Of a stretch of 64,000 bases of DNA, positions 1-64,000 are shown in pieces; the stretch's first letter is position 1, and each line of letters opens with the position of its first letter. The notes beneath the pieces are model-generated. The model did no database searches, was not told where the DNA came from, and saw only the letters and a list, made by a program, of their open reading frames with translations. The position numbers and the translations under genes are program-made. The DNA comes from Azolla caroliniana. Taxonomy: Eukaryota > Plantae > Polypodiophyta. The stretch is from the NCBI GenBank assembly GCA_043228905.1, contig JBHGNT010000013.1, forward strand, positions 5,766,001 to 5,830,000, given 5' to 3'.

Positions 1-173
1 GGGATAAATCCCGACTTACATGGGATTCTCTGTCCCGACTTGACTACTCTTTGGCGCCATAAAGGCACCCTCGTTATTCACACTAAATGTACAAGGGTGA
101 TCACATATGCTGCACCCCGTCGATGTAGCCAATATTTCCCGGCCTCTGCCTCTGGCCGAAATTCTTCACGACA
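1..173 (-). mobile_element. Start of the 3' LTR of a minus-strand Phygy/RLG1-like Gypsy (runs off the window)
   Basis: Minus strand reads ...GCGGTTTGGTGGGGGCGGA|TGTCGTGAAG, the same PPT/LTR junction as at 29525 and 43548 and very like the one at 12270. Confidence 0.8.
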
Positions 174-1460
174 TCCGCCCCCACCAAACCGCACGTCCAC
201 CGGTCAGAAACCGGTCTTCCGTAATCCGCATCCCGGCTCGTTGCCGGTTTGAACCGTCGGCTTCGGTTCTTCCTTCGCGCTTACCTCCCCGTAGGCTCGT
301 TCGACCCGTCGATGGGTTCTTCGCCGCGATCTCCGTAGTACGCGTACTTCTGTTGGCCCTTGCTCGGCCGTATGCACGCTCTGCTCTCCGCCGTCTGCCC
401 GATGTCCTCCGCTTGGCCTCCGTCGACCATTCGTGTTGTCTTGATTGCCATCCAATGTTGTTACGCGTTGCCTTCGTCCTCTCGCCGCCACCCTTCTTCT
501 CCATGGTCTTACATTGCCACGTCGGCTCGAACCGCCATGGTCTCCGAAATGGTGTGGAGGATCCTTCTCGGGCCTTCTACGCACTACCTCCGAACCGCGC
601 AACCCATCTTCGCGCTCGCCTTTCCGCTCCGGCACCTCTGTGTGCCGCATACCCTCGTCCGTTGTTTGGCACTACCTGTGCTGCACTCCAGTTCTTTGCA
701 CGCCTTGTCGGCCCCTTTTCCGGCCAGATCGTGCATCGCCACTCACCCGCATACCAGTGTCCTCCGCATCCGAGGAACACCCCATAGTAGCCCACTTGAC
801 CATTCTCGTCTTGCGCTGTAGCAACAGGTCCTGAGTCTTCCGCTTGTCGTTGTCCCCTTGCCGCCACCGATCATCACTCTAGGCTTCACGTCGGCTCTTG
901 GGCCGACCGCCGGAGTCTCTGGAACCGATGTGAAGGATCCTCCTTGGACTCCCTTGTCATCCTCTGACTCCGACCCTATGCAGTCCACTATGCACCCGTC
1001 ACCTCGTTCCCGGCACCTCCCTTGTGTGGTCTCCCTTGTTCGGAACCGCCCGTGCCGAACACCGTCCCGTAGTCACGCTTCGATCCGGCCCGTGATGGCC
1101 ACTTGCAAGACTCTTGTTTCGTCCCAGATGTGCCTTTCCGGCCCGTCACACCTCCCCGTGTTTGCCCCTACCGGCTCCTTCCGAAATTGTAACCGGCCAG
1201 TAAGGGTTTCGCACTTCGTCTGCCCCCGTCTTACCAGCTCCCGATCCGCTATCTCGTGTTGCCGGGTCCCGTTCCCTGCCGCCACCGTCCTTCTCCCTAG
1301 GTCTCACATTGCCACGTTGGCCGAATTGCCGAAGTCTCCAGACCAGTGTGAGGGTCCCATAGGACCTGACTTCGTTTCTCTGCTTGCCGAAATTCAGGGG
1401 TCTTTTGTCGGACTCCTTTGTGACTCTCCTCGTGTCTTCCGCGTAGCCGGGTCCCGCCTT

Positions 1461-1924
1461 TGTTACCGGCTGGCAAGAAGGCTTAAGGAGGTCCAAATCA
1501 GAGTGTGAAAAGGAATAGTTTATTCGGGAACTATTGTAATTAGTAATCTTAATATAGATATTAATATATGAGAAGATGTGGATGGACGGACCGGAATCGG
1601 TATGCCGATCTGGATTCAGACCGATCCCGTAAAGGTGCCGGTTGGCACCGTTTTCTATTTCACACCGGAGACCTATATAAAGGCCCGGTTATAATGTAAT
1701 CAGAAGCGGATAATTAATAGAGCTTATTGTCTTAATCTTCCAGTGTTGATTACTATTCTGTATTCATTGTTATATCCTACACGTGTTAATTACGGATTGC
1801 TAAGTAACCAATTAAGGTCTAATTAAGTGTTGTGTCGTAAGTCATTCTGTCGTACCACCCTTTGGTGAAGTGTCTTAAGTGGACACACCCTATGTTAGGC
1901 TGTTCTCCGGCCCTAGGATTAACA
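1461..1924 (+). mobile_element. 5' LTR of a Gypsy element (non-chromovirus, possibly Tat-like)
   Basis: TGTTA...TAACA termini, TATATAA at about 1674, followed by a PBS and gag. No matching 3' LTR found in the window. Confidence 0.75.
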
Positions 1925-1931
1925 CAGTTTT

Positions 1932-1941
1932 TGGCGACCAC
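1932..1941 (+). promoter_or_regulatory. Primer binding site, probably tRNA-Arg
   Basis: TGGCGACCAC lies just after the LTR end and is complementary to the ...GUGGUCGCCA 3' end of a plant tRNA-Arg (from memory). Confidence 0.6.
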
Positions 1942-1979
1942 GATTCCTGCACAATTGCAGTGAACAACGGTGGGAATGG

Positions 1980-4715
1980 ATGACTAGGACAACAGACGAC
2001 CCGGTTACAGAGAGAGCACGAAGACTTGTTGAACGGAGAAGGCGGCGAGAGGCTTTCCAGCAAGCAGCGGAAGACATCCGAACAGATCAATCATTTTCCA
2101 AAGTGATCCGGAAAGTGGCGGAGGAGTCGCTCCGTTTGCAACAAAACGCCTACCCGGACGAAGGAAGCAGCTTAAGCAGTCTCCGGGAAGCGGAAACCCT
2201 TCTCCAGGCCTTGGCCGGAAGAGACGGCGAATCCGAAGCATTTTCAGCACTGGAATCGGATTCGGAAGGGGGTTACAATGCGCACACGAACTATCACAGC
2301 AGTAACGACACCCCAGGAGGACCGGAGGACGAGGAGTCGGATACATTACCGACACTAGAACTAGAGTTGGCAGATCGGGAACCTCCGACACTAGACGTGG
2401 AGCAACCTCCGGAGACGGAAAAAGACCGGCAAAAACCTCCAACACCGGAAGTCGAGCTGACAACACCAAAGGAAGACCAGCAAAGACCTCCGATGCTGAC
2501 GGAACAGCAAGAAAGACCACCAACACCGCCAGCCCACGTACCGACACCGAACGACGACATGTCGTTCTAGTACTCCAAGTATAGGGATGATCCGGATGCG
2601 GAGGCTCATGTTCACGCGTTCCAACAAACATGGGAGGCGAACCATGTGTCACAACGGTTAACCGCGGTTGAAGAGGAACGATCTAAGATAGCCGAATTCG
2701 GCGTGACATTGGAAGGACCGGCCGCCAGATGGCACCGGACGTAGGATCACAGCCCGGCCGCCAGATGGCACCGGACGTAGGATCACAGCACCATCACCAC
2801 CTTTGCGGACCTGAAAGACAAATTCTTGCACTTCTTGTAGAAGGAGGTGGACCAGCAAGAAATGGTGGGCTTATTTTATACCATCTGGCAGGACCCCGGG
2901 GAGAGCATCCCGCAGTTTGTCATCCGGTTTCAACGGATGCACAATCAGCTTACCCACGCACCTCGGAGGAAGAAACGCGGGCTACATTTTTAGCCGCCCT
3001 CCGGGAACCTCTACGAACAGTATGCACGGCCATCGACTTTCGCACAAGCACCGTCGACTAGGTCATCGACCGGGTTAGAGAAATGGAAAAAACGAGCTCT
3101 TTGCTAACAATGGGAGCCCTCCAACGAGCGTTACCAACCAATGAGGATCTCTGCTTCCTGCAAGCGATCCAATGCACGACCTGCTTGAATTCCGAACACT
3201 CCTCACTGGAGTGCACCATGCGGACGCACTGCTTACTCTGCCACTCCACGAGCCACACGATGGATCAGTGTGAATATAACTTATTGAATCGGCAATCACC
3301 ACCAGTCCGGCAAATCGAACCACGCAGCAACTGAGACAAAGAAGACAAACACTGGCGACGAGAGGAGCGGTATCGACAGGCACAGCATGTCCGGTACGAC
3401 GATCGGCGAGACAACTATGACCGGTAAAAGAGATATGACAGGTACCGAGATTACAATGGACGGTACGAGCATCACAACCGGGATCACTCCCCCGGGTATC
3501 ACCAAGGACGGGAAGATTACGGGAGATATGACGACCAACCCCGTCAAGGGTACCGCAACAAAAAGAACTTTAATAAAAAACGACATTTCAAAAAAGGGAG
3601 CCACCCACGTGAACCGGAAAAAGGCGCCTCAAGCAGCCAACAGGACCAGAGCCCCGCAGTGACCACAGGTCCTCAACCGGATATAGGAAACAATGCCGAA
3701 TCCAGCAATACCCGGAAAGCATATTGCTATTATTGCCGGCAAGAAGGACATTATAGTAATCAATGTCCGGCAAAGAGTTATGATAAACGACCGGCAGTAA
3801 ACATGGTAGTCGCCGAAGTCGCAGACCTACAGCAGGTCACCACAAGGTCGAAGGGCAAGACGACGGAATGGGAGACACAAGATTTTATCCGGAAACAGGC
3901 AACGGAATGGGTGAAAAAGGCAAAATGAGCGAAACGTAGCAAAACTCGCGCAGCAAAAGGAGAACACTGAAGAGCTCGCCGGCGGCAGTCAGTACGAAAA
4001 CACGACATGGCAGGTATTGCAAGAATGCCAGATCACGCTGTCGTTAGGATGACTCTTGCAGCTAGTACCAAGATTCACAGAAGGACTCAAGTCCGGCATG
4101 ACAACAGGCGAAACACCACCGGCTCCGACATTCTTCTCAAATCCGGAGGAGGGATCGGCGGTGGTGGACACCAACAGTCCGGCGATTACTGCCATTGTGA
4201 AAGGGAAAGAACTCCCCGGCACAATAATAGACGGAGGCTCCAGTGTTTATGTAATAAGCCTCCGGACGTGCGATGCTCTTGGAATCCAAGAGTGGGAGCC
4301 ATGTCCGTTCTGGCTCCAAATGGCAGACACGAGCTTGGTGCGACCGACAGGATTAATACAGGACTTAGAAGTAACCATTGGGTTGGGGGCCATACATTCC
4401 GAATATCAGCCGTAGTTCTCCAGTTGCAGGCTCAAGGAGCATACCCATTATTGTTGGGACGCCCTTCGTTAAAGACAACACACATCAAGCAAAATTGGAG
4501 GAGGAATATGATTACGTTCCGGCGGGGAAAAGCGAAGGTACGGGTACCAACACAACCAAGGAAGGGCACCGGCAAGGATCTGACACCGTTATATGCGGAG
4601 TGCATCAATATGCTGGAAGGATTAGCAGACGAAGAAGAAGATCAGTACTTGCAGGAGAACCCAAAGATTGTACCCCTATTCGAAGATTGTACCCCTATTC
4701 GAAATTGACGTTGCC
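1980..4715 (+). pseudogene. Disrupted Gypsy gag (capsid, three CCHC knuckles) and aspartic protease
   Basis: Fragments include a capsid-like segment (KIAEFGVTLEGPAARW), CTTCLNSEHSSLEC, CLLCHSTSHTMDQC, CYYCRQEGHYSNQC and the protease motif IIDGGS. Many stops and a 36-bp tandem duplication at 2718-2789. Confidence 0.8.
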
Positions 4716-7700
4716 GAAGAAAGGAAGATGGCCGGTCAACACAAACCATGGATGGAAGATACGAGCGGCAACGAAGGCCACAGAAGACTTGTACGGAGCC
4801 TACCCCAATGTTAAAGTCACAATCGGAGATGTGGAGATGGATCAACACTTCTTCGTGCAAAACTCAGCTTCACATCCCGTCATCCTAGGACAACCATATA
4901 TCACATCGTCCCGGATGGAGACTAAGGTGTTCGATAATGGAGTGGCCTTCGCGCGAGTCAAGAGCCTTGACAATCAAAGATCTGTTCAATTCCTTATGGT
5001 GCGAGCTAATCATGAAAGGAACCGAGATAGCCTTGGAGGTGAATCCTCGGATTTTTAGAGCGGACTATTGAAGCGTGGGGCACAAATAGTCCGAGCAATC
5101 ATAAGTCCCCACAAGGAAGCGAAATAAGTGGATCGCAAGGAGAAGCAACATGTGTGACACCTAGTGGCGCATGTAAACTTACACTACTCAACAAGAAGGA
5201 CAAGCGTCGGATACAAGACTTTGAGAAGATACTAAAAGAAGAAAGCATAATTGAAGAAGAAGAATTTGTGTCTCATATTCTAGAGGAAGCCTCATTTAAC
5301 GACACCATCGGCGAAATCGAGGAAGTTGTGGACTTGAGCTACCCTCACGATCAAAATGTGATTTCGGTTAACTCCGTCAACATGTACACTATCATGGATG
5401 AATATCATTGAGGCATCTTGATGGAGGAAGCTGAAGTCAACACAAAATATAAAACGGTGGATAAGAAGATCAAGCCAGTTGCGGTTCCGCTACCGGAAGA
5501 TAGCTGGCAGAAGATGAAAGAAGTTGCCAATGATCCGAGCTTAAGGGATCCAAAGGCAATAGGTCATGTCTTCACCAAAGAGACGAAAGGAAAGCTACAA
5601 GTTGGAAGGGAAGATTTCCTTCTCCCGGAAGAGGAGAGAATGTTTCGCGGAATGCTTGAGAGACATGGGAAAGCCTTTGCCTTCTCTCCACAAGAGATCA
5701 GATGTGCCGACCCAAAGATGATAGAGCCGATGGTGATTTTTACGGTGCCACATGTACCTTGGAACCTCAAGCTGATACCGGTTCCAAGAGCTCACATTCC
5801 AAAGTTGATTCAGCTTCTAAAGGAAAATGTTAGGATGGGAATTCTTGAGCCATCCAATGCTCCCTACTCTAATAGATGGTTTACGGTGCTGAAGAAGAAC
5901 GGGTCCTTACGCTTTATACAAGATCTCCAACCCGTCAACAAGGTGACGATCTGAAATGCCGGAATTGGTCCAAGCATGGATGAATTTGCCGAAGCCTTCG
6001 CGGGAACATCGATCTATTCCATTGGAGATCTCTACTCGGGCTATGATCAATTTCAATTGGTCATCGATAGTAGAGACATAACGACAATGAGGATGCCGAT
6101 TGGGTTGGTAAGGATGTGCACCTTACCCCAAGGTGCAACAAATTCCGTAGCCCACATGGTGAATGCCATGAATAAAGTGTTGAGGGATTGCATCCCCGAT
6201 ATCACAATGCCCTTCTTAGATGACATTCCAATCAAAGGATGCTTGATGGAAGAGAAAGATGAATCGAAAGATGAAGATGGTTGCCGAAGATTCGTCATCG
6301 ATCATATAAAGGATAGCGAGAAGGTGTTGCAAAAGCTTGAGGATGCGAATCTCACGCTTTTAGGAGAGAAGTCTGCATTCGGTCAACCAGAAATATTGGT
6401 AGTAGGACACTTATGTGGGTCTTCTGGCCGGAAGCCATCTCCATCCAAGGTGAACGCTATTAAAGAGATGAAAGAACAATGTGTGTCTCAAACGGAGGTG
6501 CGTAGATTCTTGGGAGCATGTGCATTCTATCACATATGGATTCCACATTATGCCCATGTCGTTGAACCATTGTATGGACTATTAAACAAAAGCAAGAAGT
6601 TTGAATGGGAAGATGAGCATACCTACGCGATTCGAAAGCTAAAGAAACTATTATTGGAAGCTCCAGCACTACCAAAGCCGACTACACCGATAGAACCCCG
6701 ATATATGTGACGGTGGATACGAGCCCAACTGGAATTGGATGGGTGATAAACCAAGAAGACAAAGAAAAGAATCGGTATGCAATCCGATTCGGTGCGAATG
6801 TGTTAACCGAAAGATAAAGGAAGTATGCTCAAGTAAAGAGAGAGCTATGGGGAATAGTATCCGCGGTTAAAACCGACCATGACTACCTTATAGGAACAGA
6901 GGTCATAATCGAAACCGACTGTCTACCTATTCTCAGAATGATATCTGGTTGTGCTACACAGGATATTGCTATGCTGCGATGGATTGCCTATATCAAGTCC
7001 CTCAACCCCGAGATTCGGCATATAAATGGAAAGCATAATGTGGTGGCCGATATGTTGTCAAGGGCGAGGTATGAGGGTGAAGAAGATTTGCACTCCGACG
7101 AAGAGGATGTTGGCCTGAACTTCTTTACGGTTTCTTGTGCTCGGGTGCTAGTAGTGTTCAAAGTAGAAGATTATGAGGGTGAATTCATCGAAATTGGCAA
7201 ATACTTAAGCTCTCTTACAAAAGATGAATCATGGTCAAAGGAAGATTTCTACCGAATTAGGAAGAAGGCCTACAAGTTCTTCCTCAAAGAAGGACATCTA
7301 TGGAAGTTTCCGAAGAAGAAGAACGGAACTCCACTTCGAGTGGTGTGCAAGAAACAGGATCAACAAACACTAATGGTTGAATTTCATGATAGTGTGTGGG
7401 CAGGTCATCGTGGTATATGAGCAACATTTGCAAAGCTCAAGGAGAAGTATTGGTGGCCGGGTGTTTACAAAGATGTTGCAAGCTATGTTGAAACATGTGA
7501 GCAATGCTAATTATACTCGAATATTCAACATAGGGATGAACTTCATCTGACATATCCATTATCAATGCACTATAAGTGGTTGGTAGACATAGTGGTTATG
7601 CCAATGGGATTGGGGCAAATGAAATATCTCGTGCTAGCAAGAGAGGATCTCACCAACCAAGTAGAAGGACGGGCGCTAAGGAATAAAACAGCTTCGGCGG

Positions 7701-8506
7701 TTTGTAAGCTTCTCCTTGAAGATGTTATTTTTCGATACAGATGTGTCGGCAAAATAGTAGCCAATAGGGGAGAATTAGATGTGAATGAAGCTAAAGAGTT
7801 CTTTTCAAGAATAGGCGTCAAATTATCGCTCACTATGGCATACAACCCGGACGCAAATGGGAAGGTGGAACGAGGACATAGTCCGATTGTAAAAGCTCTA
7901 GCAAAGGCTTGCGACGGCAAGATGGGGAATTGGCCACGATTACTACCTTATGCATTGTGGGCAGATAGAACTACACATAGCACGACTACGGGGTATATGC
8001 CCGCCGAACTCATATTAGGACAAAAACCAATAATGCCTATTGAGCAAAGTGTTGCTTCGTGGACATCTTTGCCATGGCAAGAGGAAATGAGTTGGGAAGA
8101 CTTGCTAGCCACGAGGATTCAACAACTAGAACGGAGGCCCGAAGATGTCGAATTGGCAATCGAATGGTTGCGCCAAGCTCGATTGAAGAACAAGGAGAAT
8201 TTTGATAGAAAGCATCGTCTTCGACAAAGAAAAATTGAAGAAGGAGATTGGGTTCTTGTCTATGATAGTAATCTCAATAATCAATATAGCACTACTCGAA
8301 AGTTCGCGAAATGATGGTTTGGCCCGTATATGGTCAAGAAAATAGAAAGCAATGCAACCTATTTTTTAGCGGAGTTAGATGGAACTCGACTTGCTTTGCC
8401 AATAGCAGAGAAGAGGATCAAGATCTTTAAGAGAAGAGAGGCCCCAAATCTTGAGATCGAAGCTCTAGATGATGCATCCTCGAACATCGAGGTTGAAGAA
8501 GAGTAA
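4716..8506 (+). pseudogene. Phygy/RLG1-like Gypsy protease C-terminus, RT, RNase H and integrase (multiple stops)
   Basis: ORFs 4378-5058 (3' half), 5418-5954, 5976-6710 (TLPQGATNS, FLDD), 6938-7420 (NVVADMLSR) and 7565-8314 (NGKVERGH). Colinear with pol of element C. Confidence 0.93.
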
Positions 8507-8555
8507 TTAAAAAACAGGAACCTCACCTCAATTGGCACATACCGGTGGATGTGTA

Positions 8556-8880
8556 GGTTTGGTGGGGGTGAATATTGTGTGATTTTTCACACACAATATG
8601 AAAACTAGTAAAATAATTATTTAAGGTTAGCTTAATGTATTCATATAGATAGGTGTCTTCAAGAGTTTCATAGCGTATTTTACTACGCATGAAACGGATA
8701 AACAAGTATCAAGTTATGTGAGTGTGAAGTTTGAAGAAGAAGAAAGAAAAGACAAAACTGTGAGATATCCCACATAGATAGGACAACATTGGAACCCAGG
8801 ATATATAAGGGAAACCAAAACATATTCATTCTATCAATGTGTGGAACACAAAATGTTCAAGGTGACTTGGGCTACATTGT
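8556..8880 (+). mobile_element. PPT and degenerate 3' LTR
   Basis: GGTTTGGTGGGGGTG PPT. Downstream sequence shares TGTGAGATATCCCACATAGA with the reverse complement of the element A LTR (about 29260-29282). Right boundary unclear. Confidence 0.6.
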
Positions 8881-8899
8881 GTGGTGTGCACGCTTTGGG

Positions 8900-9405
8900 T
8901 ATATGCGTGTATGCACGACTGTGATTACGCTTTGGGTGTATGCGCGTATGCATGGTTGTGTTAACACTTCGGGCGTATGCGCGTGTGCATGGCCACGTGG
9001 ACGTCTTCGGATGTACGTGTGTGTGCAAGTTTTGGGCGTACGCGTGCACGGTCGCGTGGATGTTTCGGACGAGCGCGCGGATGCATACACGGCGCGGTTA
9101 GGACGCGCGCAAGCGTGGATGCGTACATTGCGGCGCGGTTGGGACTTTTGCGTGCGGACGCGTGTGTGCAGACGAGCGCGCGGATGCGTACACAACGCAA
9201 TTGAGACGTGCGCATGCGTGGATGCGTACATTGCGGCGCGGTTGGGACTTTTGCATGCGGACACGTGTGTGCGGATGAGTGCGCGGATGCATACACGACA
9301 CGGTCAGGACGTGCACATGCGTGGATGCGTACACTACGCGGTTGAGACTTTTGCGCGCGGACGCGTCTACGGTTTGGTTGCGACGCACGTACGGATTGCG
9401 CACGG
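8900..9405. repeat. Degenerate GC-rich tandem repeat of alternating purine/pyrimidine sequence
   Basis: Recurrent GCGTGGATGCGTACATTGCGGCGCGGTTGGGACTTTTGC and GCGCGGATGCRTACAC units. Confidence 0.75.
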
Positions 9406-9456
9406 GCTAAACTTTATGGATGATTGGGTCATTTGGCCGAATTATACGGACAATCG

Positions 9457-9590
9457 CATGCAACCAAAAGCCAAGGCCATGCAACTAAAAGTAAAAGGCA
9501 TGCATCTAAAAATGGAAGCATGCAACTAAAAGCAGAGGCCATGCAACTAAAAAATAGAGGCCATCCAACTAAAAGTGGGCATGCACAGTA
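9457..9590 (+). repeat. Tandem array of about 20 bp (GCCATGCAACTAAAA-like), 6-7 copies
   Basis: CATGCAACTAAAA-like motif recurring at about 20-bp spacing. Confidence 0.8.
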
Positions 9591-10284
9591 AAATTGGGGA
9601 GGAGGATCAATGAGGAGCTGGATATATGTCCCATTTTTTCCCTCCTAGATTTTTTTTTTTCCCTTCTTTCTTCTTCCCTCTCGGATTCGAGAAACAAATT
9701 ATCTCACATATTGATATCAAACTCCTAGCTTTGTTTACTAGGCTTTCTAGTCAAAATTATCTCTCGTATTCAGATCAGACCACTCCTTGCATGGTTGTTG
9801 GCTCCTTTCTTTGAAAATTTAATCTCTCATTTCCATACCCAACCCATTGTAACATGATTCTAAAATTATAAAGAATCGATTTTCTTTTGCAATAAACTAA
9901 TGATTTTTCCCCTCAACTTGTCTTATGCTTAAAACTTTCTTGTGTTGTATGTGTTGCACTAAATCCTTCTAGTCCAGAACCCCGGCGGTTCCGTCTCACG
10001 ATCCGCACATAGTGACGGATTTTGACGACAGCGTACGACTCCAGCCGACGCCACGGAGGAAGTAACGGACGAGACAAAACCTCGACCTGTCACAAGCCCA
10101 CCAACACCTGAACCAACCAGAATAGCACAAGAGGATCCCGCAGAGCCCGGACCGCCTGCACAGGAAGCCAACGACACCAGGGGAAGTCCTACCCAACAAG
10201 TAGTGGAGCCACGCAACGACGCGCCTACGGACACCGGAGCAGAACCAAACATCAGGGACATTTTGGAGGAAGATTAAAGGGGTG

Positions 10285-11220
10285 GGTCCGACGTGCCATG
10301 GCACTGTCCCACATGCGTGCTAGGTGTTGTCCGCCAGAATAGTAACCGATGGATAGGAGATATAGTATAAACATAACGCATGTAAACGGTTCACGTGGGA
10401 AGCGTGAACGGCTGAAAAACCCTGTGTATATAAAGGGCAAAAATCCTCTGATAGAGGTAGTGTGTAATTTGGAATGAAAAAGGCGTATCTTAATAGAGTT
10501 CTATCTTCTCTAATCCCCGTGCGTATCTGTGGTTAATCTACTATGTGTCCGACGTGCCATGGCACTGTCCCACAGGCGTGCCAGGTGTTGTCCGCCGGAA
10601 TAGTAACCGACGAACAGGAGAGCAAAAATATAGAATATAGTATAAACGTAATGCATGTAAACGGTTCACGCGGGAAGCGTGAACGTCTAAAAAACCTTGT
10701 GTATATAAAGGGAAAAAATCCTCTGATAGAGGTAGTGTGTAATTTGGAATGTAAAAGGCATATCTTAATAGAGTTCTATCTCCTCTGATCCCTGTGTGTA
10801 TCTGTGGTTAATCTATTGTGTGTCCGACGTGCCATGGCACTGTCCCACATGCATACTAGGTGTTGTCCACCGGAATAGTAACCGACAGATAGGAGCGCAG
10901 AAATATAGAATATAGTATAAATGTAACGCATGTAAACGGTTCACGCGGGAAGCATGAACGGCTAAAAAACCCTGTGTATATAAAGGGCAGAAATCCTCTG
11001 ATAGAGGTAGCATGTAATTTTGAATGTAAAAGCCGTATCTTAATAGAGTTTTATCTTCTCTGATCCCCGTGTGTATCTATGGTTAATCTACTGTGTGTCT
11101 GTGATTCTTGGTGGCGTAGTGTAGTCGTAAGAGCGTAGGCGTGAGTAGCGGTGTGGTTGCTAGTCCATTGTCTAAGGAGTTCGGTTGTAGCCATCTCCCT
11201 TATACGCTACTAGGATACGG
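10285..11220 (+). mobile_element. LTR with its 5' part tandemly triplicated
   Basis: Units start at 10285, 10546 and 10821 (GTCCGACGTGCCATGGCACTGTCCCACA), each containing TATATAAAGGG. Preceded by purine tract GGAGGAAGATTAAAGGGG. Interrupted at 11221. Confidence 0.75.
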
Positions 11221-13371
11221 TGTCGTGAAGTACAAAAGCTTTACATTAAAAGTCTACAATAAGATAAATACGTAACTAAAATAACATTTAATCATGTTTT
11301 ATATATAAAGATAATATTAACAACACATATGATAATATTATATATATGTAAAGAAAAATAATATATATATATATAGATAAATATATTATATTACACGAAC
11401 AAGAGAGGACTTAAACCAATAATCCCACCCTATGTAAATTTTTGTATGTAAATTTTTGTTAGAAGATGTAATATGTCGTTACGGGTGTGTTGGTAAAATA
11501 ATTGCAGATAGAGGAGAACTCGACTCTGATGAAGCTAGAGAATTCTTCAGCCGAATAGGGGTCAAATTATCACTTACAACTGCGTATAATCCAAAAGCCA
11601 ATGGAAAGATTGAAAGAGGACATAGCCCAATAGTTAAGGCGATCGCGAAAAGCTGTAAAGGTAAAATAAGAGATTGGCCACACATGCTACCTTATGCACT
11701 ATGGGCAGATCGAACAACTCATAGTTCAGTAACAGGATACATGCCAGCTAAATTGATACTTGGCCAAAAGCCCATCATGCCGATAGAAGAATCAATTATG
11801 TCATGGATATCTATTCCATGGAGAGAAGAGGTGAGTAGAGAAGAATTACTTGCTTTGCGAATTCAACAATTAGAGCGTCGACCTGAAGATATAGAAATAG
11901 CAGCCCAACGATTGAAGGAGGCTCGACTAAAGAATAAAATCCGTTTTGATAAAAGTCATAGAATTCGACCTAAGAAAATAGAAGAAGGAGATTGGGTGCT
12001 CGTGTGTGATAGCAGTTTAGATAATCAACATAGCACCGTCCGCAAGTTCGCTGAAAGATGGTTTGGGCCTTATATAGTAAGAAAAGTATATGATAACTTT
12101 ACTTATAAGCTTAGTGAATTGGATGGGACACTAATCCTAAACGTGGTAGCTGGAAAGAGGATAAAAGTATTTAAGAAAAGGTTTGAGCTTGAACCTCCTC
12201 CAATAGATCAACATGAAGATGAAAGATAGTGGCACATGCCGGAGGATGTGCAAGTCTAGAGGGGGTGGATGTCGTGAAGTACGAAAGCTTCACATTAAAA
12301 GTCTACAATAAGATAAATACGTAACTAAAATAACATTTAATCATGTTTTATATATAAAGATAATATTAACAACACATATGATAATATTATATATATGTAA
12401 AGAAAAATAATATATATATATATATAGATAAATATATTATATTACACGAACAAGAGAGGACTTGAACCAATAATCCCACCCTATGACTCTCAAATCTTAC
12501 CATTTATTCTATACTAGTAATATACATAAAATAAAGCATACTTTATATATACTTTATATTACATAAAGGACTTGCTTCATGATATAAAAATAAAGTTGTA
12601 TGTTGTATTCAATAGTATTTTGAGACTTGAACCCACAACCTCATACACTAAAGTCAACACACCTACCATTAGGCTAGGCCCTTTCTCTTTAAGATTATGT
12701 TTTCATGTTTATTGTTATTGCATATATTGTTTCATACATAAAAGCTCAAATGAGCGAGATGTTTATCATGCATCACATGCATTTCATGCACTACATGCAT
12801 GACTTGTACCCTCCAATGCACCATATGCATGGGGGCACCTATTCAAATGGTGAAAGAGAAGATCAAAAGGAGATATGTATGAGATATCAATCAAATATTT
12901 ATTACATAAGAGATACCATAAAATAGAGAGAGAAAGGAAGAAGTTCAACATAAAGGTGGAGCTCTAACTTGGCGGTCGTGGTGGTCAACTCTCAACAAGA
13001 GGGAGGTGGTTCGAGCCTTACCTTCATCAAAATATTGAAGTGAAGATTGTAGTGTTCTATGATCAAGAAAGAGAAGAGTGATTACCTTGCAAGACAAAGT
13101 TCGGAGGTTCAACGACGTGCACAATCATTTTGTAACTCTTTCATGAAAATGATTATAAATTTCATACACTTTCTCATATATTATTTTATATCTTATCTTG
13201 TCTTATCTTATATTCCTTAAAAATCCTATTTTGTCATATCTTATTGATCTCTATTCACTCTATCTCTACTCTTTCGTCTCTTCCGTCCATAATCCCAGTG
13301 ATTCCTTCCTCACTTTCACGTTATCCTTTGTGTGCACAACGCTACGCTTCTAGGCGAGTCACGTCACAACA
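11221..13371 (+). mobile_element. Internally deleted Phygy-type Gypsy: 5' LTR stub, integrase C-terminus, full 3' LTR
   Basis: 11221-11434 repeats 12270-12485. Integrase ORF 11456-12229. PPT GAGGGGGTGGA. The 3' LTR ends TCACAACA. Flanks are ACGG and ACAG. Confidence 0.85.
11456..12229 (+). pseudogene. Gypsy integrase C-terminal half
   Basis: IIADRGE, NGKIERGH and WFGPY motifs. Confidence 0.9.
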
Positions 13372-14921
13372 ACAGGAGGTATCCCACTAAGTATTACGCT
13401 ACAACGGTACCATTCGTTGCAACACAGTCACTTTGAGGTCTAGGTCGAAGGACTAACTGTTGATCGTGTTCCTAATCGGTAACAAAACCTAAGGGTGTTT
13501 GAATGTCGTACCGAAGGATCAGAGGTCAAAACCTGATAGTAACTCAAAAGCATGCATATTCATGGGATACCCGGAATATGAGTTTGGCTATAGGCTATGG
13601 AACCTAGTTGACAAGAAGGTGGTGAGGAATCGGGATGTAGTCTTCCTAGAAGACAAGACTATTGCGGACTGGAAGAAACAGAAGTTGGAATTGACTGTCA
13701 AGTCAACCCCGACAGCCAATCGGTACAATTGAATCCGAGTCGGTCAACTCGAAGAGACCAACTGACTGTTTGTTTGAATCGGCAAAGCTACTAAGGTCGA
13801 TAAAGGAATATGAATTGGAGTCATCCAACCTGGAGATGTTGATTGACATACATGAACCCAACCCGAGAAAGGAGTTGTCAGAGACATCCGAACAAGAGCC
13901 AACAACGAGTGGAAGGAGGTACCCACTCAAGGAAAGGAAATCCCAGACAACATATGCCAGTCAATACATCCTCTTGACTGACGAAGGTGAACGAGAGTGC
14001 TATGATGAAGCCATTGCCGATGATTACAAAGAGAAATGGTTGAGCGCGATATAAGATGAAATGGCCTTCTTGCATGAAAACTACACCTATGACCTAGTAG
14101 AGTTGTAGAAAGGTAAGAGAGCACTCAGGAATAAGTGGGTCTACAAGGTGAAGACTAGAGAAGCCAACAACATGCCTAGGTATAAAGCCTGTATAGTGGT
14201 TAAGGGGTTTCAGCAAAAAAAGGGCGTCGACTTCGACGAGATATTCGCACCAGTCGTGAAGATCACGTCCATCCAAACTATTCTGAGCATAGCTGCCAAC
14301 ATGGATCTGGAGATCAAATAGTTGGATCTCAAGACAACATTCTTTCACGATCTAGATGAAGAAATCTACATACAACAGCCTGAAGGCTTTGTGGAGAAAG
14401 GGAAAGAGAATCTAGTGTGTCGACTGAAGAAAAGCTTGTGTGGATTGAAACAAGCTCCACACCAATAGTACAAGAAGTTTGAATCCTTCACGATGGAACA
14501 TGGGTTCCAGAAAACACAAGTTGGTCATTGTGTGTCTATCAAAAGGTACGACAAATAAGACTTCTTGATTCTCTTGTAATATGTGGATGACATGTTGATA
14601 GTCGATCAAGACACAAGAAAGATTGGTAGCTTGAAGAAAGCTCTAGGCAAGTCATTTGCCATGAAAGATCTTGGACCAACCAAACAGATTTTTGGGATGC
14701 ACATAGTTCGAGACAGAATTGAGAAAGTGATAGGGTTGTTACAAGAGAGATATTTTACTAAAGTCCTTAAAAGATTCAACATGTTGGACGAAAGTCGGTA
14801 AGCTCGGTATTGCCAACAAACAACAAATTGAATGCTAAGCAATGCCCGAGAAGAGAGAAGGAAAAGGCCGAGATGAGGGCAGTATCATATGCCTCGGCCG
14901 TCGGCAGTTTAATGTATGCTA

Positions 14922-15781
14922 TGACGGGAACTCAACGCTCCTTATGTCCAACGCTCGGCCGCAACCAAGATTCTTTTCATACAAAGAAAAACGGGAAACA
15001 AATGCACGCGACACAAAGGAGAGAAAGGGTACACAGAATGTTTACGTGGAAAAACCCAAAGAGGGAAAAACCACGGCAGCCCACAGGCTGCAAACTATCA
15101 CTATATTGGAATGTACAAACAGTGAGTTCACGGAGGCAACGACCTCGTGCTCACGATCTTCGCCACAGGCAACGGTTACAACAGAGGCAACGACCTCGTT
15201 CTCTCTCTCTCTCAACCTGTACACTGTTACACGCTCTCACTTCTTGCACCAACAAGAAAATGACAACCCTTACTAAAAGTTTGCCCTAAGTCATATTTAT
15301 ACTAATATGACTTTTTGGCTATTTACAAATATAGCCTCGATGGGCTCTCAGAAACATATTTACGAATATGTCTCTTCCTCCGATTCTCACCGGGTCTGCG
15401 TCATCCAGCTCTCCGTAGCTGGGTGCTCCTCATCCGGTTCTCACCGGGCCTGTATCATCCGGCTCTCCGTAGTCGGGTACTCCTCATCCGGTTCATACCG
15501 GGTCTGCACCATCCGGCTCTCCGTAGCCGGGTACTCCTCTTCCGGTTCTCACCGGGTCTGTACCATCCGGTTCTCCGTAACCGGGTACTCCTCTTCCGGT
15601 CTTCACCTGGCCTGTACCATCCGGTTCTCCGTAACCGGGTACTCCTCATCCGGTCTTCACCGGGCCTGTACCATCCGGCTCTCCGTAGCCGGGTCCACCT
15701 CATACGGATTCGGCCTCGGCCGAGTTTGTTCGTCGGCACTGTTCTTCTCCCTTCCCATCCGGAGGGACCTGTCTCCCAACA
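14922..15781 (-). mobile_element. Solo LTR inserted in the Copia RT
   Basis: TGACGGGA...TCCCAACA termini with a perfect 5-bp TSD TGCTA (14917-14921 and 15782-15786). Removing it restores SLMYAM-VCTRPD. Strand inferred from TATAAATA on the minus strand. Confidence 0.9.
15372..15696. repeat. Six 54-bp tandem repeats inside the solo LTR
   Basis: Six 18-codon units (SSSGSHRVCTIRLSVAGY-like) visible in the ORF track. Confidence 0.9.
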
Positions 15782-17066
15782 TGCTATGGTCTGCACGAGA
15801 CCAGACATAGCATTCGTTGTGGGAGCAGTGAGCCAATATATGAGTAATCCAATAAGAGAACATTGGGCAGCGGTGAAGTGGATACTCAGGTACTTGAAAG
15901 GCACCTCGCAAGTATGCCTTTGGTATGGTGTCGAAAAAACTATGTTGGAAAGTTTTACCGACTCGGACATGTCGGGGGACGCAGACTCAAGCCGATCCAC
16001 ATTAGGGTATGTGATGACCTATGTAGGGGGAGCAATGTCGTGGCAGTCAGATTGAAGAAGTTTGTAGCTTTGTCGACTACAGAGGCAAAGCATAAGGCAG
16101 CGGCGGAGGCCGACAAGGAGCTAATTTGGATGAAGAGTTTCCTGAACGAACTCGGGATGAAGCAAGAAGAATTCTTGCTCCACTATGATAATCAGAGTGC
16201 TATACATCTAGCCAAGAATGTTGTGTACCATTCTCAGGTTAAGCATATACAAAGAAGGTATCACTCATTGCGAGAGAATGTAGATGAAGGAGAGTTTACC
16301 CTGGTCAACATCCATACTGACAATAATGGATCGGACATGTTGACAAAGAACCTACCAATGGACAGACTTAGAGCTTGTTGACAAAAGATAGGGTTGACTG
16401 ACTTCCTCCCACAGGAGTGAAGGGGGAGTTTGTTGGCAATATGTTCTTCCAGTTGGAGGAGTCGACTGTTCGGGTTGAGAAGAGTCGATAGTCGAAGACA
16501 AGGATGAGCCGATTGTTCGGGCCGAGTAGAGCCGGTGGTCGAAGACAAGGAGGAGTCGATTGTTCGAGGAGAGTAGACAACTGAAGAGTCGACAGTAGAG
16601 AGTCGACTGATTAATTGTCGATTATTATTATAACTATAATAATACTACTAGCAATGTGTGGTAGGGGCTACACTTGTAAATACTCCATATGATGCATGAG
16701 TGTATATATATAGGGCAAATATAGAGATAGATGTGTGTGAGCATAGAACACATAGTAGTGCATGTGAAGCACGAGAGAGGAGAGGAGTGAACCATTGAAG
16801 AGCGGCGCCATAAATATGTGTGCAATAGCATACGCCAAGAGCCCTGTGTGGTTGATACACTCGACAAAAATAGTGTTGTAACCTCCTCCATTGTATATCC
16901 ATTGTATAATGAACCTCTATTCTTCCGTGGTCTTCTCCCGTTTTAGGGTTTCCATGTTAAAATCTGTGTGCACTGTTTTTCGTGTGTGTACTAAGTAGTA
17001 TATTTCAGTGCATTCCCTATCGTGGATTAAGGATTCGATTCGCAATAGGATAAAAAATTTTGACTC

Positions 17067-17420
17067 ATGTTTCCATAAGCTTTCGCATAACACTACATCA
17101 TTATTGTTTATTTGGATGGACCCTCACTCATTGTAGGACGAATCCTCCAAGTAAACAACCTTATTGTACCTCTTGACTTTATTTGCATTTGAAATTATAT
17201 TAATACATCAAAGCTCTATAGCTTTGAACTCTCAACAATTACCTAGTTTAGGTGCCAATGATCATATAATATTGATTGCATCATAGCCATGACATGATGG
17301 TAAGATAATGATGGATGTCTTCTAACAACAATGTGCATTGTTCCTCATACATTGCGCCATTTCTTGAACATCGTGTAGCCATGTATCTTTCTTGGACTTC
17401 TTCCCCAAAGAGGTTCGCCG
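17067..17420 (+). repeat. Direct repeat of about 350 bp, matching 24848-25203
   Basis: Both run from CATGTTTCCATAAGCTTTC to CAAAGAGGTTCRCCGT. Confidence 0.85.
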
Positions 17421-17586
17421 TTGTGGTCATCAAAAAAGTGTTATCGGTTTAGGGTTTGTTGATGATAATAATGTTGATGAAGATGGTAATGATGGGTGTG
17501 ATGACAACCATTGCAAGGTAGTGGTGGAGATTGATCAGCATTGTGGGGTGGGGGGTGGCACTTAGAATGGTGTAGGGTAAGCTAAT

Positions 17587-17621
<35 letters not shown>

Positions 17622-17817
17622 ATCTGTATTCTTCATTCATTACCCATAAGAGGGTTAAATAGTTACAATGAGGTTAGATTTATAAGGGTGCATGACCTGC
17701 ATGACCCTCAAGCCATCCATACACATCACCCACTCACACCCTTTCCTATTTGTCCACTAACACTCGGTTCACACTCATACTCACATACATTTCACATTGA
17801 CACAACACTATACTCTT

Positions 17818-18406
17818 TCACCCTCGGTCATCACAATAATAGTCGATGCCATGTGTTTGCGCCAACCCATTGGCCACCCGTCCGGCCTTGTACTTGTTGA
17901 TCGAGCTCTCAAAATTGTATTTCACCTTATACACCCACATGCATCCAATCAGCTTTACTCCTTTGGGGAGACCAACAAGGTCCCATGTCTCATTGTCAGC
18001 TAGAGGATGCATCTCTTCCTCCATAGCCGCTTTCCATTCGGCATCTTGTGCCGCCTCCGCGTAGCTCTTTGGCTCACATATCTTTGCCACTTTAGTCATG
18101 TACGGATATTAATGCGCCATGTACTCATGTACCCATACCTAATCACAGGGTTCTTCTAGCGAGATGATCGGCGCAACTTTTTGTTGGTCGTCTTCAAGGT
18201 TCTTGTTGGTCAATTCTGACCTCAACTTTGAAGGTTCGTCATCGCTCATGGCCCCATCGGATTCGGTTCTATCCAATGTTCCCATATTGGTGCCATATCC
18301 CAACATCTTCTTCTTCCTCTTCTCCTTGTGGGTAGGCTATCTCCTCGGCTTCATCCATAGGGATTGCATGGCTGAGTCCCCATCACTCGTTGGCTCCTCT
18401 AAGTAA
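17818..18406 (-). pseudogene. Copia fragment (integrase-RT linker and RT N-terminus), same family as E/F/G
   Basis: EPKSYAEAA..WKAAMEEEM..NETWDLV..WVYKVKYN. Confidence 0.85.
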
Positions 18407-18526
18407 GAGTATAGAGTTTGAGTCTTTGTTAGTACGATGTGAATTAAGGAGCACTTATTGCCCTTTTCCTTTTCGAAGAGAAAGAATAATAATAATGCAT
18501 TTGTAAATAATTACTTAGAGTAATTA

Positions 18527-18918
18527 TGTTAGGCGGAATAGACTAAATAGATGTGTGTTATGTGTGTGTGAAAGAGGAGAGAGGAGAGACACAAGATAGA
18601 TAAAAGATAAAAGACTCAAATGTATATTAACAAGGAGTAAAAAAACAAACTAGCAAACCAACATTTACAAAGGAAAGAGGAGAGTGCTTTATATTAAGTC
18701 ACCCTCTTACTACATTCTCTCTTTAAAACACCCACTCTCTCTCTCTAGCAACTTGGGGAATATGGAAACTGATTAGCTATGTGTCATATTGTATGATTCT
18801 AGGATACAAAGTTAAAGTTAGGAAGTAGTGGTGACCATTGACGTTTGAGTGTTTATACATTCACTATATAAGGTATGTTCACACCCTAAACTTAGATTGA
18901 GTTTAATTTTCAACAACA
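18527..18918 (-). mobile_element. Solo LTR-like copy related to the Copia G LTR
   Basis: Colinear similarity with 26565-27007 (ACACAAGATAGAT, GTGCTTTATA..GTCACCCTCT, GGGAATATGGAA). TSD not resolved. Confidence 0.7.
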
Positions 18919-19342
18919 TTAAATGTAAATGAGGTTGGGTTTTCTTGGAGTTTTTGCTTTTGGTGACCTTTTTCTTTGATTTTTTTACTTTCGTTTCTTC
19001 TTGGACTCTTCTTTAGATTTTTTGACATTTTCTTGGGTTTTTAGACATTTAGGAGAAGGAGCTCTTCATTTCCAATGCTCATCTTTCAGCAATGGAAGCT
19101 CAACCTCATATTTGTCATTTGGACACCATCGGAATCTCCAAATTTTACCACCTAAATGTGACGTCATGGATACATCACTTTTCCACGCCATCACCGTCCT
19201 TTCCCTTTACAATTTCAGTTACGCCTTTTCTTACCATTTACCCTTATTTAAAAACATTTAAAACCCTACCTACGATTCAATAATTCACAATTATTTCACC
19301 AAATACACCTCCTACCTACCAATATATATATACATATATAGA

Positions 19343-19394
19343 TACATACATACATACATACATACATACATACATACATACATACATACATACA
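19343..19394. repeat. (TACA)n microsatellite
   Basis: Direct reading. Confidence 0.95.
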
Positions 19395-19992
19395 AACATC
19401 AAAGCATATACATAAGCATACATCATCATATAAACACATATTCAAGAGTATTTGCATATTGCACATAGAAGTACACAAGTTAATTCCATAAACAAACTTT
19501 CCTCTATTATCGTACTTAGACCCACATATCTACAATCTCTAAACATACTTAAACAAGGTGTTGGTGCTAAAATCAACACGTAATTGTGAGTAACTTCAAT
19601 TTATCAACTCAACAAGTCATGTCAACCCATCCTCTCTTGTTCAAGACCGCATTGGTCCAACTCACATTTCACACACACGCGTGCATTCTCAACACAATGT
19701 GAATTATAATTAATTTGTAAACCCTATACATGCTTGGAGTTGGACTATTTTTAAACCATATTTATGCTCCAACAAAGGAGGTTCTTCATCCAGAACAAGA
19801 CCTTTTTTGCATGAAAGAAACTCGCAATCAAACAAGCCAAGCACATGCCTTCAAATTTTGAATGAAAACTCTCACAAACATAAGAAGAAAATATGGGAGA
19901 ATTCTTTAATTAATACAATAGTTTATTGAATGTAAATACGATAGAATATATACAAGAAAAATAGCATAAAAAACTTGTAAAAATGAATTGTT

Positions 19993-20276
19993 TTAAGCAA
20001 TGTCATTGATATGTGATTCTAGATAAGCGCTAGCTGTGCACATCTCCTCTTTTAGATGCTCCTCGATTGCATCCATGAAATTCTCATCATATTCAAATAT
20101 CCATTTAATGATGCTTGTATTTGGCTCAACTCCAGCTAAAACTTGAGCACTATAAGTCACGTTTGGATTAGAATGCTTTCCCAAATATCCTCCCTCAAAG
20201 ACTGTAGCTTTGAAACTCATTTGTTCATGGTCAATGTTGTTCCATAGAAACTTGACGTAATCAAATTTAGAAAAGT
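19993..20276 (-). CDS. Bet v 1/PR-10/MLP-like protein, exon 2
   Basis: Acceptor TTTCTTCAG|AC at 20277/20276. Encodes FSKFDYVKFLWNNIDHEQMSFKATVFEGGYLG...IIKWIFEY...YLESHINDIA*. In frame with exon 1. Confidence 0.85.
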
Positions 20277-21196
20277 CTGAAGAAATCAATAAAAGGTTAT
20301 CAACGACAATGTTAAAAGTATAAATTGCATTTCAATAAGATCATATTTTTTATTTCTGTGGAAAATATTGACAAAATATCATATGAAACATGTTTGTGGC
20401 ACAATATATGATATCTTGCACAACAAAATTAAGGATTACGTTAAATGGAAGCACAAAATATAACCCACTTGTGTGGCTAGGTATGTAGAAGCTCTTCTTG
20501 AATAAGGGGGACAAGTTGGATCTCTAAACAAAAGCCTTTATTTGGTGCAAACCAATAGCCAAATAAAGAAGTATTAATGCTAAGATAAAGTAGGATATTA
20601 TAAGCTTGCCGTGCATGAGTACTAAAGGTAGATTTTCATGGTCTCTTAAGCTCTCAAGAATGCAATGGTCTCAATTTCCAATGTCAACTACCATACCAAA
20701 CAAGCTTTAAAACATGTTGATAAAACCTATTATGCCCATATATTAGTTGATAACATGTAAGGTGCACTTTTGTTGCAAAATGGTTAAGATGCAATGACAA
20801 TATTTAACATTGATTCACCCTTTCAAGGGCGTTAAAAACATTGCATGACATGTTCGTTATCTGAATGATTCAAATGGCTTGAAATCAGATAATTTACCCA
20901 TTAATATGGATGTGACATTATGACTCTTTATAAGGTATAACTTTTGTTTTGTCATTTGTACTTGGAGTGCTCAACATGTTGGATAATATATTCCAAAGGC
21001 TACATCCAAGTGTTCATATTAGAGAACATCTCAAATTAATCATTGAAAACTTTCAATTTGGCATTCCAATGTAATAGATTTGTTATATATTCATTCCATA
21101 CAGAATCTTACATGAGGATTGAGAATGGACTCATCACTTAACTCATTTCACACCATTTTGTGCAACGTATATACTGCAGATGCAATGAAGTTACAT

Positions 21197-21406
21197 TTTT
21201 TAGATCATTTTAAAGAGGATTTTAGTATTTTTAAAGTGGCAAGTTCTTTTGTTGAAAGCACACTATGAAGGACATGGACAAATTTAATATAACCATTCTC
21301 TTGTGAATGAATCTAATCAAAATTTTCCATGTCCTTTTTAGTACTTATAACAAAAGAACCTTGCAGCTTTAAAAATACTAACCTCCTCTTTGAAATGATT
21401 TGAAAA
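21197..21406. repeat. Foldback (MITE-like) inverted repeat in the intron
   Basis: Arms at about 21197-21285 and 21319-21406 are imperfect reverse complements (e.g. TTAGTATTTTTAAAG/CTTTAAAAATACTAA and AAGGACATGGA/TCCATGTCCTT). Confidence 0.85.
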
Positions 21407-21759
21407 TCACAAAGTGGTTCATACAATGTATCTTTTAAGAATCTTCAAAATAGTGTATATGCATCACTTCCTTGCAAATGTACTTAACATCATGTTTACG
21501 TTAAGTATGAATTTCCTAAAGGAATATGTGGGTGTGACATATGTACATTGGAGGTTTGGATATTATAGATATTGGGGAGATAGAAAAGAAATTTCTATAT
21601 CTTGTTATTATAGATCTCAATGGTTTAAGAAGGATAGCAATAATTATCTAGTTATTCCACAATATGGTAAACAAAAAGGAATGCTTTACATTTTACCAGA
21701 TGGCACAAAAAGTAATGAGTATAAAAGCATTATCATGGATAGAAGTATGACTTGATGGT

Positions 21760-22834
21760 GAGGACTTAATTGAAGCCATATGTTTCTAAACTTTGTTTTC
21801 TAGGGCATTAATAGAGACTATAAAAAAGAGGCTTCAAGATCCAATGTTTCTTTCCACATTGAAAATATGTTTCAAGATCCATTCAAATTTAAAGAAAATG
21901 CACATATCACCAATGAACATGTCTATTGGATCTACAAGCATTTTAGCATGAAAAACTATCAGTTTTAATGAGTTAAAATCACTTGCAAACTTTTATGGCA
22001 TTCGAAAAAGATAGATAGGAAAGTGTTTTCTCCCATAATTTATAATTGATAATTTTTTTGATGAATATACAAATTTTAGACCGCAAGCTACCACGAAATG
22101 GCTTGGAAGATATTTCTTTGATGTTTGAGTACAATAAGTTGTAATGATGTGTGAAAAGAAAAGCTACCCAAGCTTTTAAAGCTTTCGTTGATAAGGTTAA
22201 TTCAATGTTTTTCGACTACAACATGTGATAGAAGCTTTAGTCGCCTAAATCTAATAAAGAATAAGTTCAAAATTAGGCTAAAAAGAAATGCAGTAGATGC
22301 ATTGATACGAATATCCATTGAAGGACTTGAACTAGAAGAACATTACCTCATTGCCAACATTAGGTTGTGGCGAGAAAGCAAGGCATATCATCATATTTTT
22401 ACAATAACATCTCATGAGCATGATGATGACATCTAGGAGTTCATAGAAGATATAGATTGGAACTTTGTAAATTCAATCTAATTTGTTTTAAAGTTTTATA
22501 TATATTAGATCTAATTTTATCTAATATGTTGCTAATGCTAGTTTACAAAGTTTTGATAAGTGAATTTTGTTTACATAGTCAGGTATTTCATTTTTTTGGA
22601 AATATATACATATATACTTTTTTGGATCCAAACTTTTGTGATTTATTTGATTTGGTATTGTGCTAGAATTTTATTTCCTGATTTGGAATGTGCTAATTTT
22701 TATTTTCAACATGTTCCGGTTGAAATTGTTGCTTGTAGGAAAGTGGCTAGTTAAAGTTTTAAATTTCCAATTAGGTAACACGTTCATTAGAAGCATGAAA
22801 ATTTCCACTAGGGGATATAGACTTTGGCAACACT
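21760..22834 (+). mobile_element. Decayed hAT transposase 3' end with a possible right terminal inverted repeat
   Basis: ORF 22188-22436 (STTTCDRSFSRLNLIKNKFKIRL..VDALIRISIEG) resembles the hAT dimerisation domain. TTGGCAACACTA near 22824-22834 is hAT TIR-like. Left end not found. Confidence 0.7.
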
Positions 22835-23410
22835 AGTGTGCATTAAGTAAACAAGAAGTTATTATGGGAGAAAGAAAATCTTTTTTATGATGTTAAGGAA
22901 TTAGAGATAGAACCATGCATAAGTCTTGTATTTAGATTTGTGTGATTTGACATTTGGATATGTATCATTTGACACATATATGGACTATGATTAAAACATG
23001 GCTTACTTAGATTTGTGAGACTTGACCCTCAAACATGGACTAAAAAATGCATGGGCTTCCTTAAAAGAACCAATTTAGGATACAAAGCACAAAATCATTG
23101 ACTAAATTTAATGGGTAATTGAACGGCAATTCATAATAGGGATATGATGATGTAAATTATTGAAACATTATATTGCTCTCTAGACTCCATGTATTATATT
23201 AAGTCAATAGTATATAGAAATTGGGCGCATGTCTTTTTTGAATGAATAGAAAGTAGGTGGATAGTTTCATATCCACTCAAGTTGGAACTCATGATTTGTT
23301 CATGATAAACAATTAATGCAATAGTTTATACATCAAGTCAATAATACATAGTTTGAGATAGTAAAAATGTATACACACAAACACAAACACACACATACAC
23401 ATACACATAC

Positions 23411-23460
<50 letters not shown>

Positions 23461-23490
23461 ATGCATCCAAATGTAAGGAGGGAGAATTAC

Positions 23491-23674
23491 TCTCAACATT
23501 GTAGTTTATTTGGCCAACGCCTCCAGTAGCAAGAGGGGGGCCATCCAAGTACTCAATCGAGGTGTAGCGTTGTGGGATTGCTTTCGGTAAGGTGATCTGA
23601 AAGTTCTTCATCCATACCCTCCAAACATCTTTTGGTGAATGCTTGATAACTATCTCGAGCTCAAATTGTTTCAT
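23491..23674 (-). CDS. Bet v 1/PR-10/MLP-like protein, exon 1
   Basis: ATG in ACAAAATG context. Encodes MKQFELEIVIKHSPKDVWRVW..LPKAIPQRYTSIEYLDG. Donor GAGA|GTAATT after 184 nt, i.e. phase 1 in codon 62, the conserved PR-10 intron position. Spliced CDS is 468 nt (155 aa). Confidence 0.85.
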
Positions 23675-23692
23675 TTTGTTTCTCACACACTA

Positions 23693-23695
<3 letters not shown>

Positions 23696-23745
<50 letters not shown>

Positions 23746-23781
23746 ATTACTTAGTATTGTTTCTTGTATATTCATACATAC

Positions 23782-23817
<36 letters not shown>
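23696..23817. repeat. (CT)n and (GT)n microsatellites just upstream of the PR-10-like start codon
   Basis: Direct reading. Confidence 0.95.
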
Positions 23818-24395
23818 ATAATGTAGGTGTATATGTCTATTTATCATCGTTTATATTATAAATTGAAATTTATATTTTTTTGAGCTCTTGTGATAAACCT
23901 ATGGGAAATACTTTAAAGAAAAACAAAATTTAAATGAATGTTAAAATTGTCGGTGTAAAGCATTTATATAAAATTTAATAAATGTTAAAAGTGTCATTGT
24001 AAAGAATTTATGTATATAATATTTTGTAAATGTTAAAACTTACTTTTAAAACAAAAATTTAATTTAAAAAAACAATTAAATCATTTAAACTACAATTTCT
24101 AACTGTTAAAATTGAACTGAACCGTTTTAACCGTTAAGCTGCAGTTTCACAGTTCGGTGTGGTTCGAACTGAACCGTTGCTGATAGTTAATGAATATTGG
24201 TAACCTTGATGAAACAAAATAAAACCTTGTTGTCTTTGAATATGAAAGGGAACATGGGCAAGTAAATGAAATTGTAAAGGACAAATAGAACCTAACTTTG
24301 ATTACTCTCCTTATTTTCTTTGGATCTCACTACTTTAGGATTACAAGCTTTACATAACCTTTTTCTCGTGAATATAAAACTTCATTATAAAAGTT

Positions 24396-26137
24396 GAAAT
24401 ACCACTATGGTTATTTTACACTAATCGGATCCCATTTACATCAAGTCAACTGAGACTAGTATGATGATACTTTAAACCAAATAAAATGATTCCTTGTTTG
24501 AGTTAAAATAATGGATTTGAGTTTTGTGTATTGCTTACTATAGGGCATCACAATGGTTCAAGGGAAAAAAAGGGTATTACTTACTATAGGGCCTATTCAT
24601 TTCGTAAGCAAGTAAATAAAGTTCAAGGAAACTATCAAAAGAAAAAGAAAAAGAAGAAAAAAAGGGTATTACTTATTGTAGGGTCTATTCATTTCATCAA
24701 CAGGTAGATAAAGTTCAAGGAAACTATCAAATATTGGAAATTTTTCTTATGTTTGAATATTATAGGGTCTAAATCAAACCAAAGTGATGGATAGGAAAAG
24801 AGAGAAAGGGACAATGAAATAGTTAAATCTTGAACTAATATTGAAGCATGTTTCCATAAGCTTTCTCATAACACTACATCTCAATTGTTTAGATGGATGG
24901 ACCCTCACTCATTGAGGGAGCAATCCTATACGTAAACACCCTTATTGTACCTCTTGATTTTCTTGCATTTGAAACTATATTAATACATCAAAGCTCTATA
25001 TAGCTTTGAACTCTCAATAATTACCTAGTTTACGTGCCAATGATCATATAATATTGATTGCATCATACCCATGACAAGATGGTAAGATAATGATGGATGT
25101 CTTCTAACAACAACGTGCATTGTTCCTCATGCATTGCAACATTTCTTGCACATTGTGCAACCACGTATCCTTCGTGGACTTTTTCTCCAAAGAGGTTCAC
25201 CGTTTAGGTTCCAATCATATCATGTTGATTCCATCATAGCCGTGACATGATGGTAAGATAATGATGGATGTTTGCTAACAACAACGTGCATTGTTCCTCA
25301 TACATTGCACCATTTCTTGCACATTGTGCAACCACGTATCCTTCTTGGACTTTTTCTCCAAAGAGGTTCATCGTTTAGGTTCCAATGATAATATAATATT
25401 GATTCCATTATAGCCATGACATGATGGTAAGATAATGATGGATGTCTTCTAATAGCAACAGATTAGATGTTTCTAATAGTGAAAGAAACCACAACGAATT
25501 ACCCCTTAATCTCCTATATGATGTGTATTCTAACGTGAGCATCACAATGGTTAGAGATCAATCCTAATGTAAACATAAGACAAGGAAATATAAGATAGAT
25601 TGATAAGAAAAAAGAGAGAAAAACAGGTACTAATCCACTCGACCACCATCGAGCGAAGACATCGACACAGACTTGAGCCTTGATTGGCGTCCCATGGCAT
25701 TGAGTCGTACTAGTGTCGTGGAGAATTGCGACCACTAGGAGAAAGGTTTGTTAGATGCGTGCGAACAAGGGTGCAAATGGATGCACATGAAAGAAGTCTT
25801 ATGTATAAACAATCATATTAAGTAGTATAATATTAATAAGTTCATGGTAGAGTATTTTAATAGGTACTTTATGATCCTTTAGAAAGAGGAGAATTATAGT
25901 GAGTGATGGGAGGAAATCATGGAGGGAATCTCTAATAGAAAACGACCGACAAAGCAACGTGATATATTGTCGACCCTCCCTCATTTTGGAGCTATAATAT
26001 GGAAAATGGAAATACCACTGTGATTATTTTACACGAATTGGATCCCATATACACCTCATCAAGTGAGACCAGTATGATGATATTGTAAACCATATCAAAT
26101 GATTCCTTGTTTGAGCTAAAATAATGGATTTGAGTTT
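24396..26137 (+). repeat. Patchwork of local direct duplications
   Basis: 24396-24523 matches 26009-26137. A unit of about 170 bp recurs at about 25035, 25207 and 25378 (last copy partial). AAGGGTATTACTTA..AAGTTCAAGGAAACTATCAAA occurs twice at 24570-24730. Confidence 0.75.
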
Positions 26138-29100
26138 CATGTGCATAAAATGTACATCCATCAAACAAATGAATTGTAGGAACTCAATCATGTTAAAATG
26201 TATATGTCAATTTAGTAACTCTATTATCTTTTGTCACTTTTTCTTGGATTGGTTGAAAGGTCACACAATAGATGTATGGTCAAGCCAGTAGATGTTTTTT
26301 TGTATTATTTTATTGTTGGTTATACTCATTTAATGAGCAAGAAGAATCACATCTCTAGGTATTTCCTCCACCCACATGGGGCATGTACTAATGAATGTGG
26401 TACACTAATCATTATGAGTGTCTGTGGTTACCTAACAACAATTGATTAAGATAAATAAAAAAGTTGAGGGGTTCAATCACATTTGAATTCAATCTAAAAT
26501 GTCAATTTTGTGATGTATGAGAAACAATTTGTTTTTGTATTTGGAAAGAATCGGGTATGATTCTTGTGTAGCGGAAGCGATGTGTGTTGTGTGTATGTGT
26601 GTGAGGAAAGAGAGAGGAGAAGAGAAACACAAGATAGATTAGTTGAAGTGGAAAAGGAGTACTCAAGAAGAAGATGTATATTTCACAAGTAAAATATGAA
26701 TTACAAAATGTAGCATTACAAGGAGTCCCAAACGACTTAGTATGAATTAGGAGGAGGGTGCTTTATATAAGGTCACCCTCTCTCTTCATTAACTTATTAC
26801 AACTTCCACTCTCTCTCTAGAACCTTGAGGAATGTGAAGACTCATAGTTATCGGGAATATGGAACTCATTAGTTATGTGTCATAGAATATGATTCTATGA
26901 CACATAGTTTAATGTGTAGAGAGTGGTATGACTCTTGACCTTTGAGTGCACATAGATTCTCAAAGGTGTGTTCACATGTTGCTCTATGTTGAGTTTGATT
27001 CTTAACACGCCCCCTCAAGCTCAACTCGGGTCGGTTCCTTTGGATTGATGTTCGCTTCGGCTCGTATCCGGTTCGAACGATCTTCGGTGTCTGATTCGGC
27101 TCGTACCTGGTTCGGACGGTATTCGGTTCTTGATTGTACTCCCCCTCAAGCTTGGCAAGTCAAGGATTGTCATTCCAAGATCTGAAATGAATTCCCGAAC
27201 TTGTCGGCTCCTAGGGCTTTCGTGAAAATGTCAATCGTTTGAAGATTCGTGTTGATGTGTAGAAGGTCGACATCTCCGGTTGGAACACGCTCTCGAATGA
27301 AGTGATAGAGCACTTCGATATGTTTTGTGTGAGCGGGGAACACCGGGTTCCGAGCCAAATAAATATTGCTCATGTTGTCATAGTAAAGGGGAGTCAGATC
27401 CTTGATTGGAATGCCCAGATCCTTCAAAATCCTCTTGAACCATACGGCTTCCCATGCAGCTATGGCTGCACCCCTGTATTCCGCCTCCGTACTCGAAAGA
27501 GCAACGATAGGTTGCTTCTTGCTACTCCACAAAATCGCTATGCTGAGGGAGAAGAGGAATCCGGAGGTGGATCGTTGATCGGCTTTGTAGCCTGCCCAAT
27601 CCGCATTTGTGTACCCTTCGAGTCGTACTGGTGTGGCCGATTTGTAGAGAATGTCGTAATCCATTGTCCCGCTCACATATCGTAATACTCGCTTAGCACA
27701 ATCCAAGTGAATGTCTCATGGTTTTTGTATGAATTGGACGAGGGGGCCGACCGGATAGCTGAGGTTGGGTCGAGTGATTGTGAGATAGATGAGGCTCCTG
27801 ATCAGTTGTCAATACTAAGTCGGCTCACATTCTTCCACGCCGGAGTCAGTATCCAATTTGAGGTTTCAATCAAGAGGCGTAGCGATCGATTTGCACTCAG
27901 TCATCCCAAACTTGTATAATAAGTTGAGAATGTAGTGTCGTTGGGAGATCATAATGCTGGCCAGAAACCGAATTACTTCGATGCCTAGGAAGTAATAGAG
28001 CTTCGTCATGTCCGTCATTTTGAATTTGCTGGTGTCGTGAAGATCTGTCACTATGTGCAGATTGTGAGGCAGAACCACTGGGGTCCTGGACCGGAAGGAT
28101 TCGAAGTTTGCATTAGTTTAGCGAGAAAGTATTTAAGATAGATTGAAAGAGAGAGATTGATATGGTGAGAAAGAGATAGAGAGAGATTAAGATTGAACCC
28201 TTGACTTTAGACTTAAGAAACACGATACATTATCAATTGGATAAAGAATTTTCTTCTTATTAAATTCTTGAATAATACATAGCTCCTTTTATCTTTTTCA
28301 TCGACTCTTTTATAGATGCCCCCATGCATATGATGCGTGTGGGGGTACAAGACATGCATAAAATGCATGATGCATGTTTGCCATTTGGCGCTCATGCATG
28401 TGATGCATGATAACCATGTCACTCATTTAAGCTCTCATATAAGAATTTTTCAAGTAAAACTATAATGATAAAAATGTAACTTTAAGGAAATGACTTGGCT
28501 TAGTGGTAAGTATATTGCTTTCTATCTTGGAGGTGCAAGGTTCAAGTCTTACTTACATCTCTTTTAAAGCACAAAATACTATTAGGCTTTTGGACCAAAT
28601 ATCTTTAAAACACCATGCACCGCGATCAACCGACCCGACCGATCTGTCCGATTTGCATTCATTCGGTCTGGCCCGGTTAGGTCCGCATCCTGAGGTCACC
28701 GGATGTCGGTCACCAACCGGTCGCCGGATGTTGGATGCCGGTCACCGGTTGCTAGTTCCATCACCAGTCGGTCGCCGGTCGTCGTCGTCGCACTGTCTCC
28801 GTCCAAAACCAATGAAATATGCTACATCCATTTCTCAAGTCATTGAACTCATCCTTTCTATGCTTTAAAACACCATGCACCGCGATCAACCGATCCGTCC
28901 GATTTGCATCCGTTCGGTCTGGCCCGGTTCAGTCCGCATCCCGAGCCGGATGCCAGTAATCGGGTTTGCCAACATCGATCGGTCGCCGGTTGTCGCATCC
29001 CGAGCCAATTCGATTTGCATCCCGAGCCAATTCGGTCTGCATCCCGAGGTCACCGGACGTTGGATGCCGGTCACCGGTCACCGGCTGCCGGTTCCATCAC

Positions 29101-29597
29101 CGTCTCCCCGATGTCGTTCCGCTGTCTCTGTCCAAAACCAATGAAATTGGCCACATCCATTTGTCAAGTCATTGAACTCATCCTTTCTATGCTCCACACA
29201 TAAACACATAGATAATAACTTTTGCTTTGCCTTATATATGATGAGATCCTTATTTGTCATGTCTATGTGGGATATCTCACAATTTTATTTTTCTCTTTTT
29301 CTTTGCAAACTTCATACCCACATAACTTGACACTGAGATGTCCGTTTGTTATGTAGTAAAGGGCATTCAAAAGCTCTTCAAGACCTCCATCTTTTTGTAC
29401 CAAGATATTAAACTTATTTAAAATAGTATCTTCACTATTATTATTTTATATTTCGTGAGAAGAACCACACTCGATTTTATATGTTCCTCACAAGTTTCAC
29501 ACTATCACCGAAAATCTTCATGACATCCACCCCCACCAAACCGCACATCCTTCGGTACGTGCCAAGAAGAGAGAGTGCGAGATTTCGGCTACGGTGA

Positions 29598-32500
29598 TCA
29601 ATTAGATTCTTCCACGTGCTCATTCACATCTGTCCTACTATCTTCATCGTCGAGGTGATCAAGGTTAGGATTCTCGTCTTGTCTTTTCTTGAAAATCTCT
29701 ACTCTTTTTCCTGCAATGGGTATGGCCAACCTTGATCCATCTAGCTCCGCAAGGTGGTATGTGGCATTGTCATTGGCACTTGTCACCACATACGGTTCGA
29801 ACCATCTTCTTGCGAACTTTCTTGTTGTAATGTGTTGATTGTCAAGGCTGCTATCGTAGACCAATACCCAATCTCCTTCTTCGATCTTCTTGGGGCGCAG
29901 TCGATGCGTCTTGTCGAACCGAATTTTGTTCGTCACTGGGGCTGCCTCCATCATCTTTCGCGCTTTTTCTAGATCTTCAGGTCTTCTTTCAAATTTTGCT
30001 TATCCGTGCCGCTAATAACTCTTCTCGGCTCATCTCATTCTCCCATGGTATCGCTACCCATGAGGCGATCGTCCTTTCGATGGGCATTACCGGTTTTTGT
30101 CCATAAATAAGCTCCGTTGGCATATAACCTCCTGTCATTGAGTTGTGTGTCGTTCTATCGGCCCACAAGGCATAGGGCAATAGTCGTGGCCAATTCCCTA
30201 CTCGACCGTTGCATGCCCGTACGATGGCTTTGACGATAGGTCCATGCCCTTGCTCGATCTTCCCATTCACTTCTGGATTGTAGGCAGTCGTGAGGGAGAG
30301 CTTTACACCTAGTCATTCAAAGAGCTCCGTTGCTTCGTGCACATCCAACTCCCCTCGGTCAACTACTATGTTTCCCACGCATCCGTATCGACAGACAACC
30401 TCTTCGAGTAGAAATTTGCAAACAGCTGACATCGTCTTATTTGTCAAGGCCCGTCCTTCCACTAGATTTGTCAAGTCTTCTCTTGCTAGAACTAAGTATT
30501 TCATTTGTCCCACTTCCATTGGCATTGAGACCAGATCCACCATCCATTTGAAGTGTATGGTGAGCAGGTATGTCGGTTGTAGCTCATCACGATGACGTAT
30601 GTTGGAATGTACTTGGCAAGTTTCGCATGTGGACACAAAATGGAGTACATCTTTGTACATGCTTGGCCACTAGTACTTCTCCTTCAACTTTTCAAACGTT
30701 GCCCTTGTTCGTCTATGACCTGCCCAAGCACTCTTCTGGAATTCAGTCATCAGGGTCCTTTTCTTTCTTCACCACCACTCGACGTGGTATTCCTATCCTT
30801 CTTTTTGGGTGTCACCAAAGGAATCCCCCCTTCAGCAAGTATTGCTAAACTTTCTTCCGGATTCGTAGAGCCTCCTCCTTCGGCAACGAAGCATCCACCG
30901 TCATTGTTTTTAGGAATTTGTCGATCAGTAACCACTCTCCTTTGTACTCGTTCTCGTTGAAGGCGTGGAGGGTTAGCATGCCCTTGTCTTCCGCCGATAG
31001 TCGAGTCATCTTGAAGAAGTCGAGGGTGACGTCTTCATCTTCTGAAACCATGTCACCTTCATTCTCAAATCTTGCCCTCGACAACATGTCAGCCATGATG
31101 TTCTTCTTTCTTGCAATGTGGCGAATCTCTGGGCTTAAAGAATTGATATAGGCGATCCACCTTAGCATAGCTAGATCTAGGGTCGCATATCCTGAGATCA
31201 TCCTGAGGATTGGAAGACAATCTATCTCTATTATCACTTCCGACCTGATCAGGTAGTCTTTGTCCGTCTGCACTGCAGACACAATACTTGACTTGGGCGT
31301 ATCTTTGTTGTCGTTCGCTGAGAACCTTTGCTCCGAACCAGATAGCATACCGCACATTATCTTCTCCTTATTGGTTGATGACCCACCCGATTCCGGTTGG
31401 GCTCGTATCTACAGTCACATAAATCGGCTTCCCTTCGGCATATTCGGCCTTTCTTAGTGCTGGAGCTTCAAGAAGTAGTTTCTTCAATCTTCGCATCGCA
31501 TTTGTATGCTCGTCTCGCCATTCTAACTTCATTCTTTTCTCTAGCAATCCATATAAAGGCTCGATGACATGAGTGTAGTGCAGAATCTAGATATGATAAA
31601 ATGCGCATGCTCCAAGGAACCTTCGAACCTCCATTTGGTTTACGCATTCTTCTTTCCTATCCTGGATCGCGTTCACCTTGGATGACGAAGGCTTCCGGCC
31701 GTATGCTCCACACAAGTGACCTACCACCAAGATCTCCGGTTGCTTGAATGCGGAATTTTCTCCCGAAAATGTCAAATTCGCATCTTCGAGCTGTTGAAGC
31801 ACCTTCTCACAATCTTTCATATGATCCGCGACGAACTTTCTACACCCTTCCTTATCTTTCGATTCATCTTTCTCCTCATCCAAACATCCTTTTATCGGAA
31901 TATCATCCAAGAATGGCATCGTGATGTCCGGGATGCAATCCTTCAAGACCTTGTTCATGGAATTCACCATATGAGCCACCGAGTTCATTGCACCTTGAGG
32001 TAAGGTACACATCCGCACAAGCCTGATCGGAGTCCTCATGGTTGTAATGTCACGATTGTTGACCGCCAACTGGAATTGGTCATATCCGGAGTACATGTCG
32101 CTAATGGAGTAGATGGACCGGCTCGCAAACGCTTCGGCAAATTCATCCACACTTGGACCGATTCTAGCATTCCAAATGGTCACCTTGTTGAAGGGTTGAA
32201 GATCTTGGAAGAATCGCAATGATCCATTCTTCTTCGGCACCGTGAACCACATATTAGAATAAGGAGCATTCGACGGTTCTAGAATTCCCATATTCACCTT
32301 CTCCTTTAAGAGCTCGATCAGCTTTGGAAGGTGTGCTCTTGGAATTGGTATTGGTTTCAAATTCCAAGGCACATGCGGCACATCCAATTTCTTGGGGAGA
32401 GAACGCGAAGGCTTTCCCATGTCCTTCAAGCATTTCACGAAACTTTCGCTCCTCTTCAGGGAGGAGGAAATCCTCCTTTCCAACTCGTAGCTTTCTTTTC

Positions 32501-33683
32501 GTCTCTTTGGTGAAGACATGACCTATTGTCTTTGGATCCCTTAAGCTTGGATCATTAGCGACTTCCTTCATCTTTTGCTAGCTATCTTCCGGTAGCGGAA
32601 CCGCAACTAGCTATCCACCATTTTATATTTTGTGTTGATGTCAGCTTCCTTCATTAAGATGCTTTGACGATATTCATCGATGATAGCGTACATGTTGATG
32701 GAGCTAATTGAAATCATGTGATGATCTTGAAGATAGATCAAGTCCACAACGTTCTCGATTTCGCCGATGGTGTCGTTAAATGAGGCTTCTTCCATAATAT
32801 GAGTCACAAACTCTTCTTCTATTATGTTTTCTTTTTTCAATATCTTCTCGAAGTCTTGTATCTGACGCTTGTCCTTCTTGTTGGGTAGTACTGTTTTACA
32901 CGCGCCACTAGGTGTGACACATGTTGTTTCTCCTCGCAATCCATGCGCTCTACTTTCTTGTGGGGACTTGTGATCACTCGGATTATTTGTGCCCCATGCT
33001 TCAATAGTCCGCTCTAAGAATCTGGGGATTCGCCTCCAAGACTATCTTGATTTCTTTCATGATTAGCTCACACCGTTAGGAATTGAATAGATCTTTGATT
33101 GTCAAGACTCTTGATTCGTGCGAAGGCTGCTCCATTATCGAACACCTTGGTCTCCATCTGTGATGATGTGATGTATGGTTGTCCTAAGATAACAGGATGC
33201 GATGCCGATTCTTGTACGAAGAAGTGTTGATCCATCTCCACATCCCCGATCGTGACTTGAACATTGGAACAAGCTCCGTACAAGTCCTCCGTAGACTTTG
33301 TTGCCGCTTGAATCTTCCATCCTTGGTTTTTATTGATTGGCCATCTTCCTTTTTTATAGAACTCAATTGACATGAGGTTGATCTTCGAGCCATGGTCGAT
33401 CAAGGCTACCACGGTCTCTTTCTTCTCCCCGATCTTCACCGGCGTGTCCATTGTCGCTCGTGCCCAATGAGGTCGAGTATAGTGGTTATCCACCATATCT
33501 TCATCGACTTCGTCTCTTGCCATCATTATGGCATTCGCTTTCGCTTTTAGTGGCTTCTCTTCGTCTTCGTCTGGTTGTTGCCTCTTTCTTTTTACAAGGT
33601 CCACGATCGTGTCATGGAACTCCTTCTTCATAATGCCGAGTAGTTCCCTCAAAGGCAAAGTCATGTGGCTATCAAGAACGCGT
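29598..33683 (-). pseudogene. Element A protease, RT, RNase H and integrase (frameshifts and stops)
   Basis: ORFs 33068-33664 (ALIDHGS), 31587-32519 (FLDD), 30845-31357, 30313-30660, 29989-30270 and 29598-29954. Confidence 0.92.
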
Positions 33684-35058
33684 TGTCGTGAAGAAAACCG
33701 TCCCTTAGCGCAATCGGTGTATAGCGCGCGCGAACCGGCTCTTCACGCGTGCGCGCCCTCTAATGTATATAATAAAGGATTAGGTACAAAGGTATATCCT
33801 AGGTAGTTAGATTCGGTAGGTAGGAAGTTAATGAGGGAAGCGGCTCCCTTCTTGAAGCCATAAAAGAGAGGGAGGCGCGGGGAGAAAGGGATCGGGCATT
33901 GAGGAGGACGAAGTGCTGTCGGACCGTAACCGAACGCTTCTCCTCTGTTCATTCTCCATCACTCTTCTCTACAGGATTTCGGGAGGCTCGTGCTGCTTCG
34001 AGGAACGCCCGTGTGCTTCCGGCAGCACCTCCATCCTATCCCCTTTCGTGCGCAGACGAGCAGTCATCGGCATCTGTTTGCCAGCGTGTTCGGTTGTAAC
34101 CGCTCGCGTGCTCTGTTGTTTTGTGTCATTTGTTAATATACAAACATTCGTGTCTCTCTGTCTCTGTGTCCATTAGTGTTTTCTGCGTTGACGGGCCGTG
34201 TCCTTGTGTTTCTTTGCTCATACGTAACCGGTCGTCTCTCTCTTTCTCTTTCCCCTCCTATCACCTGCTCTTCGGTTCAAGACCCCGGTGGTCCCGCCTC
34301 GTTTCTCCACGCACGCGCGTAGTAACGCTATCGTGCCTTTCGGCTCCGGATCGTTGCGTGAGTCGGGTGGGAACCACCGAGGTTTTGGACTAGGAGGAAG
34401 AGGAATACAACTTAAGGCTAGTTATGAATAGTAGAAAGAGAAGTAAGATAGCAATCTCGTGAATCCCACGAGTTTAGTGTATTTAAAACAATATTTAGAT
34501 TATAAGAGTAATTTAGATGGCAAAATTCGTGAATCCCAAGAATATATTAGATTGATCAATCCTTGTATATTAATCAACAACCTTATACATATTTCTCTCC
34601 TCCTTATATAAAGATGGAAGAGGCTAAGCATGGCTTCATGCTTTTTCACCAAAAGTGTCCATGCACACTAAATGTGCATGTGATGCTTTGTCATTTCCTA
34701 AGTATAGGGCTCAGGCTCATACACGCTAGATGTGCATGAGTCACTTTCAATGTCACGTGTAAATAAAATATTCACACCCTAAAGAATACATGATTTTTAC
34801 CTTTTAATAAAGGTATGTGTAAATAAAGGTCTTATACGTATTAAATCTATATATATAACACTAAAGATAAGTTATTACAATGGTAAAGTTGGGGTTTATC
34901 TATGTGGAGGTGCAGGGTTCGAATCCTGCCCTATGCATGTGATAAATATTTTGATATATTATCTACGTGGAGGTGCAGGTTTCGAATCCTGCCCTATGCA
35001 CGTGATAAATATTTTGATATATTATTTATTTATTTATATGTATCTAAAATCGGATACA

Positions 35059-38000
35059 TTATTTTATGGTTTTCACGTAGTGTGTGGAATACACTACGAC
35101 ACTCGCCCCCTCCAAACCCGCACATCCTCCGGTATGTGCCGAAGTTCTCGATTCCTCATATCCGTCTTCACCCAAAGCTTCCTCCGATTCTCCCCTTATG
35201 TTGACTATGAGTTGTAATTCACTTTCTTCGCTTCCCGCGTCACCGTGGTCTTCGTCCGATTGCTCCTCGTTGTCGGCCTTGGCTTGGATCACATAGGGTT
35301 TGTCGTCGGTCCACTTCTTGAAAATCTTCACCCGCTTCCCGTCTATAGGCACTCGTAGTATTGTTCCATCCAACTCGGACAGTCGGTACGTTCCGTTGTC
35401 GAAGACTTTCCGAACCTCGTATGGCCCGAACCACCTTTTCGCGAATTTCCGCATCGTTGTATGTTGATGGTCCAAACTACTGTCATAGAAGATCACCCAA
35501 TCTCCTTCTTCAATCCTCCTCGGTCGTAGTCGGTGCTTTGTGTCGAACCGGATTTTGTTCCGGAATTGTGCTTCTTGTTGTCGGCGTATTGCTTCCGCTA
35601 TGTCTGCCGGTCTTCCCTCTAGTTGTCGTATCCGGACCACTAGTAGTTCTTCCCGGCTCATCTATTCCTTCCACGGTAGCATTGTCCATGTTGCGATCGC
35701 GGTTTCCGTCGGCATTACCGGTGCTTGTCCGGTCATGAGTTCTGCCGGCATGTAACCGGTTACGGAGCTATGCGTCGTCCGATCCGCCCATAGTGCATAC
35801 GGAAGCATCTGCGGCCAGTCCTTCACCTTTCCATCGCATGCATTCGCAAGTGCTTTCACGATCGGACTATGTCCTCATTCGATTTTCCCGTTGGCCTCCG
35901 GATTGTATGCCGTTGTTAGTGTTAACCGAACTCCGTGTTTGGCGAAGAATCCCCTAGCTTTGTCCGAGTCGAGTTCTCCCCGGTCCGCAATCACTTGTCC
36001 TACGCACCCATACCTGCAAAATACTTCCTCCAAAAGAAATTGGCATACCGCGGAACACGTTTTCCTCTGAAGCGCTCGACCTTCTGCTTGATTCGTGAGA
36101 TCTTCCCGAGCTAATACCAAGTATTTCTTTTGTCCGATCCCGGTCGGCATGGCCACTATGTCGACCATCCACATGAAGTTGATTGTCGGTGAGAATGTCG
36201 GATGTAACTCATCTCGATGTCGAACCCCGGAGTAGACTTGACATTTCTCGCAGCTTTCCGTGAACTCCGCGACATCTTTGTACATTTTCTTCCACCAATA
36301 TTTTTGCTTGATCTTCACAAATGTTGCCCATGTTCCTCGGTGTCCAGCCCAATCGGATTTGTGAAACTCGGACATTATCCGGTTTCGTTGCTCTTTTGTC
36401 CCGACTACTCGAAGTGGTATACCATCCGGTCTTTTCGGCGCCCTCCATATTAATCCGTTTTCCAAGAAGAACTTTTGGACTTGTCTCTTCTTCCTTCGGA
36501 TCTCGGCTCTTCTTCCTTTATCGTTTGTTGAATCCTTGGCCTCTTGTAACATCTTTCCGATCATCAAGCTTTCTCCCTCGTATTCTTCTTCCCGGAATTC
36601 CCGGATTACGTTTACTCGGCATATGTGCTCCGACGTGAAGTAGTCTTCGGAAACTTCTTCATTATCCGATTCGGTTATGTTGTCTCCGAACCGAGCCCTT
36701 GATAACATATCCGCTACCGCGTTGTCCTTCCCCGAGATGTGTCGAACCTCCGGATTAAGCGACTTGACATATGCAACCCACCTTAGCATAGCTACATCCG
36801 GTATCGTACAACACCGCATCATCCCGAGTATCGGAAGACAATCCGTCTCGATCACCACTTCGGCTCCGATCAAATAATCCCGATCCGATTTTATCGCCGA
36901 CACGACTCCCCACAGTTCTCTTTTGACTTGCGCATATCCACGTTGCCTTTCGTTGAGAACCTTTGCTCCGAATCGGATCGGATACCGCGAACCATCCGAG
37001 TCGGCTTGATTGATGACCCATCCGATACCGGTTGGACTTGTATCAACCGTTACTATGATCGGTCGGTCATAGCTCGGCTTCTTAAGTGCTTCCGCCCTCC
37101 GAAGTGTCTTCTTCAATTTCTTCATGGCTTTGGTGTGTTCCGGTTTCCATTCGAATTTCTTACCTTTCCGCAACAAGTGGTAGAGCGGATCCGCTATATG
37201 TGCATAGTGCGGAATCCATATGTGATAGAATGCACATGCACCGAGAAACCTTCGGACTTCGGATGTTGAGTCGCATACTTCCTCCATAGCTTGAATCGCA
37301 TCGATCTTTGTTGGTGACGGTCTTCGGCCATAGGGCCCACATAGATGTCCGACCACCAATATTGCTTCTTGCCCGAATGCCGATTTCTCCCCGGAAAGTG
37401 TTAGGTGCACATCTTCTAGCTTTCGCAACACTTTCTCGCAATCATGAATATGGTCGACCACGAACTTTCGGCATCCCCGATCATCCATAGTCTCATCTTT
37501 TTCTTCTACCGCACATCCTTTCATCGGAATGTCATCGAGGAACAACATCGTTATCTCCGGAATGCAGTCTCGAAGCACCTTGTTCATCGCGTTCATCATA
37601 TGAGCAACCGAGTTTGTCGCTCCTTGTGGTAGTGTGCACATTCGGACTAATCCTATCGGTGTTCGCATGGTTGTGATGTCTCGGCTCTCCACGGCTAGTT
37701 GGAATTGGTCATACCCCGAGTATAGGTCTCCGATGGAGTATATTGCACGACCGGCAAAAGCTTCCGCAAATTCGTCCACTATCGGACCGACTCCCGAGTT
37801 CCGGATCGTGACCTTATTCACCGGTTGCAAGTCTTGGATAAATCGGAGTGACCCATTCTTCTTCGGAACCGTAAACCATCGATTTGAGTACGGAGCAATT
37901 GATGGCTCTAGAATCCCCATCGCCACCTTCTCCTTGAGCAAGTCAATGACTTTCGGAATATGCGCTCGTGGCACCGGAATCGGCTTCAGGTTCCACGGTA

Positions 38001-38700
38001 CATGGTCAATCGTGAAGATCACCATCGGCTCCACTGTTCTCGGATCGACGCACCCTATCTCCCTTGATGTAAATGCAAACGCTTTGCCGTGTTGCTCCAA
38101 CATCTCGCGAAACCGTTCTTCTTCTTTTTGTAATAGGAACCCACCTCCACCGATCCGAAGTTTCTTCCGGGTCTCATCCGTGAAGGCATGTCCGATATCC
38201 ACGGACTTCCGAAGTGTCGGATCTCCCGAGACTTCTTTCCTCTTTTGTTCGCTATCGGCGGGTAGTGGTCCCGCAGCCGGTTTCACCTTCTTCTCCACGG
38301 TCTTGTATTTTGTACTTACCATTGCTTCTTCTTTGCGGAGCGTATCCGGCTCCATTTTCGCAATGATCTCGTACATCTCGACCGATTCCACCGGGACTAC
38401 CCGGTTCCCTTGGCTTTTATCTTCCGCAAGCTTTTCAAGTCGTTGTAGCGTGCTCCCATAGAACACTTCTTCGACTATCCCCACGATTTCTTCATCTTCT
38501 TTTATTATTGATGCCGACCGCAACTTATCCTCCACTTGTCGGTATCCTTTCTTCAATCCTCCGGTTACGGTCGTGTACGTAGATGCCCCATCCGGACCGA
38601 TTCGTACATGTTTTGCTCCGAGAGTTTTCTTCCTGTGTGGGGTATCAGGGCTTCTCGGACTATCACTTCCCCACTCCGCAACAATCCGCTTTAAAAATCC
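35059..38700 (-). pseudogene. Element C pol (RT-RNase H-integrase) with two nonsense codons in integrase
   Basis: 893-aa ORF 35875-38556 continues in the same frame through 35662-35859 and 35059-35661, and is open upstream to the slippery site at 38700. Confidence 0.93.
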
Positions 38701-40733
38701 ATTCTCACTTGGGACAAGAGTTCCCTCTTGTTCCTTTCGTGATTTGCCGGCACCGTTAGGAATTGGACGGATTTCCCACCGTTTTGGCTCCGAATTCGCG
38801 CAAAAGCCGCACCACTATCGAGCACCTTCGTCTCCATCCGCGATGCTGTGATAAAGGGTTGGCCGAGGATGACGGAATGTGAAACCTCATCTTGCACGAA
38901 GAAATTTTGGTCGATCTCGACATCCCCGATCTTTACCGTCACATCCGGACAAGCCGCAAATAGATCTTCCGTTGCTTTGGTGGCCGCCCGAATCTTCCAT
39001 CCATGGTTGGTGTTAATAGGCCACTTCCCCTTCCGGTAGAACTCCTTGGACATCAAGTTGATCTCCGATCCGTGATCAATCAATGCTAGCACGGGTTCTT
39101 TGATGTTGCCGATTCGGACCGGAGTCTCCGTAGTCGCGCGTGCCCAATGTGGCCTTGTATAGTGGGAGTTCGGAATTTCGTCCTCCACTTCGGTGTCGTT
39201 CATTAAAACGGTGTTCGCATTCACCCTTGGAGCATTTTCCTCCGTACTTTGTCTTTTTCGCTTCACGAGATCCACGAGAAGATCGTGGAACTCCTTCTTT
39301 GCTATTCCGAGTAGCTCCCGAAGCGAGAAATCTACCCGGCTATCCAAGATTCTTTCCTCGAACACTCTTTTCAAGTCGGTTTGTTGTTCTATGTCCGAGG
39401 CGAGCTTGAATGCCGGAGTCGCCTTTTCTTTTCCCTTACCTCCGGAGTTCCAGCTTTCCGGTATCTTCGATGGCCCGGCCGCATCCTCCGTGCGTCGTCG
39501 TTTCTCGTGCACATACACCTTATGCAATTGACACAGGGCGTATACGCTATTCTTGTCGACAGGGCACTCCCATCCCGTAGCTTCCCGAACGCCTTCCGCG
39601 GTGCTTCGGATCTCGTTGGAGTCGGTTTTCTCAGTGTTTTCTAGAACTTCCGGCCAAAAAGAAGTCTTTGCTCTTGATGATTCCCCGACACATATTCCCG
39701 CGGTTGTCGCATAGTTGCTTCTTGCCGCCAATTCCTCCTCGAGCACCTTCTTCATGCCGCCTTTCCGGAAGTTCGGTCGGAGTGGCTTCCGAGAGTCCAT
39801 CGAATGAATCCGGTTTCCCTCGTAGTAGATGAGATCCCGCCGTAGCGCCTCCTTATGCTCGTCGCAATCCCTCCGATCGTGTTCGGCGCTATCGCACCAT
39901 ATGCACCATCGGTCCGTATACTTGGAGCTTGTGGGGCGGTCATCCGACTTCTTCACCATCGCGATCTTCAGATTCTCCATCTCCTTCAATAGTTGCTCCA
40001 CCGTAGATGCATCAATCCCCTTCTCGGTTGTAGTCTCCCGAGCCCTTGGTTGATGGTCTTCCAATCCGGTTCTCGGTTTCGGAATCGGTTCCGAAACCCT
40101 CTTTTCCTCGTTGGCAAGCCATTGCCCCCTCTTCGTGTATCGCTTGACGATATCCCGCACGCTTTCCCATGTTTCGGTGAGGACGCTCTCCGTGGTCGTG
40201 TCCTCCAAGAGCACTCTGAGATGTTTCCGGTCCCGGACGTCCACGGTTCGCAAGAACATGATTACCTTGTCCGGTACGAGGATAGCTTGATCTCTCGCGG
40301 ACAACCTCCCGAACCGGCTTTCGAATGCCGAAAACACATCAACGACCTTCAATCCCTTGTCCGGCATCTCCACCCAATCTTCGAATCCCCTTCGCATCGC
40401 CTTGGAGGAATCCTCCATGGCGAACGTCCTCTTAAGCTCTTCTTCAAACGCCTCCCATGTCGGATTTTGTTGTCGTAGCCTATGGATGCTTGTTTGAAGC
40501 CCGTCGGTCGCCACCCGGTTGAAGGACGTCACTTGCAGTCCTTCCGATATTCCGCACCATAGCATCTCCGCCTTGTAGTCCCGAAGATACCGCGACACGT
40601 CTTTCCCGTTGAATTGCTCGTTTCGTTGCACGAGCCGCTCCACTGATGCCGCTATTTCCGACATCGCGCGTTGTTCTTCTAGCATGCGCTCGAACATCAT
40701 CATCATGTTGCTAGCCTCCGGTTGATTTTCCAT
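38691..40733 (-). CDS. Element C Gag-protease polyprotein (680 aa)
   Basis: Intact ORF with capsid motif FNGKDVSRYL, knuckle CIWCDSAEHDRRDC, protease ALIDHGSEIN and VILGQPF. Confidence 0.92.
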   Translation of the reverse strand: MENQPEASNMMMMFERMLEEQRAMSEIAASVERLVQRNEQFNGKDVSRYLRDYKAEMLWCGISEGLQVTSFNRVATDGLQTSIHRLRQQNPTWEAFEEELKRTFAMEDSSKAMRRGFEDWVEMPDKGLKVVDVFSAFESRFGRLSARDQAILVPDKVIMFLRTVDVRDRKHLRVLLEDTTTESVLTETWESVRDIVKRYTKRGQWLANEEKRVSEPIPKPRTGLEDHQPRARETTTEKGIDASTVEQLLKEMENLKIAMVKKSDDRPTSSKYTDRWCIWCDSAEHDRRDCDEHKEALRRDLIYYEGNRIHSMDSRKPLRPNFRKGGMKKVLEEELAARSNYATTAGICVGESSRAKTSFWPEVLENTEKTDSNEIRSTAEGVREATGWECPVDKNSVYALCQLHKVYVHEKRRRTEDAAGPSKIPESWNSGGKGKEKATPAFKLASDIEQQTDLKRVFEERILDSRVDFSLRELLGIAKKEFHDLLVDLVKRKRQSTEENAPRVNANTVLMNDTEVEDEIPNSHYTRPHWARATTETPVRIGNIKEPVLALIDHGSEINLMSKEFYRKGKWPINTNHGWKIRAATKATEDLFAACPDVTVKIGDVEIDQNFFVQDEVSHSVILGQPFITASRMETKVLDSGAAFARIRSQNGGKSVQFLTVPANHERNKRELLSQVRMDF

Positions 40734-40750
40734 CTCCTTGCCACCCGGTT

Positions 40751-40768
40751 TTCACGTCGGGTTCACCA
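40751..40768 (-). promoter_or_regulatory. Primer binding site, tRNA-Trp
   Basis: TGGTGAACCCGACGTGAA, 4 nt after the 5' LTR, complementary to the plant tRNA-Trp 3' end (from memory). Confidence 0.8.
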
Positions 40769-41478
40769 ACTGTGTCGTGCCCTTCGGCTCCGGATCGTTG
40801 CGTGAGTCGGGTGGGAACCGCCGAGGTTTTTGACTAGGAGGAAGAGGAATACAACTTAAGGCTAGTTATGAATAGTGGAAAGAGAAGTAAGATAGCAACC
40901 TCGTGAATCCCACGAGTTTAGTGTAATTAAAACAATATTTAGATTATTAGAGCAATTAGATGGCAAAATTCGTGAATCCCACGAATGTATTAGATTGATC
41001 AATTTTTCTATATTAATCCACAACCTTATACATATTTCTCTCCTCCTTATATAAAGATGGAAGAGGCTAAGCATGGCTTCATGCCTTTTTTCACCTAAAG
41101 TGTCCATGCACACTAAATGTGCATGTGATGCTTTGTCATTTCCTAAATATAGGGCTCATGCACGCTAGATGTGCATGAGTCACTTTTAATGGCACGTGTA
41201 AATAAAATATTCACACTCTAAAGAATACATGATTTTTACCTTTTAATAAAGGTATGTGTAAATAAAGGTCTTATACGTATTAAATCTATATTTATAACAC
41301 TAAAGATAAGTTATTACAATGGTAAAGTTGGGGTTTATCTACGTGGAGGTGCATGGTCCGAATCTTGCCCTATGCACGTGGTAAATTCTTTTGATATATT
41401 ATTTATTTATCTATATGTATCTAAAATCGGATATATTATTTTATGGTTTTCACGTAGTGTGTGGAATACACTACGACA

Positions 41479-43483
41479 ACGCCCACGTTGCCGAGCCGCT
41501 ATACGGGTTGCTGAAAAGGGGCGAAAATTTGAGTGGCGGGACGAGCATACGGAGTCGGTCCGAAAGATGAAGGAGGCTCTTGCTGCAACTCCGGCACTCC
41601 GGAAGGCTGTCTACGAGAAAGGCACTCCCATCTACATGACGGTAGATACAAGTCCGACCGGGATCGGATGGGTCGTCAACCAAGAAGATGAGGACGGCAT
41701 TCGGTTCCCAATCCGGTTCGGCGTGAAGGTCCTCAGCGAGCGATAGCGAGGATATGCCCAGGTTAAACGCGAACTCTGGGGTATCGTTTCAGCGGTGAAG
41801 GCCGATAAAGACTATCTGAATGAGATAGAGGTGATTATCGAGACGGATTGCCTGCCGATTCTCGGCATGGTTTCCGGATGCGCAACCCCGGACCTGGCAA
41901 TGCTCAGGTGGATAGCGTACATCAAGTCCCTGGATCCGGAAATACGACACATTTCCGAGAAAGACAATGCCATGGCCGACATACTTTCGAGGGCGCGATT
42001 CGATGACGAGGGCGGCATGGTTTCGGAGGACGAGGAAGTCGGCGTGGACTTCTTCGAGGCAGGTTACGTAACAACCGAGGGGGGGAGCACTCCGACGCTT
42101 AACGATTTCAACGAGAGCAAGTACGACGGGGAGTGGCTGCAGATTGGGGGATTCTTAAGGATGATGACGCCGGACGCGTCATGGACAAAGGACGAGGCCA
42201 ACCGGATCCGGAAGAAAGTGTATCGATTCTTTCTCCGGGACGGATATTTGTGGAAGCACCCGAAGAAGAGAAACGGCATCCCGCTCCGAGTAGTGGCGAT
42301 GAAGGAGGAACAGGAGGAGTTGCTGAAGGCCTACCACGACAGCCCCTGGGCTGGACACCGTGGGACGTGGGCCACGTTCGAGAAACTAAAAGGGAAGTAC
42401 TCGTGGCCGGGACTGTACCGGGACATGCATCGGTTCGTGACAACTTGTGAGAGCTGTCAGATACACTCCATAGTCCGACATCGGGACGAGCTTCACCCTA
42501 CATACCCTCCGACCATCCACTTCAAATGGATGGTAGATTTGGTGACGATGCCGATGGGTGTAGGGTAGATGCGATATCTAGTGCTGGCCCGGGAGGACCT
42601 GACGAACCAGGTGGAAGGCCAAGCCCTGCAGAACAAAACGACCGCGGCCGTGTGTCGGTTCCTGATCGAGGTCGTGATATGCCGGTACGGGTGCGTCGGG
42701 AAGATCGTGGCTGACCGCGGGGAGTTGGACGCCGAAGAGGCCGAGGCGCTGTTCGACCGGTTAGGGGTCAAGCTCTCGCTCACCACAACGTACAATCCGG
42801 AGGCGAACGGGAAGGTGGAGTGCGGACACGGACCGATCGTCAAAGCGCTAGTCCGGGCATGCAGAGGCTAGGTCAGGAACTGGCCACGACTGTTACCTTA
42901 TGCCTTGTGGGCAGACCGGACAACGCACAGTTCGGTAACTGGGTTCATACCGTCAGAGCTCATGTTCGGACAGAAGCCGATCATGCCGATGGAATGGACG
43001 ATCTCCTCTTGGGCGACAATGGACTGGAGAGATGAGATGAGCCGGGAAGAACTGCTCGCGGCGCGTATACGGCAGCTCGAGCGGAGACTAGGGGACGTGG
43101 AACAAGCGGCGGAGAGACTTCGGACGGCGAGGATAAGGAACAAAGCCCGGTTCGGCCGAACGCACCGGCTCCGACCAAAGAAAATCGAGGAAGGCGATTG
43201 GGTGCTAGTCTACGATAGCAGCCTCGACAACCAGCACCGAGCAACACGGAAGTTTGCAAAGCGGTGGTTCGGGCCTTACGTGGTAACGAGCGCCAACGAC
43301 AACGGGACGTATCACCTGGCGGAACTCGACGGTACGAGGATGGCGGTACCGGTAGCAGGGAAGCGGATCAAGGCGTTCAAGAAGCGCCACGACGGCGAAC
43401 CGGATGTAAGAGGCCTAGACATCGACGACAAACAGTCCGAAACGGAGGACGAACCGATGAACGAGGAACCAGAACCCAAATAG
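41479..43483 (+). pseudogene. Element B RT tail, RNase H and integrase remnants
   Basis: AHVAEPLYGLL, TVDTSPTGIG, NAMADILSR, HRGTWAT, WFGPY, with several stops. Confidence 0.92.
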
Positions 43484-44191
43484 GTTTTCTTCAACCAGAA
43501 CCCAATTTTTGCGCATACCGGTGGATGCGCGGTTAGGTGGGGGCGGATGTCGTGAAGAAAACTGTCCCTTAGCGCAATCGGTGTATAGCGCGCGCGAACC
43601 GGCTCTTCACGCGTGCGCGCCCTCTAATGTATATAATAAAGGATTAGGTACAAAGGTATATCCTAGGTAGTTAGATTCGGTAGGTAGGAAGTTAATGAGG
43701 GAAGCGGCTCCCTTCTTGAAGCTATAAAAGAGAGGGAGGCGTGGGGAGAAAGGGATCGGGCATTGAGGAGGACGAAGTGCTGTCGGACCGTAACCGAACG
43801 CTTCTCCTCTGTTCATTCTCCATCGCTCTTCTCTACAGGATTTCGGGAGGCTCGCGCTGCTTCGAGGAACGCTCGTGTGCTTCCGGCAGCACCTCCATCC
43901 TATCCCCTTTCGTGCGCAGACGAGCAGGCATCGGCATTCTGTTGTTTTGTGTCATTTGTTAATATACAAACATTCGTGTCTCTCTGTCTCTGTGTCCATT
44001 TGTGTTTTCTGCGTTGACGGGCCGTGTCCCTGTGTTTCTTTGCTCATACGTAACCGGTCGTCTCTCTCTTTCTCTTTCCCCTCCTATCACCTGCTCTTCG
44101 GTTCAAGACCCTGGTGGTCCCGCCTCGTTTCTCCACGCACGCGCATAGTAACGCGACAGCGTTCCTCGAGAATCTTCTTCAGGTCTGTTGT

Positions 44192-45601
44192 CTACTCTAT
44201 GTCCAACCTTAGCTTATAGGTAGGCATAGTCCTTGTCTTTCGAGTGGGGTCTCCAACACCAATCTTCACGGGCTGAACCGTTTCCTTGACTCGTTTGCTC
44301 GACTCCGCTTTTCGGCTAGCATCTCCTTCCTCTATTTGTAAAGGTTGACTTGTTTCTGCATCTTCTTTCTTTTTCGTGTTCCTTGTTTCATGTCTCTTTG
44401 ATGGGCCTTGCTCTTCTATTCTTTTTCTCTTTTTTTCGAAGAACACCTCGTGGTTGTCGCACATCACTTCTGCAAGTATGGTGTTGTCATCCACTGGATC
44501 CAACCACCCGATTATGCTTTGCATGCTTCGGTCCGCAAGCTCTACCTCGTTCAATGTGACCTTTCCCTTCTTCTCATACTCAAGAACGAAAGACCAAAAC
44601 TTTGCTCCCACTTTCGCAGCTTCATTTTTGTCTTTCCCGACTCTTATTCCGGCCAACGCAACATAGTGCATCGCATCCACATGAGTCGCCTCGGCATCCT
44701 CCATAGCTTTCTTCATTCCCCCTCTTCCAAAATTCACTCGTAGGGGTCTCCTAGTCTCACTCGAGCAAATCATGTTGCCATCCATGTACACGATATTTTG
44801 TCGAATGGCATCTCGAAGGCTCGAACAATCTATTCTCATGTGGTCCATGCTATCGCACCACACGCATCTAAAGGGTTCTTTTCCTTTGGGACCTAAATGA
44901 TTCATCTTGGCTAGCATGACTATCTCAAACTTCTTTGCTAGTTCTTTAATGATGTCATTGTCAATCTTCTTTTCTTCTAGGTTACTTTGTTTGGGCGGCT
45001 CAACTACTTTTGGTTGTCTCGTTTTCTCCGTGACAGTTGATCCTGCCAAGTCGGTGTCATCAACCCATTGACGACGGTTGTCAGGCCTATTGCACGCTCG
45101 TTGCACCGCGATCTAGTCCGCTACAAGTCCATTTTCTTGGTTATCGTCTTCGAGAAGAGTCCCCAATTCTCGTCTATCCTTCATGTCCACAGCTTTCAAG
45201 AAGTATAAAGTCTTGTCCTCCTCAAGCAACACTTGGTCCGTATTTGGGAGACGACTAAACATCTGGTCGAATTCGTCGTACACCCTCGAGGCGCTCATCT
45301 TCTTATTGTTCTTCTCTATCCACTTCATGAGGGTATGTCGAGTCATCGTCGTCAAGTCTTCCGTCGCGAACTCCACTAATATCGCTTTCTCGAACTCAGA
45401 CCATGTTTTCTTACCTTCTTGAAGCTCGATGACACGTCTTTGGATGATGTTGGCGACCACTGTCTTGAAACTTGTGATTTTCCGCGCTTCAGACACATCC
45501 CTTTGATTTATCTCCCTTTTGTATGTGTCAAGGAACTTCGTAACGTTCCTTCCATCAAAGTGGCCCTTGAGCTCTACGACATGGTGGACAACCTTCTCCA
45601 C
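44192..45601 (-). pseudogene. Element A gag
   Basis: FDGRNVTKFL and CVWCDSMDHMRIDC. Homologous to element C Gag. Confidence 0.88.
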
Positions 45602-46382
45602 GCTCGCATCGTTGTCTCAAGATCTCATCATTTGTTCAATGATTATCATCATCCTTTCGAACTCTCCTGCTTGATTGCTTGAGGACGCCATCTCCAAGTA
45701 TCGATCGATCCTCGACTTGATCCTTCCTACCGCCTCTTCCACGTCGGGTTCTTCACTTAATTATGTTGTGAAGATCCGTCACTATGTGTGGATCGTGAGG
45801 CAGAATCACCGGGGTCCTGCATCGGAAGGATTAGAAGGTGTCATAACTAGACTCGAACCCATAACCTTTTGTTACACGGGTCGAGACTTTACCATTAGGT
45901 TATGAGTTGTAATTTGAAGGATATTATTTTCATTTAGGTTGTATTAGGAAATTGATGTATATTCCAGATTTCTCTGGAACATTCTAGAAACTTCAGGAGT
46001 ATTCCTGAAGACACTATAAAAGGAGGCGCAAGGCATTAGTTCGAACCAAATCGGTTCAACGCCAGTCTTAAGCCTTCTAACTACTGTTGTATATCTTCCG
46101 TCATATAATACATATATCTTTCGCATCATCATTCTCTCTCTCTCTCTCTCTCTCTCTCACTCACTCATTCCTTCTCTCAAAGTTCGACACCTCTCATAGT
46201 ACTAATCCTTCTCTGTCTTAGTACTATTCCCCAACAATAGTACTAATCCTTCTTTTAGTACTAATTCCTTCTCTGCCTTAATAGAGTTCCTGACAGTTTG
46301 AACCGATTTTCCTACTAGTCTCCCTCTTCCTTCTGTCTCTCTCCTTTCCTACTAGTCTCTTATTTCCCTTTTCCTTCATCCC

Positions 46383-47552
46383 ATGGCCACCGTTAGCGCT
46401 GAAGAGTATCAATCCGTTTTCTCGGAATTTCAATGCTTGAAAGAGAAGTTTCATGCTTTGGAACAAGAAAATCAACGCTTGTTGGGGGATCTTCAGCAAA
46501 TTTCCTTAGAAAAGCAGCAAACGCAACAACAGCATGGGGAACTTGCGTTACGCGTGCAACAACTCGAAGCAACCATCGTAGCAATGCAACAACAAGGGCA
46601 CGGAGCACAAGGGATTCATAAAGAACCCAAGATTGGCCTTCCCACGAAGTTCGATGGAACGCGATCGCAGTTTAGAGGGTTTCTTAACCAGGTACGGTTA
46701 GTTATTCAAATGCATCCGTCCCGATATCCCACCGATGCATCACGAGTGGGTTTAGTAGGCACGTTGTTAAATGGCTCAGCATTAGCATGGTTCGCTCCGC
46801 TACTAGAAAAGGAATCTCCAGTACTAAATAATTTTGAAGAATTCATAAGTGAGTTTAAAGCATGTTTTGGAGATACTGACAGCATAAGGACTGCAATCAA
46901 CAAAATCCGGCGATTACGCCAAGGTGACCGTCCAGCCTCCGCATATGCTGCAGATTTCCGCCTACTCGCCGCCGATATCCCCTGGGATGATCAAGCATTG
47001 ATGGAGCAGTTCCGCTATGGTCTACGCAACGATGTCAAGGATTTACTCTTGACTTTCCCTGAAGAGCCAAAATCATTAACAGAAGCAATCAGTCGAGCGG
47101 TCAGATGTGACAACCGCCTCTTCGAGCGACGTTCGGAACGACAATTTCAGATGCCGAGGGCAAGATCCGAGCCTACCTATGCCTCAGTGGTAGCGAAACC
47201 TTTTCAAAGGGAGTCACATAATGCGCCTCCAGTAAGTACTCCAACTCCAATGGAAATTGACACTACACGTCGTCGTGGGCCGCTATCGGAGGAGGAAAAG
47301 CAACGACGCCGAACAAACCGATTATGCCTTTATTGCGGTGGACCAGGGCATATCGCGATAAACTGTCCCCATAGACCAAGAAGGCAGGTAAACCAAGTCA
47401 TTGTTAGTTCTGACTATACTAAACCCGAGTCTATGTCAGTAGGAATCTCTGATAATCCTCATAGTCATAATAGTCCTAATAGTACTAATAGTCCGAATCT
47501 CGCAAACAAATTTGATGTCCTTAGCCAATTAGAAGAAGAGTTAAACGACTAA
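46383..47552 (+). CDS. Element D Gag (389 aa)
   Basis: N-terminal coiled coil, PTKFDG, LRQG, FRYGL, PMEID and CLYCGGPGHIAINC. Confidence 0.93.
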   Translation: MATVSAEEYQSVFSEFQCLKEKFHALEQENQRLLGDLQQISLEKQQTQQQHGELALRVQQLEATIVAMQQQGHGAQGIHKEPKIGLPTKFDGTRSQFRGFLNQVRLVIQMHPSRYPTDASRVGLVGTLLNGSALAWFAPLLEKESPVLNNFEEFISEFKACFGDTDSIRTAINKIRRLRQGDRPASAYAADFRLLAADIPWDDQALMEQFRYGLRNDVKDLLLTFPEEPKSLTEAISRAVRCDNRLFERRSERQFQMPRARSEPTYASVVAKPFQRESHNAPPVSTPTPMEIDTTRRRGPLSEEEKQRRRTNRLCLYCGGPGHIAINCPHRPRRQVNQVIVSSDYTKPESMSVGISDNPHSHNSPNSTNSPNLANKFDVLSQLEEELND

Positions 47553-48559
47553 GTCCAGCCAAAATAGGAGCCGTTTGGTTGGACAGCCCTAGATCTGTGC
47601 AGCCCATTAGTGGTTCCATTCCCTCTAAGCAAGTTAGTGATGTGTTCGTAGTCCAAGTAGCAGTTAGTACTAAAAGTACCCCTCCAGTACATACCTTAGC
47701 CCTTCTAGATTCCGGAGCTAATTCTTGCTTCATGGATAGGAATTTTGCCCGAGCTCATCAGATATCTCTCAGAAAGCTCCCATGTCCAGCCTCAGTAGTA
47801 GTCATTGATGGTCGTCCCATTGCTTCTGGTAATATCATAGAAGAGTCGGAACCCGTTAATATTGTCCTAGATAACTTAACATGTGTAGTATCATTTAATA
47901 TTATTAGTATTCCAGAACATCCCATAGTTTTAGGATTACCATGGTTCGAGTTACATGACCCAGACATAGATTGGAGGACAAGGGAAATCCGGTTGCGACA
48001 AACCCAAGGATCTACCCAGAAGGTTGCAACCATTTCGCTACGTCAGTTGCGTGAGGAAGGGCGCAAGGAGGAAATGTTTCTCTTTGCAATATCAGTACAA
48101 CCCTCCAGCACCACCAAAGAGGAGTCCACCGTTCAACTTCCCGAGAAGTATCGTCAGTATGCTGATGTGTTCGATAAAGTACAAGCCAACACACTTCCTC
48201 ATCATCGGCCGTACGACTGCGCCATCGACTTACAACCGGGAAAAGAGCCGCCATGGGGGCCGATCTACAATTTGTCACCAACCGAGCTAGAAGTCCTTCG
48301 AGCCTATATAGAGGAGAATTTGGAGAACGGTTTCATTCGGCATTCGAAATCTCCAGCCGGCGCACCCATTTTCTTCGTCAAGAAAAAAGATGGCTCGCTT
48401 CGACTCGTTGTAGATTACCGTGGCTTGAATAAGGTCACAGTAAGAAATAGGTATGCTCTTCCCCTTATCTCAAGTCTTTTAGAACGGATCAACGGTGCCA
48501 GGTTCTTCGTGAAGCCTATAACCTCGTACGGATCCGACCAGGAGATGAATGGAAGACCG
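47540..48559 (+). pseudogene. Element D pol: protease and truncated RT, in the -1 frame
   Basis: ALLDSGA, LPHHRPYDCAIDL, SPAGAPIFFVKKKDGSLRLVVDYRGLN, then joined directly to the 3' LTR. Confidence 0.92.
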
Positions 48560-50394
48560 AGACTCGAACCCATAACCTTTTGTTACACGGGTCGAGACTT
48601 TACCATTAGGTTATGAGTTGTAATTTGAAGGATATTATTTTCATTTAGGTTTTATTAGGAAATTGATGTATATTCCAGATTTCTCTGGAACATTCTAGAA
48701 ACTTCAGGAGTATTCCTGAAGACACTATAAAAGGAGGCGCAAGGCATTAGTTCGAACCAAATCGGTTCAACGCCAGTCTTAAGCCTTCTAACTACTGTTG
48801 TATATCTTCCGTCATATAATACATATATCTTTCGCATCATCATTCTCTCTCTCTCTCTCTCTCTCTCACTCACTCATTCCTTCTCTCAAAGTTCGACACC
48901 TCTCATAGTACTAATCCTTCTCTGTCTTAGTACTATTCCCCAACAATAGTACTAATCCTTCTTTTAGTACTAATTCCTTCTCTGCCTTAATAGAGTTCCT
49001 GACAGAAGGTTGCACTAGTTTAGCGAGAAAGTATTTAAGCTAGATTGAAAGAGAGAGATTGATATGGCGAGAGAGATAGAGAGAGAGAGATTAAGATTGA
49101 ACGCTTGACTTTAGACTTAAGAAACAAGATACACCATCAATTGGATAACAAATTTTCTTCTTATTAAATTCTTGAATAATACATAGCTCCGTTTATCTTT
49201 TCCATCCACTCTTTTATAGATGCCCCCATGCATATGATGCATATGGGAGTACAAGACATGCATAAAATGCATGATGCATGTTTGCCATTTGGAGCTCATG
49301 CGTTACATGTGATGCATGATAACCATGTCACTCATTTAAGCTCTCATATAAGAATTTTTCAAGTAAAACTATAATGATAAAAATGTAACTTTAAGGAAAT
49401 GACTTGGCTTAGTGGTAAGTATATTGCTTTCTATCTTGGAGGTGCAAGGTTCCAGTCTTACTTATATCCTTTTTAAAGCACAAAATACTATTAGGCTTTT
49501 GGACCAAATATCTTTAAAACACCATGCACCACGATCAACCGACCGGACAAATCTGTCCGATTTACATCCTGAGGTCGCCGGATGCCAGTAATCAGGTTTT
49601 CAGGTTTCCGATTCTGTCGTCGTATCCTGAGCCAGTTCGGTCCACATCCCAAGGTCGTCTGATGCATCCGGTCACTCGTCGCTCATCTCGATGACTCTGT
49701 TGTCATCTTGCCGACGTCATCCCGCCGTCTCCGTTCAAAACCAACGAAGTTGGCTACATCCATTCATCAAGTCATTCAACTTATCCTTTCTATGCTCCAC
49801 ACATAAACACAAAGGTAATGGCTTTTGCTTTGCCTTATATATGGTGAGATCCTTTTTTGTCCTGTCTATGTGGGATATCTCACAATTTTATTTTTCTCTT
49901 TTTCTTTGCAAACTTCATACCCACATAACTTGACACTTAAATGTTCGTTTGTTATGTAGTAAAGGGCATTCAAAAGCTCTTTAAGAACTCCATCTTTTTG
50001 TACCAAGATATTAAACTTATTTAAAATTGTATCTTCACTATTATTGTTTTATATTTCGTGAGAAAAATCACACTTGATTTTATATGTTCCTCACAAGTTT
50101 CACACTATCGCCGAAAATCTTCACGACACCGGAGAGGAGGGATTTGACCTTATTGATGTTGACTAGACTTTCACCTCTAATGACCAGATCATCCACGTAT
50201 AGAATGATGACAATTGGGCTTTTAGACTTGTTTCGTACAATTGGGCTTTTAGACTTGTCGGATTTCGACATTTGGAAGCCTATTTGATGAAAATATTGCG
50301 TAATCTTTGTAAAGGAATACAAGTGAGAAAGCATATGCGCAAGACATAGAGTATATTTCGAAAGTAAGACAGATAGGTAAAACACAAAAATGAA

Positions 50395-50448
<54 letters not shown>

Positions 50449-53400
50449 AGACTGAAAAAACTCAGATTCAAAAAACTCAGAGAGAGAGTGAGAACCTTTT
50501 ATGTTAGCCCTGACAATCGAGTTGACACAACTACTGACAGTACTTGACTGCTCATAAATGAGTGTACTATACTAACTCCCAAAATTATTCCTTACAAGGA
50601 ATAACACTCTAACGGCCTTTCGGTTTCCACACTGATATGACCACGTTGTGCGTAATGATTTACGCACCCAATGTTGAGCTTGTCTCTCAACATCCCCCTC
50701 ATGCTCAACTTGAGGTTCCGCCTACTATTCCGGATCTTCACTCCGGCTTCTCTTGGCTTCACACCTCGCTTGCGCTCCTCGACCTGTTCTATTCCGCGTG
50801 CCTCGACCCCTTCGGTCGGCTTATGTGCTCATGTGGCCCTTCTCAGCTTCCTTGTTATCACGGTATTGGTGCCTCTTTTGCTACCCTTTCTTCTGCTTGG
50901 CCCTTAGTCGATTCGTCATGTTTGAATCGAACGTTTTGTTTGAATCAAACATTTCCCATTAGCCCTTGTTTTCACCAAATTTGTTGTCTCCAATTTGTCT
51001 TCAGTCTCTAGGCCTTTGACAACGTCAGACCACGTCTTGATCTCAGCTTTTCTGCCCTTCTTGGATGTATCTCCCCCTTGTCCAGCTATCTTCGGCTTCT
51101 TTAGCCGGCCTCAAATCGAATTCTTCATCAGATTCCACGTTGCGGTCAATTCCGCTCCTTTCACGCTCCTGTTCCTGTTCCTCCTTTCTCCCCCTACAAT
51201 TCGGTGTGTCGAGGTGACGCAATCCCAGCTCACTCAAGAAATGTCATAACTTGTCGAGACCAAGGGGCTTGGCGAATATGTCGGCAATCTGCTGACCCAT
51301 CGGAACATACCCTAGTTCGACTTCACTAGAAAGGACACGCTCGCGAACAAAATGGTAGTGTACCACAATGTGCTTGGTTCGAGCATGGAATACAGGGTTT
51401 TTCACAAGATGGATACTACTAAGGTTGTCGCAATAGATCGTCATCAGATCAGACACCTCGACATGCAGATCCTGTAATAGCCGTTTTAGCCAAATGATTT
51501 CGCACATAGCGATAGTCACCCCTCGATATTCAGTCTTCGTGCTCGACAATGCTACTGTTTGCTGCTTCTTATTGCTCCATGCGATCGCCACACTCCCTAA
51601 TGAGAAGGCGTATCCGGATGTGCATTATGATCGTTGGCATTTTCGACCCAATCAGCATCCGTGTAGCCAACTAACTGTTCGGCTACGTCTGACCGATACA
51701 ACAATGCCATGTCTTTTGTGCCACTGATATATCGCAATATCCTTTGCGTGCATTGAAGATGTTCGGCCGTAGGCTGGAACATAAACTGACTGATCAAGCC
51801 GACCGAGTAACTGAGATCCGGCTGAGTAATTGTCAAGTAAATTAGGCTTCTGAAAATCTGTCGAAACCATGTCGGGTCGCACGCCTTTCCCAAATCTCGG
51901 TGAGGCTTTACGTTTTTGTCTAGAGGGGTCAAGATGGGCTTACAATATGCCATCCCGAACTTGAAGAGCATATTCAGCACGTAATGACGCCGACTGATCA
52001 ATATGCCTTCGGGGGTGCGGATCACTTTGATCCCGAGGAAGTAATGAAGGTCTCCAAGATCCTTCATTTCGAATGATGCCGCAAGCTGCGACTTTACGCA
52101 GCAGATTTCTTCTAGGTCGGCATCAGCGATGACTAAATCATCAACATAGAGTAAGAGACTAACCGGTCCATGTCAACCTTGTTGTTCAACCTTGTTGACT
52201 TCGACGGTGCAAACCCCATCTTACGCAATCGTTGCGTAATCTTCACGTTCTAAGCTCGCAAGGATTACTTAAGTCCATATAATGACTTCTTCAATCGGCA
52301 CACTACTGAAGTGTTCTGTTTGGATAGAAATCCAGGAGGTTGTACCATGTATGTACTTGTTCCTCAAGATCGCCTTGCAGGAACACGTTCTTTACATCCA
52401 TTTGATGTAAGTGCCACCCCTTCGCCGCTGCTACAACTAGTAAGACACACATGGTAGTCATCTTCGTGATAGACGTGAAGGTCTCATCGTAATCTATGCC
52501 GTGCTTCTGCGCATAGCCTTTCGCCACTAACCAAGCCTTATAGCGGTTGACAGAGCCGTCGGTGTTGTGCTTGACATTGCACACCCATCTGCATCCAATC
52601 GGCTTTACACCCTTCGGTGCGTCAACCAGGTCCCAAGTCTCATTATCAGTCAAAGCGCGCATCGCTTCCTCCATCGTGCCACGCTAATTCTCGTCATTCG
52701 TCGCTTTTGCGTGGTTCTCTAGCTCATGCACTTTCGCCACTCATGTCATGTACACGTAATGGTGCGCCATGTATTCATTGTACCTGTATCTCTTTACGGG
52801 ATTGTTAAGGCGGGTAGATCGACGTAATTCGTGATTACCCAATTTCACGACCTTTTTGGCCGATTTCGACCTCTTCCGCAGAGGTTCCTTTTTGATTGGC
52901 CCGATGTCAGATTTGCTCCGATCTGAGTGGGCATTGCCAAACTCGTACTTTCGCATTTTCTTCTTGCCCTTCTCTTTACGCGTAAACCGTCTCCTTGGTT
53001 CTTTACGCAGGGACAATATGGCCGAGTCTTCACTACTCGCCGTCAGTTCAACAGGTTGGCAAGTTTGGTTCAACCCCTCATTCGGCCCACTTATCCAAAA
53101 TGAGATCGAACTCTCTTCCAGAGTTTCGATATCCTCGTCACGCAAGGGCATCTCAGTCTCGCTGACCTCTTCCTCAGAATTCAGAATGGAGTCATGAGGT
53201 ATTGGAGGCGAAGGCAAGTACCACGAGGCAGACTCGTCGAATACGACATCTCGACTTACGCGGACTTCCTTCGTTTGGGGGTTATAGCACTTATACCCCT
53301 TTTGATCGTCTGAATAGCCGACTGGGATACACTTCTCGGCTTTGGCATCCAATTTCCTCCTCTTCTCCTTCGACACGTGTACATACGCAATGCTGGCGAA

Positions 53401-53726
53401 AATTCTGAAGTGTGCCAGGTTCGGCCTCTTCTCGAAATACAGCTCATGTGGCGACACTCCTCCATTAGCAGAAGTCCGATTCTGCAAGTAAACTGCTGTC
53501 CTTACGGCTTCAGCCCAATAGGATTTTGGCATATGCTTCTCTTCAAGCATTGCCCTAGCCACTTCTTCGATTGTCCGACTCTTCCGCTCGGCTACGCCAT
53601 TTTGCTCCGGCGTATATCTATACGAGAATTCGCATCGAATTCCCTCCTTCTGTAGCTAACTTGTGAACTGGTCGGAGAAGTACTCCTTCCCGCCATCGGA
53701 CCGTAGGAATTTGATCTTACGCCCAG

Positions 53727-56700
53727 TGTTGAGTGACAAGCTCAACATTTGTGCGTAATCCGATGCGTAAAACCGGTACGTAGATCGGTGTGTAGGAAGG
53801 CCATATCGGTGCGTAGACCGAAAGGCCGTTAGAAAGATATTCCTCGTAATGAATAGTTTTGGGAGTAAGTGTCGAGGCTCATTTATGAGCAGTCAAGTAC
53901 TGTCAGTACTTGTGTTAGCCCATTGTCAGGGCTTGTATAAAAGTGCTCATTGAGCACATCCTATGTACAGATTGAGTATTATCGTTTGAATTAAGTTCTT
54001 GTGCTTACTCTCTCTCTGTCTCTCCCGTGCGTACTGTGCAAACCTAAGCTTTCCATTAAACCTGCGTTTTCTGTTGTTCGGATTTCCTATATTGCTTCCG
54101 CACGCCATTCTTTTCATGGTATCAGAGCGTGAGGGTTGAGAACCTCTGCTACCGACTTTGCTTGAAGGAAAAACCAACGAAGAAGAACAAGAAAACCGAT
54201 GGACAGAGGTATGGCTAGCTCGCTTCTAACGGAGAAGCTCGACAGAACCAACTACGCATCTTGGTCCTACAAGATGCACCAGTACCTGCTCGGACACGGT
54301 TACTGGAGCAATGTCGATGGAGCAAATGACATAGCACCCGATTCGACACACAAAGACTTCCCGGCGTGGGAACAATTGGCGAGCAGAATGCAGTACTGTT
54401 TTGCGTCTTGTGTGGGCGAACAACTGTTAAGTTACGTTTGGGATGCAAAAATGCCGAAGGGTGCGTGGGAAAATCTGAAGAAGATCTTCTCCACGAGCAA
54501 CACAGCCAAGAAGCTTCAGCTTCGACAAGAGTTGAGCAACCTATGGCAACGCGATTTGTCGGTGGCTGACTATACCTCGAGGATTAAGAACATATGCGAC
54601 TCCTTAGCTTCCATCGATGTGAATATCGAGGAAAGCGAGATGGTCTAGGTCTATCTTAGGGGTTTCGCGTCGAAGTTCGGGGCGTTCCGAACTGTTGTGT
54701 GTACCCGGGAGAATACGCCGTCCTTTTTCGACTTACAGTCGATGCTCCTGGTAGAGGAGAACCACGCGGGTGCGTCAACAAGCATGCACACCGACAGCAA
54801 GATGTTGTACACGGAGGGAGATAGGCCCCGTGGTCGTGGCGAACGAGGCGGCCAACGGGATCAAGGAAGAAGGCACTGAAGTGATGCCGACAACAATTCC
54901 AGACCTTCCGAAAACAGGGGGAGTCGAGGTGACGAGAACCAGCAAGGGAAATCCATCGTGGAATGCTGGTACTGTGGCAAGAAAGGCCACAGGGAAAAAA
55001 CGCGCCGATTTGGAGAGAACCGGGTCCGGAACATGCTCCGGACAGACCGAAAAAGGAAATCGGCAACGATCACACTACGCCGAAGGATTCGGAGAACCCG
55101 GAAAAGGGTCAGTCTTCGTGACGAGACACGAAGCAAACTCAATGAAGTAGACCATCCCGAAATTGGACGAGGTGTGGTACGTCGACTCCGGCGCGTCAAA
55201 TCACATGACGAGCCATAAGGAGTGGTTCTCGTACCAAGAAAAACCGATGCAACCGGGAGTAGTCGCAACCGGAGACGACACTCTGCATGCGATCGCGAAT
55301 GTCGGAGAAGTTCCCCTGAGCCATGTCGGGCAAAAAGGGAAACTCATGAACGTGCTACATGTTCCGACAATAACGAAGAACTTAGTGTCGGTCGGATAGA
55401 TCGTCGATCAAGGGATGGAGGTCCGGTTTACGCACCTCGGGTGCTTCATTGAGGAAGAAGGCCGAATTTTTGTGCAAGGGTGCAGAGATGGGAGGATGTT
55501 TATCCTCGACTCTACTGACAGTGGCACCGCAATGTTCGCGAAGGGACAAAAAGTCGAGTCCACGTCAACTACCAGCGGCTTCTAGACCTGCAATCGAAAT
55601 AAGTAGTGTTCGGATTGCCCAAATTTAGTGGCCGGAAGGCACAAATTTGTGAAGCCTGCCAGCTTGGAAGCAACACCGACTTCCTTTCCCCAACGAGCAT
55701 AACCGGAGCCGGAACAAGCTCGACTTGATACACTCTGATGTGTGGGGGCCGGCACAAAATGATAGTCTTGGCGGGAGCCGATATTTTGTCTCCTTCATTG
55801 ACGACTACACGTGGCACACGTGGATCTACCTCATTCAGAGGAAAAGCGAAGTCTTCGACTGTTTTCGGGACCTCAAAGGGTTTGTGGAAACGGAAACAAG
55901 AAGAAAGATCAAGTGCCTGCGGTCGGATGGTGGAAAAGAATACTTTTCCGGTCAGTTCACAGGTTATCTACAACAGATGGGAATTTGGCATGAATTCAGT
56001 TGTAGATACACGCCCGAGCAAAACGGCGTGGCTGAGAGGAAAAATCGATTGGTTGTGGAAGCGGCACGGGCAATGCTGGAGGAGAAGAGCTTTCCCAAGT
56101 TCTACTGGGCCGAGGTGGTAAGGACCGCGGTATACATCCAGAACCGGATCGGAGAAAAAGTGTCGGTGCACGAGCTTTACTTCGGAACGAAGCCGAACTT
56201 GCGACACTTACGAGTTTTCGGTAGCATTGCATATGTGCATGTGCCGAAGGAGAAAAGGAGGAAGTTGGACGCAAAAGTCGAGAAGTGTATCTTGGTCGGC
56301 TATTCGGACGAGCAGAAGGGTTATAAGTACTATAACCCGCGTACCAAACAAGCGCGTGTGAGCCGCGACGTTGTGTTTGATGAGTCCACGTCCTGGAACT
56401 TGCCTCCGACTCCGGACCTCACCTCCAATCTGAGTTTTGACTATGAGGATAGCAAGGCCGAGGTGCCTCCAGCTCAGCCTGAAATCGGGACCCCTGAAGA
56501 GAGTCTGATTTCGTTTCGGTTAAGTGGACCGAATGGACGACTGAGTCGATACGACCAGTCTGATGAAGACCTGGCGAGTGGTGGAGACTCGGCCGTGCAT
56601 TCCCCGCGTAGGAAGCCGAGGAGACGGCTTATGCGCCAAGAGAAAGGGTAGAAGAAGGTGTCGCATTCTGGCACGGATAGGAATGAGTCAGACCGACGCG

Positions 56701-59363
56701 AGTCCGATTCTGAGGGAAGCGGCGATGGGCCTTTAGTAGCGAAGTCCGCGTTGGCCGAGAAGACCTCGACATCGGCTAATGACCGATTACCCCGATCTAC
56801 CCGCCAAAAGAACCCAGTTGTGTGGTTCGGATACAATTGGTACATGGCGCATCATTATGCGTACATGACCCGTGTAGCGGAAGTGCGTGAGCTGGACAGC
56901 TACGCAGAAGCGGCAAAGGACGTGAATTGGCGCGCCGCGATGGACGAAGAGATGCACGCATTGGCGGAAAACGGGACCTGGGACCTGGTTGACGCACCGA
57001 AGGGTGTGAAGCCGATCGGATGTAGGTGGGTGTACAGGGTCAAGTACAACATTGACGGCTCGGTCAACCGCTACAAGGCCCGTTTAGTGGCAAAAGGCTA
57101 CGCGTAGAAAAACGGCATCGACTACGATGAGACATTCGCGCCGGTCGCGAAGATGACGACCATCCGTGTTTTGCTCGCGGTAGCCGTAGCCAAGGGGTAG
57201 CACTTACATCAGATGGATGTAAAGAATGTGTTCCTTCAAGGTGACCTTGAGGACCAAGTGTACATGGTACAACCCCCCGGATTTCACTCCGGAACGAACA
57301 CGTCGGTAGTGTGCTGATTGAAGAAGTCCCTTTATGGACTGAAGCAAGCCCCGCATGCTTGGAATGCGAAGATCACGCATCAGTTGCATCGGATGGGCTT
57401 TGCGACGTCAAAATCGGACGCCTCGTTGTTCATTCAGAAAGGTCGACTCATGCCGGTCAATATTTTACTCTATGTTGATGACTTGGTCATCACCGGCGCC
57501 GACCTAGGTGAAATCAACCGCGTGAAGCTCTAGCTTGCGGCATCATTCGACATGAAGGATCTAGGGGACCTTCATTACTTCCTTGGGATCGAAGTGATCC
57601 GCACCCCAGAAGGCATACTGATCAGCCAACGTCATTATGCGCTGACTATGCTCTTCAAATTTGGGATGGCAGACTGTAAGTCTGTCTCGACTCCTCTGGA
57701 TACAACTGTCAAGCTTCGCCCCAATTCCGGCAAGGTTTTCGATCCAACAAGGTTCCGAAAAATTGTCGGAAGCCTTATCTACTTGACAATGACCCGACCC
57801 GATCTCAGTTATCCGGTCGGGGTGATCAGTCAATTTATGACATGACCTACCGAGGAGCACCTTTAGTGTGCGCAACGCGTACTGCGGTACGTAAGCGGCA
57901 CTAAGGACCGGGGACAACTATATCGGACCGATACAACCCCGCAGTTGGTCGGCTACACTGATGCCGACTGGGCCAACAATGTCGCCGATCGCCGATCCAC
58001 GTCCGGATACGCGTTCTCTGTTGGGAGTGCCGCGATCGCGTGGAGTAGCAAGAAGCAGCCGAGAGTTGCACTGTCGAGCACCGAAGCTAAGTACCGAGGA
58101 GCGGCTATCGCGACATGCGAAGCCATATGGTTGAAGCGGCTACTTAAGGATCTGCAGGTGGAGGTGTCCGATTTGACGACGATCTACTCTGACAACCTCA
58201 GCAGCATCCAACTCGCGAAGAACCCCGTCTTCCACGCACGGACCAAGCACATTGAGGTGCACTACCATTTTGTCCGTGAGCGTGTCCTTTCTGGTGAAGT
58301 CGAACTTCAGTATGTTTCGACAGCTCAGCAGACTGCCGACATCTTCACCAAGCCTCTTGGTCTGGACAAGTTGCGGCAATTCTCGGGTGCACTTGGGTTG
58401 CGTTACCTGGACGTGCCGAACTTGAGGGGGAGAAACGTTTCAGATGACCACGAAAGGGAGCAGAAAAGGAGCGGAAAAGCTCGTGGGAGCGGAAAAGCCC
58501 GTGGTGCCGAGTCGGATGACGAATTCGACCTCGGATCGGCTGAAGAAGCCGAGTGCGGATCCGCAGAAGAGTCCGAAAGCGGACATAAGGGGAGTAGCCG
58601 AAAGAAGATGCCGGAGCCAACCAGGCATGGGCAAGATGACACCGTCAAGGGCGAGAAGACCGAAGACGAGTTGGAGACAACCAACTCGGACGAGAGCGAA
58701 AACCGATCAGAGGTAGCCGAGTCGGTTCGGATGTTTGATTCAGATACACTGAATCAACCGAGGACCAAGCGGAAAAGAAGGCAACAGGAGAAGCGCCAAC
58801 ACCGCATCGACAAGGAAGCTGTGAAGGGCCATGGGACCAGACAAGCCGACCAGAAGGGTCGAAGCGTGCGGAGTCGAACAGGCCGAGGAGCGTGAGCGAG
58901 ACGTGGAGCCAGGAGAAGCCGGAGCGTAGGTCCGGCAAAGCAAGCGGAACCTCAAGTTGAGCTTGAGGGGGAGTGTTGAGAGACAAGCTCAACATTTGTG
59001 CGTAATCCGATGAGTAAAAACGGTACGCAGACCGGTGTGTAAGAAGGTCGTATCGGTGCGTAGACCGAAAGGCCGTTAGAAAGATATTCCTCATAAGGAA
59101 TAGTTTTGGGAGTAAGTGTCGAGGCTCATTTATGAGCAGTCAAGTACTGTTAGTACTTGTGTCAGCCCATTGTCAGGGCTTGTATAAAAGTGCTCATTGA
59201 GCACATCCTATGTACAGATTGAGTATTATCGTTTGAATTAAGTTCTTGTGCTTACTCTCTCTCTGTCTCTCCCATGCGTAATGTGCAAACCTAAGCTTTC
59301 CATTAAACCTGCGTTTTCTGTTGTTCTAATTTCCTGTATTGCTTCCGCACGCCATTCTTTTCA
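53727..59363 (+). mobile_element. Copia E, full length, nested in the integrase of F
   Basis: 390-bp LTRs 53727-54116 and 58974-59363. PBS TGGTATCAGAGC at 54117-54128 (tRNA-iMet). PPT 58964-58973. TSD CCCAG/CCCAA. Confidence 0.95.
54199..58895 (+). pseudogene. Copia E gag-pol with many stops
   Basis: KLDRTNYASW, CWYCGKKGH, WYVDSGASNHM, IHSDVWGP, RSDGGKEY, LYVDDL and ADIFTK, in Copia domain order. Confidence 0.93.
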
Positions 59364-62300
59364 CCCAATTTCACTTTCCGCAAGGCTCTTCACCTTCAGG
59401 AAACATGTGAAGACTTTGCTCTTCTTCGCGATCATGCATGCCCAAGTATGCTGAGTGAAGTCATCGATGAAGGTTACGAAGTCACTGCTTCTACCGAGAC
59501 TCACATTCTATGCCAAACCCCACACATCCGAATGGATTAAATCTAGCGGATTTTGACTACGATTGCACTCGTTAGGGAATGGAAGTCGGTGTTGTTTTCC
59601 CATCTGGCAGGCTTTGCAGACTTGGCAATTCTGGCCCCGAAATTTTGGCAAGCCGAAAACAATGTTCTTCATCTGCATTTCACGAAGCCATGGGAAGTTA
59701 ACATGGCCGAACCGCTTGTGCCATAGTTCGATATTCGATTCAACCTTTTGCCCTTTCTCAAACATAGCGGTGCCCACATTGTTGGTTTCGAGGATAAACA
59801 TCCTCCCTTCATGGCGGCCTTGCGCGATTACTTTGCCTTCCTCTTCTATGAAGCAACCGAGATGCGAGAATCGAACTTCCATCCCTTCGTCGATGATATG
59901 ACCGACCGGCACAAGGTTCTTGTTTATTGTCGGGACGTTCTTGTTTACCACACCTCACTTGGTTTCTAAGTGTTCACGGCCATCGAGTTGGCCTTGTGCT
60001 TCATTACGAAGGTTGGGCCTGATCCATTTCCAGCTTGTTTGGAGCCCTCAGTGTAGTGCGACTTCTGACGCCTCTCTGCGTCTCTTCCGCTCGATCTGGC
60101 TTCGTCTGAATCGGCTCTCTTTTTCCAACACTCGCTCTCTTTGTGGCCTTTCTTGCCACAGTACCAACATTCCGATGCGGCCATCCCTTGCCAACTTCTG
60201 GTGCCGCCATGATTCCCCTTACTTCCAGAGGGTTCGGAGTTGCTATTAGCATTTCGATTATGCCATACATTTTTCTCTTTTCAACCTCCTCCTTTACGCG
60301 CCGATCCGCCTCGTCCACCACGACCAGGGGGCCTATCCTCCTCCGTGTATAGAATTTTGTTGTTGGCGTGCATACTCGTCGACGCACGCACGTGATTTTC
60401 CTCCATGAGCAACATTGACTGAAGTTTGAAGAATGAAGGCGTATTCTCCCTCGTACAGACCGCCGTTCGGAACGCTCCGAACTTTGATGCTAACCCACCA
60501 AGAAAAACCTGCACCATTTCATCTTCCTCGATGTTCACGTTGACAGATCTTTTTGCCAGACATTGCTGAGCTCTTGTCTGAGTTGCAACTTCTTGGCCAT
60601 TGTGCTTGCGGGGAAAATCCTTTTGAGATTCACCCACGCGTCCTTCGGCATCTTGGCATCCCGAATATAGCTCAATAGTTGGTCACTCACATAGGAAGCA
60701 AAGCAGTAGAGGACTTTGGTTGCCGCTTGTTCCCAAGCCGAAAAATCCCTATATGTCGATTCGGGTGCTCTATCATTAGCTCCTTCGAAATAACTCCAGT
60801 AACCATGACCAAGCAGGTACTAGTGCATCTTGTATGACCAAGATGCATAGTTGCTCTTGTCAAGCTTCTCAGTCAGTAGCGAACTTCCCATTCCTCTTTC
60901 CATGTTGTTGTCTTATCTTTTCCGAAAAACAAGAAGAGCAAACTGAACTCGGTCTTTGTCGTAAGCTTTTCTGTTGGCTACAGAGGACTTCAAACCTCGC
61001 TTTGATACCATGTAAAGGAATATGTGTGTAGAGGTGTATGCGCAAGACACATAGTATATTTTGGAAGTAAGACAAATCGGTAAAACACAGAAATGGAGAG
61101 GGAGAGACAAAAACAGAGATAGAGAGAGCAGACAGAAAAAACTCAGATTCAAAAAATGACTCTCTGTATACCCTCTCCTCTATACATACTTCGTGCTTAG
61201 TGACCACCTTTTGTACAAGCCCTGACAATCAGGCTGACACAACTACTGACAATACTTGATTGCTCATAAATGAGCCTACTATACTAACTCCCAAAATTAT
61301 TCCTTACAGGGAATAACACTCTAACGGCCTTTCGGTTTACACACCAATACGACCAAGTTGTGCGTAATGATTTACGCACCCAATGTTGAGCTTGTCTCTG
61401 AACATCTTCGAATGCCAAGCACGCGGTGCTTGCTTGAGGCTGTAGAGTGACTTCTTCAGTCGGCATACTGCTTTCGGATGAATGCTCGATTCAAAGCCGG
61501 GTGGTTGTACCATGTACACCTCCTCTTCTAATTCGCCTTAAAGAAAGGCGTTCTTTGCATCCATTTGGTGGAGGTGCCACCCTTTCGCCGTTGCGAGTGC
61601 AATTACGGTCCGCACAACTGTCATCTTTGCCATCGGGGCAAATGTTTCTTTGTAGGCGACTCGATGCGTCTGTGTGTATCCTTTCACTACAAGTCGAGCT
61701 TTGTAGCGGTTGACAGAGCCATCAGTATTATACTTCACCTTATAAATCCATCTGCAGCCAATTGCCTTCTTCTATTGTGAGTGGGGGAACGAGATCCCAT
61801 GTGTCATTCTTGTGTAGTGAACGCATCTCCTCGTTCATTGCTTCGATCCATCGTGGGTCCTTTGCACCTTCGAAAAAGGTTTCTGGCTCCCGTACTGTTG
61901 CGACCTTCATCATCAAGGCGTAATGGTACACCATGTATTCATCGTAGCCAAATCGGCTTACAGGGTTCTTTTCACGAGTGTATTGGCATAACTTTTCGTT
62001 TGTAGAGACTAATGCTTTCTTCGCTCCATTTGTCCGGATGTCAAGGCCTTCAAACTCACTGTCGAGGGAGTGAGTCGACTCGTTGCCATTGAAATGACTG
62101 TCTTCATACTCCGACATTTTGGCCTTCCCTTTGTCCAGCTTTGGACTTGGTCGAGATGTGCTTTGATCGCTCGAAGGCTCTTGTGGTTCACTCAGTCAGG
62201 TTTTGATCGGACTTTCTTTGAATATACGCGTGATGCGATCTTCACCTTCTGTCTCTTGTTTGGCAGATTCCGTGTCGAGCAGAGTCGTAGTCGTAGTTGT

Positions 62301-63548
62301 CTCCGGTGCGTACTAGGATGCGGACTCGTCGAAGACTACATCTCGACTCACACGAACCTTGCAAGTCGGGGGGTTATAGCATTTGTAGCCCTTTTGCTCC
62401 AGTGAGTATCCTATGAGGATACATTTCTCTGACTTTAGGCTGAGCTTTTGTTGCTTTTTGTCGAGGATGTGCACTTATGCAATGGAGCCGAATATCGAAA
62501 CATGTGATAGATCCGGCTTCTTCCCGAAAAACTTCTCGTGCAAAGTAAGTTTGTGCAGACCCGATGTCGTACGCCGATTCATGAGATAGATGGCTGTGTT
62601 AGCCACTTCCGCCCAATACGATTTCGGCATGTTCTTTTTGTTAAGCATAGCTCGTGCCACTTTGACGATGTGCCGATTCTTGCGTTTGGCTAATCGGTTC
62701 TGTTATGGCGTATGTCAACACGAAAACTCTCCCCGCATCCCTTCTTTTCGAAGATACGCCATAAACTCATTCGAGAAATATTGCTTGCCTCCATCCGATC
62801 GAAGGCACCGTACGTGTGGACCCGTGGCTTTTCCGACTCCACTCTCGAATTTTTGGAAGTGTCTGAACACTTCGCTCTTCTGCCGCATTGGGTAGATCCA
62901 AGTGTGCCTTGAGAAGTCTTCAATGAAGGTTACATAATATCGGCATCCGCCAAATGTCTCCGTTTGAGCCGGTCCCCATACATCGGAATGAATTATGTTG
63001 AGTACGTCTTTGCTCATGTTCCTCTCCTTCGGAAATGAGTGCCGATGTTGCTTACCAAATTGGCACACCGCACATACGCCTTCAATCTCTCGCTCTTTGA
63101 AGGTCGGGAGTCCGATGATGACTCCTTTCAATTGCGTCACCTTGAGCTTTTGAATGTTGATATGGCCAATTCGCTTGTGCCATAACTCTATATTGGACTC
63201 GGCTTTCATACCTTTTGAGAACATGGCCAATTTCATCTCGTGTGAGTCGAGAATGAACATTGAGCCCTCTCTTCATCCACGTGCGATAAGTCGACCTTCT
63301 TTCTCAATAAAGCAACCACCTTGACTAAATTGAACTTGCATTCCTTGCTCTACAATTTGGCCGACAGAGACCAAATTCTTCGTAATGGTAGGGACATGCA
63401 AAACATTTTTAATGCAGGTTTGCTTCCCTTTTTCTTCGAATGAGACATTGTTGATGTGTCGAATGGGATGCATAGCGTCGTTTCCGGTTTCGACATAGTT
63501 GGGTCGCTCCGGCTCTCAAAGTTCTTGGAACCATTCTTGATAAGACGT

Positions 63549-64000
63549 TGTCGTGAAGATTTTCGTCCACGAGCGGAAACCCGAGCAACGAGAGCCAAAG
63601 AGCGACGTGCAACGTTGCACGCGTACATAATGTATTTGTAATAATAATAGGGGAAAAGGGTATGGTGCTAGAAATGCCCCATAAGATCCCTAAGGTATAA
63701 AGGCGATGTGGTCTTGTGCGCACATCCACGCGAGAGAGAGAGAGAGGTACTATGCGGTACATAGGTCCCTAGTTGTTTGTGAGGAGGTGGGAGTAAAGGG
63801 GCCATCAATCTCACCCTCCCCAAATCAAGGCAAATACCCCCTTTGAATGAAAGGGGATATTTTAGTCTCGTTTTTGTAAACGGTCTTCCCTCCTTGTGCT
63901 ATAAAAGGAGAGGGAAGGCACCATTGTGAGGGTTGCCTATTTTGAGTGTGCGAGGTTTACCACAGAGGTCGAGCGTTAGGGTTAGGGTTAGGGTTTCTTG
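63549..64000 (+). mobile_element. Start of another Phygy-type Gypsy LTR inserted in the protease of G
   Basis: Begins TGTCGTGAAGATTTTC, TATAAAA at about 63900, left flank ACGT. Runs off the window. Confidence 0.8.

What the first reader, a model, noticed from the sequence alone, without database searches (positions are those of the whole stretch)
11217..63548. Phygy-type Gypsy elements insert at CpG-centred 4-bp target sites (NCGN)
Seen: all five scorable insertions of the TGTCGTG...CA family have CG in the middle of a 4-bp target. These are ACGG/ACAG (11217-20, 13372-75), CTGG/CCGG (28029-32, 50129-32), GCGT/GCGT (33680-83, 44159-62), ACGC/ACGC (34325-28, 41479-82) and ACGT (63545-48, one side only). 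The 4-bp length is fixed by restoring host frames (LLSGKF, ILEERVLD). Both mismatches are CG>TG or CG>CA changes, as expected from 5mC deamination. Other families here lack CG in their TSDs (TGCTA, GAAGG, CCCAG, (A)TCTT). Established: plant LTR elements usually make 5-bp TSDs with weak sequence preference, and I see no chromodomain in these integrases. Inference: the integrase may select (methyl)CpG directly, steering insertions into other CpG-rich transposons and away from AT-rich gene space. I cannot confirm this is unreported.
Basis: partly seen in the sequence, partly recalled or inferred. Interest (0 to 1): 0.85.

Follow-up and report, generated by a model that had tools for sequence, protein, structure and literature searches.

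The report
Known CG-centred target of Phygy retrotransposons
These plant jumping genes do insert at 4-base sites with CG in the middle, but this was published for the Phygy group in 2019, and it likely reflects the integrase reading DNA sequence and bendability rather than DNA methylation.

Summary
All nine quoted 4-mers are at the stated coordinates. A 4-bp duplication is confirmed at two sites against uninterrupted homologues. Neumann et al. 2019 (PMC6317226) state that Phygy elements prefer NCGN: 186 elements, 4 bp 100%. I added 72 unique junctions of related LTRs from metagenome contigs: 58 have CG, 9 TG/CA, 5 other, against 3.7% background CG. All 58 are VCGB (no T first, no A last), palindromic, with ACGT commonest; one incidental GCGA exception lies outside that set. 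Retroviruses with 4-bp duplications show the same T/A avoidance and central pyrimidine-purine step, largely independent of chromatin, and Drosophila ZAM integrase binds CGCGCg directly. Direct methyl-CpG selection is untested and unsupported: no chromo or methyl-reader domain was found, and TG/CA at targets matches CpG decay inside the LTRs (13% vs 15%). Low interest; a modest motif refinement.

The parts
11217..11220 (+). left target copy of element A (ACGG)
11221..13371 (+). element A: deletion derivative; 214 bp of 5' LTR, integrase C-terminal part (11438-12229), PPT, full 3' LTR 12270-13371
13372..13375 (+). right target copy of A (ACAG, CG>CA)
10031..10034 (+). right flank of G (GCGT), one side only
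28029..28032 (+). left target copy of element B (CTGG, CG>TG)
28033..50128 (-). element B in a copia RT gene; 8,446 bp without nested C and E; LTRs 28033-29525 and 45764-50128 (the latter split by E)
50129..50132 (+). right target copy of B (CCGG)
33680..33683 (+). left target copy of element C (GCGT)
33684..44158 (+). element C in B's gag-pol; 5' LTR 33684-34328 lacks its last 4 bases, gag to most of RT missing, RH-INT 41479-43483, 3' LTR 43548-44158
44159..44162 (+). right target copy of C (GCGT)
34325..34328 (+). left flank of D (ACGC), part of C's 5' LTR end
34329..41478 (-). element D, 7,150 bp; LTRs 34329-35101 and 40773-41478; gag(DUF4100)-protease 38691-40751, RT-RH-INT 35875-38814, INT tail 35059-35661; likely a recombinant of two insertions
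41479..41482 (+). right flank of D (ACGC), part of C's RT end
63545..63548 (+). left flank of element F (ACGT) in a copia integrase region, one side only
63549..64000 (+). start of LTR of element F, cut by the window end
1..173 (-). start of the 3' LTR of element H (preceded by its PPT at 174-199); no host junction in the window

Best explanation
These are Phygy-type non-chromovirus Gypsy retrotransposons that insert at 4-bp palindromic VCGB sites (ACGT commonest), likely because their integrase complex selects a bendable central CG step and reads the neighbouring bases directly, without needing methylation. Shown: the 4-bp length at two sites, the CG centre, the symmetric A>C>G>>T rule at the outer positions, a weaker C one base outside the duplication, and the lack of a chromodomain. 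Inferred: a symmetric integrase complex cuts with a 4-bp stagger, kinks the target at the central pyrimidine-purine step and adds base contacts that narrow YR to CG; later 5mC deamination turns about one in seven target CGs into TG or CA; nesting in CpG-rich transposons follows passively from target density and from tolerance of such insertions.
For: Published Phygy trait: NCGN in the main text and '186 elements, 4 bp (100%) (NCGN)'. 58 of 72 unique junctions have CG in the central register against 3.7% background (p=9e-70); non-family chance matches 2 of 20 (Fisher p=1e-8). 58 of 58 CG targets are VCGB against 40% of background CG sites in the same flanks (p=1e-23); the two halves are symmetric (A34 C14 G10 vs A35 C15 G8, p=0.87). 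Serrao et al. 2015 report for retroviruses with 4-bp duplications a central YR step with T and A disfavoured at the first and last positions (section read), largely independent of chromatin (abstract). ZAM integrase binds and nicks CGCGCg targets in vitro (abstract). Closest solved structures are Ty3 and foamy-virus integrases. No chromo or methyl-reader Pfam family in 9 of 9 proteins scanned at E up to 1 (one weak Tudor hit below cut-off lies in the gag-protease homologue P0204, not in an integrase). Decay at targets equals decay in LTRs.
Against: No biochemical or methylome test was possible. Retroviral 4-bp sites enrich YR only about 63% over chance, far weaker than the near-absolute CG here, so the analogy does not by itself explain why CG and not TA or CA. 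The 72 junctions are one-sided, come from one series of assemblies and from the LTR families that fit my search pattern. One incidental junction of another family in L007 reads GCGA and breaks the VCGB rule; three junctions read xAGT. Phygy membership was not tested by a tree with REXdb references.
Confidence: 0.8

Rival explanations
1. The integrase directly prefers methylated CpG (through its core or C-terminal domain), which would steer insertions into silenced transposon DNA without a chromodomain.
For: CG is near-absolute (67 of 72 CG or TG/CA), stricter than generic YR preference. All six window insertions are in other transposons. No chromodomain. Phygy is reported enriched in centromeric regions of a liverwort (passage) and often nested in Tcn1 in Physcomitrella (passage).
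Against: No methyl-reader domain found. Decay at targets is no higher than in LTRs. CG-containing targets occur for ZAM in Drosophila, whose genome has next to no CpG methylation (recalled). The outer-base rule matches chromatin-independent retroviral rules. Only 15 of 72 flanks match window transposons, a lower bound.
Confidence: 0.1
2. Sequence readout sets the VCGB motif, but a host factor or chromatin feature separately tethers integration to heterochromatin, so both act.
For: Centromeric enrichment and nesting in the literature; dense nesting here; integrases carry an acidic C-terminal tail of unknown role.
Against: Nesting is equally explained by selection against insertions in genes and by five-fold higher CpG density in these elements (0.068) than in the low-GC part of the window (0.013). 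No genome was held.
Confidence: 0.25
3. The pattern is an artefact of mis-set LTR ends or of picking the sites.
Against: The omitted junction also has CG; LTR ends are fixed by LTR-pair alignment; family membership of the 72 junctions was judged only from bases inside the LTR; CG occurs in other registers at most 7 of 72 times.
Confidence: 0.01

Closest known systems
Phygy clade of non-chromovirus Ty3/gypsy elements (Neumann et al. 2019, PMC6317226; REXdb)
   Same: 4-bp NCGN duplication, no extra polyprotein domain, short element filled by the polyprotein, length near 7.7-10 kb. Best named hit for D's gag-protease is a Physcomitrium patens protein, A9U5C8, E=1e-161; best named pol hits are Riccia sorocarpa proteins at about 63%.
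   Different: Described there from Physcomitrella only and as NCGN; here several families of another host give the narrower palindromic VCGB with a weak outer C. D (7,150 bp) is a little below the published range.
Retroviral integrases with 4-bp duplications: PFV, MoMLV, PERV, XMRV (Serrao et al. 2015, PMC4422553)
   Same: Central YR step; T disfavoured at the first and A at the last duplicated position; palindromic.
   Different: Their preference is weak and not CG-specific, and they favour T/A two positions outside; here CG is near-absolute.
Drosophila Gypsy-group elements: ZAM (CGCGCg; Faye et al. 2008, PMC2527525) and the ATAT/TATA clades (Linheiro and Bergman 2012, PMC3276498)
   Same: 4-bp duplications with high-information palindromic motifs that follow lineage; direct binding of a CG-containing target by the integrase.
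   Different: Animal lineages; motifs are ATAT, TATA or CGCG rather than VCGB.
Chromoviruses (Tcn1/RLG1 of Physcomitrium)
   Same: Gypsy elements of non-seed plants that pile up in transposon-rich DNA.
   Different: They carry a chromodomain and make 5-bp duplications; these elements have neither.

Membership tests
Phygy (REXdb) | 4-bp target duplication with NCGN | tested here: met
Phygy (REXdb) | Gypsy domain order PROT-RT-RH-INT | tested here: met
   Pfam on D's frames and on full-length homologues
Phygy (REXdb) | no chromodomain | tested here: met
   no Chromo family in window integrase tails or homologues at E up to 1; tails end in an acidic stretch
Phygy (REXdb) | no additional archaeal-type RNase H | tested here: inconclusive
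   Pfam finds a single RNase H region; no aRH-specific profile was available
Phygy (REXdb) | primer binding site for tRNA-Trp (81%) | tested here: inconclusive
   D, B and C-family contigs share one primer site just inside the 5' LTR; its match to tRNA-Trp is recalled, no tRNA was available to align
Phygy (REXdb) | length 7,656-9,968 bp, polyprotein fills the interior, no extra ORFs | tested here: met
   B 8,446 bp net; D 7,150 bp (slightly short) with ORFs across its interior
Phygy (REXdb) | RT-RH-INT groups with reference Phygy sequences in a tree | not testable with these tools
   the reference FASTA is too large to read; only indirect support from a P. patens hit
Chromovirus (Tcn1 and others) | chromodomain at the integrase C-terminus | tested here: not met
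Methyl-CpG-reading integrase (hypothetical) | preference for methylated over unmethylated CG targets | not testable with these tools
   needs a strand-transfer assay or insertion maps in a methylation mutant

The most novel reading that the evidence does not exclude
Phygy integrase reads methylated CpG itself inside a strict VCGB palindrome, giving a chromodomain-free way to aim at silenced DNA; the CG dinucleotides in its own LTR tips sit in the avoided TCG/CGA context, which would limit insertion into its own ends.
Probability: 0.1. Interest if true: 0.7.

Novelty: already known. Interest (0 to 1): 0.2.

Why it matters
The core claim is a listed trait of the Phygy clade, so it changes little. 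The useful additions are small: the trait holds in another host with several families, the motif narrows to palindromic VCGB, and this links it to the rules known for 4-bp-stagger retroviral integrases. A near-absolute CG-centred integrase in a lineage present in the model moss would make the effect of 5mC on integrase target choice easy to test; only a positive result there would be of wide interest.

Tried and rejected
No whole genome is held, so no genome-wide count. Viral contigs gave 0 matches. Records behind five metagenome loci were not held, so the second flank of those insertions could not be read. Laying contigs on 40600-44400 gave only three readable junctions, all with central CG (table 5c). 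Laying on 44124-44175 gave 25 contigs in two runs whose unique parts begin at 44161-44163, that is after the CG position, and none listed at 44159-44160, but four rows were hidden and laying favours flanks that match, so I treat it as weak. The copia at 13500-15300 was too distant to serve as a ruler. Papers on Ylt1, truffle and Cryptococcus gave no target motif for related fungal elements in the passages shown, so I could not use a methylation-free host as a control. The search for 'NCGN' returned mostly kidney-disease papers (93 hits, 30 listed). Searches showed, in their listings, no paper on methyl-CpG targeting by Phygy or on a VCGB motif; this is limited to an open-access library and to listings. 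Earlier scan notes: none found. A 5-bp duplication was rejected at B and C. No structure was predicted because a model would not separate the rivals.

Full report
Setting. The window is a nest of plant LTR retrotransposons. No whole genome is held. Element D's pol is closest, among named proteins, to Riccia sorocarpa sequences (about 63%), and its DUF4100 gag-protease to a Physcomitrium patens protein (A9U5C8, E=1e-161), so the host is likely a non-seed plant (inference).

Observation. All nine quoted 4-mers are at the stated places next to LTR tips. LTR-pair alignments fix the tips. For C in B's gag-pol, each host piece was aligned on its own to the natural homologue P0022; both reach residue 532, at 44159 and at 33682, as a 4-nt overlap predicts. 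For B in a copia RT, the two pieces align to the uninterrupted paralogue with 50130=57540 and 28025=57545, an overlap of exactly 4 nt. A has no ruler. D's ACGC/ACGC is not a duplication of one site: left of D lies the tip of C's 5' LTR minus its last four bases, right of D lies the end of C's RT. D's LTRs differ more (30 of 704 sites, K2P 0.044) than those of C, which contains it (11 of 607, 0.018; Fisher p=0.011), so D is likely a recombinant of two insertions into C that removed the DNA between them (inference). Either way both junctions have central CG. Other families show TGCTA/TGCTA, GAAGG/GAAGG, CCCAG/CCCAA and ATCTT/TCTTC, none with CG.

Independent junctions. Judged only from bases inside the LTR beyond the pattern, 98 are family members, 20 are unrelated chance matches and 3 were too short to judge and were dropped. 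Of the 98, 17 follow the element's own polypurine tract and were set aside; 81 have a host flank, 72 after removing 9 duplicates. Of 72, 58 have CG in the middle of the four flanking bases, 9 have TG or CA and 5 something else (two of these five, L006 and L066, may not be host junctions). Background CG in the same flanks is 3.7% (p=9e-70); no other register holds CG more than 7 times; the chance matches give 2 of 20. All 58 CG sites are VCGB against 40% of background CG sites (p=1e-23); ACGT makes 21 of 72. First and last positions mirror each other (p=0.87 for difference), and C is enriched one base outside (26 of 58, p=2e-5). Limits: the junctions are one-sided, all family loci come from one series of assemblies, and one incidental junction of a different family in L007 reads GCGA. 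Contigs laid on the window gave three more junctions with central CG and weak agreeing evidence at C's right tip.

Methylation. TG/CA at targets (9 of 67) equals CpG decay between nearest-neighbour LTR copies (64 of 440 by a rough per-copy count; p=1.0). So the mismatches fit ordinary deamination after insertion and say nothing on methylation at the moment of insertion. No chromo or methyl-reader family was found in three window integrase tails, five homologous polyproteins or the P. patens protein. CpG is five times denser inside these elements (0.068) than in the low-GC stretch 17430-27100 (0.013), which gives a passive bias toward transposons; 15 of 72 metagenome flanks match window transposons, a lower bound as the window was the only library; flanks are 42% GC with CpG o/e 0.83. 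With 1,429 VCGB sites in 64 kb the motif cannot by itself be a strong regional targeting device (inference).

Mechanism. Most likely a symmetric integrase complex cuts with a 4-bp stagger, bends the target at the central pyrimidine-purine step and contacts neighbouring bases. Serrao et al. 2015 (PMC4422553; abstract and one results section read) report for 4-bp-duplicating retroviruses a central YR preference with T and A disfavoured at the first and last positions, largely independent of chromatin: the same outer rule as VCGB. Faye et al. 2008 (PMC2527525; abstract) show ZAM integrase binding and nicking CGCGCg; that Drosophila has almost no CpG methylation is recalled. Linheiro and Bergman 2012 (PMC3276498; passages) show palindromic 4-bp motifs that follow lineage among fly Gypsy elements. 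The closest solved structures are Ty3 Gag-Pol and foamy-virus integrase. What narrows YR to CG here is not known; methyl reading stays possible at about 10%.

Prior art. Neumann et al. 2019 (PMC6317226; passages and Additional file 5 read; Additional files 1 and 3 too large to read and may hold more on the motif) write that, with the exception of Phygy elements, which prefer the NCGN motif, duplications are highly variable, and list Phygy as 186 elements, 4 bp (100%), NCGN, tRNA-Trp primer 81%, 7,656-9,968 bp. Jedlicka et al. 2019 (PMC6911290; passages) note GC-rich centres in 4-bp duplications, 4 bp as the common length for Phygy, and Phygy nested in Tcn1. A liverwort genome paper (PMC12885004; passages) reports Phygy enriched at centromeres. 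PMC7466625, PMC5014426, PMC2864245, PMC12581995 and PMC12810828 (passages) added nothing on this motif. I saw no VCGB refinement and no methyl-targeting test for Phygy in the listings, which is weak evidence of absence.

Verdict. Real, correctly named, already known. Interest 0.2 for the motif refinement and the testable but unsupported methyl idea.

Noticed in passing
window 34325-41482: Element D replaces the end of C's 5' LTR through most of C's RT and has more diverged LTRs than C; likely recombination between two insertions that each used an ACGC site.
   Followed up: partly
window 11221-13371: Element A jumps from base 214 of its 5' LTR straight into the integrase core, so it is an internal deletion derivative that kept both outer junctions.
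   Followed up: partly
L042, flank next to the match: One LTR start directly follows the end of a C-family LTR with only ACGT between: a new insertion apparently reused the duplicated target of an older one.
   Followed up: no
L007, about 46 bases before the match: A second LTR start of a C-like family is preceded by GCGA, the one exception seen to the VCGB rule.
   Followed up: partly
LTR tips, e.g. window 33684-33690 and 50122-50128: The CG in the elements' own terminal inverted repeats sits in TCG/CGA context, which is the context avoided as a target.
   Followed up: no
72 metagenome junctions: Decayed targets read CA 7 times and TG 2 times at the 5' junction, and three read xAGT; small numbers, unexplained.
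   Followed up: no
L099 and L100 (one contig): The same host flank plus LTR start occurs twice about 1.3 kb apart in one contig: a local duplication or an assembly effect.
   Followed up: no
window 10283-11184 and 15318-15749: Tandem arrays inside LTRs of other families: about three 275-bp units, and 54-bp units in the solo LTR 14922-15781.
   Followed up: no
window about 63975-63995: Three TTAGGG units inside the LTR of element F.
   Followed up: no
window 50303-50307 and 61405-61409: A copia element is flanked by ATCTT and TCTTC, which fits a 4-bp TCTT duplication or a shifted 5-bp one.
   Followed up: no

Follow-up and report, generated by a model that had tools for sequence, protein, structure and literature searches.

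In most Tcn1-like Gypsy families and in several of Phygy type, the U3 region carries what appears to be a conserved tRNA-type promoter, which we read, at a probability of roughly 45%, as a TFIIIC/TFIIIB site that aids the element's own Pol II promoter. The module comprises an A-box, the tetranucleotide AGGT and a B-box at tRNA-gene spacing, and it lies mostly antisense to the element that carries it.

Module sites in the window and their carrier elements

The window is the whole 64-kb stretch of DNA that was analysed. The original prediction had placed four A-box/32-nt/B-box modules in it, and a check against the sequence found the coordinates and strands of all four to be correct; the further copy that had been placed near 49405-49460 in element A is the module at 49405..49458. 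The features are as follows.

12458..12510, minus strand: antisense module 2 of the plus-strand Phygy-type LTR 12270-~13371 (the 12270 LTR), with a 31-nt spacer and a weaker A-box
12623..12676, minus strand: antisense module 1 of the 12270 LTR
12965..13018, plus strand: sense module of the 12270 LTR, with a 32-nt spacer
28496..28549, plus strand: antisense A-box/32/B-box module in the 3′ LTR (28033-29525) of the minus-strand Phygy-type element A
33684..34328, plus strand: module-less 5′ LTR of Phygy-type element B, an internal negative control from a module-less clade
34873..34926, plus strand: antisense module in the 3′ LTR (34329-35101) of the minus-strand Phygy-type element C
41312..41365, plus strand: module in the 5′ LTR (40773-41478) of element C, with one change in the B-box
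45849..45902, minus strand: antisense module in the 5′ LTR (45839-46295) of the Tcn1-like element D, 10 nt inside the 5′ end of the LTR
46015..46059, plus strand: Pol II core promoter of element D, with TATAAAA at 46015 and a self-primer sequence at 46048-46059
48560..48613, minus strand: module in the 3′ LTR (48560-49004) of element D
49405..49458, plus strand: module in the 5′ LTR of element A, with one change in the B-box (position 57)

Antisense module 2 and the sense module of the 12270 LTR, as well as the modules in the 5′ LTR of element C and in the 3′ LTR of element D, had not been predicted. A relaxed scan of the window, in which spacers of 25-45 were permitted, returned 10 matches (spacer 32 in nine, 31 in one), nine of which lay within LTRs, while 100 shuffles of the window gave means of 1.66 matches at all spacers and 0.05 at spacer 32. 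The same scan found no module in the LTRs of element B (from 33684 and 43548) or in a degraded LTR near 8575. The 32-nt spacer had been described as constant, which holds for the four predicted modules but not overall, as spacers of 31-34 occur and 33-34 are fixed in some families. Similarly, each of the four is antisense to its element as claimed, but this is not an invariant rule, since sense copies occur.

The module at 28496..28549 is ~180 nt from the TATA and has a T4 run 12 nt past its B-box; the 5′ LTR of the same element (45764-50128) is interrupted by element D. In the 3′ LTR of element C, the 3′ half of the module is partly repeated in tandem at ~34960-34989. The sense module of the 12270 LTR is preceded at 48 nt by a TATA-like CATAAAA (12917), followed by a T4 run at ~13128, and retained in metagenome relatives (L311 and L312). 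Element D is flanked by the target-site duplication (TSD) GAAGG and has lost the first 10 nt of its 3′ LTR and most of pol. Its self-primer is complementary to the PBS at 46298-46309, with a predicted start ~33 nt past the TATA, and this pairing, because it locates the start, independently supports the predicted position of the D module upstream of the TATA.

What had been taken for four LTR types are two lineages, one made up of three related families of Phygy type, the other a Tcn1-like chromovirus. Elements A and C and the 12270 LTR share a PPT and LTR ends, a tRNA-Trp PBS and NCGN-type TSDs, and the LTR of A is 67% identical to the 12270 LTR over 280 nt. Among A, B, C, and 12270 the TSDs read CCGG/CCAG, GCGT/GCGT, and ACGC/ACGC, and the integrase ends without a chromodomain, placing them among non-chromovirus Ty3/gypsy elements, and there are named relatives in Riccia. 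Phygy, the clade name that we infer for them, denotes bryophyte Ty3/gypsy elements outside the chromoviruses, which according to the available text lack a chromodomain and prefer NCGN target sites (Neumann et al., 2019, PMC6317226; Novikova et al., 2010, PMC2864245). Element D was rightly considered unrelated to these, its pol being 25% identical. Its own chromodomain region is lost, and its Tcn1 placement comes from a Chromo domain (PF00385) in the relative L169 and from the 12-nt PBS-to-LTR complementarity in D itself; the Tcn1 clade is described in the available text as having a chromodomain and predicted self-priming (PMC6317226). Module carriers encode gag-pol and span 5-7 kb, with LTR-to-LTR distances of ~5.3 kb in the D family and 6.8 kb in the 12270 family (L170). 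No Tcn1 relatives were found among the viral contigs searched. Related LTRs were also present in assembled contigs of runs labelled as other organisms (7 runs over two stretches).

Abundance and orientation across the genome

Strict A-box/32-nt/B-box sites number 3,744 in the genome and 0 in the control. The modules carry an A-box matching TRGYNNARNGG, with 1-2 mismatches in some active Tcn1 families, and at least 31 nt downstream a B-box matching GGTTCRANYC; host tRNA genes have A/B-box spacings of 31-33. A-box, B-box, and tRNA spacing are thus all present, in agreement with the originally predicted tRNA-type Pol III promoter geometry. Measured from the B-box, A-box offsets peaked at 32 (42/100) and then 33 (17/100), with 0 in 39 reversed controls, and showed side peaks at 24-25 (18 and 13). 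A constant 32 nt is explained by this being the commonest distance in tRNA genes, according to the available text of a study of TFIIIC (PMC11724288).

A motif-independent census of 1.264 Mb, anchored on element ends, found an antisense module adjoining 17/31 Phygy and 23/28 Tcn1 anchors, compared with 5/124 Copia and 0/8 other-chromovirus anchors, and 0 in reversed controls. Sense modules were found beside 6/31 Phygy and 1/28 Tcn1 anchors. The antisense bias is strong and is tied to Gypsy rather than Copia elements. Only 8/30 PPT-anchored Phygy LTRs carry the module, as do 0/15 B-type LTRs from metagenomes, and because a large Phygy clade does without it, the module must be dispensable. It has also been lost from 3/21 chromodomain-bearing Tcn1 loci and from 5/9 of their non-coding relatives. 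Where present, its arrangement varies, with tandem copies, a few modules in sense, and distances of 113-333 nt from the TATA (113-114 nt in Tcn1 representatives, and steady within families). This variability in copy number, distance, and orientation is compatible with a binding site.

Conservation of the boxes and of AGGT

The AGGT at tRNA positions 44-47 was not part of the search, and among 24 LTR lineage representatives its letters were present in 22 (A), 24 (G), 24 (G), and 21 (T); genome-wide, it occurs in 3,235 of the 3,744 strict sites. Mid-spacer identity among the same representatives (0.24-0.34) equals that of the flanks. In a flank-anchored test on 83 copies from four families, the ratio of shared to single variants was 22:33 in the boxes and 1:9 in AGGT, against 89:39 in the free spacer (p ~3e-4 each vs the spacer), while the comparison of boxes with downstream flank, all changes counted, was not significant in these copies (p 0.07-0.13). 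In the metagenome relatives L311 and L312, boxes and AGGT were identical at 110/132 positions and the spacer at 90/142 (p 2e-4). The upstream U3 flank in Tcn1 matches the A-box in its degree of conservation. The comparison of boxes and spacer that had been proposed as a check therefore favors the boxes within families, between lineages, and between taxa, and this, together with an antisense bias seen in Gypsy and not in Copia, bears out the view that the module is not neutral SINE debris.

Protection does not extend to the bulk of copies. Of 7 clusters, 5 have CG as the family-majority state of the B-box CpG, 2 have CA, and 0 have TG. Genome-wide there are 2,046 CG, 1,189 of the tolerated CA, and 1,108 of the B-box-destroying TG. 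An expected large excess of CA over TG thus failed to appear, and TG being as common as CA indicates that most copies decay at this CpG unprotected.

A functional tRNA or known RNA family was rejected, given that ARAGORN made 0 calls in the window, the Rfam tRNA model gave none at E ≤ 5, and the acceptor and anticodon stems are at null level. The acceptor stem retains 2.6 of 7 pairs (null 2.7) and the anticodon stem 3.5 (null 3.55), with a slight excess in the T-stem (p 0.004) and D-stem (p 0.03). That boxes and AGGT are kept while mid-spacer and cloverleaf have decayed fits selection on a putative DNA promoter, not on a tRNA.

Origin and descent

On sequence grounds, the module is shown to have descended vertically within Phygy, with at least two losses; four independent acquisitions are contradicted by the integrase tree and by flank homology. 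The suggestion that the lineages share the module by convergence or exchange accordingly fails for three of the four cases, which were inherited vertically, and stands only as a separate acquisition in Phygy and in Tcn1. An LTR exchange between the two was rejected for lack of flank homology (80 pairs, mean z 0.39, 1% above 4), in a comparison to which a very old or short exchange would be invisible. We infer that each lineage once captured a tRNA or the head of a tRNA-SINE. As to donors, the mid-spacer had no consistent match to tRNAs over 25 clusters (4 at p ≤ 0.05, to different tRNAs, under a lenient null and with a partial tRNA set). The genome's free tRNA-SINEs (L151-L154), which have the same geometry, TSDs, and an A-tail, were rejected as donors, having in common with the LTR modules only the motifs and one 10-of-13 upstream match. 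Around the LTR modules we found no SINE body, A-rich tail, or TSD.

Proposed role and competing explanations

Judging from structural data in yeast, the U3 module (A-box, AGGT, and B-box) is likely to bind TFIIIC. Yeast TFIIIC is reported to contact G47, both its binding and transcription respond to changes at +44 to +47, and the A-box is required for TFIIIB placement, in the text available (PMC11724288). Bound TFIIIC would position TFIIIB next to the element's Pol II promoter, and the module may help to keep the LTR promoter open within silenced, nested blocks of retrotransposons. As U3 is copied into both LTRs in each round, the site would be present in every new copy; only copies that transpose further would be under selection, and dead ones would decay. 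The module cannot be what drives the genomic RNA, because it mostly points away from it. A pure barrier would need a B-box alone; a transcribed unit would account equally well for the A-box being kept, for the antisense bias, and for the T4 enrichment described below. More broadly, and a shade more tentatively, autonomous, Pol II-driven Gypsy elements may twice have built a portable TFIIIC/TFIIIB module into U3 that protects or activates the element's promoter, in some families from both sides of the TATA as a divergent pair, and may thereby have scattered thousands of putative TFIIIC sites over the repeat blocks of the genome, a number well above that of the tRNA genes seen.

A working Pol III gene, whose short (~90-120 nt) divergent antisense RNA, or the act of transcribing it, tunes the element by self-limiting silencing or by activation, would be compatible with a TFIIIC site, and we consider it rather unlikely. 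It would account for the retained A-box, which places TFIIIB, and for the tRNA spacing, the AT-rich upstream DNA, and the strong orientation bias; in addition, in 15/21 antisense lineages T4 follows the B-box by no more than 40 nt, vs 38% in shuffles (0/200 as high), a lenient test, as runs of T abound in AT-rich DNA. The putative RNA, however, has no conserved sequence or fold, a CAA/CAC start motif is not enriched (8/21 vs 5.2, p 0.12), and in the main Tcn1 family, where the nearest 150 nt contain no T4, transcription would run out of the LTR. Selection on the sense genomic RNA is improbable. Here U3 would be complementary to a host tRNA in its D and T-psi-C arms and would supply the other half of a split PBS, serving priming, dimerisation, or strand transfer, which would explain the antisense orientation and U3 position and has a precedent in Ty3 (PMC5371799, in the text available). 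The Phygy PBS is that of tRNA-Trp, which has the same 11+32 layout and AAGGT, and with G-U pairs positions 8-11, 14-22, 44-47, and 53-58 are pairable in most of 13 Phygy modules. Yet the modules follow the promoter consensus over Trp: 0/13 match Trp at T52, C13, or T59, T60 and C61 are kept in 13/13 though the PBS already takes both, and Trp is the best duplex partner for 0/16 Phygy modules within a partial tRNA set (17 anticodon labels). Moreover, module-less families share the Trp PBS, Tcn1 is self-primed yet carries the module, and sense copies with the same motif could not pair.

It is a little less probable again that the conserved letters bind another (Pol II) factor, or attract or divert the integration of other elements, the tRNA look reflecting ancestry only. 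U3 is an enhancer region and the TATA distance is steady within families, but conserved and free positions alike agree over 54 nt with the consensus for type-2 Pol III promoters, spacing and positions 44-47 included; as for landing sites, element D lies ~400 nt from the module of element A in the window, not at a Pol III start. Least probable is a neutral relic of old tRNA-SINE insertions carried in the LTRs. The genome does have tRNA-SINEs of the same geometry, many families succeed without the module, and the bulk of copies decay. Against this, at every level compared spacer and flanks are lost sooner than boxes and AGGT, no SINE body or tail accompanies the modules, and flanks and mid-spacer have no likeness to L151-L154 beyond the single 10-of-13 match. 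On the differential conservation, this reading is for the most part refuted already.

Comparison with known systems

The nearest known cases are Helenus and Cassandra, both of them non-autonomous, and carriage by autonomous Gypsy elements sets the present module apart. A similar tRNA-like stretch occurs in HIV-1 U3-R. Helenus TRIMs and TRIMp3 have tRNA-derived boxes inside the LTR, as here, but Helenus elements are non-coding and 311-1,263 bp long, whereas our gag-pol carriers are 5-7 kb and have a TATA promoter; the Helenus promoter is proposed to transcribe the element, whereas the module here mostly faces away from the genomic RNA (Kojima, 2024, PMC10886601). In its available text, that study gives Selaginella as the only plant case of Helenus, does not use the words "moss" or "antisense," and notes, without analysis, that "not a few" Repbase LTRs include part of a tRNA (PMC10886601). 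Cassandra and Ajax TRIMs likewise keep Pol III promoter boxes of a small-RNA gene in their LTRs; unlike the present case these are 5S-derived (A, IE, and C boxes) and non-autonomous, and the Cassandra promoter makes the element's own RNA (PMC10886601, same text).

Our functional model resembles Extra-TFIIIC (ETC) sites and TFIIIC-bound SINEs, B-box repeats to which TFIIIC is recruited, with effects on neighboring Pol II promoters; as far as the accessible text goes, these organisers were shown in yeast and mammals with benefit to the host, whereas selection here appears to act via retrotransposon replication, and ETC sites lack TFIIIB and Pol III, whereas the present module keeps its A-box and spacing (PMC11724288; PMC7014570). 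The bipartite PBS of Ty3 is also a tRNA-complementary U3 sequence in a Gypsy RNA, but Ty3 U3 matches its primer tRNA in the text available (PMC5371799), while the modules here follow the promoter consensus over tRNA-Trp and occur in a self-primed lineage too. The examined text of the Phygy and Tcn1 clade papers does not mention tRNA-like or Pol III sequence in LTRs (PMC6317226; PMC2864245). An LTR module of this kind is likewise undescribed in the portions consulted of the full-text literature and of moss and chromovirus papers.

Implications

The 3,744 strict sites are relevant to the annotation of tRNAs and SINEs. If TFIIIC does bind, these retrotransposons would bring along an anti-silencing device of their own that derives from Pol III genes. 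This would be unexpected for autonomous elements in light of the argument, in the available text of PMC10886601, that the autonomous partners have to be transcribed by Pol II and probably do not have such LTR sequence in common. The Gypsy elements RLG1 and RLG2 are reported, in the text available, to be expressed in unstressed P. patens tissue (PMC7466625), and the module would then be a candidate, testable reason for such expression in unstressed moss tissue. It would also offer a natural handle on TFIIIC as a chromatin barrier in plants, with sister clades that have and lack the module in the same genome providing a built-in control.

Modules and Host Elements in the Window

Nested retrotransposons make up the window (G000:C13:5,766,001-5,830,000; genome size 523 Mb). 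The four modules of the original prediction are all present at their stated positions, in long terminal repeats (LTRs), with 32 nt from the 11-nt A-box to the B-box in each.

Retrotransposon features of the window
28496-28549: module in an LTR of element A
34873-34926: module in an LTR of element C
12623-12676, minus strand: module in the 12270 LTR
45849-45902, minus strand: module in an LTR of element D
28033-50128, minus strand: element A, enclosing element B
within A, plus strand: element B, enclosing element C
within B, minus strand: element C (third level of the nest)
within the 5' LTR of A, plus strand: element D, target-site duplication (TSD) GAAGG
40745-40772 and 45735-45763, minus strand: Phygy-type primer-binding sites (PBS) 3-8 nt past the LTR, able to pair with the last 18 nt of tRNA-Trp
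46048-46059 and 46298-46309: self-primer and PBS of D, 12-nt complementarity, self-primer 33 nt past the TATA box
11221-13371: Phygy-type element with an internal deletion that joins 214 nt of 5' LTR to the integrase end; a full 3' LTR follows
15318-15749, 9068-9376 and 10282-11099: tandem repeats within elements, units of 54, 103 and about 275 nt

LTR pairs are 99.8% identical in D, 98.2% in B, 95.5% in C and 95.2% in A; C is seemingly older than B, its enclosing element, and the 5' LTR of B abuts B's own RNase H/integrase region past C. Elements A, B, C and the 12270 LTR share their polypurine tract (PPT), ends and 4-bp NCGN-type target sites, with a tRNA-Trp PBS wherever a leader is present, and these are reported marks of Phygy (PMC6317226). 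The D family has a chromodomain (in its relative L169) and a self-priming PBS, as predicted for Tcn1 (PMC6317226), and Phygy-type and Tcn1-like pol sequences are 25% identical. The four module-bearing LTR types originally distinguished therefore collapse into two lineages, three being Phygy-type and D Tcn1-like. Together with the element types, named relatives in Riccia suggest a bryophyte, probably a moss, as host. The self-primer of D, which lies in a small inverted repeat, holds a B-box-like GGTTCAA.

A relaxed scan of the window (spacers 25-45) gave 10 module matches, nine with spacer 32 and one with 31, where 100 block-wise shuffles gave 1.66 in total and 0.05 at spacer 32; nine of the 10 fall inside LTRs. 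ARAGORN found no tRNA gene in the window, and no tRNA-like Rfam match appeared there at E<=5.

Spacing Across the Genome

One tight pattern matched the genome 1,686 times at spacer 32 (control 0), 247 times at shorter spacers and 65 times at longer ones (control 4), and about 94 of the 100 shorter-spacer matches listed belong to a single family with a 31-nt spacer, represented in the 12270 LTR by its second module. A strict consensus found 3,744 sites, some SINE and tRNA copies included (control 0). The 32-nt spacer holds for the four predicted modules and is not invariant, given the 31-nt family and the longer-spacer matches. Because spacers in host tRNA genes are 31-33 nt, and 32 is reportedly commonest in yeast tRNA genes (PMC11724288), we read spacer 32 as inherited tRNA geometry.

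Long tandem tRNA-gene arrays (Lys, Ile, Trp), in which many copies have decayed, also occur (L061-L062, L078, G000:C8 about 17.80 Mb, C16 about 5.0 Mb); a tRNA-Trp 3' pattern has 63 genome matches, many within tandem arrays. Dispersed tRNA-derived SINEs of one family (L151-L154, L033, L034; e.g., G000:C1:1,649,980), about 350-600 bp long with an A-rich tail and long TSDs, have 11/32/AGGT geometry identical to that of the LTR modules. SINEs are sparsely described in the moss literature surveyed.

Conservation as a DNA Motif

Grouping 202 module contexts by spacer gave 41 clusters, 24 labeled LTR-borne and one SINE, with 16 dropped as tRNA genes, chance matches or unassigned. Two features outside the search motif are nearly fixed in the 24 LTR-borne clusters: a T right after the A-box (23 clusters) and AGGT at tRNA positions 44-47 (22, 24, 24, and 21 clusters, respectively), the latter also at 3,235 of the 3,744 strict sites. 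In yeast, G47 is a reported TFIIIC contact, and altering +44 to +47 reportedly affects binding and transcription (PMC11724288). Within Phygy, mid-spacer identity is 0.34, against 0.24 between lineages; neither value exceeds that of the flanks. In the same 24 clusters, acceptor and anticodon stem pairing is at null level and T- and D-stem pairing is in slight excess. What is conserved and what is free along the module fits a Pol III promoter of type 2 rather than a tRNA.

The prediction left it to be seen whether the boxes outlast the spacer, and they do. Among 83 copies gathered by flank similarity only, the ratio of shared variants (present in at least two copies) to single ones was 22:33 for the boxes and 1:9 for AGGT, against 89:39 for the free spacer and 108:92 for the downstream flank. 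Boxes and AGGT each differ from the free spacer (p 2.6e-4 and 3.2e-4), and both contrasts survive removal of C>T/G>A changes and near-duplicates; against the downstream flank, p for the boxes is 0.07. In two metagenome relatives of the 12270 family, all three modules hold their positions; box plus AGGT letters agree at 110/132 and spacer letters at 90/142. Contigs of four other runs aligned to C differ at free positions and CpG, with none of the differences listed at AGGT or GGTT. These comparisons indicate that the module is a real, selected feature, whose function we infer.

Orientation and Descent

Our census used contiguous stretches totaling 1.264 Mb (464 kb surrounding the window plus four arbitrary 200-kb blocks), in 1.5-kb segments anchored at gag starts and pol ends without use of the motif, a module being defined by spacer 31-34 and <=2 mismatches. 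Antisense modules occurred at 17/31 Phygy, 23/28 Tcn1, 0/8 distant chromovirus and 5/124 Copia anchors, and sense modules at 6/31, 1/28, 0/8, and 3/124, respectively, counts that nested insertions may inflate in any element class; reversed controls gave 0. Antisense orientation, noted for all four original modules, is thus a strong bias at Phygy and Tcn1 anchors, but sense copies exist: one is added past the TATA box in the 12270 family and one second clade, and at one tandem locus one lies ahead of it. A PPT-anchored sample was less favorable than the census (8/30 Phygy 3' LTRs). The module occurs at 18 of 21 chromodomain-bearing Tcn1 loci, three being one tandem locus, and at 4 of 9 non-coding relatives. 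Enough LTR to score was present at 24 of 77 metagenome loci, five of which carried an antisense module (0/15 with B-type starts, 5/9 others).

On an integrase tree of 22 rows, four supported clades carry the module, and the B clade (seven rows) and one old LTR lack it, a distribution that requires two changes against 6.7 when shuffled; the alignment is short, the root is at midpoint and 10 of 19 inner branches are open. Ancestral gain with later losses is the simplest reading for Phygy. Phygy flanks are alike (120 pairs, mean z 5.97), and no Phygy-Tcn1 flank likeness was found (80 pairs, mean z 0.39); a separate gain of the module in the second lineage is therefore likely. Of the convergence or exchange first proposed among all types, separate gain remains likely between Phygy and Tcn1, while the Phygy families fit inheritance.

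Losses are also evident. Whole successful clades are without the module, and the A-box is deleted in some Tcn1 copies and has decayed in one non-coding family. Several non-coding Tcn1-like LTR families share one common PPT (L281, L289, L290, L295-L297, L299, L307, L308); one retains a 33-nt module and the other is without the A-box, so that the two lend themselves to a comparison of decay.

Possible Functions

Helenus has tRNA-like boxes in its LTRs, as here, proposed there to transcribe short non-coding elements, and that paper mentions other tRNA-like LTRs in Repbase without analysis (PMC10886601). The boxes as such are already known; no description of such modules for autonomous moss Gypsy LTRs was found in the literature accessible to us, and closed-access papers, Repbase or supplements may hold one. 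At one locus only (G000:C1 about 11.02-11.05 Mb), a non-coding Phygy-derived element is present in tandem copies (L278, L279, L293) with a Helenus-like layout: tRNA-Trp PBS and PPT are about 215 nt apart, and the LTR holds, 96 nt in, a sense A/33/B module.

Where a TATA box was located (14 of 21), the module lies 113-333 nt upstream of it. Because the genomic RNA mostly runs in the opposite direction, the module cannot act as promoter of the element, unlike in TRIMs. The retained A-box and the T4 runs in 15 of 21 speak for an alternative that we hold unlikely but worth considering, a genuine short antisense RNA made by Pol III. Less probable still is pairing of U3 RNA with tRNA, as reported for Ty3 (PMC5371799), which would neatly explain the antisense orientation but fails where the primer tRNA-Trp differs from the promoter consensus and is at odds with self-primed Tcn1.

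Genome-wide, the B-box CpG is CG at 2,046 sites, CA (tolerated) at 1,189 and TG (B-box-destroying) at 1,108; since TG is as frequent as CA, most copies look methylated and unprotected. TG is avoided only at the level of family majorities (CG 5, CA 2, TG 0 of seven clusters). Extra-TFIIIC sites and TFIIIC-bound Alus (PMC11724288, PMC7014570) offer the analogy for the reading that we tentatively favor, at a probability of roughly 45%: the module would have a local open-chromatin or barrier effect, in which TFIIIC would bind both boxes and would load TFIIIB in the interval that separates them from the Pol II promoter.
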